A stretch of 61,860 nucleotides of DNA. Source: an uncultured bacterium (lineage in GTDB: Bacteria; Omnitrophota; Omnitrophia; JAHJGZ01). The translations under genes were made by a program, and so were the position numbers. Shown in pieces: positions 1-61,860 of this stretch. The stretch spans positions 1 to 61,860 of the forward strand of contig CAZLCT010000002.1 in the NCBI GenBank assembly GCA_964558015.1, written 5' to 3'. The notes under the pieces were generated by a model. That model did not search any database. It saw only the letters and a program-made list of their open reading frames with translations, and had not been told where the DNA came from. The stretch's first letter is position 1. Each line of letters opens with the position of its first letter.

Positions 1-3000
1 CTTTCCTGCATTTTAGGATCTGTTTCAACAAATGCCTCAACCCTTCCCTTCTTAAAATTGAATTTTTCGAGACTTTCCGCCGGTGTTTCTATTAATTTTT
101 TAAAAACCTGTGCTGCTATATTTTTTTTAATATCTTTTTCAAATTGAATCCTCTCAAAAGTTATAGTGACTATATTATTTTTATCAACCCATTCTATAAT
201 CTCTTTAGGAAACATTTTTGACATATGAATCCCATCTAGACTTATGTCAATAAGCATTAATCCTTCTATGCTTTTCCTTTTTGTAAAATCAATCAAAATG
301 ACCGATTTCTTCTGGGTATATTCATACTTGCCCCATTTACCTTTGAGTGGCCCTTGATTCAATCTCCGTAGAGTATCTCCAAATTGTTTTATTACATTTT
401 CTGTCTCGTGAGAAAGTTTTTCTTCCTTAGGTTTCACTCCTTTATCAACACTCACAGCATCCGATGTTTCATCCGGGCTGAGTGATTCAGCATGCTTCTC
501 TGATATAATTGCTGATAATGAAGCTAGTTTTATTTTATATTTTCTGATAATATTTTTATTCCATTCTTTTGCATACCTTTCTTTTAACTTCGTCAATTTA
601 TCGCGGTATGCAACGACTGTTTGAGCTGCCTCCTTAACCTCCCTATTCTCATCGATTCCCTTATAAAGTACTTCATTTTGAGGATCTAGACTTGCCAAAA
701 TCAGCTTCTGAACCTCTCTCGTTACCTTACCTCCCTTGCTAGTTATTAACTTATATAACCCAAGATTGAACTTCTTCGCACGTAAGACTTCCCATTGTTT
801 CTGCAACATCTCCACTGCTTCTCGTGTCACTACATTTCCCTCATCAACCGATTTCTTAAACATATTTACCTTGGTCAAAAATTCTACGCATTCCGCTTCT
901 TTTCTGGCATATAACGCTTCATACGTCTGAGCCAATGCTTTGATAGCAGCATTTATCTGCGACGTATCTTTACCGATTTGAAAGAAAAGGTGATAGGCAA
1001 GCTCAGGCGATAATCCTTGTTTTTGAGCAACTCTTAGTATCTCTTTTATTTTTTGTTCAACTTTCGTACCGCTTCTCACTAAATCATATATAATAAATTC
1101 CGTAAAATTAAACCTTTCCATTAATTCATCTATATACACCCGAGCCTTTTTAATATCATCTTCCATGCTTCCTCGTGCCATCATTATTCGAACAAATGAC
1201 AGAGGCAATCGATTTTCTTTACTGAACTTCGGAGCCTCGTCTACTATGCGACTTAACACTAATTCAGGCTCTAAATAGCCGCTAACTGTCATTAAAATAA
1301 TATAACGTGGCAACCCACATGCTCGAAGCAGTTTCTTATACCCCTCTAACGTATACCCTTTGAGAATTAGCATACGAGTCTGAACATTGGTAAAAGGCTT
1401 GATTTCTTCATCCCCCTTCCTCAATTCATTGATCGCGTTCTTAAACCGCACCGGCAATTGCCTCAACGTAAGGTTTTGCTGAAGTTGATAAATGGTATAC
1501 CGATCAAGGTTACGTAAAATCTCCCATGTTGAGTTAAAAACTAACTCGTTGTCGCATAAACGCTTTTTCAAAACAGCTTCCTGTTTCTGCGACATTCTAG
1601 GATTAAGAAAATTTCTCACTATTGCTGCGGCCATTTTACTTTCAACACCGCTGTCCTTAAAAATAGTCTCTACATATTCGCGGTTCCGGGCTAAGGACAT
1701 TTCATAGGTTATACCATTCATAAGAAGTTCTTTTGCCTGAAAATCGCTGTAGCCTTTTCCTAGAAGTTTTGCGTACTCATTATCTAACCGCGAGGCAAAC
1801 GCACGCATGCTCTCATAAGGCCACTGATATGAAGATAAATCTTGAACATCCTCTGAAGTTAACAGGCCACTTTCAACAAAATTTTCAATCATTTTTCTAT
1901 ATTCTTCAGTCTTTTTTTCGTAATTAAAGTTAAATAGATTACGTACAATTCTACCCTGTAATTCTTCTGGCAACTCTCCTGTTTCTAATGTTTGTTCTAA
2001 TTGAGTTATAGTATCCTTCTTTAATAAATCAATAAAACGTCTTGTATAAAAGACTCCTTGTTTAATAATATTATCCGGATATGCAGTTACGTCTTCACGG
2101 TCAATCGATTCTTCCATAATATTTAAACTAATATCGCCTTTCATAAAGCCCCGGTATAAAAATAGTAATTTATGCAAAATTTTATACTCCCATCCAGGAC
2201 GTACCCCCCTTAAGTTTTGTTCTACCATATTTTTAAATTCACCATCAACATCTTCATGGCGTGTTTGGGCAATGACTTTTATAAAATCATCCCTACGTAT
2301 ACTTATTCTTTTCTTCAAATAATTACCTTCGATAAGAATATTAGCAAAACGTATCAAACGTCTCCTCTTATTCTGCAGCTGTCTGGTATAATTGTTGAAA
2401 AAATATCTACGGTCATGCTCTTCAAACCCAAGCGAGATAAAAATAATGTTAGTAAATGTAGCTGCAGGAAGTAGCTTTAATATAGCTTTCCTTTGCCCGG
2501 ATGCAATAGTAGGAAGTACTCCTTTATATAAAGGAAGGCCGCATAAATAGAAATGTTTCATTAAATCAATACTGAGTCCTTCTATGGGAAAATTATCGGG
2601 TATCTTTTTTATATAAGAACGTTCAAGAAGACGTAATATTTCCTCTTCTAACTTTTTCTTTTCTTTCTCCTTTTTTTCTTTTTCCTGTTTACGCTTTTTA
2701 AGTGTTTCCCTTAAACGTTGAGAACTAAAATTGAGTAAATTCGGTATAATCGGCAGGCCATATTCTTTAAAAATAGGACCTTTTTCTACATAAAGAACTC
2801 TAGGCGTATTTCGATGTCGTAAATGCTCTCGAAGTTCTAAATAATCGAAGGGTCGTGTTTCATACTGACCTGTTAAAGTGCTCCCGCTTACAAACACCTC
2901 GTATTCTTCTTTAAGAAGTTTAATATAATAATGATCTTCATCTGTTAAACCATAAAGTGTGCTCTTTAGCCTCTTTTTCCCCTTAGGCATTTCATCGGGT

Positions 3001-6000
3001 GATTTAGTAATATACCAACGCTGAGGGCTTGGGTCTAAAACATCATCTAAAGCCTTTTTTTCAAAACTATCCGCTGAATTTTGATTTTCTCTATCAGATA
3101 TTTCTTCGTCGTCACTTCTTTTACTAATAACGCGGCGCTCTTTTTTATCCTTGATTGAACGTACACGCACTTTATGCTCTCCTTTATCAAGCCGTATCTC
3201 GCCAATTTTTTCTTTATAATCATGATCCAATATAGGAATGCCGAGAAAATGTTCATGCAACTTGATAACAAAATCTCTCAATCGCGTGTGTTTCAAATAA
3301 AATATAATACCGGCATGACCAGCTGCGAACTCGATAAAAATTGTTGGTTTCTCCCCACGCACTTCTTTTAACTCTGGAATAATATAATCTGTAATCTTTT
3401 TTGCTGTAATTGCCTCACGATATCCCCCCATGAAATTATAAAAATGACTAATAGCAAACAACGGATTTATCACAGCGTTCCATTTTTTATTTGAATATAA
3501 AGTAAGGCAGAATGTTACTAATGGGAACACTAATGGCATCGTCCACAAAGAAGGAAAAAGGCAATAATAAATATATGGAATAGTTATCAATAGTGCCGCT
3601 AAAATTATTGCGCCAATCACAGAAATTTCTTTACCTGAAAGCGGCGGTATATCTGTATAAAATACAGGCTTATTATGTTTTATCAGGCTGTCAACTATGT
3701 TACTATACTGAACATACCCTCGCAAACCATCTAAATCCAAATTCGCATATCTGTTTACTCCTGTCTCAAGAACAACAGAATCTACTTGTTTCATGATGTG
3801 TTCGGGTACTTTACTTTTAATAAAATGTTTAGCAAGATGAAATATAAAGTTGGCATCATTTGTTGAAAAATAAAGCATGTCATTGCTTGCGCTGTTCCAC
3901 ATCCGATGAAGCGCAATCGACACAACGATTATGAGCGGATGTGTGCTGAATAGAAATGGCGCATTAAAAATTATTCCGCCAACAAAATGATACCAATTAC
4001 GTCTTTCTTTACCGTGTGCCCCCCAGAAAATAAACGCATTCACAATTGCAACAATACCTAACCCGCTGTTTATACCGTAAAAAGAGGGAAAGAAATTAAG
4101 GAATGGCATAAAAAAATCGATAATACTAAGGCCAAATATAGGAAGCCGTGAAGCAGCTGTGATTTTCATCCATTCTTTAAAACTAATGTTACTTATCCTA
4201 AGTTTGCGTAATAGAACCGACGTGTTCCCAAAAAATCTCTTTAAAATAAAAAGCGGTATAATACTTATGTAACCTATCTCCTCGATCCACGGCGCATAAA
4301 ATACTTCAACATTGTGACGACTCTTCTGCCATTCTTTCTCAGTCATCCCTTTAGGTTTTGTATCGAGCCCGAATAACCGGTACATCTCGTCAAGAGTGGC
4401 AGACTCTGTGTCCTTTGTGGCACCCCGTTGTTTGCTTGTTAAGTTTTTAGCAAAGTAATCTACCGTAATACCATAGAAACGCATGCGATCTTTTAATGTT
4501 GCAGGTGCTATGCCTAATAATGCCGCAGCCTGTTCGGGATTCCCCTTGGCTGTACGTAATGCTGCTATAATGTCACGTTTTACTTCTTGATGTCTTTTCG
4601 ATTTCACTTTTTCATATAGTGGATGCCTAAATGATTTACTCTCTAACTCATAAATTGAAATATCTAATAATTCAGCTGCTCTCGCTATATCCTTACCAGA
4701 CATTTCCCATACAACTTCGAATAAAAGTAACTCAAGAGCGCGGAGTGAGCGCCAGCCAAAATCAGGAATTGCCTTACGTGCGAGTAAGTCTTTTTCTAGC
4801 TTATATTTTTCCAGCAATAAAGATAAGCTTTTCTGGGAAGGTCCTAAGTTATATGACATTGCGCGCACATCATTTTCATAGCGCTGAGCAGATTGTAATA
4901 CGGCGATTTTTTTCAGCCCCTCCAACGGCTTTTCAAATTGTGGAATGAGATATTCTTGAAAATACAAGCTAATAGTAGCATCATCATCCACACTTTCGTA
5001 CGCTCTTAGATATATATTAGTAAGATAGCGCACACGCTCTTCAATATTGAGAAACGAACCCGGTTTTAGATGCTGCACGAGGAAACATATTTCATCTCTA
5101 TTTAACATTTTCTTTTTCTTTATGGTTTCGGTGAGTATCTCATGCAGATCTCTCCGGAATTGTCTATTGCGGCCACTACACAAAGTTTCAATCTGTTTGA
5201 TACTAATCTCACCCTCTAAAAGATCATTAATTAAATCCCCATTAAGAATAATATATACAAGAAGTTGTTGATCCGTGAGAAAACCTGGTTTATTAGAATA
5301 TTTAGCTTGGGTGATAAGTGCAAGGGTGCGGAAACTCTGAATGGAAGAAACAGGGATAGAGTCCTTATCATCTAAATCAACAGCATACATCCTTATCGGC
5401 CTAAACCATTTGACTATACTTCTAAGAGGTTCCTGAAGGTTGTGGAAAATGATGGAGAGTTGCGGAAGGTTACGAACTAAACGAGAAATAAATGGTTTCC
5501 AGCTTCTAGATAAGTCAGAAACAAAATAGTTTTTTACATTTTTAAAGAAGTTTTGTACAGTTGTGCGGACGGTTGGGTTGGTCCAGAGGAAGGATAAATA
5601 TAAAATAACCGCTACAATCCCGATAGCGGATGAAAAATATTGTGATACAAGAAGCAGCTTAATCTGTCCAAGTGTCTCCGCACTTACAATGTGCAAAATA
5701 AAACTTTTAAGTGTAGGGATAGTAAGAAATCCTATACCCATAGCGGCAAGCACGCAAACTATATTCAATACCGTAGATCCTTCCTTTCCTTCTATTGAAC
5801 TTCCTTTTTTGAGCTTTACTCCAACTTGGTCTTGAGTGTCTTTTTTCTCAAAACTGCTTAAATCCATGCCGGTTAATTTGGCAATACCTGGATCAATTAT
5901 TGTCTGAATAAACTCATGTCGAGCGATTTCAAAGATAATTCGACGAATTTCATCTACTGACATACTATTCAGTGTTTCCAACAAATCATAAACCCTTTCA

Positions 6001-9000
6001 GAAGAAGGTACTAATTTATCTACTGAGGAGAAATATAGAGGTATGGAATCTCCTTCTAATTTATTGAGTAAAAGGTGCGTCGCAAGGGCATAGGTTATTG
6101 GAACCTCATTTTTTTCGTTTTCTAAAATTGAACCTGCCCACCACTTTTTTATTATTTCACAAGGATTAGGAGCATATGCAGCAATTGCTAATTCACCCAA
6201 CAGGGCGTCAATGGCATCTCCAATGGCAATACAATCTTTTCTGCTTTTTATAATACAGTTATCATGCATTAAATATTTCATTATTTTTACTAAATGACTG
6301 TCAGGTTTCAAAACTATACGAAATAAATATTCCTGAATTGGAAAAGATGATTCTATCTTTTTCCATAGATAGTTCTTTTGAGCGAGAAAAATATCTGAGA
6401 CCAAAAAATATTTAAGGTAATTATCCAACCAAAGGTTACCTTTCAATAAATCTTTCTTATCAGTATTAAAAACTTTGTTCCACTTCCAAGCTTGAAAATC
6501 TCTACCCATACAACCCGGCAACAAAACTACATCCTGAGGTTTCATTTTACCTCTTTCAATAATCCTCTTGATAAGATCCTTATAAATAACAATATGTTTT
6601 TGTTCTGAAAAATTTATTTGTGCAACGTAATACGTTTTTACATTCGAATAGTCTGAATAAAAACGGGCTTTATGTATATCGTACTTTTCTCCAAAAAATT
6701 CGTATTCATCTGTTTTTTCAATTAAACAAAGTTCAGGAATAAGAACCTCTTCAGCCTTAAGTGAATCAGAAGTCCGAAATGAAAATAGCACCAACATCAG
6801 GTCATACGGCATTAAAACCTTATTTACAACATCTTTCAAATATTTACCGAAAAGTTTAAGATTTATTTCCTTCTCATCTTTAAATGCCAAAGCTGAATCG
6901 CGAAAGATCTTCTGTTGATCTGGCTCTAGCAATGCTGAAAGCTCCAAAGACGCATTTATGAGCTGGTCAAACGACTCAGCATTTATGTGGACTAAAGGCT
7001 GAGTATGCATTCGCCTCCAATTTTTTTCATACCAAGCACAAATCTTAAATTCCGGCTTATTTACACCCGGAAACATCTTGCTTATAATGATAAAAGACTT
7101 CATATTCATACCGAAGCAGCGTTTATAAAGTTTATGTAATTCTTCAGAAACTGCTTTTCTTTGCTTATTGTTCCATAGAATAGAAATATCTAATTGTGCT
7201 TTGATATCGCTGAGAAATCTTTGAATGGTTTTCTGGTTAATATCATGAAACAACCGAGAACTACTCATATGCATAAGTTCATATAAAATAGTATCGGTTA
7301 AATCATCTGCAGGTATGTTGCTATAATTTAAATTTTTGCGCATCTTTTCAAATTCAGAAGCCTGGGCACCACCTAATAAATCAATATCGTTTATTTTCAT
7401 ATGTAGGGTTTTATGTGCAAAAAAAGCGGAAAAATCTTTTTCGAAAAAATCTTCTTCTGCCGGATATAAATCCCAGCCAAGTTCAGCTAATACAGGATAA
7501 TCCTCACGCAATAAATAAACGACAAATTTACGTGAAAAAAACGATTCAAGATATTGTTCGGGTCTCCCCTCAGATTCATTTAAAGATAAATATTCAATCG
7601 AACCCGGCTCCTGCCTCTTCTCAGCATTCATTACCTGATAAAAACGCTTCCTTATCTGAGCCGAAAGAAGTTCACGCCATAAAAATGAACCAATTTCTCT
7701 TAAAATGAATACTTTCCAACAAAGATCTACAGACACTTTATCCTTCATGCGCCTGCTCATTATCTTCTCATGTATTAAAGTAAAATAACTCACTGACGAG
7801 ATCAAATCTGCATAGAATTTTGGTATGGGTGCACTTAAAGTTTTAAGAACAGACACTATATTAAAAGAAGGCAGAAATGTCATTTTTTTTATATCTTCAT
7901 CGGATATAATCTTCTTATCATAATCAGGCACTAAAAGAGTACAATACGCTGAGCTTTTTTCTACCCCTTCCTTCTCAGTATAATCTTTATGAATAAATAT
8001 TCTCTTCCCAATGACCGTATCTCCAGTGGATGCTGAAACATTCAGATAAAAAAATGCAGGATCCGGATAAAAAAGGCCTTTCAGGTATGCAGGCATGTAA
8101 GATACTATGTTTGTAAGAAATTCAGGTGAAATTGGTCGCGCCAATCCTTGAGCGGGCCTGTCACTATCTGCCATATTCGTGCCGAATAAATAATCCTTAA
8201 ATTCATCAAATCCCTTAATTTTTTTCATACTAACAATACTAAGAGGTGACTCAGCTATGGTCTCTTTTAGGACAAAAGGACTTCCTTCATAATCGCTAAT
8301 AATGTCTTCACTTGTCTGTTCCTCTTCTGTTTCCTCCGGTGTTGTCTCTTCTGTTTTAAAGTCTTTTTCTAAAGTAATAGTTTCTGGAAGCAATAAAACT
8401 TGAAAAGGTTCTAACTGTTTCACAAATTTTAAATCTTCTGCGTCAATCTTACATCCAGTTCTTAATATATGGTCTACGACTTCTTGAGTCGCAGCATCAA
8501 TTTTAACAGACTCACTAACAGGCTCTGCTAATACAGGCAAAAGTTCTTTAGTCTCAGGAGGAAGTTCTTCATATAGAGAGAGCGGCTCTTGAGGTTCTGA
8601 AACCGTCTCATCAATAGGCTCTGGATCTACAAAGATAGGAATTATATCTTCCTGAATAACTTTTTCCTTTTCTTCAAGCTTATCAGGAGAAGTAACCTCA
8701 TCTTGAGGAAAAAGAATAATACCAGTTGCTGCCCCTGGTGTTCTCTCAAAATCGCCTAATTCTAACATTTCATAAGCAGGTTTAAGCTCTACAGACTTCC
8801 TAGGCTGCTCTTCTTTTTTATCTATTTTTACAATTTCACCAGCACTCTCTTTTGCTGTAGGTTCATCAATACATACGTCTATTAATTCTGCTAATTCTGA
8901 AACTTCCTGTACGTAAGCAGGATCTTTCGGGTCTATTTCCCTTTTCTTTTGAGCAATTACACACGTACCCTTACCAAAATGCCTCCGCAGCTTACGTTCT

Positions 9001-12000
9001 TGTTCTTCATCTTCCACTATTTTCCATATAACACTTTCAGGATATTGCAAATCTTCATTTAATAAAAATTCTTGTGCTTCATATCCAAATTCATCCAACA
9101 TCAAAGTAATATAGTCCTCATCTAAATCTTTAATGCTCGATATAATTAAATATCCGTCTAAAGCTACTACACGATTCAACTCTTGGAAAAACTTCACTTT
9201 CTGATCGGGGCTAAGATGAGTATTCCGGGCAATAGTTTCATAAAAATCCAGGTTTACAACATCGAAAGCACCGTCTTCCAGAAAAATTTTGTTTCTAAAA
9301 ATATCTATATTTTCCACCTTATGTTTAAGAGGACCTAGGTCACTGCTTAAATTTTTAACTACCTTTTTAGCCTCATCAAGAAGCCCGCTGCTCAAATGAA
9401 ACTCATGAAAGCTGATCTTCTCAATAGAATGACCAATATCTTCAAGTAAATGATTAACCTTGGCTAAAGCTTGAATAGCGCTTGCACACTGTGAATTCAG
9501 CAAACCCCAACGTTCTAAAGCTATCTCTTTTCCGTACCTTTTTTGCTCTTCATAGATCATCTCGAGAAATCTTGCTAAAATAGAAACGTGAATTGTAAAA
9601 GGTGCAAGTTGCTGAAGATATTCGGAATGTTGAGGTGCGCACCTATCCCAATATTGAGGATCGCCTCTTAAAAAAAACAATGTTGCAATTCCCATACGGC
9701 TACGATGAATTTGAAGCTCAGTCGGTTCTTCATAGACTTTATAGACCTTTCTTTCTCTAACTTTTCTCACCTCTGAAGGTAGTTTTTCTTTTTTAGATTT
9801 TCTTATTTTTATACCCCTACGTATCTGATTATACTTTTCTTGAAATAATGTCTTTTGCCAGTTTGGCATTAATTCAAGTCTGCCACTTTTTAATATTTCA
9901 TGAGCACCTAATACAATACGCTTTTCTGAGTATGGATTGTAGTAAGTATATGCCCATCGGATTTTATGATTAAATGCACACTTTGTTTTAGTTTCTGGAT
10001 AATATGCCAGTGCAAGCCCCCACTGATCACTCAGTATATCTTCTATCTGCTCATCCTGGGTCACATCTATCGAATATTTACGCACCGCCTTATCAAACCA
10101 TGGTTTATCCTTAAGCATTGACTTTGAAGGCTTATCAATACGCTCATATTTCATAAACACTTCTGGCTTAACCCAATTTTCTTCCGTCTTCCACTCTTTT
10201 GGCATCCACTCCTTTCGCGCCATTTCAATATTTCTCTCGATTTGGGGTAGATTTAGAATCTTTGAAAAATCAATTTCAGGCTCTGTCCATTCTGCTTTTG
10301 TTTTTCGAGCTGGCTTTCTCTTAACAGGCTCATCTGGATCAACAGCGTACATTTTGATAGGGCTAAGTAATTTGACTAAATCACTAAAAGGTTTCGAAAA
10401 GTCACGGAAAGTTACAGATAGTTGCGGGAGGTTACGAACTAAACTAGAAATAATTGGCTTCCAACTTTTAGATAATTCAGAAACAAAATAGTTTTTCACA
10501 TTTTTAAAGAAATTTCGTACAGTTGTGCGTACGGTCGGATTGGTCCATAGGAAGGATAAAAATAAAACACCCGCTCCTATCCCGATAGCGGATGAGAAAT
10601 ATTGTGATACAAGAAGCAGCTTAATCTGTCCAATAGTTTCAGAACTCACTATGTGTGGGATAAAGCTTTTGATATATTTAGTTAAAAAAGCACATACTCC
10701 TAATATCCCAAATAAAGATATCAAATATGATGATGCTTCACCTTTCTCACCTTTTTTGATTATTCTCTTTTTTATCAGAAAGTTTTCAGCACGTTCCAAG
10801 AGTATATCAAGTGAAGTTATTGGATTGCCTCTCTTTCGTGCCATTTTTTGTTTATGCAAAAGTAAATCGTATGAATTTGTTACTGTAAAAATATCATCAT
10901 TAACAAGGGCATCCTGTAAGGCCTTCATGCGCTCATCAAGACTTCTTTTTGTATTTTTCTTTTTCTTCGCATTGCTCTTGACTTCCTTAGGCAATTCTTT
11001 TTCCTCAGTATGCTTTTGGGATATATCAGATGAGACTTTTTTAAGAGACTCATTTATTTCTTTAGTCTCTGACGACTTTTCTTCCCTTTTACTTTTTTCC
11101 TTTTCATAAATCTCATTCAATTTTTCACTATAATATATTGCAATGACATTTTTACAAAATTCCTGTATGATTTTAAAACGAAACTTATTCTTCTCTATTC
11201 TATCCCATAAAATATACAATCCCTCGCTTGTCTCTATGTTCTGTATCTCTTTTATTATTCTTGCCGTTTGGCTAACATTGTAAATTATATGACTGAGATA
11301 TTCACTATATCCCTCTTTATAGACCGGATGATAAAGCATGGCATCAATAAGACTCTCAGCCTCAGGTATACGTCCTGTACTTATATAAATAAATGATAAT
11401 AATACTGTGGCTACGACATTTAATGAATTATCAATAATATCTTCGCGGAATCTATTAATACAACTTTCTCGCTCCTCTTTTTTATAATTAACTATTAAAT
11501 CCAGATACTGCAAAATAATAAATTCAGCCTGACTCTTTACATCAACCGCATTTATATTATTTTTAAATAAATTATACCCATTATTGACTAACTCATGCGC
11601 CTTCTCAATATCCCCATTTTTATTAAAAATTTTTGAAAAACTATTAAAAGTACGAATAAGATATAACGTTTCTTCTTTAACCCCAAGAGTATCGTGGTTT
11701 TCCTTAAATAAAGAATATGCTTTATCAAGTAATTTATACGCTTTATCAAGATTTGATCTTTCTTTAAAAGCTATGGCCAGTATACGATATGCATTAATTA
11801 TATAAAAGGCCTGAGATTTAACCCCTTTAGCATGTGGATAATCTATAAATAATGTGCATGCCCTATTAATTAATGCTTCTCTCTGCTCAGGGGTTTTATA
11901 ATCTTTAAACTTAAACGAAAGCTCTTTGTAGGTACTAATAAGATATTCAATAAGATCATTAACGCCTTTTGCGTCAGGATATTTATACAATAGTTCATAT

Positions 12001-15000
12001 GCCTTATTAACTAATTCTTCTGCATGCTCAAGATGCTCAAGGCTATCTAAATCTATAAATTTTCTTGCAAGTCTATTATAAACATCAACAATGTATGAAC
12101 TTTGTTGTTTAACATTCTTTGCATTGGGATAATCACTTAATATACTATATGATTTATTTATTAACTCTTCTGCGTGCTTAAGATTTCCTTGATTTATAAA
12201 TATTAAGGAAAGAGCATTATAGTTACCAATAATATATCTAATTTTGTCCTGAACTCCTTGAGCAAGCGTATAATCTCTCAAGATCTTATAAGCTTTATTG
12301 ACCAACCTTTCCCTTAGCTGCAAATTTTTTGTCATCTTGATTCCAACTCTAGCAAAAACATCAATAATTATGTCAGCATTCTGCTCAATCATTTTTTCAT
12401 CGAAGTACTCATTAAATATGTAAATTGCCTTATTAATTAATTCTGCCTCTTTTTCAGTTTCTTCATTTACTCCAAACTCTTTCGCACAATAAAGATAAGA
12501 ACTCATTATATAAGAAGCTTGATCTTTAACTCCTTCTACATCTGGATAATCACAAAACACTGAATATGCCCAATCTATAAATTTTTCTGTTTTATATAAA
12601 TTATCAATCTTTTTTGTATTTCGTAATGCCTTTGCTATACGATTAAGCATAACAATAATATCCTTAGCCTGGCTCTTTACGGTCTCAGAATCAGGATATT
12701 TTATAAGATAGTCTTTAAAAATACGATAGGCTCTAGTTAATTGATCTTGTGCTTTTATTAATTCGTTCTCCATATTTGATTCAGCATTATTTAATAACGC
12801 TATAATAATTTCATTATTAATGTTTTCTTCTGCTGCATAAGCAAGGTGGGGCAAATATAGTTTAGCCCCATTCTGAATATCGTCTTTTATTCTTGTTTCA
12901 AATTTTTCTGCCACTGTTTGGGAGCATAAAAAACGATAATGTTTCCTTAAAACTTCTTTAAGAATATCATTTACCCGATAAAAACACATATTAGGAAATG
13001 TAATCTTTTCCCAAAAATAACGGAGTTTTTTACTAAAATCTGCTGTTTCGAGCAAAAGAATATTATTTAAACAAGCCATTATGATGGCTGTCTCTTGTAT
13101 TTCAACGTTTATATCATATTTACCAATATTAATTCCTTTACGAAATTTCATTGCCTTTTTTGCTATACTACATGCTTCATTCAATCTATTCATGCGAAGA
13201 TAAATAAATGATATTATAGTTAATACTATGCTATCATCCGGATGAAATAATCGAATGAAAAGAAAATGCTCGAGAAAATCTTGTAACTCCTCTTTTTTAC
13301 AATCCGTAAGAAAATTCATATAAGAAACAATAATAAAATCTTCTTGATTACAAACTTCTGAGATATGAGAGTACATGTTAAACATTTTGTGAGCCTTATT
13401 AATCACTTCAAGTATTTGTCCCCGTTCCTTATAATCCTCAAAGTGTTTTGCTAGTCCGTTTAAAATATCTATATTCTTAACAATCTGTTTCTTAGCCCAC
13501 TTGTCATTAGGATGCATACTAATATAATCTTCTGCTACAGCACAAGATTTATAAATAGCCTTTTTTGCCTTTTGGAATTTACCACTATTTTTAGACTTAT
13601 AATATTCGGCCCGTAAAGAATCAATCTTATTTTTTACAGCCTCGTCTAATCTATTCCCATAATAGACTCCTTCATCTAATTTGCCTAGCTTCTTTAATAA
13701 AGCCTTCTCTTTTTTAATGTATGGTGCTATTTGTTTCAGTATTTCTTTATTTAGTTTCGATACAGGAAACTTTTCATTAATAATCTCTTCTGCCTCATCC
13801 TTTATTTTAACAAATATATCAGCTATGCCGTCCTTCCCTTCGATATCTTCTATATATTCGGGTTCGGTTATATTATATTTTTTCATTTTTTTATATAGCG
13901 TAGTTCGGGATATGCCTAATTTTCTGGCTGTTTTGGATTTATCTCCTTTATAAATTTTCCGTATCACTTCCTCTTCCAATTGCTCAATTAAATTATTCAA
14001 ATTTAATCCTTCAATTCCTTTAGTAGAAAATGAATATTTTAAACTAAGATTCTTCAGTGCATAAATACCCTTTTTTTCGAACTCTTCTTCGACTGTTTTG
14101 CAGAATAATTCAACCACTTTAATAGCGTGAGAAATATTACCGTCTGCTATATTAAAAGCATTTTTGATTGCCTTCTTTTCAATATAATTAATTAATACTG
14201 TAAAATTTATTTCTTCTTTTTTATTAACAATACCGTTATATTTTTTTATTTTATTCAAATCTATGCCATACTCTCTTATTTTTCTTAATATTTTCTCACG
14301 GCCTATTCCCAACAACGAAGCTGTCTTATAAGCAACACCATTTTTTAGACTAAGTGCGTGCTCGATTATCTTTTTTTCTACTCTTTCCAAAGAAGCCTTC
14401 ATTTTATTTATTGCATCTTGATCTTTTGGGTAGACATATTTGTCTTTCAATGAATTGCAGGATATCCCTAATAACCCAGCCGCCAAAGTCTCGTCACTGC
14501 CTGTTATCATAAGTGCACACCTTATAGCTTCTTTCTCTATATACTTAAGAAATGTTTTAAGTCTATTTTTCTTAGAGAGAATAAAAGATGTAAAATTATT
14601 ATCGTAACTGGCAGTCATCCCAAATTGTGTTTCCATAGAATCAGAACACGTCCAAGGAATTTCTTTACTATCAAAAAGATCATCTTCGCCTTTTAGATCT
14701 TCATTATCCACATTTACGGAACTGCCTAAAAAGAATGGGACAAGTTCCAAGCGATCACGTAAAATCTCCCAATCAGGAAATAAATCGGGAAAGAAATACC
14801 ATAGTAAGAAAGAAACAATACCAATGAATCCCATAAACGACATCAATTCTATTAATACATAACCGTTTCTCTTCTTTATGTTATTTTTACCCCAGTAATA
14901 TTTAGCCGTGTTAAATCTATCCTCGCCATTCTTTATAACCTTAAAAATATCTTTATTCCTCAATGATTCCTTAATGCCCTGCTTCTTACCAACATATACA

Positions 15001-18000
15001 ACTAATAACCGGGTATTCTTTTCATTGGTAAATGTATAAACAAGCCCGGTTTTTTTAGTATAAAGAACAAACAATCTATTCTGAATATCCTGAACAGGTG
15101 CTCCTTTTATGACCAATGGATTGTGTGTGTTATTCTTTACCATCTCCCCGATATTCTTTATTAATTGTTTCTTTTCAACTCCACTAATGTTTTTCCATGA
15201 TCTAAAAAAGCCTTTAGTAAAACGAATCTCCTCTATAGCTTTCTTTTCTTGCTCTCCTGCACCATGTTTTTTACGTTTATATTTACGCTTTTCTTTCTTT
15301 CTTCCTTTTCCCGGTTTTTCCTCAATATCCGTAATACTTTGAAGAACCTTATTAGCCGACTTAATCCCGGCGCGCGCCTTTTTTAACACTCCTTCTATTA
15401 TCGGATCATCGCTATCTCCTTCATATTTTGATATAATCTTTTCGAACATTTTTACGATTTCATTTATTTTTTCTACACTTTTAGCACTAGCGACTTTATT
15501 CAATTTTTTTTGCGCAATATTTAATCTGTTTTGTGCTACACTCCTTCTTCTTATAATTAAGTTTTCTTCTTTATCTTGCGAAATTAGAACCCTCAATTTT
15601 TTCAAGCGCTCCGATATACCTGGATGTTCCGGATGCAGCTCTTTGATCTGAGTCAGTAACCCGGATTCTATATTCCATGCTCCTTTCTCACTTGCCTCCT
15701 TAACTTTTGATAAAAGCGAAATAATACTATTCGCCTTTCTGTATATCTCTTTCAGACCTTGATTCCGCCAATCCAATTCCAAACCTATGCGTGCAATCTT
15801 TGAAGATTTAGCATAGTTGTTAGCATTAAACCTTTTGTGTACTTCCTGATATATCGAGCTTACTATCTCCTCTTTCTTATCCTGATTATACTTATTTAAC
15901 AGAAGGATGATGCCTCTTGCCAAAGGCTGCGGAAGGTTTTCATAAGACATGAGTAACAATAATGTATATAAATCTTCAGAGTGTACGTTATCATATAAAA
16001 AATAACGTTCCTTCTCGTCAATTTTCAAAAAAATCTCATTTAAAATAAGCCACGCTTTATCATAGTCATCTTGTAACGTAGCAATTATTCCTTTGTAAAA
16101 TTGTATTTGATTAAGCTTTTCTTGTCCGAATTTTTTTTCTACAGTAAGAATTTCCCTGGCAATTGCTTCTGCTCTGTTTAAACTTTCCTGAGCTACCTTT
16201 AAACTGTCAAATTGCTTAAAAAACTTGATAATTATAGTAGCTCTTATTAAATTAACATCAATGGCATACATACTTTTTTTTATTACATCTTCTTTTGATA
16301 ATAACTCATCAGAAACATCATCAAGAAAAAGAGTTTCTACAACATTTAATAAGCTGAGAGCTTCCTCATAATCTCCAGCATCGTCATATAAATCTATCAA
16401 TGCAAGATAATCTAGTATATTCTGTGTCTTACCAATAACACGAACAAAATCCTGCTTAGCTTTTTCTGCATATCTTTCCTTTAAAGTCTTATCGTCTTCC
16501 TCCTGAATTATTGCATAATATGAATGCCCGCGCAGACTATACAATAGAGTGTATAATTGTTCATCATCTTCAGGGGCTATGTTTAGTTCATCTTGGGCTA
16601 ACTCGACTGCCTTATCAAACAACGATATAGCACCAGTGTATGACCGCCTTTCAAAATAATAATGACCCAATGCTATGGTTACATTTAAAAGAACAGTACG
16701 TTTGTATTCATAACTCCCAACCGTAGTACCACTGTCTTTTTTCTCATCAGATCTCCTTATTAGATTATCTAAAAGTCTAAGCGCTTTGCGTGGCTTCTTT
16801 TGGGCTTGCCTATCAATTATACTGCTTATATTTTTTATACAATCAGCTCTAAGATAAGTTGCTCCTTGTTCGTCTGCAGATATGAGCACTTCTGAATATA
16901 CTCTCAGGGCGGAATCCCATTCCTCATCATATCCCATACTTATCGCAAGTAAGTATTTTGCGAGAGGATTATCCGGCTCTATTGCAAAAACGCAATTTAG
17001 CGATTCCATATATTTTTTACTATATTGTAATAATAAAGCTACAAATGCATATTTAATGAGCACATTAACGTTTTCTGGTTCTTTTTCTTTTATTTCAGCT
17101 AATTCATTCATTTTTTTTATGCGCAACTTATTATCAAAATCTATTAATTCATGCAATTCAAAAAATAATAGATCAATAGGATGAATCCCTTCTGCCTCCG
17201 GAGGAAACGTTTGTATGCTTTCTTCTTTCTCTAATATTTCATTAATCTGCTCATTAAGCTTGGTGAAAGATTCCGGATCAGTGCTTACTTCTTTAAATTT
17301 TTTAGGGGATTGCAAAGCTTCTATATTTGAAATCGCATTGATATGCCGAATGGAAGCATTACTGAGTTTTGGGGTAACTTTTCCGTTTTTGTCAAGGAAG
17401 TCTAACGATATAAGACCGTTTATTTCATCGCGAAAGGTCGACTTACTAAAAGGTTTGCCGGAGGGTGCGCCACGTGTTTTATGCAAACTGCGCCATATCA
17501 CTGTATTACCGTTAATGAGGACTGCACCTCGGTCTTTAACCTTTATGGGTATATCTCCAATTATATCCCTAGCCGCCCATAAATCTCTCAGACACTCGGC
17601 AACTGAACCTTGAGGCTTTGGTTTTTTCCTTTTGCTCTTAATAATATCATCCTGTTCTTCGATTTTCCCTCCCACAGCAGGCTTTCTTGTAAGTACTGCA
17701 TGCACATTTTTCAGAAGTTCGTCGAATTTGGTTTGGTCTTTAGCTTTGGCGAGCCTTATAATCCGTCCAGCAGTTAAATTAAAAGACCGTAATGCTTCAA
17801 TCTGTTCTTGTGACGCATTAAGTAATATCTTTCTGATATAATAGTATTTTGTTCCATAACGCGAATATTTTCTCTTTTCACAATCTAAAAGTTCTAAGAG
17901 AGTAAGCGCTTGAAACCTCTTTCTAATAGTTTCTATTTTGCATTCCACTTCTGCATCTGATTCCCGCTGCCATCGGATAACTTCCCCTGTAGATTTTGTA

Positions 18001-21000
18001 AGGACTCCGCGGTCATTAACACACAGAGCTTCCCCCTGAAGCTCGTAGCGGTATTTCCATAAATTTTCAATCCACCTTATGGACAGGTTTTGATTTGGTT
18101 TAATTTGTAAAATATCCTGTATGTCTTTTTTAAACTTTTCAAAATTATGCTTTGTATTTTTACTTTTACTCATTGCATAAAGCGCAGAATGACTCATCGT
18201 CTTTAATAAAGGCATCCCCTGAAAAGAGACGTTAACAAGTTCCTCGATCTTTTCTTTATTAGCAGTAACTATTTCATCAATAAGGTAATGATCATATTGA
18301 TTTCCCTTAGCCTTTATCTTTATTAGAAGACCTAATTCTGTAAGCAAAGGTCGAACTTGTGGTATCAATATTTCATCAAGTTTTTGTCCCTTTAGTTCAG
18401 AACGCCGTTCCCAAAGACGCCATATGATATTCGCTACTTTCCCTTCAAGAATGCGTTTTTGTTTGTTTTCAACCCCAACCTTTCGGTACTTTAGTTCTCT
18501 AGAAGAAGAACCCTCGTATTTCTTAACAATATTTTTCATTCTTTCTTCAGTTCGATAGGAGATAACTTGTTTTTTCATATTAGTGCATAAAAAATCAAAC
18601 CATTCACGATTAGTTACATACAATCTCTCCATAAAGGATTCTTTTGGATCCTGATATACTGGAAGTTTTTTGGAAAAAAGATGCGGTTCAAGTAGTTCGG
18701 TTACCTCTCGTGGATAGTGTCTAAATGCTTCCTGAAAGATTCTGAATATATTAAGGACCGCTGTTAACCTTTTAGCCGGAGTGCGTGGCCCAAAAAGAAG
18801 TCCCATAATAAAAAGAATAGTATCGCCCTTGAGCGTTTTTCCTTCATATGTATAGGTATATTTGTCTTTTCCTTTCAAAACTCTAAGTAAAAGTTTTTCG
18901 TCTTTTATTAGTTTTGTTACTTTTTTAAAAAGTTTATCTTCATCATATCCGTAAGGAGAAAAAAAGTTCAGCATATCACGAAGAGTTTCTTCATCCCCAG
19001 ATGGTTTAGCCTCTTCCTTTTTTGGCTCAGACAATGATGCCTCCTCCGCTTTTCCTTTTCTTCTTACCTTGCTTTTTTCTTTATTAAACTCAAATTTACT
19101 AAAACTTTCTCCATGTTCTTCTTCAAACTCCTCAAGCTGATTAATAGCATTTATTATTGCTTCGCCAAATTCCCTTTTCAATGTATCTTGAAAACTTTCT
19201 TCGCCACCTACATCTTTATCTTTTATTACACCAAAAAGGTCAATCATGAGTTCCGTGGTTAATTCTGTATTATACCTTTCTAAACGATAATCTACATACA
19301 TCTTCATCGTCTGGACAACTGCAGGAGGATCATTTCCTATCCTTTTCTTTAACTCTTCTTTTATAAAATCAATACCTATTAAAATCTCACGGCGTAGCTC
19401 CTGGTTTCTTTTCTCTTCTTTCGACAAAAGTTTTTTGGCTTCTTTTGATGTTTCCGCATTCTGCCTCGAACTACCACCGCCAATAATGCTATTAACGGGT
19501 GATTGCCATGCTGCAAGAGGAGGATTTGTGAAATTAATATTAGCATTCCATACACGCTGTTGAGTTTCAGAAATACGATGCTGCTTTTTGAGATCTAATC
19601 CCTCACCAGGCAAAATTTCACCTCTTGCTTTACCTTTTATGCTTCTGCCTTCTTCCTCTTCTCCTTCTGCTTTAATCATTGCTCCTAAGGCATCTTCTAT
19701 TCGACTGAGTGCATTCATTATCTCTGCCGTAGGTTCAGTTTTAACTTGCTCTTTTAAGAGACGGCGAGTCATAACAAGACTTTTTCTTACCTTTTGTAGT
19801 TGAGAGGGGAGTTTTATAAACACCTTGCGTTCAGAAAAAATATTGGTAATTGACTCTGTCTTTTTAATTGCTACACGGAACATGCCTCGTTCTATAAGTG
19901 AACGTAATTCACTCATATGACTCCTAATCATATCAAGAAATTGACGCTCTTCTTCTAGCTGTGTAAGTAGTTCTTTTATACGACTTTTAACTTTTTCTCG
20001 AATTCGTTCTATCTCACCGATGCGTTTTTCCCTAAGATTTTCAATAGCTAGATTTATCTGACCTATGGCCTCCTTATATGATTCTTGTTCTAAGAATCCT
20101 TCGGAACCAACAATTTCAAGCAGGTGTGTATATGCATCCACCTTGCCTTCCACATGCCCACGTTTAAGCCATACTAAAATATTCCACAATGTTTGCAGTG
20201 CGGCTTCATGATTAAGGCGTGATACGCCGTGCTGCCAATCGGCAAGATATTCATCTCTTACGTATGTAAGGAGTGCAATATTATCAATAATAGTAAGGAT
20301 ATCATCATCCTGACTTTCTAAAATATGATTATGTGCGCGAATTGCTGTAAGTAAAGAATCATAAATAATCTCTACCCACATTTTCGTACTTATCTTATGT
20401 TCTCCTACAAACTCTTTTATCCATCGCTGCTGCAATACCACAACTTTCCTGTTAACATCATATTGTGCTAATCCTAATTCTGTAATAAACTCTCCCATTC
20501 GTTTATCAACATCAAATTCCTCTCTTCGACTCTCTTTGAACAAACGAATACGCTGCCAAAATAGTTCATTCGCATGGATACGGAATGTTCTGCGCACGCC
20601 TAGCAGTGTGGCACTCACAGCACCTGTATTCCCTTCACTGAAGAGCGATAAAGCACGAATTAGTTGTATTTTCCCTTTCTCACGCAGTAATTCTCTCTTT
20701 TGTTCATTCAGCAGTGTTAGCTTATCATCATCCTTAGCCTCATATGCTTCAAGAATATCTCGATCGGTTTCTTTGATATTTATATTAATTTCATCCAACC
20801 TAATGCGCATATCTGTTGGGTCTTTTAAAATAAAAGAAAATGTTATCTCATCATTAATACGCTGTATCTCATTTCTGATTTCACTAAGTTCTTCAGACTT
20901 AAACTCTTCAATTCCGTCTTTCTTGATTCGACGTATGCCAGCCATAACACGCTGAAGGCTAACATTTAATTGTAATAACTGCACCGCCCGGCTTCTAAGC

Positions 21001-24000
21001 CACTTCTCTTCTTCAGAAAAATTCATCTGTCTTTCTTCCTTTGCTTTCTGGGGTGTTTTTCCCACACCACTACGGGTGCCAGAGGTACCACTACTCATTG
21101 GCGAACTATATGCTGCAAGAGGAGGGTTTTCGAAATTAATATTAGCATTCCACACAGCTTTCTGTTTTGGAGAAATATAATGCCCACCATGAGGATCTTT
21201 TCCTTCACCAGGGAGAATAACTCCTGTTCCTTTAATTTTAAGCTCGGCTGTTTCCAGCCCTTTCCGATGTTTATATTGCTCATAAGCTTCATAATAGAAT
21301 TCGCTGAATTTAATTACCATCGGCGGGAAAAAATCTCCAACAAGCAATTCACGGATTCCCCCTTCTTCGCTAAAAATCAACTCACGATCTTTATTCCTCG
21401 CCCCGATACTATACTTTTCGATACTTTCTTTCGTATGTGATTTGCTTGTGTAACCCATTTCATCTAACTCAGTAAACCCTTCAACATCCCCCACCCAGAT
21501 AAGTTTTATCTTTTTATCTTTAACGATCATCCTTATATTTTCAGTATGCATGTCTGACTCTATAAATGAATCTTTTTCACCTACATCAAGATGCCAACCT
21601 TTGTAACCGGCATGATGCATTTTTGCTAAAAGCACAGCACATTGTTTAACTATATCCGTTTGCATTTCCTTAATGTCGCCACCATATAAATTAGGGTTCT
21701 CTTTAATGATTTTATCAAACCCTTCCCGTCCTACATTTAATAAGCGCCGCCCGTCATTATTGTATTCGAATACTGCAAAACGTAATGGCCTTTCATCATC
21801 GCATATCCAAGGCTCATCTTCTCTATACATAGAATAGGTACCATGAGGCATCTCACATAAAAGAAGCGGCCTTATCATGGCTTCCGGATATTGTGCAGAA
21901 ATATCTTGAGAAAAATAAAAGTTCTTTTTATTAATGATTCTTCTTTTTTCCAAGAGACCGGGAATTTTTATCTCAACCGCATAGTTGACTGTACCATCGG
22001 CATTCATTTCAAAAACAATGTGGCGCCTGAATGACTCTGTCACCGGTGTAATATAAATATTTCCTTCCAAATTAAGATAATATCCCTTTCGCAAAGCATA
22101 GCTGAGTGACCCTTCAATACCAGAAGGACGATACTTCTTATCCTTATGATCGAACCGGCTGCGTAATGTTGATGCAATTTTCAAAAGCTTTTCTGCTTTT
22201 ACTGCATTGGTAAACAATTCAAACATATCAGGATGTTCTTTCCTAAATTGTGTATCTTTATTCTCAAGCACCTCTGCCATATCTTTATGTGAATCTATAG
22301 TACTGGGTAAATCCTGTGCTGATAATTCATTGATTTCTTCCGCTTGCCAAATGCGAGCGGGACGTTTTATTGAAGGTAATGCACAAAACCATTGTATTTC
22401 GGCCTCACCTTGTTCATATTTCTTTATTTTATCTTTAACCTCAACTATCCTTTTTTGAAAATCAGGATCATTCATGACGCATTTAGCAATCTCATCAGCT
22501 AATCCGTAGCTTGCATCGCTCACTCTTTTATCTGAAGTAAGAGGCAATCCATGTGTTGTATACGTCAGGGAGTCCGCATTCTCATGATAAGCAATAAGAG
22601 GAAAAAATATTGTACTTAAATTATCAGCCAATATTTCTATGTTCGATAAGAAGGAAGGAATCCCGTACAGCCTTGGTTCTTTGTTATAGTAGTCATTCGG
22701 TATCGCATATTCATTCCTATGTTTTTCATTTGAATAAAGTTTCACACTAGCAAAGGTAAGATATAAAGCTTTCTCTTCATCAATATGCAACGATTTTCGT
22801 AACCGTTTAAACAAAAACGGTGCGACGGTCCAAAATACAAGACTTGTTAGATTCTTGTTAGGAAAAGGGGGACGAATACCGAATATGCTACTTGCTTTAT
22901 CTTTTCTAAAATATCGAATCAATGCCTGGGTAAATTCTTTTTCCTCAGTCCGCCTGAATTTATGAAGCATACGCACAGCATGTGTATTATGAAAGCAATG
23001 CCTAAGCAGAGAAAAAAGCTCCGCAACCTCCTGCTGTTCATCTTGATTGTACGAGGCCAAGATAGATTCTTCTTGGTCTAGGTCCCTTTGATCAAGCATA
23101 TCCCATGTAAGTTTGTTAGTATATGGTTTACCCTCATTTTCTTCTTTTATACGCTCATAAAATTGCGTTAAACGGGGGCTTTGAAATGTCAGTTTGCTAA
23201 AATGCCATGATGCATTTTCACGTTCCGCATGTAATAATATTGTGATATCACGTTCTATTTCTAATTCCATTATTCTTTTTTTTGCCCATTCTGTTAATGA
23301 TTTGATAAACGCCTTATCGGTTGCCTTTTGTATTTCCATTGGGAGATTCATTATGAAGAAAGCCAGACCACCTTGATCACGTATATAATCCTCTTTTTTA
23401 AGTAATCCCTCTGTGTGATAAGGTAATAATTCTTTACGGAATTTCAGTAACTTATCAAATTCTTCCCGTGCAGCAGGATTTTCTTTCAAAACTTCTAAAC
23501 CCTCAATTAAATGTTTCACTCCGGGATGCCTTTTTTTGTAGTATTCCGCTAATCCTTCGACTGAATCAGGAATATCATCTTCTGAAAAAGTGGCGTTTGA
23601 CACCGCTTTTTCATCTGCAGGCATATACTTAATTAACATATCCCTGCGCTGCCACTTGTAATTAATGTCTAGTGCACTCTTAATCTGTGTAAGATAAAAA
23701 GCATCCTTCATCATAGGTGTTTCATTAATAGTACGCAGATTCGCCTGTCCTTTAAATATCCGGATTGTCGAAGTTTTCCATGCATTAATAAATTCAGGAG
23801 TGAGACGCCTTAAATCAATGCCTAAAATGCGCGAACCGGTCGAAATAATTTTGAAATTTTCACTCACCTTTAATAAACTTCCCCCCTCTTCATCCTGAAA
23901 ATATTTTTGAACGCGTTTATCATCAAAGAGGTGCTCCAAATCAGCTTTGGTCATATCATTAACCGCTGCTTTTTCCTTACCCGCAAGAATTACTTTATGC

Positions 24001-26651
24001 CCTCGCATAAGCAGCATTTTAAGAAGAGGCATATCAGCAATAATTTCACCTGCGTTATCAACCGCATACAAAATTACCTGGGCTTTCATTTTAATACGTT
24101 GCTGCAATAAACCGTAATCAAACGCGTCATCGGCAAAAAGTCCTTTCTTCCCGACGACAGACTTCAGCTGCTCTTTTATGTTAAGTTTTCTGTCAGACAA
24201 TTGTTCGGCACTTTTCGGATCGCCATAATCCATAGCATTACCAACTATTGATGCTTCTATTGCAGCAAGGAGAGGATCTTTTTGTTCTGAGATAAGATTA
24301 TCAATCCAATCCAACTGGGCAAGCATTGTTTTATTATTTTCAGTTTTAATGTCTTCATACGGATCTCGAACTCCGGTCCCTATACGGATAATTTCATATA
24401 AAATATCTTGTATATCCCGAAAATTACTCCCCTCAACAAAATATTTATTCACGCTGTATTGAATAGCTTCCTCCACCTTAGTTCTAATCTCTTGATCATC
24501 AGTTGCAAGTTCGATAGTTTGAACCGCGACTAATCTATTACGTTCAACCGATAACTTGCGTTTATTTTCATCTGATGGAAACATATCCGGATCAGATGCG
24601 TAAGGATCAGCTACTACATCTGACGGTGGAAGTGGTGGAACTTTCAAATTTGTCTTAATCGCTTCAACAAATTCTCTTATTGTTATCTCTCCACTATGCA
24701 GTTTATTTCGTAAATCAGCGCTAAAATCCTCATCATCCGAAGGATAGTCTACTTCCACAATCCTTTCCGTGCTTTCGGCAGCGGTTACTGTCTTACCCAA
24801 TGCATCTGCCTCTTTTTCTACCAAACTCATGAGTTTTGGGATGTCGTTATCTCGCAACGCGTGTACTAATTCATTAGGATCTAAAAACGTAACAGATTCT
24901 CCACGGTTTCTTGCACTTATAATCTCCGTTGCATATCTGTTCCAGAGTTTAATTTTTTCTTTAGAATCAGGGTCATCAAGAATTGTGCGGACAAGTTTTG
25001 GTAGGACCTCTTCGCGAAATGTTTCTTTTTCAGTTTTACCTATTTTTTTATAATCGGCAATTGCCGAAATGACTTCCAAAGTACCAGCGCGGCTTCCTTC
25101 GTTAATACCAAAATACTTCTTGTATCCTGCCATTATTTTCTCATACAGATTGTTCTCCGGAACTTCGGTAATACTCGGTGTTACAACCATGTATGACACA
25201 CCATTTTCTTTAAGCGCTTTTGTTATACCCGGTGTGTGGTAACCTCCAGTTACTAGAACTATGGGGTTTACAGAGTGCATAGCGCTGCTAAGCGCCCCAC
25301 GCTTTGCACTTTGCTCTATGCGCTTTGCCTGCTTAAGGGTGTTTTCAACAATAGCTGTCTCACGTTTTTCAGCGAGGTCGTAGAAGCGCTTGAATAGAGG
25401 GAGATGTTTATCAAGATTAAAATGTTGCAGGTCGCGAGTTGCGGGTCCCTCGACTTCGCTCGGGATCCTGAGTTTGTCGAAGGATTGCGGGTTAAGAAGT
25501 TTATCAACTCGAGACTCGAGACTCGCAACTCGAAACTCGTCTTTATACTTACGAAAGTATGCCACATCTTCCGGAGTTGCTCTCAATGTAAGTAATTTCT
25601 TTAGTACTCTAAATATTTCAATAAGCTGATAGAGCTTTTTTTCCTTAGGCGTAGCTAAAAATTTTGAAAGCACTTTTTTCTCTAGTAGAATACGTTCTCT
25701 ATTTAGAGCGCCTTCATCAATATCTTCTACAAGCCAGAGATAATGCAGGTAACGATTGATATTCTCATATTCACGAAAATCTATTTTGTAGCTAAGTGAC
25801 ATTTCCTTAAGAAACTTGTAATAATCAACAGCTGAGAGGCGTTTTCCCTTAAAATCTATCTCTTTATACGCGATGAGTTCAATATCTTCTTCTTTAATTG
25901 AAGCATTATTGATAAATTTGTTTATGAGGTCATTTGTCTCAAACTGAATTCTTCCGAGGTTAATCTTTTGTTGATAGACTTCAATCTCACGCAATTTATT
26001 AAAGTTTTTGTAAGGAGTAGTACTGATGCCCGTTCTTTCTGTGCTATTTAGCACATACCTGAAGTATTGAATTGGGTCTTCGGGGTTTTTGTGAAACCTC
26101 TCCTGCTCATCCAAAAATGAGCGTAATTCATGCGAAAAAACAGTTTTCTTGAGTGATGAAAGCGTTCTTTCAATGCCGGTTAAAAATATGTTGACCTGAT
26201 CCTGCAATGCATGCGCTTTTACATATGTTTCTACATGCTCCACGTACAAATCTTCATGGTCAACGCCAAATAATTCGACGGGATCATCGGAAATTATCGA
26301 ATACTCTTCAGGTCCGGTTATTGTTCCCTCCTTTACATAGACATTAATAATTTCCTCCCTCTTATCTTTAAGAGGAAAAGCCCTGAATAGTGACGTGTCT
26401 ATCTTACCTGAAGAACCTTCCACGCAAACTGTATCTATACCGAATTTCTTTTGAACCACCCCTAGAATACTCTCAATATTTTTCTGAGCTTCATAGTTTG
26501 CGTGTGCGTTCTGGATGTAGATTACCAATGGAGACTTTTTGCTTGATGTATCGAATACATCCTGAATGCGTCCAATATCGGTTGGAATATTAATAATCTC
26601 GGCCAGAGAAGGAATAGGCATTGCCGGTTGTGCTGTTGCCTGTGGTACATT
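1..26651 (-). CDS. Giant multi-domain, membrane-spanning protein; N-terminal 8,883 codons only, ORF continues beyond the window start
   Basis: I read the minus-strand frame whose codon low coordinate is divisible by 3 from 26657 down to 3 and found no TAA/TAG/TGA. The upstream in-frame stop is TAA at 26658-26660, and the first ATG after it is at 26651-26649 (MYHRATAQPAMPIPSLAEIINIPTD...). The other two minus frames and all plus frames hold only short ORFs. It is probably absent from the track because it has no stop in the window. The translation is protein-like throughout, with the domains listed below. The start codon is uncertain because there is no Shine-Dalgarno (see findings). Confidence 0.9.
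3480..4330 (-). other. Region of giant ORF: polytopic membrane block (about 6-7 predicted TM helices)
   Basis: Hydrophobic runs IGYISIIPLFILKRFF, LPIFGLSIIDFFMPFLNFFPSFY, GLGIVAIVNAFIFWGA, YHFVGGIIFNAPFLFSTHPLIIVVSIAL, ISVIGAIILAALLITIPYIYYCLF and MPLVFPLVTFCLTLY. Confidence 0.55.
4465..4750 (-). other. Region of giant ORF: two further Fis-type HTH-like modules
   Basis: LELLLFEVVWEMSGKDIARAAELLDISIYELESK and VKRDIIAALRTAKGNPEQAAALLGIAPATLKDRMRFYGI. The second is close to the HTH_8 consensus. Confidence 0.5.
5375..5800 (-). repeat. 2-TM hairpin plus juxtamembrane module, copy A
   Basis: GSTVLNIVCVLAAMGIGFLTIPTLKSFILHIVSAETLGQIKLLLVSQYFSSAIGIVAVILYLSFLWTNPTVRTTVQNFFKNVKNYFVSDLSRSWKPFISRLVRNLPQLS...PIRMYAVDLD. 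The 37-nt perfect match to copy B is at 5635-5671. The antisense track ORFs 5563..5835 and 10525..11109 share the same N-terminal 36 aa, which confirms the duplication. Confidence 0.85.
9120..9480 (-). other. Region of giant ORF: class-I methyltransferase-like segment, apparently degenerate
   Basis: EDGAFDVVNLDFYETIARNTHLSPDQKVKFFQELNRVVALDGYLIISS resembles the post-motif-II/III region of SAM methyltransferases (FDxV...L...l.e..RvLkpgG.l.is). No clear GxGxG motif I lies upstream (ISFHEFHLSSG). Confidence 0.25.
10335..10760 (-). repeat. 2-TM hairpin plus juxtamembrane module, copy B
   Basis: EASSYLISLFGILGVCAFLTKYIKSFIPHIVSSETIGQIKLLLVSQYFSSAIGIGAGVLFLSFLWTNPTVRTTVRNFFKNVKNYFVSELSKSWKPIISSLVRNLPQLS...PIKMYAVDPD. 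High (estimated ~85%) nucleotide identity to 5455-5715 over about 260 bp, including a 37-nt perfect match (10597-10633). Confidence 0.85.
11400..12800 (-). repeat. Tandem array of about nine alpha-helical repeats of ~47-50 aa (TPR/Sel1-like) in giant ORF
   Basis: The recurrent anchor (D/K)YP(D/N/H)AKGVK.Q..YI...Y..LA..F is followed by AEELINKAY.IL. Anchors sit near 12690, 12540, 12400, 12265, 12118, 11972, 11828, 11690 and 11550, giving a period of about 140-150 bp. Confidence 0.7.
13870..14570 (-). other. Region of giant ORF: four tandem Fis/NtrC-type helix-turn-helix (HTH_8-like) modules
   Basis: Unit 1: YIEKEAIRCALMITGSDETLAAGLLGISCNSLKDKY. Unit 2: VEKKIIEHALSLKNGVAYKTASLLGIGREKILRKIREYGI. 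Unit 3: YIEKKAIKNAFNIADGNISHAIKVVELF. Unit 4: LEEEVIRKIYKGDKSKTARKLGISRTTLYKKMKKYNI. Unit 4 is a near-consensus Fis-type HTH and was verified codon by codon (13861-13920). Confidence 0.6.
14785..14850 (-). other. Predicted single transmembrane helix of giant ORF
   Basis: LIELMSFMGFIGIVSFLLWYFF is the first strongly hydrophobic segment, about 3,930 residues from the start. Confidence 0.5.
14960..15240 (-). other. Region of giant ORF: RelE/ParE-superfamily toxin-like fold (tentative)
   Basis: IRFTKGFFRSWKNISGVEKKQLIKNIGEMVKNNTHNPLVIKGAPVQDIQNRLFVLYTKKTGLVYTFTNEKNTRLLVVYVGKKQG follows the RelE/ParE layout. That layout is an N-terminal helix pair, then L.G....yR.Rv..yRlvY......i.vl.vg. Verified codon by codon at 15001-15120. 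No catalytic residues assigned. Confidence 0.3.
15700..17080 (-). other. Region of giant ORF: TPR-like alpha-helical repeat region 1
   Basis: Repeated helix-pair pattern with A/Y/L spacing, e.g. NPLAKYLLAISMGYDEEWDSALRVYSEVL and GHYYFERRSYTGAISLFDKAVEL. Followed by a highly basic patch KGRKKEKRKYKRKKH at about 15240-15325. Confidence 0.45.
19497..19628 (-). repeat. Motif module copy 2: GEILPGEGLDLKKQHRISETQQRVWNANINFTNPPLAAWQSP
   Basis: Second copy of the ILPGEG...VWNANINFxNPPLAA motif, about 1.6 kb downstream in the same frame. Also followed by a Gly/Ser-rich stretch (IIGGGSS). Confidence 0.8.
21096..21236 (-). repeat. Motif module copy 1: GVILPGEGKDPHGGHYISPKQKAVWNANINFENPPLAAYSSP
   Basis: Direct intragenic repeat with 19497-19628. 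Shared nucleotide core gctgcaagaggagg.ttt..gaaattaatattagcattcca.aca. Followed by a Gly/Ser-rich stretch. Confidence 0.8.
21440..22120 (-). other. Domain of giant ORF: protein-kinase-like fold (Kdo/Bud32/APH-like), possibly divergent or inactive
   Basis: AVLLAKMHHAGYKGWHLDV...SDMHTENIRMIVKDKKIKLIWVGDVEGF resembles the HxDxHxxNI catalytic loop and the xDxE/DFG-like metal loop of small atypical kinases. It is preceded by beta-rich sequence and a FEY hinge-like motif. Verified codon by codon at 21481-21660. Confidence 0.4.
23640..24450 (-). other. Domain of giant ORF: DUF89 / ARMT1-like damage-control phosphatase domain
   Basis: ILYAVDNAGEIIADMPLLKMLLMRGHKVILAGKEKAAVNDMTKADLEHLF (DNAGE at 24043-24057) and IRIFKGQANLRTINE (23739-23756) match the DNxGxE, NDxT and KGxxNYR-type motifs of DUF89 (PF01937). 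Both stretches were verified codon by codon. Confidence 0.6.
25150..26560 (-). other. Domain of giant ORF: Tiki/TraB/ChaN-like (EreA/ChaN/PMT superfamily) predicted hydrolase fold
   Basis: N-terminal motif PLVIYIQNAHANYEAQKNIESIL...DTVCVEGSSG (26491-26522 region). C-terminal motif NPIVLVTGGYHTPGITKALKENG (25224-25253). These resemble the H...E and GxGH signatures of ChaN/TraB/Tiki proteins. Motif-level only. Confidence 0.35.
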
Positions 26652-26873
26652 ACCTGTTAGTGACGTAACAGTAAAAACCACTACCATACATAAAGCAACA
26701 CACTTACATTTAGAAGTTTTAAAATAAGTTATAAGGGTATTTTCATCCATATTTGATTATCCGATCTATTCTCTGGAATACTATTGTGATAAAACCATGA
26801 AGTACAAATCTAAAGTGTCATCTTGAACAGCGAGTAATGTGGTGGATTTGGCCTTAAAAGTACTTTAATCAAT

Positions 26874-26915
26874 AAAAAAAGCCAGCCACAAACATTAATC
26901 ATGTTTGCAACTGGC
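26874..26915 (-). terminator. Rho-independent terminator closing the upstream (DUF362...) transcription unit, just ahead of the giant gene
   Basis: On the minus strand the arms gccagttgcaaacat / atgtttgtggctggc form a stem with a 3-nt internal mismatch and a 5-nt loop, followed by T7 (plus-strand A-run 26874-26880). Confidence 0.6.
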
Positions 26916-27274
26916 TGTCCTAGGCAATACGTTTTTGAGTTTACCTGTAGACCCTATAGTTTTGTGTCACCAGGTTTCCCTGACTTTACCAAATAACTAT
27001 ACTATATGTTATAGGTTATATACTTTATAAAAGTATTTAATATAATATACCATATAAGCCCATTTTTTACAAATTTAAGCTACTAATAATATATTTATAT
27101 AATATATTGATAATAAATGCCTTATGGCATAAATCTTACCAAATATAAAAAATATGGGTGGGGATTTAGAAAAGTAACATAAAATTTACATAATTAAAAT
27201 AAATGGATGAAATTGAAGAATCAAAAAATAAAGAGGTAAGATGATGAAAAATCTGAAGTTTATAACAAGTTTAA

Positions 27275-28264
27275 CTACTTTTCTTTTATTAATATCCGTA
27301 ACTGTTTAAATATACTTTTAAATATTCTACCCAGTGAAAATGAAATCGGCATGAGTTTCTTGGGTACACGGAAATCAAGCATACGCTGAATCTTATCTCC
27401 AAATACTGTAATATCATTAATATCAGTAATACCATATCCATACTTTCTAGCTGTATTTAAAATCGGAACATCAGAAATCTCCTGACCGATATAATGACTT
27501 ATAACAGTATCAATACTAACGCAATTAATTCCTCCGAATAAAATACCCCTGCGTTTTACTCCTCCGTTCTGTGAATCTCTACTTTCAAGTACATCAACCG
27601 CGTCTACAATAGTAAATTCAGGTCTAACGATGTCGTAAATGGATAGAACGAAAAGAGAAAATATTTCGACATTGTTATTAACTAAAAAATGTCTCCAAAC
27701 TTTGACTTTTCCGCTAATACATCCATACAAATTTTTTATTGCTCCGGTAAATAACATTTGAGCATGTGATTTAAGTTTAGGTAAATTTATAATAATATCA
27801 AAATCCCGGACTGATTCTGTCACAGTTGATAGTCTTGATATTTTTTTACGCAATTTGGAATTGATATTTTGATAAAAATATTTTTTTATTCCGGGATTTC
27901 GGGTATCAACTTTTTTTCTCTTAAATTCAATAATCGGAACATCATAACGTTTGCATATTTCTTCAATACCACACTCGCGTGAAACACCAATCGCGGATCC
28001 GAATGCCGGGCTATCACTGAGGAAGACTTGAGCATTACATTTTTTTACCACTTTTATCAATGTTTCAATTATTTGCGGATGAGTTGTTCCGCCTTTATGA
28101 ATTTTGGGAGATGAAATCAAGTTTGGTTTAAGAAGAACTTTCTGGCCGGGTCTGATAATTTTCTGAGGACCTCCAAAAAACGAAAATATTTTGCCGACAG
28201 AATCTTCTAAAAGATTCTTCGAATAATCACTGCATCTGGCAATAGCAACTTTATCATTATTCAT
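27275..28264 (-). CDS. DUF362 domain-containing protein
   Basis: 329-aa ORF. VAIARCSDY...GQKVLLKPNL...GGTTHPQIIETLIKVV matches the DUF362 N-terminal pattern. Confidence 0.65.
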   Translation of the reverse strand: MNNDKVAIARCSDYSKNLLEDSVGKIFSFFGGPQKIIRPGQKVLLKPNLISSPKIHKGGTTHPQIIETLIKVVKKCNAQVFLSDSPAFGSAIGVSRECGIEEICKRYDVPIIEFKRKKVDTRNPGIKKYFYQNINSKLRKKISRLSTVTESVRDFDIIINLPKLKSHAQMLFTGAIKNLYGCISGKVKVWRHFLVNNNVEIFSLFVLSIYDIVRPEFTIVDAVDVLESRDSQNGGVKRRGILFGGINCVSIDTVISHYIGQEISDVPILNTARKYGYGITDINDITVFGDKIQRMLDFRVPKKLMPISFSLGRIFKSIFKQLRILIKEK

Positions 28265-28302
28265 TATATTTTTTAATTTAAGGCGGGGGAAAATATATAT
28301 AT

Positions 28303-29115
28303 TTATGTAAGAGTTAAAGGTAATTTTTCTCTAACAGAACGCAAAAAATCAAAATCAAGACGTGCACTAATTAAGGCCTCTCGCTCAGCAGCCTCTTTTA
28401 TAATGTTGCCCCAGGGATCTATAATTATACTATGACCAAAGCTACGAATACGGCTATAAGTGTCTGTACCGCAACAATTAGCCGCAATAATATATGATTG
28501 TGTTTCTACAGCGCGATTCCTTAACAAAACATGCCAATGCGCCCTCCCTGTACTATAAGTAAAATTAGAAGGAACACATATTATCTCAACACCCTCGGAT
28601 GCCAAAGATTGAAAAAGACTAGCAAACCTTAAATCAAAACAAATAGCAACTCCAACCGAACGTCCTGAAACAGTAAATGTGGAAATCTTTTTCCCGGGAA
28701 GAAAAAAGTCGCCTTCTCTAATAATTTTCCTGCCTAACTTTACCTCGAAAAGGTTTATTTTCCTATAACTGGAAATAATTTCCCCTGATGAAGAGATACA
28801 AACTGCCGTATCGTAATATTTTCGAGGACGGGAACTTTTTTCGATAATACTACCAAGTATAATGTTTATGTGAAGATTTTTTGCCAGATTACAAAAAAAG
28901 GTAGTTATGGGGCCACCAATATTTTCTGCAATGTTTTTATAATATCCTGGATCACCACGGTAAATAAACAATTCAGGCAAAACAACTATCTCGGCGCCCT
29001 GCTTACTTAAGTTGCTAATACCTTTGGCTACTTTACGTATATTTTCGGAAATATTTTTTCCCGGGTTTAATTGTACCGCAGCAACAAAAAAACTATTTTT
29101 CATTCTTTTTATCAA
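28303..29115 (-). CDS. Carbon-nitrogen hydrolase family protein (nitrilase superfamily, Nit/omega-amidase-like)
   Basis: E-K-C triad contexts VVLPELF, YRKINLF and VGVAICFDLRF. The start is probably ATG 29103 (MKNSFF). Confidence 0.75.
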   Translation of the reverse strand: MIKRMKNSFFVAAVQLNPGKNISENIRKVAKGISNLSKQGAEIVVLPELFIYRGDPGYYKNIAENIGGPITTFFCNLAKNLHINIILGSIIEKSSRPRKYYDTAVCISSSGEIISSYRKINLFEVKLGRKIIREGDFFLPGKKISTFTVSGRSVGVAICFDLRFASLFQSLASEGVEIICVPSNFTYSTGRAHWHVLLRNRAVETQSYIIAANCCGTDTYSRIRSFGHSIIIDPWGNIIKEAAEREALISARLDFDFLRSVREKLPLTLT

Positions 29116-29947
29116 TTCTATTAAGAGTCCAATCGAATTTAAGATATTCTACTACATAATTCCCACTTAAGATAAAATTTCTTTGTTTAGGAAGATATGA
29201 ACTAAGAAAATTAAGAACGGCCCGTTCACGCACATTAAATTTCATTAGTTCACTTTTTTCATTACTATATCTTCTCACAAAATCAATGCCGAACCACTTA
29301 AATAACATCGATAGATAAATCTTTTTATTATTTTTATCAATTTTAACATTCCTCTCTTCCGTAATATACCTGAATACATCTTCTTCTAATTGTATATTAA
29401 TATACATACCTAAGTATGCCTCATCACGCAATCTAGGAAACCCGCGTGCAGGGCCAACAATAGCAAAATGGGCACGTTCATCATTAAACAACCCACGCAA
29501 ATATGTATGCTTAATCTCGTTCAAACTTATTTTTTCACCAAAAACCTTAAAAACTTTCATGCTCGGTCTTTCTCTTATCTCCGTAATCTTATCTGCATAT
29601 GGGTTTTTAAGATGTAACGATAAGGAAAATGCATTATACGCATTTATCCAAAAAGCAAACTTTTCACCTCTAGACCATCCTTCATATCTTTCATGTGAAA
29701 GTGAATCAACATCATTCAGGAATTTATAAAGAAGATGTTTATTCTCCTCCAATAATACATAATCAATGCGACCTTCTTTAAGACAACTTTTAAGTGTAAA
29801 TTCTAAATCGAGATAAAGAAAATCATCAGCAGAAGCTTCACTCGTCATATAACAAAAAATAAGCAATACTCCTATCACCCATCTCATAATGGTATACTCC
29901 CTTTTAAAGCATTTCCCCAATATGCTCTTTGTAAAATATTTTTTCAT
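29093..29947 (-). CDS. DUF547 domain-containing secreted protein
   Basis: EKFAFWINAYNAFSL motif of DUF547. A signal-peptide-like MRWVIGVLLIFCYMTSEASA suggests a true start near 29887. Confidence 0.6.
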   Translation of the reverse strand: MKKYFTKSILGKCFKREYTIMRWVIGVLLIFCYMTSEASADDFLYLDLEFTLKSCLKEGRIDYVLLEENKHLLYKFLNDVDSLSHERYEGWSRGEKFAFWINAYNAFSLSLHLKNPYADKITEIRERPSMKVFKVFGEKISLNEIKHTYLRGLFNDERAHFAIVGPARGFPRLRDEAYLGMYINIQLEEDVFRYITEERNVKIDKNNKKIYLSMLFKWFGIDFVRRYSNEKSELMKFNVRERAVLNFLSSYLPKQRNFILSGNYVVEYLKFDWTLNRIDKKNEK

Positions 29948-30034
29948 TCTCCCTTTTTTAATATATCCTATAAAAATATTTAAAAAGATATACGGCTATT
30001 TTACTCTAAAACACCTTGTTATTTCAAATGTATA

Positions 30035-30883
30035 TTATGCCTTAATAAGGCCCCTTAAAACTTTTAAATTCTCTTTGTCTTCTTTCATATCTTCTCCCTT
30101 AGGAGTCTCTAAAATCTTAGGTGTTTCACGAAAACGCTTATCCTGCAGAATAAGGCGAAATGATTCAAGCCCTAAGCGTCCCGCTCCTATATGCTCGTGT
30201 CTGTCTACATGTGACCCCAGGTCTTTTTTTGAATCGTTAAAATGAAAAATTTTAAGCCGATTCAATCCTATAATTTCATCAAACATGGAAAAGGTTTTTT
30301 TATATTTAGCCTTTACTCTTATATCATAACCAGCGGCAAAGGTATGACAGGTATCATAACAAACACCAATCCTATTATCTTCTTTTACTCGTTTAATAAT
30401 CTCACGGAGATGTTCAAAACTATAACCAATGGCCGTACCCTGGCCTGCAGTTGTCTCGAGCAAAATACATGTCTTGCCTCCTAGAACTTTACCTAAAACG
30501 AAATTCAGACTATCAGAAATCCTTTCTAACCCTTCAGGCTCACCACTACCGATGTGGGAACCTGGATGCATAATAAGATAAGGTATCTTGAGCTTTTCTG
30601 CTCTTTCTAATTCAATCAGGAGAGATTGCCTAGATTTTTCAAGAAGGAATTTATTCGGCGAAGCGCAATTAATCAAATATGAAACATGTGCAGCAACGCA
30701 TAAAATGTTTTTATTCCTTTGAATACTAATAAAACGTTCTATCTCTTTATCACCAATAGGCTTTGCTTGCCAACTATTATTGCTTTTTGTAAATATCTGT
30801 ATAACATCACAACCAACTTGTAAGCCTCGTTCTAAAGCTTTATCAATACCACCAGCAATTGACATATGTGCTCCAAGTAGCAT
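30035..30883 (-). CDS. nfo: Endonuclease IV (deoxyribonuclease IV)
   Basis: GAHMSIAGG, HPGSH, LETTAGQGT, DTCHTFAAGYD, HFNDSK and DRHEHIG motifs over 282 aa. Confidence 0.9.
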   Translation of the reverse strand: MLLGAHMSIAGGIDKALERGLQVGCDVIQIFTKSNNSWQAKPIGDKEIERFISIQRNKNILCVAAHVSYLINCASPNKFLLEKSRQSLLIELERAEKLKIPYLIMHPGSHIGSGEPEGLERISDSLNFVLGKVLGGKTCILLETTAGQGTAIGYSFEHLREIIKRVKEDNRIGVCYDTCHTFAAGYDIRVKAKYKKTFSMFDEIIGLNRLKIFHFNDSKKDLGSHVDRHEHIGAGRLGLESFRLILQDKRFRETPKILETPKGEDMKEDKENLKVLRGLIKA

Positions 30884-30975
30884 ATATAAACCCCATTATT
30901 TAAGGCATAATAACTTTCAGCTGTATTGATATTTTTTCCCAAGCACTATTTAATTTAGTCTACTTTTTTAAAATC

Positions 30976-31641
30976 TCATCGAACTTTCATAATTATAGAA
31001 TCATTCAATTTACCGAGAAGTTCTTCTACATCTTCATAAATTTCAGCCGCTCCTTCTTTCCGCAACACTTCGGAATGATATCCTCCTGTTAATACACAAA
31101 TACATTTTAAATTTGCTTGACGGGAGGCCCGAATGTCCCAAATGCTATCACCAATGACTAAAGAGGAATTTGTGGAAAATTTTCCTTTCTTAAGAATATC
31201 TAGAAATATATCAGGATCAGGCTTTGTACGAATATTGTCAGTTGAAGTGTTAACAAAATCAAAAATATTATTATGAGAAAAAAGACCAAGATAATGATCA
31301 ACAATATCCGAAGAACTAGAACTTGCTAAAGCTAACGAAAGCCCTAAAGATTTAAGCCGCATGCATGACTCTTGTGCTTTGGGGAAGAGTTCAACACGTG
31401 GGAGGAAAGTTCCTTTATAAATCTCAACTGCCCTTCTGCGCAGATCGATGCCATGTTCTTTGTACCATTCGGCAGAAGTCAAGGAGGGAATCGCCTTATC
31501 ACATCCCATGCCTATAACCTTTTGGATACGCGATCGATTAATACTTAAACCAAAATGTCTATAAGCATTGTGATATGCCTCAATAAAAAAATATACACTA
31601 TCAACAAGTGTACCATCAGCATCAAATATAACTGTCTTCAT
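30976..31641 (-). CDS. HAD-superfamily hydrolase (subfamily IA, phosphoglycolate phosphatase-like)
   Basis: Motif I is FDADGTLVDS. The C-terminal motif is VIGDSIWDI. Confidence 0.75.
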   Translation of the reverse strand: MKTVIFDADGTLVDSVYFFIEAYHNAYRHFGLSINRSRIQKVIGMGCDKAIPSLTSAEWYKEHGIDLRRRAVEIYKGTFLPRVELFPKAQESCMRLKSLGLSLALASSSSSDIVDHYLGLFSHNNIFDFVNTSTDNIRTKPDPDIFLDILKKGKFSTNSSLVIGDSIWDIRASRQANLKCICVLTGGYHSEVLRKEGAAEIYEDVEELLGKLNDSIIMKVR

Positions 31642-31701
31642 AAAATGATTATGGGAGGAAAATAAGAAAGCATGAGCTTACATATAGAGCATACACAATA
31701 G

Positions 31702-32019
31702 TTAAAACTTCATGCCATGTTTTTTAAGAAAATCCATGTCATGACTGTTAAGCTCAAACTTTAGGTCAGCGGATTCGCTGCTTTTATGTATTAAATCATT
31801 GATACCGTCTTCACCCAGCTCCTCGATGTCAGCCTCATCCAAATCATCCAAAGGAAAAGGTAAAAAGGTGAAGAAACAGAGGTTTAGATTGATATCTTTT
31901 TTCCCGAAAAATTCATTTAATTCTTTCGGATCTATCTTTTGATTCTTCAACATGTTCTTGAGTAATGTTAAAAGTTTACTAACGTTCTTGTTGAAGTCTT
32001 CGTTTGGATTGAATTTCAT
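31702..32019 (-). CDS. Hypothetical acidic protein
   Basis: 105-aa ORF in an operon-like position. No recognisable motif. Confidence 0.45.
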   Translation of the reverse strand: MKFNPNEDFNKNVSKLLTLLKNMLKNQKIDPKELNEFFGKKDINLNLCFFTFLPFPLDDLDEADIEELGEDGINDLIHKSSESADLKFELNSHDMDFLKKHGMKF

Positions 32020-32053
32020 TTTTTCCTCCTTGTTTAACTATCCTATTGTAATA

Positions 32054-32545
32054 CTATTCGAGCATAGTTTCAATCTCTTTTGATGAGGGCGTACGATGAG
32101 CCCGAAAAGAAATAACTCCCTCCCTGTTAATCAATATATTTGTGGGGATTCCAACAACTTCATATTCACGAGCGGCTGTCCTATTACCATCATGCCATAC
32201 CGTATAATTAATGCCGTTTCTTTGAATAAAATTAGGCAAAACACTTCGTGAATTATCAAGGCTTACTGCAACTACCTTTAATCCCCTTTCTGAATACTCA
32301 TTATTAATATTGTTAAGATCCGGAACTTCCCTACTGCATGGCGGACACCACGTTGCAAAAAAAACTAATAGCATAGGATCCTTACCTATATAATCTCCTA
32401 ATGACACAGGATTTCCTTTCATATCAGAAGAAGTAAAATTAGCGGCTAAATCACCTTCACCCCGCGGCGTGGCAGTAGCATTTGTACATGAAATTGAAAT
32501 TACCATAAAAAAAACAATACACAGTGTATAAAATTTATTTATCAT
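32054..32545 (-). CDS. TlpA/ResA-like thiol-disulfide oxidoreductase (thioredoxin fold), exported
   Basis: Hydrophobic N-terminus (VFFMVISISC) and a WCPPC active site in the redoxin context FFATWCPPCSREVPDL. Confidence 0.75.
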   Translation of the reverse strand: MINKFYTLCIVFFMVISISCTNATATPRGEGDLAANFTSSDMKGNPVSLGDYIGKDPMLLVFFATWCPPCSREVPDLNNINNEYSERGLKVVAVSLDNSRSVLPNFIQRNGINYTVWHDGNRTAAREYEVVGIPTNILINREGVISFRAHRTPSSKEIETMLE

Positions 32546-32560
32546 ATCTTCACCTCGTAT

Positions 32561-33499
32561 TTATAATACCTTTTTATCTTTTATAGTTTCTAAATAATTT
32601 TGTGCCTGAAGGGCAGCCTGACAACCCTCACCACAGGCTGCAATCAGCTGCCACTCGCATCCGCTACGCACTTCACCGCAGACAAAAATTCCGGGTACAA
32701 CACTTTGAAAACTTCCGTCGGTCTTGATATGCTTTTTATCATCAAACTCTACTAATCCTTCAACTATCTTTGAGGCCGGGTCATGTCCTATAAAAACGAA
32801 AACACCGTCCAACTTTAAATCACTTTTTTCATTTGTCTTAACGTTCTTTATAACTACCTTATCGACCAAATTATTCCCTTTTATTTCAGTTACCACCGAA
32901 TCCCAAATAAAACTAATCTTATCGTTACCTTCGGCTTTTCTTTGTAAAATATGTTCGGCACGTAACTGGTCTCGCCTGTGAATAATATAAACTTTACGAG
33001 CAAATTTTGTTAAGTATAAACCTTCTTGAAGGGCAGAATCACCGCCCCCTATTACAGCAACTGTTTTGTCTCTAAAAAAAGGGGCGTCACATGTTGCGCA
33101 ATAAGAAACCCCTTTTCCTATAAACTCAGCCTCACCAGGCACATTAAGCATCCGAGCATGAGCGCCGGTAGCTAATATTACGATTCTACCGTGATATAAA
33201 CCTTCATTTGTCTTAACCGTAAAACCGTCAGCATTTTTTTCGATATTAATTACCTCTTCATTTTGTATAATAGTACCAAATTTCCTAGCCTGTCTTTCCA
33301 TCCTCTGTGCAATATCCGGGCCTAAAACCCCTTCTGGAAAACCCGGAAAATTATCAACCATATCCGTAATAGCAATCTGCCCACCGAGAATACTCTTTTC
33401 AAAAAGAATTGTTTTCAAATCAGCGCGAGATGAATAAAGCGCCGCCGTAAGCCCCGCTCCACCTCCGCCTATAATAATTACATCATAAAATTTATCCAT
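32561..33499 (-). CDS. trxB: Thioredoxin-disulfide reductase
   Basis: IIIGGGGAG FAD motif, CATCDAPFF redox centre and VIGGGDSA NADPH motif over 312 aa. Confidence 0.9.
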   Translation of the reverse strand: MDKFYDVIIIGGGGAGLTAALYSSRADLKTILFEKSILGGQIAITDMVDNFPGFPEGVLGPDIAQRMERQARKFGTIIQNEEVINIEKNADGFTVKTNEGLYHGRIVILATGAHARMLNVPGEAEFIGKGVSYCATCDAPFFRDKTVAVIGGGDSALQEGLYLTKFARKVYIIHRRDQLRAEHILQRKAEGNDKISFIWDSVVTEIKGNNLVDKVVIKNVKTNEKSDLKLDGVFVFIGHDPASKIVEGLVEFDDKKHIKTDGSFQSVVPGIFVCGEVRSGCEWQLIAACGEGCQAALQAQNYLETIKDKKVL

Positions 33500-33569
33500 A
33501 CATTCCTCTTTAATTGACGAAATACCTCTTAAGGATATTCAAATTACTATGCATATAAAAAGCTCATTA

Positions 33570-33971
33570 TTATGGTTGGATACCAGCTTCTTCAAGAACA
33601 GACTCATTAACAAAAATTGGGGTTTCTGCACGCAGAGCAAGCGCTATACTGTCGCTTGGGCGGGCATCAATAAATACTTCCTTCCCTTCATTATTTTCTA
33701 TGACTAACTTTGCAAAAAAAGTTCTGTTATGCAATTTATCAATAATAACCCTTTTCAGTTTTGCACCCAATTCAATAATGGTATTATTTAATAAATCATG
33801 CGTAAGAGGCCTTGGTGGCTGCATACCGCTCAATTTCAGTTTTATTGCATTTACTTCGGATATACCAATAACGACAGGCAAAAGAGTGTCTCCCTCGATT
33901 TCTTTAAGAACGATAACCTGCTCGCTTCTTTTCTCATCAATTTTAATACGATTAATCTGCATTTCTTTCAT
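33570..33971 (-). CDS. Bifunctional nuclease family protein (DUF151/BFN domain)
   Basis: LPVVIGISEVNAI, PRPLTHDLL and ARPSDSIALALR motifs. Confidence 0.7.
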   Translation of the reverse strand: MKEMQINRIKIDEKRSEQVIVLKEIEGDTLLPVVIGISEVNAIKLKLSGMQPPRPLTHDLLNNTIIELGAKLKRVIIDKLHNRTFFAKLVIENNEGKEVFIDARPSDSIALALRAETPIFVNESVLEEAGIQP

Positions 33972-33985
33972 ATTTAACCTCTAAT

Positions 33986-34435
33986 CTATTTACGTGCTTG
34001 CTTAATCTCTTCTAAACCTACAGCAGCTAATTTACCCCATTCATCATTGGGATTTGTCTGTAAAATCTGCTTATACACCTTCTCGGCTTTATCTAAATTC
34101 CCTACTTTTTGATAACTTGCAGCTATATAATAATTAATTGCCACGGCTAAAATATCACGTTTATAATTATTTACAAATTCCTCGCCTAATTCTATTGTCT
34201 CTCTATATTTTTTAGCATCAAATAATGTTTGAACATTATAATATTCCTGTTGAATAGGATTAAGCGGTTTATAAAAAAATGTTTTCTCAACCTGAGCTGG
34301 TTCTTCCGTTAAAGTTGTACATCCACTTATAAATAACATAATCAAAATAAAAATATCAACAAAATAAATTTTTTTCATAAAAACCTCGCTTCTATTCTGT
34401 ATTCTAACATAAATTACTTCAATGTTATAATGCAA
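33986..34435 (-). CDS. TPR-like lipoprotein
   Basis: Lipobox LFISGC and TPR-like helices (AINYYIAASYQKVGNLDKAEKVYKQIL). The start is probably ATG 34378 (MKKIYF). Confidence 0.6.
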   Translation of the reverse strand: MHYNIEVIYVRIQNRSEVFMKKIYFVDIFILIMLFISGCTTLTEEPAQVEKTFFYKPLNPIQQEYYNVQTLFDAKKYRETIELGEEFVNNYKRDILAVAINYYIAASYQKVGNLDKAEKVYKQILQTNPNDEWGKLAAVGLEEIKQARK

Positions 34436-34529
34436 CTTTCTACTTTAAATCCACACAAAGAATAGATGCTTTTTCTGATTCTAAGATTATGGTTATTAGC
34501 AAAACTTAAAGTTCTATTATAATGAAAAG

Positions 34530-34674
34530 ACTAAAAAATGTAAACCCTGTTAGAGAAAATTTTCTAAAACAACGCATCTAAATAGAAGTGGGGAATTATA
34601 CACAATAGTCTTATTTGCTAAATCGTTAATTATGCTCGCTCTCTAACGGGGTAAACCCTGTTAGATTTTTTTTT
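34530..34674 (+). ncRNA. Candidate ~145-nt small RNA on the plus strand (the only plus-strand transcription unit suggested in the window)
   Basis: Sigma70-like TTAGCA (34496-34501), a 16-nt spacer and TATAAT (34518-34523) lie upstream. An intrinsic terminator lies at 34642-34674. There is no ORF inside. Confidence 0.3.
34642..34674 (+). terminator. Plus-strand intrinsic terminator hairpin plus T9
   Basis: tctaacgggg / taaa / ccctgttaga forms a 10-bp stem with one G-U, followed by nine T (34666-34674). In the minus orientation the run would precede the stem, so it works only on the plus strand. Confidence 0.5.
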
Positions 34675-34832
34675 GCAATATATTTATTCAACTATTAATC
34701 AGTAGGATTATATAAATAAAGTAAATGCAGGCGGTTTATTGATAGGGATAAATTCAGGAGGTCATTTAAAACATCTGGAAAGTGTTAACCCTTGGCTTAA
34801 AAGAGATAAAAATAATTCTTAATCTGATTATA

Positions 34833-37181
34833 TTAAGATTCGGCTCTTTTGGCATTATCGTCAGGAGATACAAAACTAACTCGGGATGAGGATTTCGGCA
34901 AACGTTGTTTGTCTTTTATCTTAGCCTTCTCCATTAAATGTTTATTCTCTTGCTTTAGCTTGACAAGTTCTTTCTCAATAATCTCCTGTTTTGATAATAT
35001 ATTTTTTATTTTTCCCTCTCGCTCGACTATTTCATCAGAATAAGACTCTTGCTGCTTGACTAGCTCTCTATATTCTATCTCCTTCATCGATATCTCTTGT
35101 TGCAGCTTGATTCTTTTCTCAGCAGCTTCCTGCTGCTCACGCTGGGAAGTCAATTCTCTTATAGTCTTTTGCTGCATTTCATTATGCTTAAGAAGCTTCT
35201 GCTCGCTAGCATCAAGATCATCAATCCTTTTTTTCTGTTCATTTATAAGGGCATCCTGCTCCCTAAGCAAACGTTCCTTTTCAGCTCTATATTTATCAAA
35301 ATCATTTTTTAATAGAGAAAATTTCTCGCTAATATTATTATAGTCATCCTTAATATCAGCGAATTTATCTCTTTCTGCTTCAAGCTCTTGTTCTTTTTGC
35401 TTAAACTGTTTCTGCAAATCATCATACTTATTTTCAACCATTTTAAGTTGCTCGTTTAATTTAGTAGAATCTTTAAGTTTTTCTTCAAGATAATTATATT
35501 TAGATTCAAGATCGTCATAATGAACTTTAACCTCTCTTAATTCTTCATTATCATGCTGAAGGTCATCTAATAGTTCCTTTAATTCTTTCTTTTCATCCTG
35601 TAAGCGTTTTATTAAATCATTTTTTATCTGAACGTCATTAGTAAGTTCCTGAATCTGTTTGTTCATACGTTTTTCTGAGTCATTATACATTACAGTGCTT
35701 TCTTCAATTAAGTGTTTTAACCTCTTAACTTCTTTTTCCTTTTCCTTTAAATCTTTAACATTACCATTGAGCTCTTCCTCTTTTTCGTGTAATTGTCCCT
35801 GAAGCTCTTCATATTTTTCCTCTAAATCTTCAAGTAAAGATTTTGATTGCGAATATTCTTTTAGCTCTTCTTCCAAATAATTATACTTATTTTCAAGCCC
35901 CTCATAATTTACTTTTCCTGCACGTAATTCCTCGTTGTCACGCTGTAAATCCCTCAATAAAGTTTTTAACTGATTTTTCTCGGTTTTCAATCGTTCGATC
36001 ATTTCTTTTTTAGTCTTTAGTTCATTATTTAAATTCTTCACTTCCCCATGAAATTGTTTATTATCGTCATCTACGTCCTCAGATTTGGACCGCAATGAAA
36101 CCTTAAGTCTTTTAATCTCGCCGTCTTTTTCTTGTATACTTTCCCTAAAGGTTTTAAGTTCCTTATCGCTTTGATTAAGTTTGTTCTTAAGAAGAGTATA
36201 TTTATCTTGGATTTCTTCAAACTCTGACTTTTTTGCCGCAAGATTTCTTATCTCATTCTCCATAAAATCATACTTTTTCTGTAACGATTTGTGTTCTTCT
36301 TGAATGCGGCGTAATTCTTCGTTATCACGTTCTATATCTTTCAAAGAAACATTCAATTGATCGTTAGCTCTTTGTAGTTTGTCAATACGAACTTCCTTTT
36401 CGCTTAGTTTTTCTTGCAGTTCTACTACATTCTGTTCATTAGTAGCCGTTTTGGTTGCTCTCGTATCTTGTTGATGGCCTCTATAATCTTCCAACTCATG
36501 TTGTAATTTCTTTATTTCATCATCTCTTGCAGATAATGTCTGTTTTGTCCTCTCGAGTTCAAAGCTTAAATATTCGAATTCATTATTAGTCTGCCCTTTT
36601 AAATTCTCATTTCTCTTTAAGGTATATATCTCTTTCTTAAGCTGTTCAATCTCATTCAATAATATGACCTTCTCTTTTTGTTCCTCATTAATGCGTTCGT
36701 CCAGTTTCTCCATAGCTTCACCACGACGATTTACTTTACTACGCTTCTTAACGAGTGATTCATGTTCTTCACGTATACCCTGTATAGCTGATTCTTTAGA
36801 AAGTTTTTCCTTACGCAAAGTGATATTTTCATTGGCACTTGATATTTTCTGCCCAGATAATGAATTTAACTTCTCAAGAGGATCCTGAGGCCATACAGTA
36901 CGATAACACTTACGCCGCAGATAGGTATCGTCGGTTAATAAAATATCGGCATTTACGGATGAAAAAAAATCCTTCACTTTTTTTGCTTGATCGTATGATA
37001 AATTTTCAAGAAGAATTATTGGAGTGCGTTCAACAAGCTGGGAAGCTTCTTCAATGGAAAGGGGGAAAAACTCAACTATCTTTTCTATTGTTTCGGCTTT
37101 GCTTAACTCTGAGTCTATGGGATTTAGAATAACACACCATTGTCTGGTTGATTGGCTGCTTATTTTTTTATGACTGCGCAC
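34833..37181 (-). CDS. Long coiled-coil protein with an N-terminal L7/L12-C-terminal-domain-like module
   Basis: 782-aa E/K/L-rich ORF with a GTG start. N-terminal IEKIVEFFPLSIEEASQLVERTPIILLENLSYDQAKKVKDFFSSVNADILL resembles the ribosomal L7/L12 CTD fold pattern. Confidence 0.7.
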   Translation of the reverse strand: MRSHKKISSQSTRQWCVILNPIDSELSKAETIEKIVEFFPLSIEEASQLVERTPIILLENLSYDQAKKVKDFFSSVNADILLTDDTYLRRKCYRTVWPQDPLEKLNSLSGQKISSANENITLRKEKLSKESAIQGIREEHESLVKKRSKVNRRGEAMEKLDERINEEQKEKVILLNEIEQLKKEIYTLKRNENLKGQTNNEFEYLSFELERTKQTLSARDDEIKKLQHELEDYRGHQQDTRATKTATNEQNVVELQEKLSEKEVRIDKLQRANDQLNVSLKDIERDNEELRRIQEEHKSLQKKYDFMENEIRNLAAKKSEFEEIQDKYTLLKNKLNQSDKELKTFRESIQEKDGEIKRLKVSLRSKSEDVDDDNKQFHGEVKNLNNELKTKKEMIERLKTEKNQLKTLLRDLQRDNEELRAGKVNYEGLENKYNYLEEELKEYSQSKSLLEDLEEKYEELQGQLHEKEEELNGNVKDLKEKEKEVKRLKHLIEESTVMYNDSEKRMNKQIQELTNDVQIKNDLIKRLQDEKKELKELLDDLQHDNEELREVKVHYDDLESKYNYLEEKLKDSTKLNEQLKMVENKYDDLQKQFKQKEQELEAERDKFADIKDDYNNISEKFSLLKNDFDKYRAEKERLLREQDALINEQKKRIDDLDASEQKLLKHNEMQQKTIRELTSQREQQEAAEKRIKLQQEISMKEIEYRELVKQQESYSDEIVEREGKIKNILSKQEIIEKELVKLKQENKHLMEKAKIKDKQRLPKSSSRVSFVSPDDNAKRAES
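35217..36377 (-). repeat. Three tandem 129-aa (387-bp) repeats inside the coiled-coil gene
   Basis: The repeats start at residues L269, L398 and L527. Shared core L...L.DL(Q/E)RDNEELR....Y..LE.KY.(Y/F).E..L...... with an exact 129-residue spacing. Confidence 0.8.
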
Positions 37182-37292
37182 GCTTAAACTCCAAGTTGGT
37201 GCAAATCCTTTTGCTTCTGCCTCCTCTTCTCCTCCGTAAGGATGGGTTAATAAAGTTCTATAAATTGTTTACTAAAGAGGCTAATAATTATA

Positions 37293-37634
37293 TTACCACT
37301 TAAACTTTTCTGCAATATCAAATATTACCGGCATTTCCCATAATTCACCTATACAAACTTTAATGATACCGGTAAACGAAAATATACTACAAATGACCAT
37401 ACCGAATATAAATATAACTTCACCAATGACAGGAATAAATCGTATTAGACATACAGTAAATTCAATAATAAAAAGAACAAGCCCCTGCTTCGTATGAAAC
37501 AAAACAAAATGATTGTCTTTTTTTAAAAATAACGGAATGAGAAATAGGATAGATAGATAGGCAAAAATTGAAAAGACTTTTTCACGAGAAATTTTATTGA
37601 GGGAAACTTTCTCCTCCCTCTCTGTCATATCCAC
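37293..37634 (-). CDS. DUF4870-like small membrane protein
   Basis: IFAYLSILFLIPLFLKKDNHFVLFHTKQGLVLFIIEF pattern with 3 TM helices. Confidence 0.5.
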   Translation of the reverse strand: MDMTEREEKVSLNKISREKVFSIFAYLSILFLIPLFLKKDNHFVLFHTKQGLVLFIIEFTVCLIRFIPVIGEVIFIFGMVICSIFSFTGIIKVCIGELWEMPVIFDIAEKFKW

Positions 37635-37807
37635 CCCAATTCCTATATATCCTTGTATATCCTTAACTTAACGGAGAATATTCTCAACACACGAATAATA
37701 AAGAACTTATGTAAGGTTTATTATACACAGTCGAGGCTATCTGTCAAGAATAAGATATATTTAAAAATTAACAATATGCAAAAAGTAAGTTAAGTCTCTT
37801 TAAATAC

Positions 37808-37844
37808 AAATGAGGAGTCAACCCAATATAATGACTCCTCATTT
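37808..37844 (-). terminator. Hairpin downstream of 37975..38415, a possible terminator
   Basis: 13-bp inverted repeat aaatgaggagtca / tgactcctcattt with an 11-nt loop. The trailing sequence on the minus strand is only moderately U-rich. Confidence 0.35.
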
Positions 37845-37974
37845 ATGTAAGTTGTTCTATAATTTAGGATATAACAAATTAAAAGGGAACTTTTAAGCCG
37901 TGAAATCTTAAAACCGAATATTTTCCCTCTCTTAGCTCGTCAAAATAAGGTGGAAAAAATGCTCAATCCTTTAC

Positions 37975-38415
37975 TTAATTAATCCTTTCGAATTTTTCTC
38001 TTCGTATTTCACGTTTTGTTCTACTTTCGACCAAAGCTTTATTTGCCTCACGTATAACTACTTCATGTGAATCAACTTCGTTCGCACTCTTTGCCTTAAG
38101 GCCTACTTTCTCCAGTACAGAAATAGTGCCTTCTTTCATATAATAAGCACCTTTGCTGATACCCCTCCATACCCAAAGTGTTCCTTTCTTAATACCTCGT
38201 CCGGTAGCAACAAAACCATTTTTTACGCTCTGTCCAAAAGATGATGTCTGTGTCTCAGTAACGGTTTGCACTGACTCTGTCTCGACAGATACAATTCCTT
38301 GGCTTACAGTTTGTACCGAAGTATTTCCTGCAACATCGTCATTTGCTAATGCAAAACATGCATACAAAGGATATACAACAATAAAACTTAAGAATAAAAA
38401 TAAAATTCTCATCAA
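37975..38415 (-). CDS. Hypothetical secreted protein
   Basis: 146 aa with a signal-peptide-like N-terminus. Has a 4-nt ATGA overlap with the upstream ORF. Confidence 0.5.
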   Translation of the reverse strand: MMRILFLFLSFIVVYPLYACFALANDDVAGNTSVQTVSQGIVSVETESVQTVTETQTSSFGQSVKNGFVATGRGIKKGTLWVWRGISKGAYYMKEGTISVLEKVGLKAKSANEVDSHEVVIREANKALVESRTKREIRREKFERIN

Positions 38416-38648
38416 TCTAAATGTTTAATTGCATCCTGAATCAAAGGAAGAAGTGATTCAATCTCTTCTTTTGTCATTCTGCCAAGTTTAGCGAACCTTA
38501 GTTCCCCTTCATTATTCTTATTTTCCCGACTAAATTGAAGTTTTCTGGGCCCTTTATTATAAGAATAAACACTGACAGTCATGCGTCCTAATGCTGTATC
38601 ACATGACTTTGAAAATATACATTCATCTAAGCCTCGGTCATATGGCAT
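38412..38648 (-). CDS. Small protein, possibly PC4/YdbC-like ssDNA-binding fold
   Basis: MTVSVYSYNKGPRKLQFSRE...ELRFAKLGRMTKEEIESLLPLI weakly resembles YdbC/PC4-like proteins. Confidence 0.3.
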   Translation of the reverse strand: MPYDRGLDECIFSKSCDTALGRMTVSVYSYNKGPRKLQFSRENKNNEGELRFAKLGRMTKEEIESLLPLIQDAIKHLD

Positions 38649-38732
38649 ATATTCCCTCCTCTGATTTTGTTCCGTTTAAATTATTCATTTAAGATATTAA
38701 TATATCTTTTTTAATCTAAATACCAAAAATCT

Positions 38733-39200
38733 CTAAACTGCTACATGAAAATTAGGGTCTTCTCTTTTAATAAATTTCACAACTTCCCGCAATAAAAGTA
38801 ATGCATAATGAAATGCATCATGCGCATCCAGCTCTGAAAGAAAACTTCTATGTTCGTACACCAGCTCATCTTGTTTCTGCCTCATATTATCAAAATGATC
38901 TGTAATAGCTTTATAAGACTTCCCCATAATAAGTGAAGTCATCTCAACAATTGTTTTATGCTGGGAACTATCAGCAGGTTTATACCCCTTTAATAAAAGA
39001 AGTGCTCTGCCGGCTCTAAGCATTCCCATATATGAGAGAAGAAATGTGGCTCTATGAGCAATTTCCTGAGTCTTCTGCGCCTCATCAAGATCTATAACCG
39101 CTTCCCTCAATAATTCTTCAATATGAACAAGCTCAATATTTTCTTCTTTAAGCTTTCCGTTATTTAAATATTGCTGCGCTTTCTCTTCAAACGTTTTCAT
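38733..39200 (-). CDS. Helical protein, possibly HEPN-like
   Basis: 155 aa, all-alpha. AVIDLDEAQK...HRATFLLSYMGMLRAGRALLLLKGY resembles HEPN helices. No clear Rx4-6H motif. Confidence 0.3.
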   Translation of the reverse strand: MKTFEEKAQQYLNNGKLKEENIELVHIEELLREAVIDLDEAQKTQEIAHRATFLLSYMGMLRAGRALLLLKGYKPADSSQHKTIVEMTSLIMGKSYKAITDHFDNMRQKQDELVYEHRSFLSELDAHDAFHYALLLLREVVKFIKREDPNFHVAV

Positions 39201-39212
39201 TTAAAATTATAT

Positions 39213-39614
39213 TCAAAAAGTCCCGCGTTGTCCCCAAATATGTATTATTAAAGAAATAATATCCCTCCGTGCAACCATGCCAACTAATTTTTTATCTTTT
39301 ACAATTGGTACCCTGCGAAAAGCATGTTTTATAAAAAACTCACTTATTTCATCGATAGTAGCATCGGGTGAAAAAGTCATTACATCTTTTGTCATATAAT
39401 CAGAAACAGTCTCATTTGTAACGGCATGATGTTTAAATAAAGGCATCAAGTCTTTCTCAGTAATCATTCCAACCAGGTTATTATCATCATCAATAACAGG
39501 TAATCCACTAATACGAGCCCCAATAAGAACATTCATTACTTCATAAATAGGGGTATTTTGATTAATGGTAACAATATCCTTAGACATTATTGATTGTGCA
39601 TCATACATAAACAC
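39213..39614 (-). CDS. CBS domain pair protein
   Basis: Two CBS repeats: IMSKDIVTI...ISGLPVIDDDNNLVGMITEKDL and YMTKDVMTF...RRVPIVKDKKLVGMVARRDI. Confidence 0.8.
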   Translation of the reverse strand: MFMYDAQSIMSKDIVTINQNTPIYEVMNVLIGARISGLPVIDDDNNLVGMITEKDLMPLFKHHAVTNETVSDYMTKDVMTFSPDATIDEISEFFIKHAFRRVPIVKDKKLVGMVARRDIISLIIHIWGQRGTF

Positions 39615-39833
39615 AAAACTCCTTTAGAATATATAATATCTATAATAATATTATATTAAATTATATATTATTTAATACATCTAATTTAATATGTTACAAC
39701 ATAAATCTTTTCGTATCAAGCAATTTTAATCGACACTTATGGTATAAATATAATCTGGTACAATTGAACGTCATTTGAAAAATTCATGGGGTGGTTAGGT
39801 GAGCCTGATAACAATTGTTACCTTTTCACTTCT

Positions 39834-41501
39834 TCAATTCTTCAATCTTTCCAGGTACAATTGTGCTTTTTCATTGTGGGGATTAAGCTTAAGTACTTCG
39901 AGAAACTGCTCCCGGGCTTCCTTGATTCTTCCTGTGCGATAATAAAGCATTGCCAGATTTAAATGACTTAATTCATGGTTCGGAGATAATTCAAGTGATT
40001 TTCCATAATAATTAAGAGCCATTTCATAATCTTCTTTCAAGACAAAGGCATTTCCCATATTGTTGTATACTTTAGTCAAAAGGCGTCGCAATAACAACCT
40101 GGATCCTCCGCCTTTTGTAATCAATGGTTTAAAAGCTACAACACTGATAATATTTCTGTATCGATTAATCGCACTCTCGGCATTTTGGGCTTTTAAATGT
40201 GCTGTTCCAAGATTATATAAAATTTTTATATTAGTCGGATTATATCTTAACGTCTCTTCATAGAAATGAATAGGATCATGCCAATCTCGATTTCGTATTA
40301 TAGTACGGGCTGAAAAAATAATTACTAAAAAAACAATCACCCAAATAAGAATATTTTTGTGAATAAGCGGTTTAATTTTAAGAATAAGAACACCTGTTCC
40401 GATACTTAAGCCAATAAACGGAAGATACATCCAATGTTCTGCAAATGTAGCATTTAAAGGGACAATATTAAGCACAGGCAGTAACATAACAACAAACCAT
40501 AACAAACCCAAAGAAGCAATCCTTGATTTTCTAATTATCCATACGAGAGCAATTATAAAAACTAAAACCCATAGTAGAGAAAACAAAAATGAAATTTCAA
40601 AATATTTCTCGGGAGGCATTATCATCCGCTCCATATGAAGCCCGATAGGAGCAACTATTAAAGCACAATAAAGGGCAAAAGATTTCACTGCGACTGAAAA
40701 ACGTTCAATAAAGGAAAATGAATAAATATCAAACATATTAAATACTGTCCCCTGCATTCTCCATATTCCATATACTAATGAAATAAATCCACAGCTTATG
40801 AAACTAATCAATAAAACTGTCTTTGCCTTTATATCAAAAAGGAATAAGTGCCATACAATAAGCATAAGTGGAATTATGATAGCGGACTCTTTTGATCCTA
40901 ATGCACACAAAAATGAGATAATCAAAACGATAACTCTAAAAGATAATCGTACAAAGGATTCTCTCTCATTAATTTCAAAGTGCTTTGCTGTGATTGTATA
41001 AGTAATGAAAAAAAATAAAATAAAAAAGGCTGCTAAAAGGTCAGCGCGTCCCGATATGTACGTTACTGCCTCAACATGCAGAGGATGCACGGTAAAAATC
41101 ATACTCCCGATGAAAGAAGCCCACCCATGATGTAAAAGTAAAACTAAAAGCACATATAATAAAATACAATTAAATGTATGAATAAGAATATTTGTTAAAT
41201 GATATCCAAAGGGATTTAACCGCCACACCTGGTAATCAATACAATAACTCACAAGTTGAAGGGGGCGATAAAAGTTAGAAAAATCAGTAGGCCAGGCATT
41301 AGGGGTGAAAAAGAAGGAAATATTCCGCCAATCATGCAGGGTTTGATTGTTTACTATTAAAGATTCATCATCCCATATAAAAGGATTATGAGTGGAATTT
41401 GCATAACAGATAAAACATAGAAGTGCAAGAAAAAGGCAATGTATGATGTTTATTCTTGATATAAGCATCGTGATTTTATGATTGTAAGGCCGCGCTTTCA
41501 A
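39834..41501 (-). CDS. TMTC/PMT-like GT-C glycosyltransferase with C-terminal TPR repeats
   Basis: About 11 TM helices, an HPLHVEAVTYISGRADLLAAFF (DUF1736-type) motif and C-terminal TPRs. The start is possibly ATG 41468. Confidence 0.6.
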   Translation of the reverse strand: MKARPYNHKITMLISRINIIHCLFLALLCFICYANSTHNPFIWDDESLIVNNQTLHDWRNISFFFTPNAWPTDFSNFYRPLQLVSYCIDYQVWRLNPFGYHLTNILIHTFNCILLYVLLVLLLHHGWASFIGSMIFTVHPLHVEAVTYISGRADLLAAFFILFFFITYTITAKHFEINERESFVRLSFRVIVLIISFLCALGSKESAIIIPLMLIVWHLFLFDIKAKTVLLISFISCGFISLVYGIWRMQGTVFNMFDIYSFSFIERFSVAVKSFALYCALIVAPIGLHMERMIMPPEKYFEISFLFSLLWVLVFIIALVWIIRKSRIASLGLLWFVVMLLPVLNIVPLNATFAEHWMYLPFIGLSIGTGVLILKIKPLIHKNILIWVIVFLVIIFSARTIIRNRDWHDPIHFYEETLRYNPTNIKILYNLGTAHLKAQNAESAINRYRNIISVVAFKPLITKGGGSRLLLRRLLTKVYNNMGNAFVLKEDYEMALNYYGKSLELSPNHELSHLNLAMLYYRTGRIKEAREQFLEVLKLNPHNEKAQLYLERLKN

Positions 41502-42246
41502 TTAAAGTCGCGGTAACTTTCGTAAACAGAGGGGCACACAAAACAACACGGTAAGGAATTTGATATTCATCGGCAGAAATATAGGTGCTCATGGACCCAT
41601 GATTTAATTTATCCCCACCTATCTTTGCATATGGCTCTGCAAAATAAACACAAGCACTATCGCCCGAGGAAAGACTAATTTTCATCTTTTCCTCAGCAGT
41701 TCCGAAAATAGAAAAGACAGTCTCGGCAAATGCAACATCATAACGGTGCTCTTCATCGAAAATTATTTCCTTATGCCGTAATCTATAAAATATGCTGACA
41801 ATATCCTGAACTTCAGGAGGTATATCATATTCTTTGCTGGAATCATCAAGAAAGTTATGAAAATAAGCCTTGCCCTTATTATGATCAAACAACGTAACCG
41901 CATCCTTTTTGTAAAAACCCTCACGCCTTGAGACTTCCAATCTCACAGGCACTAATTCCTTCTTATCAATGTATGATACAAAACGGTCCCGTATCCTGTA
42001 AATCATAGACATAAATCGATTGGTCTGCACGTAGCATCGAATGATGAATACTTCCCGTTTCTGAAAAAAAGTCTCAGCTTCAACAACAGCTTTAATCTCC
42101 CCTACAGGAATGCCCATCCATTTAACTTTATAAATGAATTTTTCACCAACCTGTAATTCTTTCGGAGCATAGGCAAGGGCATAAGCACACGAGAAACTGT
42201 AAATAAAAATTACGCTGATTATTATAAGAATCTTCATTCGATTCAT
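41476..42246 (-). CDS. DUF3108-like exported protein
   Basis: Signal peptide and a beta-rich sequence KFIYKVKWMGIPVGEIKAVVE. Confidence 0.4.
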   Translation of the reverse strand: MNRMKILIIISVIFIYSFSCAYALAYAPKELQVGEKFIYKVKWMGIPVGEIKAVVEAETFFQKREVFIIRCYVQTNRFMSMIYRIRDRFVSYIDKKELVPVRLEVSRREGFYKKDAVTLFDHNKGKAYFHNFLDDSSKEYDIPPEVQDIVSIFYRLRHKEIIFDEEHRYDVAFAETVFSIFGTAEEKMKISLSSGDSACVYFAEPYAKIGGDKLNHGSMSTYISADEYQIPYRVVLCAPLFTKVTATLIESAALQS

Positions 42247-42405
42247 CTATATATCACCCCAATTATATATATCGACAAAATCAAAAAAAAATATCTTATT
42301 TTTTCCAGTCCAAGAAAATCAAAACTAATATCCGTATCTCATTAAATTGTAATAACTTAGAAACTAATATTTAAGGGGAATAAAAAAACAAGTTCAAGAC
42401 CCGCT

Positions 42406-44403
42406 TTAAGAAGATGGATTCCAAATAATATTATTATATTCACCTACCATACGATGCGTACTGAAATAACCACTTGTACTAATGCAATTTATCATCATAT
42501 CAATCCAATCAGAACCGACTTTAGGTTCACCATGGCCAAAACTATCATAATAAAGTTTCATTAACTCTTCTAATGCTTCATATAATTTCTTCGAGTCTTC
42601 TTCTAATCTTAAATTACTTTCACTTCCAATTTCACCTTGGGGAGGGACATATCCGAATATTCGACCTATGTTTTTATCCTGTGCTTCCACAACCCACCCA
42701 TCCAGAGTACTTAACTGAATTACCCCGTTTAATATTGCTTTCATACCGCTCGTTCCCGAGGCTTCAAAAGGAGGCAATGGATTATTAAGCCATACATCGA
42801 CACTCGATGTAAGCAATTTACCAAAATAGGTATCGTAATTCTCCAGCATAAAAATCTTTATTGTATCACGGTAGTCGGTCAAGGAATCAATACGTTCCAG
42901 CATAGTATTAATATATGTAAATCCTAAATTATCGCTTGGATGTGCTTTGCCTGCAAAAATAATCTGAAGCGGACCGATTGTCTTTGCCATTTTTACTAGA
43001 CGCCCTACATCCTGCAAAATTAAGCTAGGCCTTTTATAATTGGCTATCCTCCGTGCCCACGATATAGTAAAAACATTTTCATCAAAAAACCATGGAGATA
43101 AAATCTCTGCGCATTCTTTTTTATTCTTCATATGTGCCTGCCAAAGGCCCCGACGAAATTCCATATTATCACGAAGTTTAGAAACATTTTCTATTAGAAG
43201 CGGATTTGACTTCCAATCCCCTATTGTTCCCCTATATTTATCCAGCAACTGCTCAATTGGTTCTGATACCCAGGTAAAGGTATGAACGCCGTTAGTTATG
43301 GTCTTTATTTTATCTTTAAAATCAGGAAATTGAAGTCTGGTTATTTCACCGTGTTTTTTTGCAACTGCATTTACGTAGGTAGAGGTATTCATTGCAAGGC
43401 GTGTAAGATTTACTAAATTCTTATGTTTAGAATCTAATCCTTCTTTCCTAATAATAGAAAGATGAGCCTTATCAAAAATATTCTCAAGTTCACTTAAAGC
43501 AAAACGGTCATGTCCTGCTTCAACAGGGGTATGGCATGTATAAGCAAAATGATTTTTTAATTCATCCCATTTATCCTCAGAAATATCTTTTGCCTTCTCA
43601 ACAAATGCTAAAGCAGCATGGCCTTCGTTTAAGTGATAAAGATTAAGTGAATAGCCCAATTCTCTCAATGCATTTATACCGCCCACGCCTAAAATAGTCC
43701 TTTGAGTAATTTTCCACCAAGCATTGTCACTTCTATACAACTGATCAGTAAGTCTTCTTTTAATATCCGTCTCAGGCCCGTTTTCATCAATATTAGAATC
43801 TAGCAATACAAGAGGAATCACGTTTTGTCTGTCGTAACTATACACATAATATTTCCATAACCGCAGAAAAATACTTTCACTGTTAAGTTTAATTTCAATA
43901 ATATTATCCAAGGGGATAAGACCTGGATAAGTATACGGATCCCACCGTAATTCATCAGGAATCTGGCCTGATTCAAACCAAAAATTTTGTTTAAAATACC
44001 CCTTGTTCCACAATATACCTAAACCGATAACAGAAATCCCTAAGTCAGATGCAGATTTTAAAGTATCACCAGCTAAAACACCTAGGCCGCCGCTGTAAAT
44101 AGGTATATCCAAAACCTTATCAATCCTGATCTGATGGTAGTGATCCATTGCACGCAAATTAGAAAACACGCGGTGGCCGGTAAACATATTAAGGCCAGAA
44201 GTAGGCTGTGAAGTTTCAAACTGATGGTAAATACTGGGTGCTAATCCGAATTCCATAGAAAAATACGCAACCGAACGTGTCTCGGGGGATCGGAGCCGTT
44301 CCTCTGCCCTAACAATACTTTGCATGGGAAAACCGAAAAAATACTCATCATTAATATCCTGCGAATGACGCTCATGAAATTGTGGTATACCTTTAAAAGT
44401 CAT
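42406..44403 (-). CDS. glgP: Alpha-glucan phosphorylase (GT35 family)
   Basis: SGGLGVLAGDTLKSASDLG and EASGTSGMKA (PLP lysine) motifs over 665 aa. Confidence 0.85.
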   Translation of the reverse strand: MTFKGIPQFHERHSQDINDEYFFGFPMQSIVRAEERLRSPETRSVAYFSMEFGLAPSIYHQFETSQPTSGLNMFTGHRVFSNLRAMDHYHQIRIDKVLDIPIYSGGLGVLAGDTLKSASDLGISVIGLGILWNKGYFKQNFWFESGQIPDELRWDPYTYPGLIPLDNIIEIKLNSESIFLRLWKYYVYSYDRQNVIPLVLLDSNIDENGPETDIKRRLTDQLYRSDNAWWKITQRTILGVGGINALRELGYSLNLYHLNEGHAALAFVEKAKDISEDKWDELKNHFAYTCHTPVEAGHDRFALSELENIFDKAHLSIIRKEGLDSKHKNLVNLTRLAMNTSTYVNAVAKKHGEITRLQFPDFKDKIKTITNGVHTFTWVSEPIEQLLDKYRGTIGDWKSNPLLIENVSKLRDNMEFRRGLWQAHMKNKKECAEILSPWFFDENVFTISWARRIANYKRPSLILQDVGRLVKMAKTIGPLQIIFAGKAHPSDNLGFTYINTMLERIDSLTDYRDTIKIFMLENYDTYFGKLLTSSVDVWLNNPLPPFEASGTSGMKAILNGVIQLSTLDGWVVEAQDKNIGRIFGYVPPQGEIGSESNLRLEEDSKKLYEALEELMKLYYDSFGHGEPKVGSDWIDMMINCISTSGYFSTHRMVGEYNNIIWNPSS

Positions 44404-44486
44404 ATGCCTTTCCTTGTTATGCTGGATGATATAATTTTATAAATTAAAAAATTTTTAATTACCTAAGATTGTATTATATTATATTT

Positions 44487-46121
44487 TTAAAGTACAATGG
44501 ATAAATTATTATTCTTTAACATGTCAAAAAGGACGCCGGGATTAAGAAGATTTTTCTCATCAAGTGTACGTTTTATATTCTTCATAAGCTCGATAGTCTC
44601 CTTAGGATACTGAACAGCTAAAAACTCTTTCTTCAATCTGCCTATACCATGTTCCGCTGATACGCTTCCACCACAGGCAACAACTTCACGAGCAAATATG
44701 TTAAACAATTTGTACCCGCTTTCAATTTCATCTGCATTTTGGGGGAGTATATTTACATGAACGTGACCGTCCCCAATATGACCGAAAATTACATATTCAA
44801 GATTGGATGAAGCAAGAATTGCATCATACACTTCTAATATATGTTCAATTTTATCAGGAGGTACCGCCATATCGGATGATATTTTCCGTATCTCAGGAAA
44901 GGAGGCTTTACGCTGGCCGATTATTGAATTAATCGCTTCAGGAACCGCATGCCTGAAAATAGTCATTTGCTCAATTGTTTTCTCATCAAAACCAGCCCAT
45001 GAATCTTCAGCAGAAGAGCCAACATCTTTTAATAATTGATCAAATATATTAAATAAAGACTCAAGTTCATCATCATCTTCAAAAGTATTCTCAACATATA
45101 AAGCATATTCAACAGAATCCGGAATATTGACAATTAAAGAAGAACTCCCCTCTTCCTCTCGCCGCTGTCTCAAAAGATTGAGGGAATTATTATCGAAATA
45201 CTCTAATGCAACAGGCTTAAAGTCCGACTCCGACGGAGAAATAATGCTCATGAGAAACTCAAGAAGCTGTTTCTTTTCTTTAAAAAATATTATTTGTCCT
45301 AACATATTTTTGGGGCGGGAAATAAGCCGGATATCAACCTCAGTAATAATACCTAATGTTCCTTCTCCTCCAATGAAAAGATCAATAGCATCAACATCTG
45401 AGCTTAAATAATAGCCGGCGGTATTCTTTACTGTAGGCATGTTAATATCACTTACGGTTATACTTATATTATCTTCTAAAGATAGAATACCTGCCTTTGC
45501 CCGATTCTCTCCTCTCCTTAAGTTAAGCATAGTTCCGTTAGCAAGTACAACTTTAATCCTACGAACCCAATTTCTCGTTGCACCATAAAAAAAGCTTCTT
45601 GAACCTGATGCATTGGTAGCCACAGTGCCGCCAATCCGTGCTGTTGCCTCGGTAGGATTAACGGGATAAAATAATTTATTTGGTTTGGATAACGGTAAGC
45701 TCTGATTAGGCAAGTACTTATATTTTCCTTTTTGTAAATAATTATTAAATGTTTCAAGGCTAATACCAGCCGGAACACGTGCAAACCATTCTTCATCATA
45801 GCCAATAAATATATCACCAACCACCTCTTCAAGTGATATCAAATTACGCACACCGCAAGGAACAGCACCCCCTACAATCCCGGTTCTTCCGCTTGATATA
45901 ACAAGCGCCTCACGGCTGGATGAAACTTCATTTACAACACTAACTACATCTTCAGAAGATTGAGGAAAGTAAAGGTTCGCGACAACTTTACCCTCCAATC
46001 GTGATTCGTCAGTTAAATATTGTTTATATTGTTCATTAATAATTTTTTTATCGGAAATTTTTCGCATATGATTAATCCGTATACATTTTGCTTTTGGTGT
46101 ACCAACAAAATAATAAAGCAA
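44487..46121 (-). CDS. FAD-binding oxidoreductase (GlcD/D-lactate dehydrogenase family)
   Basis: FAD_binding_4-type SSGRTGIVGGAVP and C-terminal GHIGDGHVHVN and SAEHGIG motifs. The start is possibly ATG 46067. Confidence 0.7.
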   Translation of the reverse strand: MLYYFVGTPKAKCIRINHMRKISDKKIINEQYKQYLTDESRLEGKVVANLYFPQSSEDVVSVVNEVSSSREALVISSGRTGIVGGAVPCGVRNLISLEEVVGDIFIGYDEEWFARVPAGISLETFNNYLQKGKYKYLPNQSLPLSKPNKLFYPVNPTEATARIGGTVATNASGSRSFFYGATRNWVRRIKVVLANGTMLNLRRGENRAKAGILSLEDNISITVSDINMPTVKNTAGYYLSSDVDAIDLFIGGEGTLGIITEVDIRLISRPKNMLGQIIFFKEKKQLLEFLMSIISPSESDFKPVALEYFDNNSLNLLRQRREEEGSSSLIVNIPDSVEYALYVENTFEDDDELESLFNIFDQLLKDVGSSAEDSWAGFDEKTIEQMTIFRHAVPEAINSIIGQRKASFPEIRKISSDMAVPPDKIEHILEVYDAILASSNLEYVIFGHIGDGHVHVNILPQNADEIESGYKLFNIFAREVVACGGSVSAEHGIGRLKKEFLAVQYPKETIELMKNIKRTLDEKNLLNPGVLFDMLKNNNLSIVL

Positions 46122-46126
46122 TAAAC

Positions 46127-47671
46127 CTAAATATTTTTATTAACTACAAAAATGTTCTTTGGTAATTCGTATTTTTTAATAATTCTTTCGTTCTTATTAT
46201 TGCGCCTCAAAAGTATTAATACATAATTATCAACATACACAGGCGCCCATTTAGGATCCTCCAGGCGTCTTATTAAAAACGGCTGAGCCCACGGTGTCAT
46301 ATCGTGTCTATAAAAGAAAATTGCATTAAAACTAAATCGGTCATTGATCCTGTGCCAAACTGCCTCATTCTCCTGCATGGGAACATATATATTCTTAAAA
46401 AACGAAACACTGTATGCCTCGGGCCTGTTATCCACAAATGGGCGTATATTCGGAAACAAATAAAAAATAAGATAACTCCCAATATCATAATTATTAAATA
46501 TGGGGCCCGAAATATTATTTTTATCAAAAAAAAGAGCTGATCTCTCAACACCAGGCAAAAGTCCGATCCCCCCTCTTCCACGTATAGGAGAAAAATAATG
46601 ACCTCCGAGTAAAAAACCTCCGCCTATTAAGGCGATAGAATTAATTATCAAAATAATATTTATAAATCTTTTTACTGATTGTAATTGATTATCTAAACAG
46701 GCATAAGAAAAAGAAGCAGCGATTGGTATAAAAAAATATCCAAAAAGAGCAATGCCACGGCTCATCTTCCAGCCAAGCATACTGAAAATAATTATTATTA
46801 GTATCTCGCTAAAAAAGGACCGTACTTTTTTCTGAATAATAAGAAGTATTATTAATATTAACGAAACGGCGCACAGAATCTCAAAATGTATATAAATTAA
46901 TTTACCGAATCTTGCCTGCATAAACAAAAGAGACTGATTTTCAGCAACCATGTAACCGTATTCTCTGAAAATAGTAAAAGGTGTTATGAATCCTGAAAAA
47001 CCAAACGGATTAATAAGACAAGCTAAAACGGAAAAACAAAATGCAAGTAAATAATGAATTGCGTTTTCCTTCCTTAGCCATGCAGAGAGCGAAAATACAC
47101 CTATTAAAAAAAGACCCATGGGAAAATAGACATGGCAGTTAACCCATATGATTTGCAGAATGGGAAAAATATATAAAACCTTGTGTGAATATCTATGTTC
47201 CTTAATGTTATGCAGGATAAAGAAATAAATTCCTAAAAAAAGATAACTAAATCCTTCAGGTCTAATATCTATTCGATCGGCAAGCAATGGTATTGCTAAG
47301 GTTGCACAAAAAAATGCAATATAAAAATTTGACTTTCTCCGTGATACAGTAAAAAATAAATAAAATGTAATTATGTGAATTAAAATATAAAAAACTGATA
47401 AACCTTTAAATCCAAACAACTTCCATAAAAGATAAAAAATCACGCCTGATGCCCAATGGTGGGTAACTGTAGGATAGTCGGGTTCGGTATACGAATAAAA
47501 GTTTTCATCAATAATAGTACCCTGCTCAAGGAATATTCTTCCGTTTGTAATATGGCGCCCTAAATCATCAGTAGGCAAATGAATCTTTTGAGCAAAAAAA
47601 AGAGAGAAAAATATTAGAAGAAAAGTAGTTAAGCATACTTTAATCGTAAATTGAAGGTAATTTTCTTTCAT
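46127..47671 (-). CDS. Polytopic membrane protein (GT-C-like?), function unknown
   Basis: 514 aa with about 11 TM helices followed by a soluble C-terminal domain. Confidence 0.5.
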   Translation of the reverse strand: MKENYLQFTIKVCLTTFLLIFFSLFFAQKIHLPTDDLGRHITNGRIFLEQGTIIDENFYSYTEPDYPTVTHHWASGVIFYLLWKLFGFKGLSVFYILIHIITFYLFFTVSRRKSNFYIAFFCATLAIPLLADRIDIRPEGFSYLFLGIYFFILHNIKEHRYSHKVLYIFPILQIIWVNCHVYFPMGLFLIGVFSLSAWLRKENAIHYLLAFCFSVLACLINPFGFSGFITPFTIFREYGYMVAENQSLLFMQARFGKLIYIHFEILCAVSLILIILLIIQKKVRSFFSEILIIIIFSMLGWKMSRGIALFGYFFIPIAASFSYACLDNQLQSVKRFINIILIINSIALIGGGFLLGGHYFSPIRGRGGIGLLPGVERSALFFDKNNISGPIFNNYDIGSYLIFYLFPNIRPFVDNRPEAYSVSFFKNIYVPMQENEAVWHRINDRFSFNAIFFYRHDMTPWAQPFLIRRLEDPKWAPVYVDNYVLILLRRNNKNERIIKKYELPKNIFVVNKNI

Positions 47672-47690
47672 AATATTGTTAAATAGTAGT

Positions 47691-47715
47691 AAAGACGAGG
47701 CAAAGCCTCGTCTTT
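47691..47715 (-). terminator. Terminator-like hairpin after the BaxI gene
   Basis: aaagacgaggc / aaa / gcctcgtcttt forms an 11-bp stem 45 nt downstream of the stop at 47760. Confidence 0.5.
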
Positions 47716-47759
47716 ACATTTAAATAATAAATAATTAAATCACAACTATATTATTCCCT

Positions 47760-48503
47760 TTAACGCCTCCTTGTTTTAGCAAGTAAACGCAAAATTTCGA
47801 TATAGAGCCAAATAAGGGTAACCATTAAACCAAAAGCACCATACCATTCCATATATTTCGGTGCTCCGTATTCTGAACCCTTTTCAATAAAATCATAATC
47901 TAAAACCAAATTCAAGGCAGCAATCGTAACAACAAATAAACTAAACACAATACCTAATGGACCGCTGCTGTGTATGAGTGGCATACGTATGCCAAAAAAA
48001 CCGACGATTAGACTAATAAAATAAAAAAGCGCAATACCCCCGGTCGCAGCAACAATACCAAGCCTGAAATTTTCTGTAGGCTTAATTAAACGGGACTTAT
48101 ATGCCATAAGCAGGCAAAAAAGTGTTCCAAAAGTTAATCCTACAGCTTGTATAACTATGCCCGGATATTGCCTTTCCATCAATGCAGAAATGCATCCTAA
48201 AAAAAGCCCTTCGACGAATGCATAAATAGGTGACGTAACCCCAGCCCACTGCTTGTTAAAAACAGTAACCAAGGCAACAATAAACCCGCCAATAATACTC
48301 AGCCACATAAAAGGCATGAACGCAACAGGATTTTTCCATACCAGTGAGGCACTAAATATACAAAGAAGCAACAAAATGCCTGTTTTATTAACCGTACCTT
48401 GTATGGTCATCACATCTCCTGTTGCAAGTGGACGAGCTTGCCTAAAAGTATCACTTCGCAATACTGGATTTCCTGATCTCATCATAATAATAACCTCCTT
48501 CAA
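47760..48503 (-). CDS. Bax inhibitor-1/YccA-like membrane protein (BaxI_1 type)
   Basis: MRSGNPVL...TF N-terminus followed by 7 TM helices. The real start is likely ATG 48485, 8 nt after AAGGAGG (48494-48500). The track start is TTG. Confidence 0.75.
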   Translation of the reverse strand: MKEVIIMMRSGNPVLRSDTFRQARPLATGDVMTIQGTVNKTGILLLLCIFSASLVWKNPVAFMPFMWLSIIGGFIVALVTVFNKQWAGVTSPIYAFVEGLFLGCISALMERQYPGIVIQAVGLTFGTLFCLLMAYKSRLIKPTENFRLGIVAATGGIALFYFISLIVGFFGIRMPLIHSSGPLGIVFSLFVVTIAALNLVLDYDFIEKGSEYGAPKYMEWYGAFGLMVTLIWLYIEILRLLAKTRRR

Positions 48504-48510
48504 TGAGCAC

Positions 48511-48615
48511 GTGACTTACGGAGTCCGAAAGACGACGTAAGTCACTATGCGAATTAACCCCGCTCTGCGGGGTACTTCAAGACATATACACCTTAGCGAA
48601 CGAAGTGAAGCTAAG
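48511..48615 (-). promoter_or_regulatory. Three consecutive stem-loops in the leader of the BaxI gene
   Basis: gtgacttacg...cgtaagtcac (48511-48545, 10-bp stem plus inner GUC/GAC). accccgc tct gcggggt (48557-48573). cttagc...gctaag (48592-48615). Confidence 0.4.
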
Positions 48616-48785
48616 CCTAGGTTTTATTTACATTAGCTTTAAGACTACTTTACTACAAGTATTATTCAAATAAATCGACATATATAACAGGATTCTGTAA
48701 TATAAACGCCTATATAATTTGCATATAATTATAACATCAAAAGTTAATAAACGAATAAGAAAATAATTAAGAAAAATCTAATATT

Positions 48786-49712
48786 TTAGGACTTTACCTG
48801 TGGATGGTAAGAAGGTTTAAATATGGTTTTAACTGCAGATTCGTATCCTAATGTATTAAAATTAACCTTTTGCACGGTAGGTTTATCAGCTTTGACATAA
48901 TACAATTGAATTCTTCTTTTATGTCCGTATATATCCAACCCATCACCAAAGGCTTTTATCACAACATTATCAAGATGTGAAAACTCTCTATACAATGCTT
49001 CAATTAATATACCTCCATGTGCATTACATATATGAGGAACGACCTCATTAGATGGTATATCGCTAAGGTCGACTATAATTTCAGCAGTGTGGGTAGAATG
49101 ATGATAATGAACTGTTGCGACCTGGTACCACTTATCTTTGGCAAATTCCTGAAGTTCTTTACGCTGTTGTTCATTTTCTTGGAGGAATGAGAGATGATCA
49201 TGATTGATGTGAATAATCGGTACCCTTTGATGAGGCTTCTTCTCTAACATTCCAACCCACACCCCGTTTGCTAGTCCTAACGAATCAAATGCATACAGCT
49301 CTATCTGAGAAGGAAATTCCTTCTCTTTTAACCTCCTCCGCCTAAGCAGGGAATAATATTGTTCATGAAGCAATTTGGTAATACTCGGTTTTGAAAGAGG
49401 ACCCGAAACAAGTATATTTGAAATTGCTAATATCAAATTAGGATCGTCAATAACAGCTTCACTCAAAATCTTGTAACTGAACTCATCTTCCTTGGACTCT
49501 TCCTCAACCTTATCAACAACATGAGAAACGGACAACTTTCGTTTTATCGGCACTTCCTCTTCTGATTTTTGTGCTGGTTTTTGGATAGATGGAACCTCTT
49601 TTTGAACACATGAGGTGGGCTTCATGAAAACAAGAAATATAAGGCCAAGATAGGTTAAAAATCGGATTGTTCTTACTTCCATACCTGCTCCCCCTCTCGC
49701 TGCATTTTCCAT
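48786..49712 (-). CDS. Hypothetical exported protein
   Basis: 308 aa. The start is probably ATG 49682 (MEVRTIRFLTYLGLIFLVF...SC). Confidence 0.5.
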   Translation of the reverse strand: MENAARGGAGMEVRTIRFLTYLGLIFLVFMKPTSCVQKEVPSIQKPAQKSEEEVPIKRKLSVSHVVDKVEEESKEDEFSYKILSEAVIDDPNLILAISNILVSGPLSKPSITKLLHEQYYSLLRRRRLKEKEFPSQIELYAFDSLGLANGVWVGMLEKKPHQRVPIIHINHDHLSFLQENEQQRKELQEFAKDKWYQVATVHYHHSTHTAEIIVDLSDIPSNEVVPHICNAHGGILIEALYREFSHLDNVVIKAFGDGLDIYGHKRRIQLYYVKADKPTVQKVNFNTLGYESAVKTIFKPSYHPQVKS

Positions 49713-49971
49713 CTAAGAGTGCCGTATTTCCCTAAACCCTGAAGCAACCCGTCCATGGAGATAACAGATACATAGACAATCTATTGACTAATGTGTTAAA
49801 TTTTCAACATAAAAATGTGTCAGATTGTTAAAAAGATAACACTTTATTTATCAGATATATAAGCGCCGATATGCCTAATATAAATATAATAAACACTGTT
49901 AATAATAGTTCCATAAGTATCACCACCTGCATTATTTATTAACAATAATTATGCCAAATCCAATATAAACA

Positions 49972-50039
49972 CAAAAATAGCACCTCTTAGAAAGGAACCT
50001 CAATATAATACCTCTCCTCTCCTTTGAGGTGCTATTTTT
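49972..50039 (-). terminator. Long-arm hairpin with A/T tracts (bidirectional terminator-like)
   Basis: aaaaatagcacctc ... gaggtgctattttt forms a 14-bp stem around a ~40-nt loop, 30 nt downstream of the small ORF stop. Confidence 0.45.
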
Positions 50040-50070
50040 TATTCATAATAATATTTTCAGAGTAAAAGCT

Positions 50071-50244
50071 TTATTTCCTGAATATAAGGCCAATCAAAAA
50101 AAGAGTATTAGCCAACACAAAAAAACTGCTTGGTTTGGCCGGAAGAGACGCTATTGTAATCGGAATTAAAGCAAGGCGTGCAATTACCCCAATTGCAAGA
50201 GCAACAAATCCAAGAACGATAATTATTTTTGATAACATTGACAT
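50071..50244 (-). CDS. Unannotated 57-aa two-TM protein (below the track length cut-off)
   Basis: ATG 50244 lies 5 nt after AAGGAGG (50250-50256) and the TAA stop is at 50071-50073. Translation: MSMLSKIIIVLGFVALAIGVIARLALIPITIASLPAKPSSFFVLANTLFLIGLIFRK. Gap-free similarity to ORF 59492..59701. Confidence 0.6.
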   Translation of the reverse strand: MSMLSKIIIVLGFVALAIGVIARLALIPITIASLPAKPSSFFVLANTLFLIGLIFRK

Positions 50245-50254
50245 ATCAGCCTCC

Positions 50255-50557
50255 TTATGGTTTCTTAGGTTTTTTTATCGCATTTAACTTGCGTACCATA
50301 TCAAGCTGTTGTTGTATCCGCTTATGCTGTTTAATTATTCTCTCTTGTTCTTTCATTATCTTATCATGATTAGGCGTATCTGTGCCTCTAATATCTGTCC
50401 TTCTAATTATCTTTTTTGCCCTTTTGATTTTTTTCTGCTCAATGCGTCCCTTTTTTATAATAAATTCACGGCCACACTTAATACATCTAACATTGATAAC
50501 ATTCTCATTTTTTACCTTGTCAATCATCAATTTAACGTGACAGATTGGGCATTCCAT
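50255..50557 (-). CDS. Zinc-ribbon protein with lysine-rich tail
   Basis: CPICH...17 aa...CIKCG forms a CxxC-CxxC pair, followed by a K/R-rich C-terminus. Confidence 0.55.
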   Translation of the reverse strand: MECPICHVKLMIDKVKNENVINVRCIKCGREFIIKKGRIEQKKIKRAKKIIRRTDIRGTDTPNHDKIMKEQERIIKQHKRIQQQLDMVRKLNAIKKPKKP

Positions 50558-50566
50558 AAACCGGCC

Positions 50567-51037
50567 TTAAACTCCTTTTACCACTATTGAGTCGTAATAA
50601 TTATTATCACCTCTTAATTCTGATAAAAAATCCCAGCCCCATCCGATAAGTTTGTTATTATCAAAAATAAGCGGAGTAAGTTCTTCCTCTGTAAATTCAA
50701 TACCGTCCTGAGCGCATCCTGTTACATAATAATCAATTGTATAGTAATGATTTTTAATACGTATAGTTTCACTTTTGTGAGGATTTTTAATCGAAGAAAA
50801 TCCCCTCCTAAAAGTTAAATAAGTATCTTTTATTTCGGGGTCATAACTCGTAATAGTAAGAGGATGAGGCCGGGATATAGCGCAATAACCATGTCCCATC
50901 AACTCCGATACATTATCTCTATCCATACCTAGTGAAACAAACAAAAGGTTCTGTCTGTTCGTCGCTGTCGCATCATACATAGAAGAACATGAAGTAAGCA
51001 GCAATAAAACCAAAAAAAATCCGAATAATACTTTCAT
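50567..51037 (-). CDS. Hypothetical lipoprotein
   Basis: Lipobox LLLTSCSS over 156 aa. Confidence 0.55.
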   Translation of the reverse strand: MKVLFGFFLVLLLLTSCSSMYDATATNRQNLLFVSLGMDRDNVSELMGHGYCAISRPHPLTITSYDPEIKDTYLTFRRGFSSIKNPHKSETIRIKNHYYTIDYYVTGCAQDGIEFTEEELTPLIFDNNKLIGWGWDFLSELRGDNNYYDSIVVKGV

Positions 51038-51040
51038 ACC

Positions 51041-51331
51041 TCATGCTCTCTGATTTTTATCTGTTCCCTTTTTAACCCGGTAATATACAACAGTAAAAAC
51101 GACAATACTAAAAATGCTTAGATTAGCAATAATGAATACTCTCCAAACAATATCAGAAGACATTAATCCTGCAGGAGCCATAAGTACAAGACAGCACCAT
51201 ACACCAAAAGCCCAATACGTGCTGATATCTTTAGATGATTTGCGATTAATCATCCGTACTATAAGGGGAATATTCCATAATGGAAGCACTACAGATGCAA
51301 TCAACGCTATATTATGAATGAAAGAATTCAC
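51041..51331 (-). CDS. SemiSWEET/PQ-loop-like 3-TM protein
   Basis: LPLWNIPLIVRMINRKSSKDIST aligns with the SemiSWEET FIPQVLKTWKTKSTKDVSL motif, with PQ replaced by PL. 96 aa, 3 TM helices. Confidence 0.5.
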   Translation of the reverse strand: MNSFIHNIALIASVVLPLWNIPLIVRMINRKSSKDISTYWAFGVWCCLVLMAPAGLMSSDIVWRVFIIANLSIFSIVVFTVVYYRVKKGTDKNQRA

Positions 51332-51334
51332 TAA

Positions 51335-51952
51335 TTAAAAAAACTCTCTTATTTTATCATCGAAATAGAATTCGTTAAAAATCCATGTCTCTTCAGGCTT
51401 GTAAAAATAAAACATCCACCTAATAGCATGGTTTTCGAACTTTTGTAAATATACAAACCGTAATACCGTATCCGAAACAATTTGTTCCTCAACAAATGAA
51501 TAACCGATGACCTTTCCATAGCGTCCTTTAACAAGTTCTATTTGTTGATATGTTTGCATCTCAAGCATGGAAAGTTCGGTCCCAGGAATAGGAAAATACG
51601 GCTTCAGTTCACTAAAGGCTTGCTTGACACCATCATTAACCAATTTTAACATAAACAGTTCACATAACCATTTGGCATCAGAAGCTACTTCTAATTGTTT
51701 TACTGCTAAAAGTTCCTCAGAACTATCAGGAGTATCAGGACTGCCAGAGTTATCCAGATTATCAGAAGACTCTTCGGAATGTTTCTCTGGAGTTTCGTGG
51801 ATTGTTATTATATCTTGATCTTGCCCTAGTTCTTGTTCCTTATCAATACCAATATTATCTGCTTCTTCTTGAGCGTAAAGAAGATATGACATAGTACAAA
51901 TCATAATAAAATATAATATTATGCGCTTTATAATACGTCTATTCTTAAACAT
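51335..51952 (-). CDS. Hypothetical exported protein with acidic linker
   Basis: Signal-anchor N-terminus and an E/D/S-rich stretch over 205 aa. Confidence 0.5.
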   Translation of the reverse strand: MFKNRRIIKRIILYFIMICTMSYLLYAQEEADNIGIDKEQELGQDQDIITIHETPEKHSEESSDNLDNSGSPDTPDSSEELLAVKQLEVASDAKWLCELFMLKLVNDGVKQAFSELKPYFPIPGTELSMLEMQTYQQIELVKGRYGKVIGYSFVEEQIVSDTVLRFVYLQKFENHAIRWMFYFYKPEETWIFNEFYFDDKIREFF

Positions 51953-52050
51953 TGACAGCCCCTTTATATTATTTATTATACTATGAAATAGTTTTAAAAT
52001 TGTACCTTTTTATCCGTGCCTTAACAAGTTAAAAAAACTGAAAGAAAACC

Positions 52051-52596
52051 TTAAAATTCGATACCTTCCTGGGCAGGCATACCATCATAATAAGGGTGTT
52101 TTACCTCCCGTACATCCGATACCAAGTCACTAGCTTTAATCAATGATTGAGGTGCACCACGGCCGGTTAAGACAAGATGCAATTGACGAGGTTTCCTATT
52201 GCATAAGGCAAGAACATCTTTAACTTTAAGTAATCGGCAAAGAAGAGCACAATTAATTTCATCTAAAATAATCATATCATACTTTTTAGACATTACTGCC
52301 CGCCGTGCAAAATTGAGTGCGTCCTGTGTTGCCTTTTTGTGTTCTGCGAAAGGAAACTGATCACCTGCAATTTTACAAAATCCTTTTCCCAAAATTTTTA
52401 CCTTAATCCCGGGAATTTTTTTTAAGATTTTATGTTCACCGTATGTCCCGCTTTTCATAAACTGAACAATAAGGACACGTTTAGCTCTTCCAAGTGCCCT
52501 AATGGCAAGTCCGATTGATGCTGTTGTCTTCCCCTTGCCATTACCGGTGTAAGTAATGATTAAACCACGAGTTTTTTTATTCTGATTTCTTTTCAT
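52051..52596 (-). CDS. cobO: Cob(I)yrinic acid a,c-diamide adenosyltransferase
   Basis: YTGNGKGKTTA P-loop, VQFMK, DMIILDEI, LVLTGR, VKHPY and GIEF C-terminus. Confidence 0.85.
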   Translation of the reverse strand: MKRNQNKKTRGLIITYTGNGKGKTTASIGLAIRALGRAKRVLIVQFMKSGTYGEHKILKKIPGIKVKILGKGFCKIAGDQFPFAEHKKATQDALNFARRAVMSKKYDMIILDEINCALLCRLLKVKDVLALCNRKPRQLHLVLTGRGAPQSLIKASDLVSDVREVKHPYYDGMPAQEGIEF

Positions 52597-52627
52597 TTAT
52601 TATATGTGCGAATTATATTTTAATTTA

Positions 52628-53545
52628 CTAAAAAAGTATCGACACTTTATCACTTTTTTCAATTTTAAGTTCATCAATAAACTTTAGTCTATCACGAGCA
52701 TCATTAATATCCTGCATAGGACCAAACGAAGCCAGTTTTTTAAGCCCTTCCTCATTCTGTAACATTCCTCCAATATTCATATCCATAAGTACAACCGAAT
52801 CACCATTCTTAAGCCCGCTGCTACTAAGAAGGTGTGTTGCATTGGTATGAAGAATTTCCCCTTCTACTCTTACGATAACACGGACACGAAAGTCACCAAA
52901 AAACTTTTTCATCATTGCAACTTGCAGAGGATCAGGCTCTTTAGTAGAATCTGATTCTTCAATTAAAGGCTCCTCAGTTTCTCCCTCAGCTTTTTTCTGC
53001 GGGATATTAATAACAAGCTCTGCTTCCTTCCCCTGCTTAAAATCAAAAGAAATAGAAGTCTTTCCCAAAGATTCACTATCCAAAGAATCAGATGGTATTT
53101 CAGTCGGCATAAAAGTTAACCTTAGATTACGTACATCATCAAAGGCATATGTAACTTCTACACCGACTTTGTCTATACGATCATATATTTTTTTAGCTGA
53201 AACAAATTCAACTCCTTCACCCAAAGCCTTCCCTTTTTGGATAAACTTTTCAATATCGAGCTCTTGCTCCTCCTCTGATGTAATACCTTTATCACTATCC
53301 TCCCCTTCATTCTCCCCAGGATGAACATCATTAGGATCTCCTCCCATGGATTTCATCATACCCTGGGCCATGCCTTTAATCATGTTTTGCATCAAAGCAG
53401 GTGTACCTTTATCCAAGTACATAGTATCAACAAGAGTACCACTGCCGTCCCTATTTACCGTCACAACTGTTTTAACATCCATACAGCCTGATATAGCAAA
53501 CGTTATGACTAAAATTATAAAAAGTGCAATCTCCTTTATCCTCAT
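52628..53545 (-). CDS. Hypothetical lipoprotein
   Basis: Lipobox FAISGC over 305 aa. Confidence 0.5.
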   Translation of the reverse strand: MRIKEIALFIILVITFAISGCMDVKTVVTVNRDGSGTLVDTMYLDKGTPALMQNMIKGMAQGMMKSMGGDPNDVHPGENEGEDSDKGITSEEEQELDIEKFIQKGKALGEGVEFVSAKKIYDRIDKVGVEVTYAFDDVRNLRLTFMPTEIPSDSLDSESLGKTSISFDFKQGKEAELVINIPQKKAEGETEEPLIEESDSTKEPDPLQVAMMKKFFGDFRVRVIVRVEGEILHTNATHLLSSSGLKNGDSVVLMDMNIGGMLQNEEGLKKLASFGPMQDINDARDRLKFIDELKIEKSDKVSILF

Positions 53546-53584
53546 AAGGATTCTCCTTTTTCTAAAAAAATTACCATTGACTTA

Positions 53585-54448
53585 TTACAACACATTTGCC
53601 AATCCCTCATCTAACAATTCTTGATTGAGGAAATTCCCTTCGCGTATAACCTTTTCTTTATCAGTCTCACCTCGAAGATAAAACAAATCACATACGTATC
53701 TTCCGTAAATATCCATTTTTACGGTCTGAATTACTACCCTAATTACACCGCGCAGACGTTCTTCAACAAAAGCCTTTGCCGAATCACCTTCGGGACTACC
53801 TAACTCTGCGGTATCAATACCACGCAGACGTATACGCTGTCTTTTCCATACATCAAAACCAAGGTAAACATTCAGCAAAAGCGTATCTCCGTCAATAATC
53901 CTCTCAACAGCTGCACTGTAAATATAAAGCCGCTCACTCTGCCGACGTAACATAGGTATCTCACGTGGAACAGCTTCATCTTGATGTGCAGGTTCTTCAA
54001 GGATTCTTTTCCGATGATCTTCATACGAATCTATTCTAATCTTATATGTTAACTGCCTAGCATTCCATTTATTACTATTTGCCTCAGTTAAGTAAAAACT
54101 CCTTTTTTCTTCATCTCTAATAGACAATAGTCGCTTATAATGACTCCAAGTAATATTTGGGCATTCATCTACAGGAGATTTTTGTGGCCAAAGTGTATAA
54201 AATTTTATAACACGCGTTAAAAAAGTATACTCAAGGTTCAAATCAACAGCGAGTCTTCGAAGTATTACACGCTTGTTCTTTTTGCTTAACAAAGAATCCT
54301 TATTTAACCTTTTACCCATCTCCCAATATCCGTTCATAACCACGGAATTAATCTTTTCGAATACTTTCGCTTCAGTTTGAGTACGGATATTACGTAAATC
54401 CTCCAATAACTTAAAATATGCCTTATCAGGGATTTTAACATCAGCCAT
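53585..54448 (-). CDS. Fusion protein: DUF1016-N-like helical domain plus staphylococcal-nuclease (SNase/thermonuclease) domain
   Basis: The C-terminal VERIIDGDTLLLNV...RIRLRGIDTAE...AKAFVEERL...DIYGRYVCDLF is SNase-like. The N-terminal 150 aa resemble the YhcG/DUF1016 N-terminal domain (WSHYKRLLSI). Confidence 0.55.
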   Translation of the reverse strand: MADVKIPDKAYFKLLEDLRNIRTQTEAKVFEKINSVVMNGYWEMGKRLNKDSLLSKKNKRVILRRLAVDLNLEYTFLTRVIKFYTLWPQKSPVDECPNITWSHYKRLLSIRDEEKRSFYLTEANSNKWNARQLTYKIRIDSYEDHRKRILEEPAHQDEAVPREIPMLRRQSERLYIYSAAVERIIDGDTLLLNVYLGFDVWKRQRIRLRGIDTAELGSPEGDSAKAFVEERLRGVIRVVIQTVKMDIYGRYVCDLFYLRGETDKEKVIREGNFLNQELLDEGLANVL

Positions 54449-54478
54449 ATTAATATCCTTTTAAATAGTTTGTATTTT

Positions 54479-54500
54479 GTTGCCACTGTGGCAACTGTGG
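54479..54500. promoter_or_regulatory. Palindrome / direct repeat upstream of the nuclease gene (candidate operator)
   Basis: gttgccac t gtggcaac (54479-54495) has 8-bp arms. It overlaps the direct repeat actgtgg ca actgtgg and lies 31-52 nt upstream of ATG 54448. Confidence 0.35.
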
Positions 54501-54579
54501 TAAAACTATTTTAATTCACCTTTATGCATCTTTTCAATTAAAATAAATGCTAAATTGTTCAATAACTAAACTCTTAAAT

Positions 54580-54996
54580 TCAGACAGCGGATTTACGTTC
54601 ATCATAATACTGGGCCATCCTCTGCATGAAAAGAATTTTCCACCCCAAAATTCCAATAAAAAAAATAATCGTCAAAGCTGCAAGATTATAATATGCAGAA
54701 AACAATAAAATAACAAACGCAATTATTCCGATAAATATCTGGAATAAATTAAAAGCATCTTCCTTAAACCACATCTCTTCACCAAAAACCGATTTTGTGA
54801 AAAAGTTATCCGTTCGTGCCGGTTTTGGGAAAAATATAAAATTAAATATTAAAAATAATAAGAGACCACTCGCTGACTTAAAATTGTGAAACCAGACTGC
54901 CGGTACTACTAGAAAGAATGCGATAAATCTTGTAATCACACCCCATTTGTTACTGTGTCTTTCCCAAAACCATTTTTTAAAATTATCCATAAACAA
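54580..54996 (-). CDS. Hypothetical membrane protein
   Basis: 138 aa with 4 hydrophobic helices. Confidence 0.5.
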   Translation of the reverse strand: MFMDNFKKWFWERHSNKWGVITRFIAFFLVVPAVWFHNFKSASGLLLFLIFNFIFFPKPARTDNFFTKSVFGEEMWFKEDAFNLFQIFIGIIAFVILLFSAYYNLAALTIIFFIGILGWKILFMQRMAQYYDERKSAV

Positions 54997-55017
54997 ATCC
55001 GCTAGTTTAAAAAGTTT

Positions 55018-56346
55018 TTATAAAAATAATTTCGTTTTTCTATTTTCTAAACTTTTTCTTAAATATTTATACGCTTTTGTTAACTTATGGTCCTGTATAA
55101 TAACCGCATTGCGCACCTCACGAGGGAGTGCAATATGATTGGTTAAATCCAATGCACCGTGTAAAGCAATTTGATATACATATTCACGGATAAGCTTACT
55201 AAAATCCTGGGATGACTCTTTAGGCAATTCAGACGGCAAATTATCGCGAGATAAAATACTTATTCCTCGCCCTTCAAAGCCGTCAGTATATTTTTTTGTT
55301 ACAGGATCATACGTGTAAGTCGGATTATCTACCGACGTTGTTTTATACGTCAGTTCTATACCGCCGTTAACATCACAAGCCAGATCAGCAATGAAGACCA
55401 AACGCGAGGGCTTCTTTGACATCTTATAAATCATTTCTTTTGTCACAAGGCGGGGAAAACGTCTATCCCAATAACTTGTATTAAAAAGAACGTTTACATG
55501 GGGTAAATACATACCCATATTAGACTCAAACCGTTTAGGATGTTTAAGGTATTCTTCAAAATAAAACCCGGATCTATTTTTAGACTGCAACTTTTCCTCA
55601 CGATCAAAAACAATCTTGCATACCTTATTTGTAAGGTTTCTATTATCCTTCACAAACCTCATCATATCTTTGGGATGAATTTCGACGGGCTTTAAAATAT
55701 CAATGATCTCCTGCACACCACGGCTCACATTCCCATGCCCAGTAATACCAATAATAAAAGGAACTATACGTCTTTGTAATCCCTTCCGTCTAATCTTTCG
55801 GGCAACCTTAGCAACAGCACTTTTTGCTTTATGAAGTGATTTATACAGCCTAGCTTCATTAACGAAAAGGAAAGGATTATCAATACCCTGAAAGGCTAAC
55901 CTTTTTCCTAGTAGTGACAAAGTATCAATAGCACCGCAAATCCCGGCAAACTTCCCAAAATACACCAGCCTCTTGCCTTCTGCATCTTCAATCTTTTCAT
56001 AATCGACTAAAGTAATTCCTTTTTGTAAACATGCCAAAAGAAGAGGCATGTTTTTCTTCGATCCTTTGATAGTATGTGAAAAAACCATGTAAATTTTATT
56101 CGGATAAAGATTATTAGGTCTTGGCTCTTTGACTCCGATTAGGAGAGTCGCTTTATTAAATTTTTCTACAACCCTAGCTCCGGCACGTTCATATTCTTTA
56201 TCGCGAAAGGCACGCTCTCGGCTTGATTGAACTTCTATCTGTATCCCACGTCTGCGAAGCCACAAAACGTCAGTAGGTGTGAGGGGCGTACGCCTTTCTT
56301 GAAGTTTTATTTCTTTAAGAATACCGACAACAAAAGGCTTACGCAT
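55018..56346 (-). CDS. Lysine-ketoglutarate reductase / saccharopine dehydrogenase (L-lysine-forming)-like protein
   Basis: ERRTPLTP, FSHTIKG, LVDYEKI, FGKFAGICGAIDTL and ITGHGNVSRGVQEI line up with the LKR half of AASS / LOR-SDH family proteins. Confidence 0.7.
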   Translation of the reverse strand: MRKPFVVGILKEIKLQERRTPLTPTDVLWLRRRGIQIEVQSSRERAFRDKEYERAGARVVEKFNKATLLIGVKEPRPNNLYPNKIYMVFSHTIKGSKKNMPLLLACLQKGITLVDYEKIEDAEGKRLVYFGKFAGICGAIDTLSLLGKRLAFQGIDNPFLFVNEARLYKSLHKAKSAVAKVARKIRRKGLQRRIVPFIIGITGHGNVSRGVQEIIDILKPVEIHPKDMMRFVKDNRNLTNKVCKIVFDREEKLQSKNRSGFYFEEYLKHPKRFESNMGMYLPHVNVLFNTSYWDRRFPRLVTKEMIYKMSKKPSRLVFIADLACDVNGGIELTYKTTSVDNPTYTYDPVTKKYTDGFEGRGISILSRDNLPSELPKESSQDFSKLIREYVYQIALHGALDLTNHIALPREVRNAVIIQDHKLTKAYKYLRKSLENRKTKLFL

Positions 56347-56426
56347 ATTGGATTCGTTTTGAATGAGTTGAGAAGATTAAAGAAAATTGATAAAGTAAAA
56401 AAGTAGCTAACCTTACTAAAATGATG

Positions 56427-56789
56427 TTATCCAAAAGTACTTCCGTTCCATCCCCAATCATTTGCTGATACATCATAAAATGAAACGTAAACACGCTCGG
56501 GTGAAATACTTAAAGTTTTATTTAGGAGTGAACATACTTTTTTTGTAATATCGTTATTAACTTTAATATTCAGACCTCCTATACTACTTAGCTCAACAAA
56601 AGCAGCTGGTCCAGGCTCCCCTGACATAAGAAAATAACTTTCCTCAATTGAAACCATAACATACTTTTCGGGCTTTCCTATTATGTCAGCAACAGCTTTT
56701 GATAATGTCCGAAGGAGCTCATCTCTCTTGTCTTCATTAACGGTCCCCGATGATACCTGCAATTTTAATAGCGGCATAGGTACCTCCAT
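56427..56789 (-). CDS. MIF/tautomerase-family protein
   Basis: About 115 aa. The probable start is ATG 56777, giving MPLLKLQ with a catalytic-type Pro1. Confidence 0.55.
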   Translation of the reverse strand: MEVPMPLLKLQVSSGTVNEDKRDELLRTLSKAVADIIGKPEKYVMVSIEESYFLMSGEPGPAAFVELSSIGGLNIKVNNDITKKVCSLLNKTLSISPERVYVSFYDVSANDWGWNGSTFG

Positions 56790-56840
56790 TAATTTATAAT
56801 TTAGTTGAATAATTTAATTTGTCTGACTGATAAAAAAATT

Positions 56841-58532
56841 CTATTTGCCCTTCCCGCTTTTTTGAATTTTTGCCCACGTGTCACGTAACGCGACAGTCCG
56901 ATTAAATACTATTTTCTCATCTGACGAATCAGAATCAACACAAAAATATCCAAGCCGTTCAAATTGAAATCGACTTCCCTGAGGTGCGCCAGCAAGACTC
57001 GGCTCAACACAGCAATCTTTTAATACCTCCAAGGAATCAGGATTTAAAAAAGTTTTAAAGTCCGTACCTTCATTTGTATCATTAAGATCCGTTTTTGTAA
57101 AGAGATGTTCATAAAGTCTAACTTCAGCCCGAAGAGCATGCTCTTGGGAAACCCAGTGTATTGTCCCCTTTACTTTACGCCCATCGGGTGAATCACCTCC
57201 CCGTGTAGCCGGATCATAAGTACAGTGTATTTCAGTTATCTCTCCTGTATTCTCATCCTTAATAACATCGACACATGTAATAAAATATGCATACCTAAGC
57301 CGTACTTCACGTCCCGGGGCAAGGCGGAAAAATTTTTTCGGCGGATTTTCGCGAAAATCATCCCGCTCAATATAAAGGACGCGTGAAAATGGAACCTTTC
57401 TCGTTCCCATACTGGAATCCTCAGGATTGTTGATAGCATCCAATTCCTCGACTTTACCTTCAGGATAATTGTCAATTATTACCCTCAAAGGACGCAAAAC
57501 ACTCATAACACGCATAGCTCTCTTATTCAAATCTTCACGAAGGCAATGCTCAAGCAGTGCTACATCAACCGTACTATCCGTTTTAGCAATGCCGATACGT
57601 CTGCAAAAATCTCTTATTGCCTCGGGGGTGTAACCGCTTCGGCGCAACCCGGAAATCGTAGGCATACGAGGATCATCCCATCCAAAAACAATGCCGCTTT
57701 TCACTAATTCTAAAAGCTTACGTTTACTTAAAACCGTATTAGTCAAATTAAGCCGTGCAAACTCAATCTGCTGCGGGTGGCAAGAAACCTCTAACGCATC
57801 AAGTATCCAATCATACAGAGGCCTATTATTTTCAAACTCCAGAGTACATAAAGAATGAGTAATACCTTCGATTGAATCTGAAAGACAATGTGCAAAATCA
57901 TACATAGGATAAATACACCACTCATCACTAGTGCGGTGATGATTCTCATGACGGATACGGTACAAAGTCGGATCCCTCATATTTAAATTAGGTGCTGACA
58001 TATCAATTTTAGCCCGCAGCACATGAACCCCGTCTTCAAACTCCCCATTTTTCATGCGTTCAAAAAGGTCAAGATTTTCTTCAACAGAACGATTCCGAAA
58101 AGGGCTTTCTTTGCCCGGTTTCCTCAGAGTTCCACGGTATTCTCGAATCTCATCAGCATTTAAACTGCAAATATATGCCTTTCCCTTCTTAATAAGCGCC
58201 ACGGCATAGGAATAAAGTTTATCAAAATAATCAGAAGCAAAATACTCCCGCTCCTCCCAATCAAAGCCCAACCATCTAATATCCTCTTTGATTGAATCAA
58301 CATACTCAATCTCTTCCTTGCAGGGATTGGTATCATCGAAACGTAAATTACAAAGGCCATTAAATTCCCGAGCAACACCAAAATTAAGGCAAATAGATTT
58401 TGCATGACCAATATGTAGATATCCATTAGGTTCAGGGGGAAACCGTGTGTGCACACGGCCTCCGTTCTTGCCCCGCAAAATATCATCTTTAATAATATCC
58501 CGTATAAAATCAGATAATGGTTTTGTGTTCAT
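56841..58532 (-). CDS. glnS: Glutamine--tRNA ligase
   Basis: [18 protein letters not shown] (HIGH) and VLSKRKL (KMSKS-type) motifs. 563 aa with a GlnRS-type C-terminal anticodon-binding region. Confidence 0.9.
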
Positions 58533-58623
58533 ATGTTTTTAAATTTTTCTCTTTTGGTGAGTATTATAACAAGGAGGGGGTGTTAGGACAATCAAGAATT
58601 CATTTTGTATGAAATCCAGCTTA

Positions 58624-58974
58624 TCAAGGCACCAGTATTTTTTCTGTTAATGTTCCCTCAATACTGCAGTATGCTCCGATACTGATTTCATCGCCGGACT
58701 GAGCGTCAGGAATCATATAACTCAATGCCTGATTCAAAGTATTGTCTTGCCTATTTATTTTATGTCTGATGACCTCTTTGTCATTTAACATAATCGTAAC
58801 TTCCTTGATAAAATGACTTTCTGGATCATCCACAGGGTGGGTAATAGTTACATACAAAATCTTTGTGTTACTATCAAATGCCGTTTCAATTTTTTCCGGT
58901 GGGTGTGCATATGCAAAGTATTGAAAAGCAAAAAGTCCGATAATAACGAGCAGTAATATCTTCCTCATTTCCAA
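58624..58974 (-). CDS. Exported desulfoferrodoxin/neelaredoxin (SOR)-like protein
   Basis: Signal peptide, then AHPPEKIE, ITHPVDDPESHFIKEVTIML and GAYCSIEGTL. These parallel the SOR motifs KHVPVIE, HPxxxEHHIxYIEL and YCNxHGLW. Confidence 0.45.
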   Translation of the reverse strand: MEMRKILLLVIIGLFAFQYFAYAHPPEKIETAFDSNTKILYVTITHPVDDPESHFIKEVTIMLNDKEVIRHKINRQDNTLNQALSYMIPDAQSGDEISIGAYCSIEGTLTEKILVP

Positions 58975-59031
58975 CCTCCATGTTCGATTCGAAAAAAAGG
59001 ATTCTTCTACTATATATTTTATTATTTTTTA

Positions 59032-59436
59032 CTATTTCAGTGCAGCAATCAATGCATCACTGTCACTAGACTTAATAACCAGCCGAGAACCGCATTCCTC
59101 TCTGCAGGAACATACCGACCCGTAAATATAACTAATATTAATATTCTTAGCCTTAATCTTATCTGCCATTTCTTTCGCAGCACCTACTTTATCAGGCACC
59201 TCTGCTACAACCACATCACACACCTCTACTGTCCAACCATTACTAACTGCTGCGGTCTGTGCTTTCTGGACATCACTTGCGAGTAACATAAAAATAGCTT
59301 TTCCTTCCATGCTGTAAGCGCATACAGCGGTAATATTAACACCAACTCCAGCAATTGCAGATGTTACTTCCGAGAGCATACCAACTTTATCACGAGTAGT
59401 AACGATTAATTGCTTTTCTTTCGCACATTTAGTCAT
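59032..59436 (-). CDS. ACT domain protein (two ACT-like repeats)
   Basis: LIVTTRDKVGMLSEVTSAIAGVGVNITAV and VAEVPDKVGAAKEMADKIKAKNINISYIY. Confidence 0.65.
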   Translation of the reverse strand: MTKCAKEKQLIVTTRDKVGMLSEVTSAIAGVGVNITAVCAYSMEGKAIFMLLASDVQKAQTAAVSNGWTVEVCDVVVAEVPDKVGAAKEMADKIKAKNINISYIYGSVCSCREECGSRLVIKSSDSDALIAALK

Positions 59437-59491
59437 ACCTATACCCTCCTTTTATCATAACCATAAAAGTTTTATTAAAAGGACGAATTAT

Positions 59492-59701
59492 CTATTCCTT
59501 CTTAGCCTCTGAGTTCCGAATTAAAGTAATCGCGATAGATAATAGAAAAAAATTATTAGCAACGGTCAAAAAAGTTCTTGGAATAATAGCATATCCTGCA
59601 ACAGGAATTTGTATTAGAAATATACGTATAACAACCGCAAATATCAAACTCAAACACCCAATAAGTATACATAATTTTGGCAAGCCTAATTCTTTCATCA
59701 T
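59492..59701 (-). CDS. Small two-TM protein, paralogue of 50071..50244
   Basis: 69 aa with a GGAGG RBS. Shares R, LI.I, P..F, AN..FL at identical spacing with the 57-aa ORF. Confidence 0.55.
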   Translation of the reverse strand: MMKELGLPKLCILIGCLSLIFAVVIRIFLIQIPVAGYAIIPRTFLTVANNFFLLSIAITLIRNSEAKKE

Positions 59702-59767
59702 AACCTCCTTGTAATATTATTAACAATGTTTATTTATTTTTTATAAAATTTATTGTTTAAAAAATTA

Positions 59768-60016
59768 TTACTCGCTGTCCGCCTGAGTCCGCCATTTATC
59801 CACCATCTCACCAACATTATCGCCTACGGATTTCACTTTAAAAATATGAATCATGAATTCTTCCTTATAGCGTAGGCCGATATTTAACTTTCCGCTCTTT
59901 TTGTCTGTTGCCAAGATATCATATCCAAACGTATTTGTTTTAACATTAAAAAGAAAAAAACACACACCGATTATGATACAAATTAAGAAAATTAAACCAA
60001 AAAGTTTTTTTATCAT
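59768..60016 (-). CDS. Hypothetical membrane-anchored protein
   Basis: 82 aa with an N-terminal TM helix. Confidence 0.45.
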   Translation of the reverse strand: MIKKLFGLIFLICIIIGVCFFLFNVKTNTFGYDILATDKKSGKLNIGLRYKEEFMIHIFKVKSVGDNVGEMVDKWRTQADSE

Positions 60017-60033
60017 TCAATCCCCCTTCTGTC

Positions 60034-60849
60034 TTATTTCTCCTGATAAATATGTACATCACTTTGCGGAAACGGAATAGTACATCCAGCTTTTTCTAAA
60101 GCCAGTTTACCCTTTTCGGTAACATCAAAATATACAGCCCAATAATCAGTTGGCTTCACATACGGACGGCAAACAAGATTGACACTGCTGTCAGCCAGTT
60201 CTGAAACGGCAACAACCGGGGCAGGATCTTTTAATACACGAGAATCTGAAGTTACCACTTTCATAAGAGCGTCTTTTGCAGCCTTCATATCATCTGTATA
60301 AGAAATACCAAACACTAAATCTACACGACGTTTTTCAATAGCCGTGAAATTGGTAATTAAGTCACTAGTTACTTTAGCATTAGGAATAACAATACGGCGG
60401 TTATCAAAGTGATCAAGTATAGTAGTAAATATTTGTATTTCCTTAACAGTCCCCATGGTACCGCCTGCTTCAATGAAGTCTCCAACTTTAAACGGTTTAA
60501 ATAAAATAAGCAAAACACCGGCAGCAAAATTTGCTAATGATCCCTGTAATGCTAAACCTACAGCTAAACCGGCAGCACCAATGACAGCTACCATTGAAGT
60601 AGTCTCAACTCCAAGTTTATTAATTGCAGCAATGATGACAAACACAACCAAACCCACATAAGTAAGATTGCGTATAAAATGAGCCAACGTAGCATCTACC
60701 TTTGACTTAATCATTAATTTTTCCATTATACCGGCAATAATACGCGCTAGCCATTTACCAACAACAAAAATTACAATCGCTGCAATCACATCAAGTCCAT
60801 ATAAGGCAATGAACTCCGATATCTTATTGAGTATTTCTTCCATCTCCAT
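60034..60849 (-). CDS. mscS: Small-conductance mechanosensitive channel (MscS family)
   Basis: GAAGLAVGLALQGSLANFAAGVLLILFKPFKVGDFIE pore helix and beta-domain motif. AAGGAGG RBS. 271 aa. Confidence 0.85.
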   Translation of the reverse strand: MEMEEILNKISEFIALYGLDVIAAIVIFVVGKWLARIIAGIMEKLMIKSKVDATLAHFIRNLTYVGLVVFVIIAAINKLGVETTSMVAVIGAAGLAVGLALQGSLANFAAGVLLILFKPFKVGDFIEAGGTMGTVKEIQIFTTILDHFDNRRIVIPNAKVTSDLITNFTAIEKRRVDLVFGISYTDDMKAAKDALMKVVTSDSRVLKDPAPVVAVSELADSSVNLVCRPYVKPTDYWAVYFDVTEKGKLALEKAGCTIPFPQSDVHIYQEK

Positions 60850-60872
60850 ATTGACCTCCTTTTGATAATAAT

Positions 60873-61379
60873 TTATTGATTATTGATATTGTCAGATTTT
60901 TCCGTTGTTTCCCGAACACTGTGTATAATCTTATTAAAAATCTTTTTATGGTAAATATAATCATCCGATTTTGCGTAACCAATAGTTAAAAGTGCGTTTT
61001 CTTTACATACTACCAAACTTAATAGCCATTTAACTTTTTTATCTCTAACGGTCCCATAACCTTCGGACATTACACCTTGGAGAGTGTTAAAAAAACTTTT
61101 CTTTGGAGTAATAATAAATTCAACATTATCTATAATATTGGATACCTTTCGCTCTATTTTCCCGTATACAGCGTCAAGATTCGAAGCATAAAAATCTTCA
61201 CACATAACGATTGCCTTGTTATCGGGGCTATATATTGTAGTTTTGTTGCCTATTGTCTCGCTCAGCCATTTATTAGGATATTCAATTGTGAATCCTGATT
61301 GAAGGTCTTCTGTTTTTCCCATGACCGAAGAAGGAAATAAAATAATTAATATAAAAAATATAATCAATACAGCCTTCAT
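60873..61379 (-). CDS. Hypothetical exported protein
   Basis: 168 aa with a signal peptide. Confidence 0.5.
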   Translation of the reverse strand: MKAVLIIFFILIILFPSSVMGKTEDLQSGFTIEYPNKWLSETIGNKTTIYSPDNKAIVMCEDFYASNLDAVYGKIERKVSNIIDNVEFIITPKKSFFNTLQGVMSEGYGTVRDKKVKWLLSLVVCKENALLTIGYAKSDDYIYHKKIFNKIIHSVRETTEKSDNINNQ

Positions 61380-61427
61380 GCAATTCTCCCCGTTAAGGAC
61401 GCGTAAAATTTTATAATATTATCTTCC

Positions 61428-61652
61428 CTACTCTTCATATTTGGGACCAATTGTTTCCCCTTCTATAAAATTATCTATCTTGGTCTTAATTTTATTCCAT
61501 TGATCACCAACAAATTCACACAACCATGCAGGTTCATCTAATAATGCCTTTGGTCCACTTTTTTCGAAATTGTTCTTTACAATCGCATATCGGCCTGAAA
61601 AAATATATACGGCAATGATTAAAAGAATAAGTATAATAATAAATTTTTTCAT
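61428..61652 (-). CDS. Hypothetical membrane-anchored protein
   Basis: 74 aa with an N-terminal TM helix. Confidence 0.45.
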   Translation of the reverse strand: MKKFIIILILLIIAVYIFSGRYAIVKNNFEKSGPKALLDEPAWLCEFVGDQWNKIKTKIDNFIEGETIGPKYEE

Positions 61653-61860
61653 GCAGAATCCTTTCTCTTAAAAAACTATTTATATCAATATTAAGCCTAT
61701 TTTTCATCAAAATACGGCAACATATCGGCTACATTTTTTATACTTACTTTTAAGATATTTTCATCATTCGTATTATAAAAAGCATCAAACGCACCTATCC
61801 ACCACATAGTAATTATTTAGCCGATTGAGCAGGAGTTAGAATAATACTGTTTTTTGAGGT

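Follow-up and report, generated by a model that had tools for sequence, protein, structure and literature searches.

A truncated giant mosaic gene of probable Omnitrophota type, preceded by a predicted c-di-GMP-I riboswitch

Introduction

The giant genes of Omnitrophota are a recognized puzzle, with thousands catalogued and almost none of known function. Nielsen & Lui reported that one or more proteins of ≥10 kAA are encoded by 93.8% of complete Omnitrophota genomes, that 80% of the clusters in their catalogue are singletons, and that 94% have a signal peptide and/or transmembrane (TM) helices (bioRxiv 10.64898/2026.06.07.730766). The largest giants were reported to have 20–50 Pfam domains, and short-read metagenome-assembled genomes (MAGs) typically break these genes at contig ends (10.64898/2026.06.07.730766). 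West-Roberts et al. linked giant genes to c-di-GMP by way of downstream PilZ genes and internal GGDEF domains, and raised the possibility that giants with a C39 or S8 domain at the N-terminus cleave themselves (10.1101/2023.11.21.568195). Nothing has been published on the regulation of Omnitrophota giant genes, and there is no mention of a riboswitch in Nielsen & Lui 2026 or in West-Roberts et al. 2023. The closest described regulatory system is Bc2, upstream of the collagen adhesion protein gene cap in Bacillus thuringiensis. Experiments showed it to be an ON switch of the c-di-GMP-I type that works through a terminator and controls a gene for a surface protein (PMC4933901).

Here, we describe a giant open reading frame (ORF) in a 61,860-nt stretch of DNA (the window; 35% GC) that is essentially the whole of a 62-kb MEGAHIT contig (ERZ27227322 k141_2819103). 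The original prediction for this locus presented genes of this size as rare in prokaryotes, which holds overall but fails within Omnitrophota, where they are the rule. Its comparison with Omnitrophota was apt, in that the relatives of the conserved N-terminal module, among the matches listed, come almost exclusively from Omnitrophota MAGs. We consider it likely that positions 3–26750 of the minus strand are the 5′ part of one genuine gene of the Omnitrophota “very long” membrane-associated mosaic class, truncated at a short-read contig end.

A coding frame that runs off the contig

A stop-free stretch of 26,754 nt (8,918 codons) extends over positions 3..26756 of the minus strand; nowhere else in the window does an open stretch exceed 2,433 nt, and the remaining two minus-strand frames contain 688 and 1,061 stops. 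The original prediction described a minus-strand frame without stops from 26657 (26651) to 3, flanked by stop-rich frames, and this falls within the longer stretch in the same frame. Its count of 8,883 codons needs revision, since 26651 is not a start codon. The earliest start after the in-frame upstream stop is the ATG at 26750, and the product of this start begins MDENTLITYFKTSKCKCVALCMVVVFTVTSLTG..., with a canonical positively charged n-region followed by a hydrophobic core. With this start and leader, the ORF within the window (3..26750, minus strand) has 8,916 codons, without a stop in the window or contig, and encodes a product of 1,035,329 Da (~1.04 MDa), in agreement with the estimate of roughly 1 MDa. 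The gene caller used for the source assembly likewise reports a single product, of 8,913 aa, that runs off the contig end. Because the window is essentially the entire contig, the 3′ end of the gene is missing; the program that listed ORFs omitted the gene because the frame runs off the window. Both points had been anticipated.

At this base composition, a run of 8,916 codons would lack stops with a probability of ~1e-320, so that a chance open frame is, as had been proposed, effectively impossible. A codon-usage model trained on the neighboring genes was used to score the ORF in 300-codon blocks. The log-likelihood was positive for frame 0 and strongly negative for the other frames in 29 of 29 blocks, and in every 300-codon block the codon usage is that of the neighboring genes. 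Composition is uniform along the ORF and equal to that of the flanking genes, and two copies of an internal cassette, 5.3 k and 7.0 k aa from the start of the ORF, differ with a dN/dS of ~0.32. The stop-free frame is a real protein-coding gene that is coding throughout. A chance frame and an altered genetic code were both ruled out: none of the 8,918 codons is a stop of any kind, and each block carries a coding signal.

A predicted c-di-GMP-I riboswitch in the 5′ leader

The 5′ leader contains an aptamer–terminator unit on the strand of the gene, with the ATG ~120 nt downstream. The putative aptamer (26903..27000, minus strand) matches the c-di-GMP-I (GEMM-I) model, Rfam RF01051, over its full length (1–87 of 87), with 58.2 bits against a gathering score of 35 and an E value of 8.5e-9. 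It is followed by a predicted intrinsic terminator (26870..26916, minus strand), with a 16-bp stem (26916–26880) and a U-tract, which would serve as the expression platform. The 5′ arm of the terminator (26916–26909) overlaps the 3′ strand of the aptamer P2 helix by 8 nt. In the minimum free energy fold of the leader (−45 kcal/mol, z −4.8) the terminator is formed; if the aptamer is enforced, the fold has −26.7 kcal/mol and the full terminator is no longer possible. A consensus scan also gave weak evidence of a promoter-like site, TTGTAA-17-TATATT with a TG extension (27044..27072, minus strand), 44 nt upstream of the aptamer, in a scan that returned 8 sites versus 5.3 expected in shuffled sequences.

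Comparison with six related aptamers supports the predicted structure. In this alignment, which was fitted to the Rfam model so that the structure is favored, 94.7% of cells are paired and 10 of 20 pairs have changed on both sides; none of 500 shuffles was as good, and slid controls were 27–40% paired. Aptamers of the same clan lie 39–497 nt upstream of genes for the conserved N-terminal “head” module described below, on the strand of the gene, at seven loci (L002, L003, L022, L036, L064, L135 and L147). Because only 7 of 140 related loci have this riboswitch class before a head-module gene, the riboswitch is not a family-wide trait.

The 35 kb upstream of the giant gene contain only housekeeping-type genes, whose proteins form singleton clusters at 90% identity. 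No type II secretion, pilus, glycoside hydrolase, PilZ or transposase genes were found in these 35 kb, and no PilZ, GGDEF or EAL proteins were found among the ORFs scanned elsewhere in the window.

The arrangement resembles that of Bc2 and cap. In both cases a GEMM-I aptamer in the 5′ untranslated region and an intrinsic terminator form competing folds, expression is repressed by default and high c-di-GMP permits read-through (predicted by folding for the giant gene), and a large protein of the envelope is the product under control. The two systems differ in that the host here probably belongs to a candidate phylum of the PVC group, and in that the giant gene has a length of at least 26.7 kb and a domain content that is not that of an adhesin. 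Taken together, the aptamer match and the competing folds suggest that the giant gene sits behind a c-di-GMP-I riboswitch with a terminator platform, a regulatory link that the original prediction had missed and that had previously gone unremarked. Such a switch is a clue to when giant genes are turned on, and can be tested in vitro and in metatranscriptomes.

The leader peptide and the head module

Hydropathy analysis predicts a signal peptide or signal anchor at aa 1–41 (26628..26750, minus strand), with a hydrophobic core at aa 17–35 and an ATAQ-P motif. It is followed by a conserved head module of ~500 aa (aa 42–545; 25116..26627, minus strand), and other proteins with this module likewise open with a hydrophobic leader. 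The module is characterized by the motifs IQ(D/N)AHxNYEAQ, VEG, RExA(I/L)VxN and TGG(F/Y)HT, and its invariant residues are H83, E111, R463 and GGxH505. We take these residues to resemble the motifs of the TIKI / TraB / erythromycin-esterase / ChaN-like superfamily. An AF2 model based on a 15-sequence alignment has a pLDDT of 81 and a pTM of 0.70. Searches of Pfam, NCBIfam and PDB, the last with both whole-module and core-only profiles, returned no match. With the model as query, the best Foldseek matches in PDB were to unrelated helical proteins (E 0.019), while the esterase EreC (6xcs_A) was only 18th in the list (probability 0.21, E 0.61). Neither structure nor sequence gave a significant match to any hydrolase.

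Relatives of the head module are numerous. At least 555 were confirmed in GTDB species genomes, and nearly all of the best 80 of these are titled Omnitrophota; at least 561 more were found in metagenomes, and the best named protein matches are to “Candidatus Omnitrophica”. The nearest among the genome matches listed has 44% identity, and the metagenome scan with the head profile gave no orthologue closer than 32% among the matches listed. The module is always at the N-terminus of its ORF, either alone (~500–590 aa) or at the head of proteins of 1.8 to >8 k aa. Among the best 80 genome loci, 40 ORFs leave the locus or contig end and the completed ORFs range from 504 to 3,793 aa, 18 of 39 consisting of the head module alone (500–590 aa). 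Stand-alone modules are also the majority of the completed ORFs at the metagenome loci. Head-module genes can be present in several copies per genome, as at L002, L003 and L076, which come from one MAG. Judged by sequence, these matches show that the head module defines a large family centered on Omnitrophota. It is on this one module that the assignment of the uncultivated host to Omnitrophota, as the most probable phylum, is based. A conserved, well-folding module with at least 1,100 copies could provide a handle with which to find, classify and align giant proteins that are otherwise unalignable.

A mosaic of domains in the body

The original prediction described the product as a mosaic of enzyme-like, DNA-binding-like, TPR-like and membrane modules, and all four kinds were found. 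The enzyme-like module is an ARMT1-like / DUF89 damage-control phosphatase-like domain at aa 744–1025 (23676..24521, minus strand), which matches Pfam PF01937 with an E value of 1.4e-35 (123.4 bits against a gathering score of 25; model positions 15–296 of 311) and also matches the solved structures PDB 2g8l, 2ffj and 1xfi. It contains a DNAGE motif at aa 898–902, which we take to be typical of the DUF89 / ARMT1 family. The domain falls below the NCBIfam equivalog cut-offs (NF040824, 71.5 bits versus 440), so membership of DUF89 / ARMT1 is assigned at the domain level only. It differs from characterized DUF89 / ARMT1 phosphatases in being one domain within a 1-MDa protein, on the predicted exported side.

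Three unnamed conserved domains follow. Domain W (aa 1224–1438; 22437..23081, minus strand) is present in three tandem copies in P0021 (34–35% identity) and has a match with 42% identity in P0036. Domain X (aa ~1490–1790; 21381..22283, minus strand) is covered by 109 of 136 representative matches and is also found in proteins of 300–600 aa, such as P0026 and P0056. Its conserved columns include ESFRRH, DxHxxN and a later D. From this DxHxxN...D motif we conjecture that domain X may have a protein-kinase-like fold; its profile has no match in PDB or Pfam, and the single-sequence AF2 model has a pLDDT of 36.7. Domain Y (aa ~1910–2340; 19731..21023, minus strand) is helical, with 30–35% identity to regions of P0025, P0030, P0048 and others, and 71% identity to the fragment P0023. 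Domains W, X and Y are common to other proteins of 1.6–8 k aa, and 13 of 136 proteins matching the segment aa 1201–2400 also bear the head module, including P0048 (7,979 aa) and P0025 (4,634 aa).

Domain Y is flanked on both sides by a junction motif of ~80 aa (...ILPGEG...VWNANINFxNPPLAA...) that was detected by self-comparison. Copy 1 is at aa 1833–1916 (21003..21254, minus strand), and copy 2, with 48% identity to it, is at aa 2367–2447 (19410..19652, minus strand). The motif occurs twice in P0019 as well, the closest relative of the body. A small conserved module at aa 3043–3174 (17229..17624, minus strand) is shared with P0019 (41% identity) and with loci L119 and L082. While some body cassettes thus recur in other long proteins, their order and copy number differ, and the spacing of modules in P0019 differs too. 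We found no collinear orthologue: in a tblastn search of 160 related loci with the whole protein, the matches were the head module and three short modules.

This modular organization raises the question of whether the gene yields one 1-MDa polypeptide or several products, either through proteolysis, with cleavage at the junction motif or by a head module that acts as a hydrolase, or through internal starts. Modules of this protein do exist free-standing elsewhere, as in the stand-alone head genes and the short proteins with domain X, and the conserved junction motif brackets domain Y here and recurs in P0019. West-Roberts et al. also considered self-cleavage, in their case of giants that begin with a C39 or S8 domain. 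These points are countered by the Pfam scans, which detected no peptidase domain, by the lack of a significant match between the head module and any hydrolase, and by the absence of stop codons between modules, selection having held one frame open over 26.7 kb. We therefore regard processing into several products as improbable. Synthesis as one polypeptide is an assumption of our preferred reading, that of a single gene of the Omnitrophota very long class.

Membrane, helix-turn-helix and repeat sections

Hydropathy analysis identified at least 11 TM-like segments in the visible product, i.e., the leader and at least 10 further segments. The first after the leader region to be noted here is at aa 3965–3990 (14781..14858, minus strand). 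It is followed by two tandem Fis-type helix-turn-helix (HTH) units at aa 4057–4163 and 4174–4294 (13869..14582, minus strand), which match Pfam HTH_8 (E 6e-20) and HTH_50, match the C-terminal HTH of NtrC/AtoC/Fis in NCBIfam, and form an internal repeat. Next, self-comparison revealed an array of about ten helical, TPR-like repeats of ~70 aa at aa 4368–5101 (11448..13649, minus strand), with weak Pfam matches to TPR_12, TPR_14 and TPR_19. A third Fis-type HTH unit, at aa 7350–7435 (4446..4703, minus strand), matches HTH_8 with an E value of 3e-7 and has 31% identity to unit 1. Between these, aa 5809–5878 (9117..9326, minus strand) offer a weak hint of a SAM-methyltransferase-like stretch (Pfam Methyltransf_31, E 0.018, below the cut-off).

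A cassette that encodes a hairpin of two TM segments is present twice, at aa 5326–5474 (10329..10775, minus strand) and aa 6980–7128 (5367..5813, minus strand), as shown by self-comparison and hydropathy. The copies include a 300-nt direct repeat with 84% nucleotide identity. Repeats of this kind, in a MEGAHIT k141 metagenome contig that ends inside the gene and in a family whose genes are multi-copy per genome, are what one would look for if the assembler had joined different strains or paralogous long genes into a chimera. Any such join must have kept the frame and avoided stops, and the uniform composition and codon usage along the ORF, equal to those of the flanking genes, also argue against one. 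Moreover, repeats at 84% identity have no 141-mer in common, and a neighboring gene is found on a second contig of the collection with nearly the same ends. An assembly artifact is thus very improbable, and we return to the reading as one genuine gene.

The final part of the visible product consists of a polytopic membrane section with five TM-like segments (aa 7536–7749; 3504..4145, minus strand; hydropathy) and a stretch, aa 7750–8916 (3..3503, minus strand), that has no detectable relatives and in which the coding signal is still positive. The last 1,200 aa had no match among 5.8 billion proteins, nor was an overlapping fragment found there, and the last 500 aa, when used to scan metagenomes for the continuation of the gene, gave no match either. 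As a whole, the visible product has a helical composition with much K, E, L and I, and ~90% of it has no match in Pfam, PDB or NCBIfam. Four internal repeat families are present (the 2-TM cassette, the ~70-aa helical array, the HTH units and the junction motif), though adhesin repeats are absent.

Its size, its predicted export signal and its predicted c-di-GMP control, which often governs adhesins (PMC4933901, PMC6366702), might recall a giant surface adhesin of the classical type, an RTX-like exoprotein, or a nonribosomal peptide or polyketide megasynthase. Such an identity is scarcely credible and was rejected because the Pfam and NCBIfam results for the visible part include no adhesin, RTX, NRPS or PKS domains. 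Neither Pfam scan gave Ig-like, cadherin, RTX, VCBS, TSP3 or dockerin repeats (the original prediction had noted the absence of the first three), nor did either show condensation, adenylation, KS, AT or carrier domains. The helical K/E/L/I-rich composition, the multiple internal TM segments and the cytoplasm-type HTH modules also count against it.

Comparison with other Omnitrophota giants

The gene has much in common with the “multi-enzyme / mosaic” class (class 1) of Nielsen & Lui. It is a huge single ORF of a small-genome, Omnitrophota-like organism, its product has a signal peptide and many TM helices by hydropathy, unrelated domains are tiled without a dominant repeat and are largely unique in sequence, and the gene is broken at a MAG contig end. 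There are also differences. The catalogue has a threshold of 10,000 aa, whereas 8,916 aa are visible here in an ORF that leaves the contig. The largest catalogued giants have 20–50 Pfam domains, whereas very few (ARMT1-like, HTH_8 and TPR) were found here, and neither a conserved head module nor a riboswitch is mentioned in that study.

Similar parallels exist with the “Archaeovorin”-type giants of Velamenicoccus archaeovorus and relatives, which also have many TM regions, contain TPRs, place enzyme-like domains in compartments where they would not be expected, and lack known domains in an N-terminal region near the signal peptide. A connection to c-di-GMP is proposed for both, through PilZ neighbors and GGDEF domains in the Archaeovorin-type giants and through the putative leader riboswitch here, an RNA-based link not reported by West-Roberts et al. 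A further difference is that the visible part of the present product has no SecA_DEAD, GT1, GGDEF or C39/S8 domains; for SecA_DEAD and the SecA preprotein-binding domain, the 8,916 aa were searched with Pfam in 1,000-aa chunks at E 0.5. A SecA_DEAD domain could sit in the missing 3′ part. We conclude that the gene probably encodes a further member of the Omnitrophota very long proteins, with a predicted regulatory link that had not been remarked on. As such, the gene itself is another example of a known phenomenon, and it shows how short-read contigs truncate genes of this kind.

A model for expression and function

In the model that we favor, transcription would be off by default with the terminator formed, since its stability exceeds that of the aptamer fold by 18 kcal/mol. 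Binding of c-di-GMP would lock the P2 helix and lead to read-through, an ON direction that is deduced from folding only. If so, the gene would be expressed in the high-c-di-GMP (attached/sessile) state. The leader would then direct export of the head module, and perhaps of ~3.9 k aa, through the inner membrane, later TM segments would stitch the remainder to the membrane, and the HTH and repeat sections would be cytoplasmic. This topology has an odd consequence that counts against it, in that the periplasm would contain both the phosphatase-like DUF89 domain and the kinase-like motifs. The giant protein may act at the envelope of the cell, as part of the lifestyle of attachment or host interaction that has been proposed for Omnitrophota giants.

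A broader and more tentative proposal is that head-module proteins, from 500 aa to >1 MDa, form one undescribed Omnitrophota system. The exported domain with its invariant His/Glu/Arg/His residues, possibly a TIKI/EreA-like hydrolase, would be a common export, anchoring or processing unit for shuffled cassettes, and in a sub-lineage that includes this gene the system would be switched by c-di-GMP through a leader riboswitch. We view this proposal as possible, if rather doubtful. If true, it would tie the production of giant proteins directly to the transition of these episymbionts or predators from a free-living to an attached state.

A single coding frame of giant length

A six-frame scan of the window (61,860 nt, GC 35%) found a minus-strand frame without a stop from 26756 to 3, a span of 26,754 nt; the runner-up across all six frames measures 2,433 nt. 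An in-frame stop lies immediately upstream of 26756, and the first start codon thereafter is the ATG at 26750. The original prediction had described this uninterrupted frame between stop-filled neighbours, and the remaining two minus frames do contain 688 and 1,061 stops. It had the frame right but not the start, as neither of its limits, 26651 and 26657, is a start codon. Its estimate of ~1 MDa agrees with the computed mass of the in-window product (1,035,329 Da, pI 8.5, 8,916 codons from the ATG), and the ORF list omits the frame, as had been supposed, because it runs off the window. From base composition, the chance of 8,916 codons without a stop is ~1e-320.

The giant gene is a single frame, at least 26.7 kb long, that is open, coding and under selection. 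Evidence for coding came from a codon model trained on the window's 36 other ORFs, where the log-likelihood ratio was positive in 29 of 29 consecutive 300-codon blocks and strongly negative in the two alternative frames. GC1, GC2 and GC3 are like those of neighbouring genes. Moreover, a 149-codon cassette is present twice, at 5.3 k and 7.0 k residues from the ORF start, and the dN/dS of ~0.32 between its copies shows protein-level selection in this frame. The adjacent DUF362 gene traces the window to contig k141_2819103 (61,936 bp) of ENA assembly ERZ27227322, where the gene call is a single 8,913-aa product in the same frame, running off the contig end. The window is approximately the entire MEGAHIT contig, and a second contig with nearly identical ends exists. 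The 3′ end of the giant gene is unassembled, a failure mode described for long ORFs in short-read MAGs by Nielsen & Lui (bioRxiv 10.64898/2026.06.07.730766). It is very unlikely that a chimeric assembly produced the frame, since a chimera would need to have preserved both frame and codon usage across 26.7 kb. An altered genetic code was ruled out, as it cannot yield a frame lacking all three stops.

Anatomy of the product

Pfam and NCBIfam scans of the protein halves and of 1,000-aa chunks gave only four kinds of match in the minus-strand product: an ARMT1-like/DUF89 domain (aa 744-1025, Pfam E 1e-35), Fis-type HTH_8 (aa ~4100-4294 and ~7394-7424), weak TPR signals (aa 3357-3390 and ~4985-5140) and a methyltransferase-like stretch below threshold (aa 5809-5878). 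PDB sequence searches retrieved DUF89 structures only. Besides the N-terminal leader, hydropathy indicated TM-like segments at aa 3965-3990, 5339-5357, 5378-5403, 6993-7011, 7032-7050, 7536-7554, 7557-7575, 7592-7612, 7709-7727 and 7731-7749. The earlier picture of a mosaic of enzyme-, DNA-binding-, TPR-like and membrane modules is borne out by these features. So is the reported lack of adhesin or RTX-type repeats: Pfam, NCBIfam and PDB searches of the in-window product found no adhesin, RTX, dockerin, SecA, peptidase, glycosyltransferase, GGDEF, NRPS or PKS domain. From the ATG at 26750, the N-terminus reads MDENTLITYFKTSKCKC, then a hydrophobic core and ...ATAQP; it has the look of a typical export leader.

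The product most probably belongs to the Omnitrophota very-long-protein class, with which it shares a signal peptide plus TM and the mosaic type, with 8,916 aa visible against a 10-kAA criterion. It should not be labelled an Archaeovorin: SecA_DEAD, which is stressed for those proteins, was searched for and is absent from the visible part.

Chunked self-comparison revealed four internal repeat families. A 2-TM hairpin cassette occurs at aa 5326-5474 and 6980-7128 (50-70% amino acid identity; 84% nucleotide identity over 300 nt), and about ten helical repeats of ~70 aa occupy aa 4368-5101. There are three Fis-type HTH units, at aa 4057-4163, 4174-4294 and 7350-7435. The first two, of ~100 aa each, stand in tandem just past a TM segment (aa 4057-4294; 13869-14582, minus strand). 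Because free Fis acts as a dimer, this pair could by analogy form a membrane-tethered intramolecular pseudo-dimer. The fourth family is a junction motif of ~80 aa, with copies at aa 1833-1916 (21003-21254, minus strand) and 2367-2447 (19410-19652, minus strand) that are 48% identical. It reads ILPGEG...VWNANINFxNPPLAA, then a Ser/Gly-rich stretch, and its copies bracket domain Y, an unnamed body domain. Among the sequences compared, only P0019, the closest body relative, also has the motif, again in two copies; it could serve as a linker or as a site of docking or processing.

A body of shuffled cassettes

When aa 1201-2400 were searched exhaustively with HMMER against 1.84 billion cluster representatives, 136 matches came up (68 of them under 1e-10), and they resolve into three unnamed domains: W (aa 1224-1438), X (aa ~1490-1790, covered by 109 matches) and Y (aa ~1910-2340). 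One relative, P0021, has three tandem copies of W, and another, P0020, four copies of X. Domain X has conserved ESFRRH and DxHxxN motifs and a later Asp, which are reminiscent of kinase-like catalytic loops; its profile matched nothing in PDB or Pfam. The head module, the conserved region directly behind the leader, is also present in 13 of the 136 matches, including proteins of 4,634 and 7,979 aa.

The search for orthologous giant ORFs proposed with the original prediction yielded no collinear counterpart. P0019, the best body relative (52% over 430 aa, 41% over aa 3045-3174), was ruled out as a collinear orthologue because its modules are differently spaced. The whole protein matched nothing outside the head module in 80 genome loci and, beyond the head, just three short modules in 80 metagenome loci, and the last 1,200 aa of the in-window product had zero relatives in protein and metagenome searches. 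Nielsen & Lui (bioRxiv 10.64898/2026.06.07.730766) reported conserved architecture types amid sequence-unique proteins among Omnitrophota long proteins, a picture that the shuffled-cassette body matches.

The head module and its family

The first 1,200 aa matched only four proteins, all via residues ~42-545, and in each of them the matching region lies directly behind the protein's own hydrophobic leader. Two of the four carry names, both as partial 'Candidatus Omnitrophica' proteins. Scanning one genome per GTDB species with a profile confirmed at least 555 relatives. The titles of the best 80 are nearly all Omnitrophota, with a few labelled Planctomycetia, Elusimicrobia, Ratteibacteria, Auribacter or Theseobacter, and the top two (44% and 42% identity) are both from one marine-biofilm Omnitrophota MAG, JAHJGZ01. 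A metagenome scan added at least 561 relatives, none above 32% identity among the matches listed. The module is N-terminal in its ORF in every locus listed; complete ORFs fall into two size classes, 500-590 aa (just the module) and 1.8-3.8 k aa, and in half of the best 80 genome loci the ORF runs off the locus or contig end. As a family marker, the module appears not to have been described previously.

The invariant residues, numbered as in the window's protein, are Q80, H83, Q89, E111, G162, Y337, R463, G502, G503, H505 and P525. An AlphaFold2 model from a 15-sequence alignment (pLDDT 81, pTM 0.70) confidently predicts a small alpha/beta core that is interrupted by a long helical bundle. Neither Pfam nor NCBIfam contains the module, and Foldseek and profile searches against PDB gave no significant match; the erythromycin esterase EreC was at rank 18 in the Foldseek list (probability 0.21). 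The pattern H...E...RDxx(M/L)xxN...GGxH resembles what we take to be the motifs of the TIKI/TraB/EreA/ChaN superfamily, which raises the idea of a relationship.

In two unrelated loci, a tmRNA gene precedes the head-module gene by 2-4 kb (L021, 5519-5948, plus tRNA genes; L036, 5685-5760). Since tmRNA genes are common integration hot spots, these head-module genes may sit in variable regions.

A c-di-GMP riboswitch in the leader

The 524-nt gap between the upstream DUF362 gene and the giant-gene ATG contains the sole Rfam match of the whole window, a full-length c-di-GMP-I aptamer (RF01051) at 27000-26903 on the gene's strand (minus), scoring 58.2 bits against a gathering score of 35. It overlaps a terminator, a 16-bp hairpin then a U-run, at 26916-26870 (minus), and a sequence scan placed a promoter-like site 44 nt upstream of the aptamer on the same strand, with the leader elements spanning 26870-27072. 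In the leader the aptamer is fused to the terminator, and bases 26916-26909 double as the aptamer P2 3′ strand and the terminator 5′ arm. Unconstrained folding formed the terminator (-45.0 kcal/mol, z = -4.8); enforcing the aptamer pairs gave -26.7 kcal/mol, and all that remained was a short AU-rich stem, no longer joined to the U-tract. From the shared bases and the two folds, we infer a default-off, ligand-on transcriptional switch. Experiments have shown this logic for Bc2, which precedes the cap adhesion gene of Bacillus thuringiensis (PMC4933901), whereas here it is predicted from folding.

Related loci provided further aptamers. In the closest relative, L002, the head-module gene is preceded by an RF01051 aptamer scoring 56.6 bits; L064 scored 50.8 bits, L003 34 bits, just below threshold, and L036 matched the GGC variant upstream. 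A covariance model built from these aptamers added L022, L135 and L147. Clan aptamers precede head-module genes in 7 of the 140 related loci with sufficient upstream sequence, 39-497 nt ahead of the first start codon and on the gene's strand every time, and both-sided changes occur in 10 of 20 pairs among six aptamers compared. Two loci have two GEMM-I-type aptamers upstream, ~1 kb apart in L064 (8520-8649 and 9506-9595) and ~8.7 kb apart in L147 (808-934 and 9548-9648), which could be tandem or independent switches. At L061, a stand-alone head-module gene is followed by a c-di-GMP-I-GGC variant aptamer (2277-2365; 72 bits, gathering score 59), which presumably controls the next gene, itself cut off by the contig end.

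West-Roberts et al. (bioRxiv 10.1101/2023.11.21.568195) reported that PilZ genes follow most giant genes and that GGDEF domains occur within them. Neither their preprint nor that of Nielsen & Lui mentions riboswitches, and a full-text literature search for riboswitch with Omnitroph* retrieved unrelated papers only. A c-di-GMP riboswitch ahead of some head-module genes, one of them giant, appears not to have been described previously.

Genomic neighbourhood

ORFs of at least 100 aa in the other 35 kb are all on the minus strand bar one short overlapping plus-strand ORF (29889-30245), which is probably spurious. GC skew is negative in all 2-kb blocks (plus strand, C > G). Strand bias and skew are consistent with one replichore whose genes are co-directional with replication. 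The neighbours are ordinary chromosomal genes: Glx-tRNA synthetase, MscS, corrinoid adenosyltransferase, thioredoxin reductase, peroxiredoxin, HAD hydrolase, a glycogen-phosphorylase-like protein, FAD oxidase and Bax-inhibitor. These 35 kb contain no secretion, pilus, glycoside hydrolase, transposase or c-di-GMP protein genes. In a 782-aa ORF (34833-37181, minus), the N-terminus weakly resembles the ribosomal L7/L12 C-terminal domain and there are long matches of coiled-coil type, with no real family assignment; an unusual fusion at 53585-54448 (minus) joins a DUF1016 N-terminal domain to a staphylococcal-nuclease-like domain. Five housekeeping proteins (P0155-P0159: GlxRS, TrxB, phosphorylase-like, CobO and MscS; 27275-61379) are each the lone member of a 90%-identity cluster among ~15 billion proteins; the host lineage is therefore sparsely sampled, with no close sequenced relative.

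Working model and implications

By its sequence, the product carries a predicted export leader, a family-defining head module, cassettes common to other long proteins and multiple putative membrane segments. In the proposed model, high c-di-GMP would allow read-through, and the giant protein would be made. Export through the leader would cover the head module and, on a simple parity count, everything ahead of the TM segment at 3965. The cytoplasmic side would hold the third HTH unit, aa 3991-5338 (the tandem Fis-like HTH and helical repeats) and the sections that separate the hairpin cassettes, a placement that fits DNA-binding-type modules. The whole protein would be an inner-membrane-stitched scaffold that acts when cells are attached, in line with what has been proposed for Omnitrophota giants. 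A weak point is that the same parity puts both domain X and the DUF89 domain on the non-cytoplasmic side; similarly implausible localisations were reported by West-Roberts et al. (bioRxiv 10.1101/2023.11.21.568195). The giant ORF itself is of a known kind and would not surprise a specialist. The riboswitch makes the timing of giant-gene expression directly testable.

What the first reader, a model, noticed from the sequence alone, without database searches (positions are those of the whole stretch)
13870..14570. Four tandem Fis/NtrC-type HTH modules (plus two more at 4465-4750) inside a membrane-spanning giant protein
The E(K/E)xxIxxAL...(A/T)Axx LGI(S/G)Rxx LxxK(I/M)(K/R)xYGI pattern occurs four times in 230 residues. 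Unit 4, TARKLGISRTTLYKKMKKYNI, is near-consensus. A second pair at 4465-4750 includes AAALLGIAPATLKDRMRFYGI. HTH_8 modules normally occur once, at the C-terminus of enhancer-binding proteins or in Fis itself. I know of no precedent for six copies in a protein that also has about 11 TM segments. They could tether DNA to the membrane, or they may have been co-opted as protein-protein modules.
Basis: partly seen in the sequence, partly recalled or inferred. Interest (0 to 1): 0.65.

Follow-up and report, generated by a model that had tools for sequence, protein, structure and literature searches.

The report
Fis-type DNA-binding modules in giant protein
A gene for a membrane protein of more than 8,900 residues carries three copies of a double Fis/NtrC-type helix-turn-helix module (one worn-down unit plus one intact, basic unit each), an unusual place for DNA-binding domains, but their function is untested and the protein has no detectable relatives.

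Summary
One unbroken ORF (window 26750 to 1, more than 8,916 codons, cut by the contig end) contains six Fis/NtrC-type HTH_8 units. Only three are canonical by Pfam: u2 35.3, u4 40.0 and u6 30.5 bits, against a cutoff of 22. Unit u1 is sub-threshold but scores above every shuffle. Units u3 and u5 are marginal.

The real repeat is a di-HTH module of about 115-130 residues, made of a degenerate, near-neutral unit followed by a canonical, basic unit. It is present three times, and the copies align collinearly (E 6e-9 to 4e-5). A model of one module (pLDDT 82) shows two three-helix units. Its best structural matches are Fis and NtrC-family DNA-binding domains.

No sigma-54 AAA+ domain is present. 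I found no orthologue of the region in 1.84 billion representative proteins, GTDB genomes or JGI metagenomes.

Tandem HTH_8 arrays do have precedent, in small proteins of 100-261 aa with 2-4 units, two of them in mobile-element or phage contexts. I found none in a giant membrane protein.

My best reading is that these are membrane-tethered DNA-binding modules. Sidedness and DNA binding are not shown.

In passing: a c-di-GMP-I riboswitch with a terminator lies just upstream of the giant gene.

The parts
1..26750 (-). Giant ORF. ATG at 26750, more than 8,916 codons, no stop before the contig end, so the C-terminus is missing.
   Evidence: Six-frame stop map and translation. The source assembly calls a gene of 8,913 aa that runs off the contig.
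14418..14567 (-). HTH_8 unit u1 (degenerate). Net charge +2. Cys replaces the recognition-helix Arg.
   Evidence: Pfam HTH_8 15.3 bits, below the cutoff of 22. External HMM 9.3 bits against a shuffle maximum of 2.6. Modelled as a three-helix unit, pLDDT about 82-85. Charge, Cys.
14250..14411 (-). HTH_8 unit u2 (canonical). Net charge +7. Arg retained (codon 14298-14300).
   Evidence: Pfam HTH_8 35.3 bits, E 9.3e-9, full profile 1-42. Modelled at pLDDT about 91-93. Foldseek top matches are Fis and NtrC1/NtrC4/ZraR DNA-binding domains.
14052..14213 (-). HTH_8 unit u3 (degenerate). Net charge 0. First helix conserved, recognition-helix region replaced by VVELFCKTVEEEFEKKGI.
   Evidence: Pfam HTH_8 12.4 bits, profile positions 5-24 only. 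External HMM -0.5 bits. Supported by the collinear alignment of pair u3+u4 with pair u1+u2, E 6e-9 over 125 aa.
13860..14009 (-). HTH_8 unit u4 (canonical, best). Net charge +6. Arg retained (codon 13905-13907). Sequence TARKLGISRTTLYKKMKKYNI.
   Evidence: Pfam HTH_8 40.0 bits, E 3.3e-10. External HMM 50.5 bits. Nearly identical recognition helices occur at the C-termini of ordinary sigma-54 activators, for example L003 'LGVNRTTLYKKMKKYNITF'.
4608..4757 (-). HTH_8-like unit u5 (most degenerate). Net charge -2.
   Evidence: No Pfam hit. External HMM 0.2 bits. Placed by the collinear alignment of pair u5+u6 with u1+u2 (E 8e-8) and with u3+u4 (E 4e-5).
4455..4601 (-). HTH_8 unit u6 (canonical by profile). 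Net charge +4. Pro replaces the recognition-helix Arg.
   Evidence: Pfam HTH_8 30.5 bits, E 2.9e-7. External HMM 16.9 bits. Residue at the Arg position.
14802..14858 (-). Strong hydrophobic (transmembrane-like) helix about 80 residues upstream of u1.
   Evidence: Kyte-Doolittle 19-residue mean 2.28. Flanks: 5 K/R on the N-terminal side, 1 on the C-terminal side.
5601..5774 (-). Transmembrane-like hairpin (two helices, 20-residue loop) about 280 residues upstream of u5/u6. It lies in a 162-aa internal repeat (5307-5792) that is 57% identical to 10281-10754.
   Evidence: KD 2.24 and 2.11. Internal repeat E 1.4e-58.
10563..10736 (-). First copy of the transmembrane-like hairpin.
   Evidence: KD 1.84 and 1.61. 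Internal repeat.
11196..13472 (-). TPR/PPR-like helical repeat region downstream of the four-unit array.
   Evidence: Pfam TPR_14, TPR_12, TPR_19 and PPR hits near or below cutoff. Internal repeats E 1e-7 to 5e-15. This is the only part with distant relatives, P0001-P0003.
23676..24521 (-). ARMT1-like / DUF89 damage-control phosphatase domain.
   Evidence: Pfam PF01937, E 6e-36. PDB 2g8l, 2ffj, 1xfi. NCBIfam NF040824 partial.
26652..26708 (-). N-terminal hydrophobic segment followed by ...ATAQP, resembling a signal peptide or anchor.
   Evidence: Translation. KD 1.86. The signal-peptide reading is by eye; no predictor was run.
26903..27000 (-). c-di-GMP-I riboswitch aptamer in the 5' leader of the giant gene.
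   Evidence: Rfam RF01051, 58.2 bits (gathering score 35), E 8.5e-9, model positions 1-87 of 87.
26880..26916 (-). Intrinsic-terminator hairpin (16 bp stem plus T run). Its 5' arm overlaps the 3' end of the aptamer.
   Evidence: Terminator scan. MFE fold -45 kcal/mol, z -4.96. Sequence.

Best explanation
Shown:
- A real, continuous giant ORF encodes three copies of a di-HTH_8 module of about 115-130 residues.
- Each module is an N-terminal degenerate, near-neutral HTH_8-like three-helix unit followed by a canonical, basic Fis/NtrC-type HTH_8 unit.
- Two modules are adjacent (window 13842-14591), about 80 residues after a strong hydrophobic helix. The third (4437-4781) lies about 280 residues after a transmembrane-like hairpin.
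- The copies are old duplicates (24-31% identity, no nucleotide repeat).
- They are not attached to any sigma-54 AAA+ domain.

Inferred:
- The modules derive from the same pool as the C-terminal DNA-binding domains of sigma-54 activators and the small stand-alone tandem-HTH_8 proteins.
- Each module folds as a single-chain pseudo-dimer. Fis and NtrC DNA-binding domains dimerise through the long helix that precedes the HTH (established knowledge). Here only the second unit would be competent to contact DNA. Units u2 and u4 retain the Arg equivalent to Fis R85 and are the likeliest to contact DNA. In u6 that position is Pro.
- If the N-terminal segment is a signal peptide and the two hairpins return to the same side, both HTH regions face the cytoplasm.
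- The modules would then hold DNA at the membrane-embedded giant protein. That could mean a membrane-tethered regulator or nucleoid anchor, possibly acting on its own locus. Expression of the gene would be switched on by c-di-GMP through the leader riboswitch.

The DNA-binding step and the sidedness are inference only.
For: - Continuous ORF.
- HTH_8 above the Pfam cutoff for u2, u4 and u6.
- NCBIfam matches only the C-terminal HTH tails of AtoC, DhaR, NtrC, Fis and TyrR.
- PDB sequence hits are Fis, FleQ, NtrC and TyrR.
- An independent HMM hits these six sites, far above shuffles for four of them.
- The pairs align collinearly (alignments A1 and A2).
- Charge alternates +2, +7, 0, +6, -2, +4.
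- The model of u1+u2 has pLDDT 81.8 with two three-helix units. Foldseek gives Fis at probability 1.0 and NtrC1/NtrC4/ZraR DNA-binding domains at rmsd 0.5-0.7 A over 37-47 residues.
- Arg is present in 72 of 72 sampled enhancer-binding-protein tails, and in u2 and u4 here.
- Hydrophobic helices flank the modules, with an even number of strong helices (two hairpins) between the two HTH regions.
- Riboswitch and overlapping terminator.
Against: - No experiment or DNA-complex model supports binding.
- Four of six units lack the key Arg, and three are degenerate, which also fits decay or co-option.
- The charge bias at the helix before the array (5 K/R on the N-side, 1 on the C-side) favours N-in/C-out. 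That would put the four-unit array outside the cytoplasm and conflicts with the signal-peptide-based topology.
- Model pTM is only 0.49, so the mutual packing of the two units (the pseudo-dimer idea) is not supported by the model. No coordinates or PAE were available.
- The alignment behind the model has only 8 rows.
- No orthologues exist to show that the modules are conserved under selection.
- The C-terminus of the protein and the organism are unknown.
Confidence: 0.5

Rival explanations
1. Co-opted or decaying modules. The HTH_8 units no longer bind DNA. They serve as small helical dimerisation or protein-protein interaction modules, or as inert spacers, within a mosaic giant protein that has accumulated domains of many origins.
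For: - Three of six units are degenerate, and four of six lack the Arg that all 72 sampled activator tails have.
- Odd-numbered units are neutral or acidic.
- Giant proteins of this general kind are reported as mosaics of hundreds of Pfam families, including cytoplasmic signalling domains (10.64898/2026.06.07.730766, read).
- A distant giant relative, P0003, carries RNase III, HATPase and methyltransferase domains.
- The HTH_8 long helix is a known dimerisation element in Fis and NtrC (established knowledge).
Against: - u2 and u4 are near-consensus, strongly basic (+7, +6) and keep the Arg.
- u4 is 47-76% identical to the DNA-binding tails of working-type activators.
- Retaining a canonical unit in all three ancient copies argues for selection on that unit.
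Confidence: 0.27
2. Releasable regulator. The giant protein is cleaved, and the fragments carrying the di-HTH modules are released from the membrane to act as soluble transcription factors. This would be analogous to regulated proteolysis of membrane-tethered regulators.
For: - Processing of giant proteins into smaller polypeptides has been proposed for Omnitrophota giants on the basis of peptidase domains (10.1101/2023.11.21.568195, read).
- Each HTH region lies shortly after a hydrophobic anchor.
- In activators, HTH_8 is normally a C-terminal end module, so the units may mark former or functional module boundaries.
Against: - No peptidase domain was detected in the 8,918 visible residues.
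- No cleavage motif was identified.
- The idea is purely by analogy.
Confidence: 0.1
3. Extracytoplasmic DNA binder. The four-unit array lies outside the cytoplasmic membrane and binds extracellular or prey/host DNA as part of a surface-exposed, c-di-GMP-induced giant envelope protein.
For: - The charge bias at the helix preceding the array favours N-in/C-out.
- c-di-GMP riboswitches commonly control surface and attachment functions (established knowledge; riboswitch).
- Most domains of the described giant proteins are predicted extracellular (10.1101/2023.11.21.568195).
Against: - HTH_8 domains are known only from cytoplasmic proteins (established knowledge).
- With the N-terminal signal-like segment, this topology needs an extra, undetected membrane crossing.
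- Those authors themselves call such predicted localisations unreliable.
Confidence: 0.08
4. Not a real feature: chance similarity of a generic K/E/L/I-rich helical repeat to HTH_8, or an ORF artefact that joins separate small genes.
For: - The protein is rich in K, E, L and I.
- u3 and u5 are individually at chance level.
- The gene is incomplete and the assembly is a short-read metagenome contig.
Against: - Three units pass Pfam's curated cutoff, with E 3e-10 to 3e-7.
- Shuffles never exceed 2.6 bits, against 50.5, 28.4, 16.9 and 9.3 observed.
- Fold matches are to Fis and NtrC.
- 26.7 kb without a stop codon in DNA of 30-39% G+C across the ORF cannot be chance.
Confidence: 0.03

Closest known systems
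C-terminal HTH_8 DNA-binding domain of sigma-54 enhancer-binding proteins (NtrC, NtrC1/NtrC4, ZraR, FleQ, AtoC) and of Fis
   Same: Same domain family. Pfam PF02954 exceeds the cutoff for u2, u4 and u6. Three-helix fold with rmsd 0.5-0.7 A to NtrC1/NtrC4/ZraR DNA-binding domains, and Fis as the top Foldseek hit. The u4 recognition helix is almost identical to those of ordinary activators.
   Different: No AAA+ Sigma54_activat or receiver domain anywhere in the visible protein. The units are internal rather than C-terminal, repeated, half of them degenerate, and embedded in a protein of more than 8,900 aa with hydrophobic helices. It is not a 98-aa Fis homodimer.
Small stand-alone tandem-HTH_8 proteins (uncharacterised; P0004 200 aa/3 units, P0005 100 aa/2, P0006 176 aa/2, P0007 261 aa/2, P0008 236 aa/up to 4)
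   Same: Several HTH_8 units in one chain with similar spacing. They align collinearly with the di-HTH modules. They are the best-scoring relatives of the array in 1.84 billion representatives.
   Different: They are short, soluble-looking proteins made only of HTH_8 units, and usually all units are canonical (LGI-x-R kept). P0008 lies in a phage-like gene set and P0004 beside an IS30-like transposase. None is part of a giant or membrane protein.
TM-rich giant proteins of Omnitrophota and other uncultured bacteria (West-Roberts et al. 2023, bioRxiv 10.1101/2023.11.21.568195; Nielsen & Lui 2026, bioRxiv 10.64898/2026.06.07.730766)
   Same: Very long single ORF, signal-like N-terminus plus scattered transmembrane-like helices, sparse mosaic of otherwise cytoplasmic-type domains (here ARMT1/DUF89, TPR, HTH_8), and no sequence relatives. 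Those papers report 94% of such proteins with TM helices or a signal peptide, and 80% sequence singletons.
   Different: The taxon of this contig is unresolved. No SecA_DEAD, dockerin or peptidase domain occurs in the visible part. Neither paper's main text mentions HTH, Fis or DNA-binding domains, and riboswitch and c-di-GMP were searched for in the 2023 paper only, without result. No supplements are held as text for the 2023 paper, and the one held supplement of the 2026 paper lacks PF02954.
Membrane-anchored one-component transcription factors (ToxR, CadC, TcpP)
   Same: Functional analogy only: a DNA-binding domain held at the cytoplasmic face of the membrane by a transmembrane helix in the same polypeptide (established knowledge; CadC example PMC5430869, listed).
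   Different: Those use an N-terminal OmpR-type winged HTH, one copy, in proteins of about 300-500 aa. There is no homology to HTH_8.

Membership tests
HTH_8 / Fis-family DNA-binding domain (Pfam PF02954) | Profile score at or above the curated gathering score (22 bits) | tested here: met
   u2 35.3, u4 40.0 and u6 30.5 bits. Not met by u1 (15.3) or u3 (12.4), and u5 has no hit. Membership is therefore established for three of six units.
HTH_8 / Fis-family DNA-binding domain (Pfam PF02954) | Three-helix fold (long helix plus helix-turn-helix) superimposable on solved Fis/NtrC DNA-binding domains | tested here: met
   AF2 model of u1+u2, pLDDT 81.8, with helices 7-30/34-41/45-51 and 58-82/87-94/98-108. 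Foldseek: Fis probability 1.0; NtrC1 4l5e, NtrC4 3e7l and ZraR 1ojl at rmsd 0.5-0.7 A. E-values are weak (0.1-2) because the domain is short. Units u3-u6 were not modelled with confidence; the single-sequence model had pLDDT 43.
HTH_8 / Fis-family DNA-binding domain (Pfam PF02954) | Conserved Arg at the start of the recognition helix (Fis R85 equivalent, 'LGI-x-R') | tested here: inconclusive
   Present in u2 and u4. Replaced by Pro (u6), Cys (u1, u3) and Ile (u5). Present in 72 of 72 sampled activator tails, a sample biased by the search pattern.
HTH_8 / Fis-family DNA-binding domain (Pfam PF02954) | Binds DNA | not testable with these tools
   Needs EMSA, DAP-seq or a protein-DNA co-fold.
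Sigma-54 enhancer-binding proteins (NtrC family) | Central AAA+ Sigma54_activat domain (PF00158, GAFTGA loop) N-terminal to the HTH_8 | tested here: not met
   No such hit at E <= 0.1 in any of the 8,918 residues. NCBIfam models of AtoC, DhaR, NtrC and others match only their last 30-80 positions, at 16-38 bits against cutoffs of 500-800.
Fis (nucleoid-associated protein) | Protein of about 98 aa with N-terminal beta-hairpin arm and helix A/B dimer core; equivalog-level score | tested here: not met
   NCBIfam Fis equivalogs score 27-31 bits against cutoffs of 99-122, and only the HTH positions match.
Omnitrophota-type giant membrane proteins | Single ORF of 10,000 aa or more with many TM helices or a signal peptide | tested here: inconclusive
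   At least 8,916 aa but truncated. 9-17 hydrophobic segments by KD scan only.
Omnitrophota-type giant membrane proteins | Encoded by an Omnitrophota genome; frequent SecA_DEAD, peptidase C39 or dockerin domains | tested here: inconclusive
   The taxon is not resolved: the GlnRS best non-self hit is 78% identical, with names from several phyla. None of these domains occurs in the visible part, and the C-terminal part is missing.
c-di-GMP-I riboswitch (RF01051), leader of the giant gene | Covariance-model score at or above the Rfam gathering score, full-length aptamer, expression platform | tested here: met
   58.2 bits against 35, model positions 1-87 of 87. An overlapping terminator follows.

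The most novel reading that the evidence does not exclude
The di-HTH_8 modules are working DNA clamps built into a c-di-GMP-induced giant envelope protein. They would physically couple DNA to a membrane megaprotein, a mode of DNA-membrane tethering with no described counterpart. The DNA could be the cell's own chromosome on the cytoplasmic side. If the four-unit array is extracytoplasmic, as the charge bias at the preceding helix hints, it could be extracellular or host/prey DNA.
Probability: 0.15. Interest if true: 0.8.

Novelty: new variant of a known kind. Interest (0 to 1): 0.42.

Why it matters
Giant bacterial proteins are almost entirely unannotated, and no function has been tested for any of them. 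Here a short, well-understood and easily expressed domain type sits inside one of them. That gives a concrete experimental handle: do fragments of 115-250 residues bind DNA, and which DNA?

If they do, it would show that such megaproteins contact nucleic acid, and it would reveal a single-chain (degenerate plus canonical) version of the Fis/NtrC dimeric DNA-binding domain. The c-di-GMP riboswitch in the leader gives a second handle, namely the condition under which the giant gene is expressed.

If they do not bind DNA, the case documents decay or co-option of captured regulator domains in mosaic giant genes.

Tried and rejected
1. Word-indexed homology search with aa ~3900-4500 and with the hairpin plus u5/u6 region: nothing at E <= 1e-3 or 1e-2.
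2. Exhaustive phmmer of 1,200 aa around the array against 1.84 billion representatives: 8 hits and no orthologue of the array. The hits were TPR-like relatives and small tandem-HTH_8 proteins only.
3. Scans of GTDB genomes and JGI metagenomes: 49 loci each. Every tblastn match lies within query residues 513-721 (the u3-u4 region). The two loci inspected (L051, L003) are ordinary sigma-54 activators.
4. Taxonomy through GlnRS: about 75% identity to many phyla, so uninformative.
5. Single-sequence AF2 of the whole four-unit array: pLDDT 43, unusable. I therefore have no confident model for u3/u4 or u5/u6, and no inter-unit geometry.
6. Literature search for HTH or DNA-binding domains in giant proteins and for tandem HTH_8: nothing relevant.
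7. Recent tandem expansion: rejected. There is no nucleotide tandem repeat, and units are 24-31% identical.
8. Enhancer-binding-protein remnant with an AAA+ domain: rejected.
9. Additional hidden HTH_8 copies elsewhere in the protein: none.
10. PDB and NCBIfam scans of the whole protein for other domains: only DUF89/ARMT1.
11. Topology from charge bias: contradictory and left open.
Full report
WHAT IS THERE

All genes of the window are on the minus strand. In minus-strand frame 1 there is no stop codon from window 26756 to base 1, a run of 8,918 codons. An ATG lies at 26750. The source assembly (ENA ERZ27227322, contig k141_2819103, 61,936 bp) calls the same gene as an 8,913-aa product that runs off the contig end. 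The protein is therefore real, giant and incomplete at its C-terminus. The DNA across the ORF is 30-39% G+C. An open frame of 26.7 kb cannot be chance in such sequence.

The finding's coordinates 13870-14570 and 4465-4750 correspond to residues ~4062-4295 and ~7335-7430 of this ORF, counted from the codon at 26756.

ARE THE HTH MODULES REAL?

Pfam on the whole protein gives HTH_8 (PF02954) at 69 bits for the middle third and 26.7 bits for the last third. Each unit was then scanned alone, against a gathering score of 22 bits.

| Unit | Window coordinates | Pfam HTH_8 (bits) | External HMM (bits) | Net charge | Residue at the Arg position |
|---|---|---|---|---|---|
| u1 | 14418-14567 | 15.3 | 9.3 | +2 | Cys |
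| u2 | 14250-14411 | 35.3 | 28.4 | +7 | Arg |
| u3 | 14052-14213 | 12.4 (first helix only) | -0.5 | 0 | Cys |
| u4 | 13860-14009 | 40.0 | 50.5 | +6 | Arg |
| u5 | 4608-4757 | no hit | 0.2 | -2 | Ile |
| u6 | 4455-4601 | 30.5 | 16.9 | +4 | Pro |

NCBIfam models of AtoC, DhaR, NtrC, Fis, TyrR and PrpR match only through their C-terminal HTH tails. PDB sequence hits are Fis, FleQ, NtrC-family and TyrR.

As an independent test I built an HMM only from HTH_8 sequences outside the window: 72 activator tails plus units of P0004-P0008. It gives seven hits in the giant protein. Six are on the six units, and the seventh is a negative-scoring six-residue fragment directly after u2. In 200 residue-shuffled copies the best score was 2.6 bits, and hits at or above 0 bits occurred 0.035 times per copy. 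An HMM of the six units themselves finds no further copy.

Three units are therefore canonical. Unit u1 is a genuine degenerate copy. Units u3 and u5 are individually marginal.

THE REAL REPEAT IS A PAIR

BLASTP aligns the three pairs collinearly (alignment A1):
- u1+u2 against u3+u4: 125 residues, 24% identity, E 6e-9
- u1+u2 against u5+u6: 90 residues, 31% identity, E 8e-8
- u3+u4 against u5+u6: 104 residues, 25% identity, E 4e-5

In each pair the first unit is degenerate and near-neutral, and the second is canonical and basic (see table). The Arg that opens the recognition helix (Fis R85 equivalent, from my knowledge of the Fis-DNA structures) is present in all 72 sampled activator tails. 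In the giant protein it survives only in u2 and u4.

There is no nucleotide-level tandem repeat, so the duplications are old.

STRUCTURE

A single-sequence model of the four-unit array was useless (pLDDT 43).

A model of u1+u2 used an 8-row alignment: the three modules plus five tandem-HTH_8 proteins (A2). It reached pLDDT 81.8 and shows two successive three-helix units, 7-30/34-41/45-51 and 58-82/87-94/98-108.

Foldseek against the PDB puts Fis first (probability 1.0). It superimposes NtrC1, NtrC4 and ZraR DNA-binding domains at 0.5-0.7 A over 37-47 residues. E-values are weak because the domain is short.

pTM is 0.49, so the mutual arrangement of the two units is unknown.

CONTEXT INSIDE THE PROTEIN

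A Kyte-Doolittle scan gives 9 segments at or above 1.7 and about 17 at or above 1.35. The main features are:
- An N-terminal signal-like segment.
- A very hydrophobic helix (14802-14858) about 80 residues before u1.
- Two transmembrane-like hairpins that belong to a 162-residue internal repeat (57% identity, E 1e-58). The second hairpin (5601-5774) lies about 280 residues before u5.
- An ARMT1/DUF89 domain (23676-24521, E 6e-36) and TPR-like repeats. These are the only other recognisable domains.
- No Sigma54_activat AAA+, receiver, peptidase or SecA domain.

If the N-terminal segment is a signal peptide and the hairpins return to the same side, both HTH regions are cytoplasmic. The K/R bias at the helix before the array (5 on the N-side, 1 on the C-side) argues the other way. 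I could not resolve this.

RELATIVES

The word-indexed searches found nothing.

Exhaustive phmmer of 1,200 residues around the array against 1.84 billion representatives returned 8 hits. Three hit only the TPR-like region. One of these, P0003, is a complete 6,932-aa mosaic giant with RNase III, HATPase and methyltransferase domains.

The other five are small proteins made only of tandem HTH_8 units. P0004 gives three significant Pfam stretches and P0005-P0008 two each; my own unit HMM finds up to four in P0008. P0008 lies among phage-type genes (NinB, RusA, pRha, YopX). P0004 lies beside an IS30-like transposase.

Scans of GTDB genomes and JGI metagenomes returned matches only within the u3-u4 region of the query. 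The two loci I inspected, L051 and L003, are ordinary sigma-54 activators with a C-terminal HTH_8.

The array therefore has no detectable orthologue. Tandem HTH_8 as such has precedent. I found no precedent for it in a giant membrane protein.

The organism is unresolved: GlnRS is about 75% identical to homologues named from several phyla.

The two papers on giant bacterial proteins (10.1101/2023.11.21.568195 and 10.64898/2026.06.07.730766) do not mention HTH, Fis or DNA-binding domains in their main text. The 2023 paper's text also lacks 'riboswitch' and 'c-di-GMP'; those terms were not searched in the 2026 paper. No supplements are held as text for the 2023 paper, and the one held supplement of the 2026 paper lacks PF02954. 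The 2026 paper reports 552 Pfam families, including receiver and histidine-kinase ATPase domains, in such proteins. A regulator-type domain is therefore not out of character for the class.

MECHANISM

Best-supported reading (confidence about 0.5): the modules are captured regulator-type DNA-binding domains, each organised as a single-chain pseudo-dimer with one competent half. They are held next to membrane anchors and contact DNA at the membrane.

Shown: domain identity, pair architecture, charge and Arg pattern, proximity to hydrophobic helices, and absence of an AAA+ partner.

Inferred: pseudo-dimer packing, cytoplasmic location and DNA binding.

Rivals:
- Co-opted or decaying interaction modules (0.27)
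- Proteolytically released regulators (0.10)
- Extracytoplasmic DNA binder (0.08)
- Artefact or chance (0.03)

IN PASSING

The 520-nt leader of the giant gene holds a full-length c-di-GMP-I riboswitch (26903-27000, 58.2 bits against a gathering score of 35). The 3' end of the aptamer overlaps the 5' arm of a 16-bp terminator hairpin followed by a T run (26880-26916). Ligand binding should sequester that arm, so the arrangement reads as an ON switch (inference). The giant gene is thus probably induced by c-di-GMP, the signal that in many bacteria governs surface attachment.

VERDICT

Novelty: a new variant (context and architecture) of a known domain kind.

Interest is moderate (0.42). The finding gives a tractable experimental entry into an otherwise dark giant protein. 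However, function is unproven, the gene is truncated, the taxon is unknown, and mosaic domain content is already the described norm for such proteins.

Noticed in passing
window 26903-27000 (-), with terminator 26880-26916 (-): Full-length c-di-GMP-I riboswitch (RF01051, 58.2 bits, gathering score 35) about 150 nt upstream of the giant gene's ATG. It is followed by a 16-bp terminator hairpin plus T run whose 5' arm overlaps the 3' end of the aptamer. This probably forms an ON switch controlling the giant gene. It is the only Rfam hit in the window.
   Followed up: partly
window 10281-10754 (-) and 5307-5792 (-): Internal repeat of 162 residues, 57% identical (E 1.4e-58), inside the giant protein. 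Each copy starts with a two-helix transmembrane-like hairpin (…LLLVSQYFSSAIGI…FLSFLWTNPTVRTTV). It is much better conserved than any other internal duplicate, including the HTH units.
   Followed up: partly
window 23676-24521 (-): ARMT1-like/DUF89 damage-control phosphatase domain (Pfam E 6e-36; PDB 2g8l, 2ffj). It is embedded about 745 residues after a signal-peptide-like N-terminus of the giant protein, so a normally cytoplasmic enzyme domain sits in a segment that simple topology would place outside the cell.
   Followed up: no
L100 177-887 (P0008) and L101 1274-1876 (P0004): Small proteins consisting only of 3-4 tandem HTH_8 units. One lies in a phage-like early-gene cluster (NinB, RusA, pRha, YopX) and one next to an IS30-like transposase. 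This appears to be an uncharacterised class of multi-HTH_8 proteins on mobile elements.
   Followed up: partly
window 1-61860: Every ORF of 120 aa or more upstream of the giant gene (32 of them) is on the minus strand, and GC skew is negative throughout. The window is therefore one long co-directional block.
   Followed up: no
window 34833-37181 (-), 46127-47671 (-), 48786-49712 (-), 52628-53545 (-): Four sizeable neighbouring ORFs (782, 514, 308 and 305 aa) have no Pfam family at E <= 1e-5.
   Followed up: no
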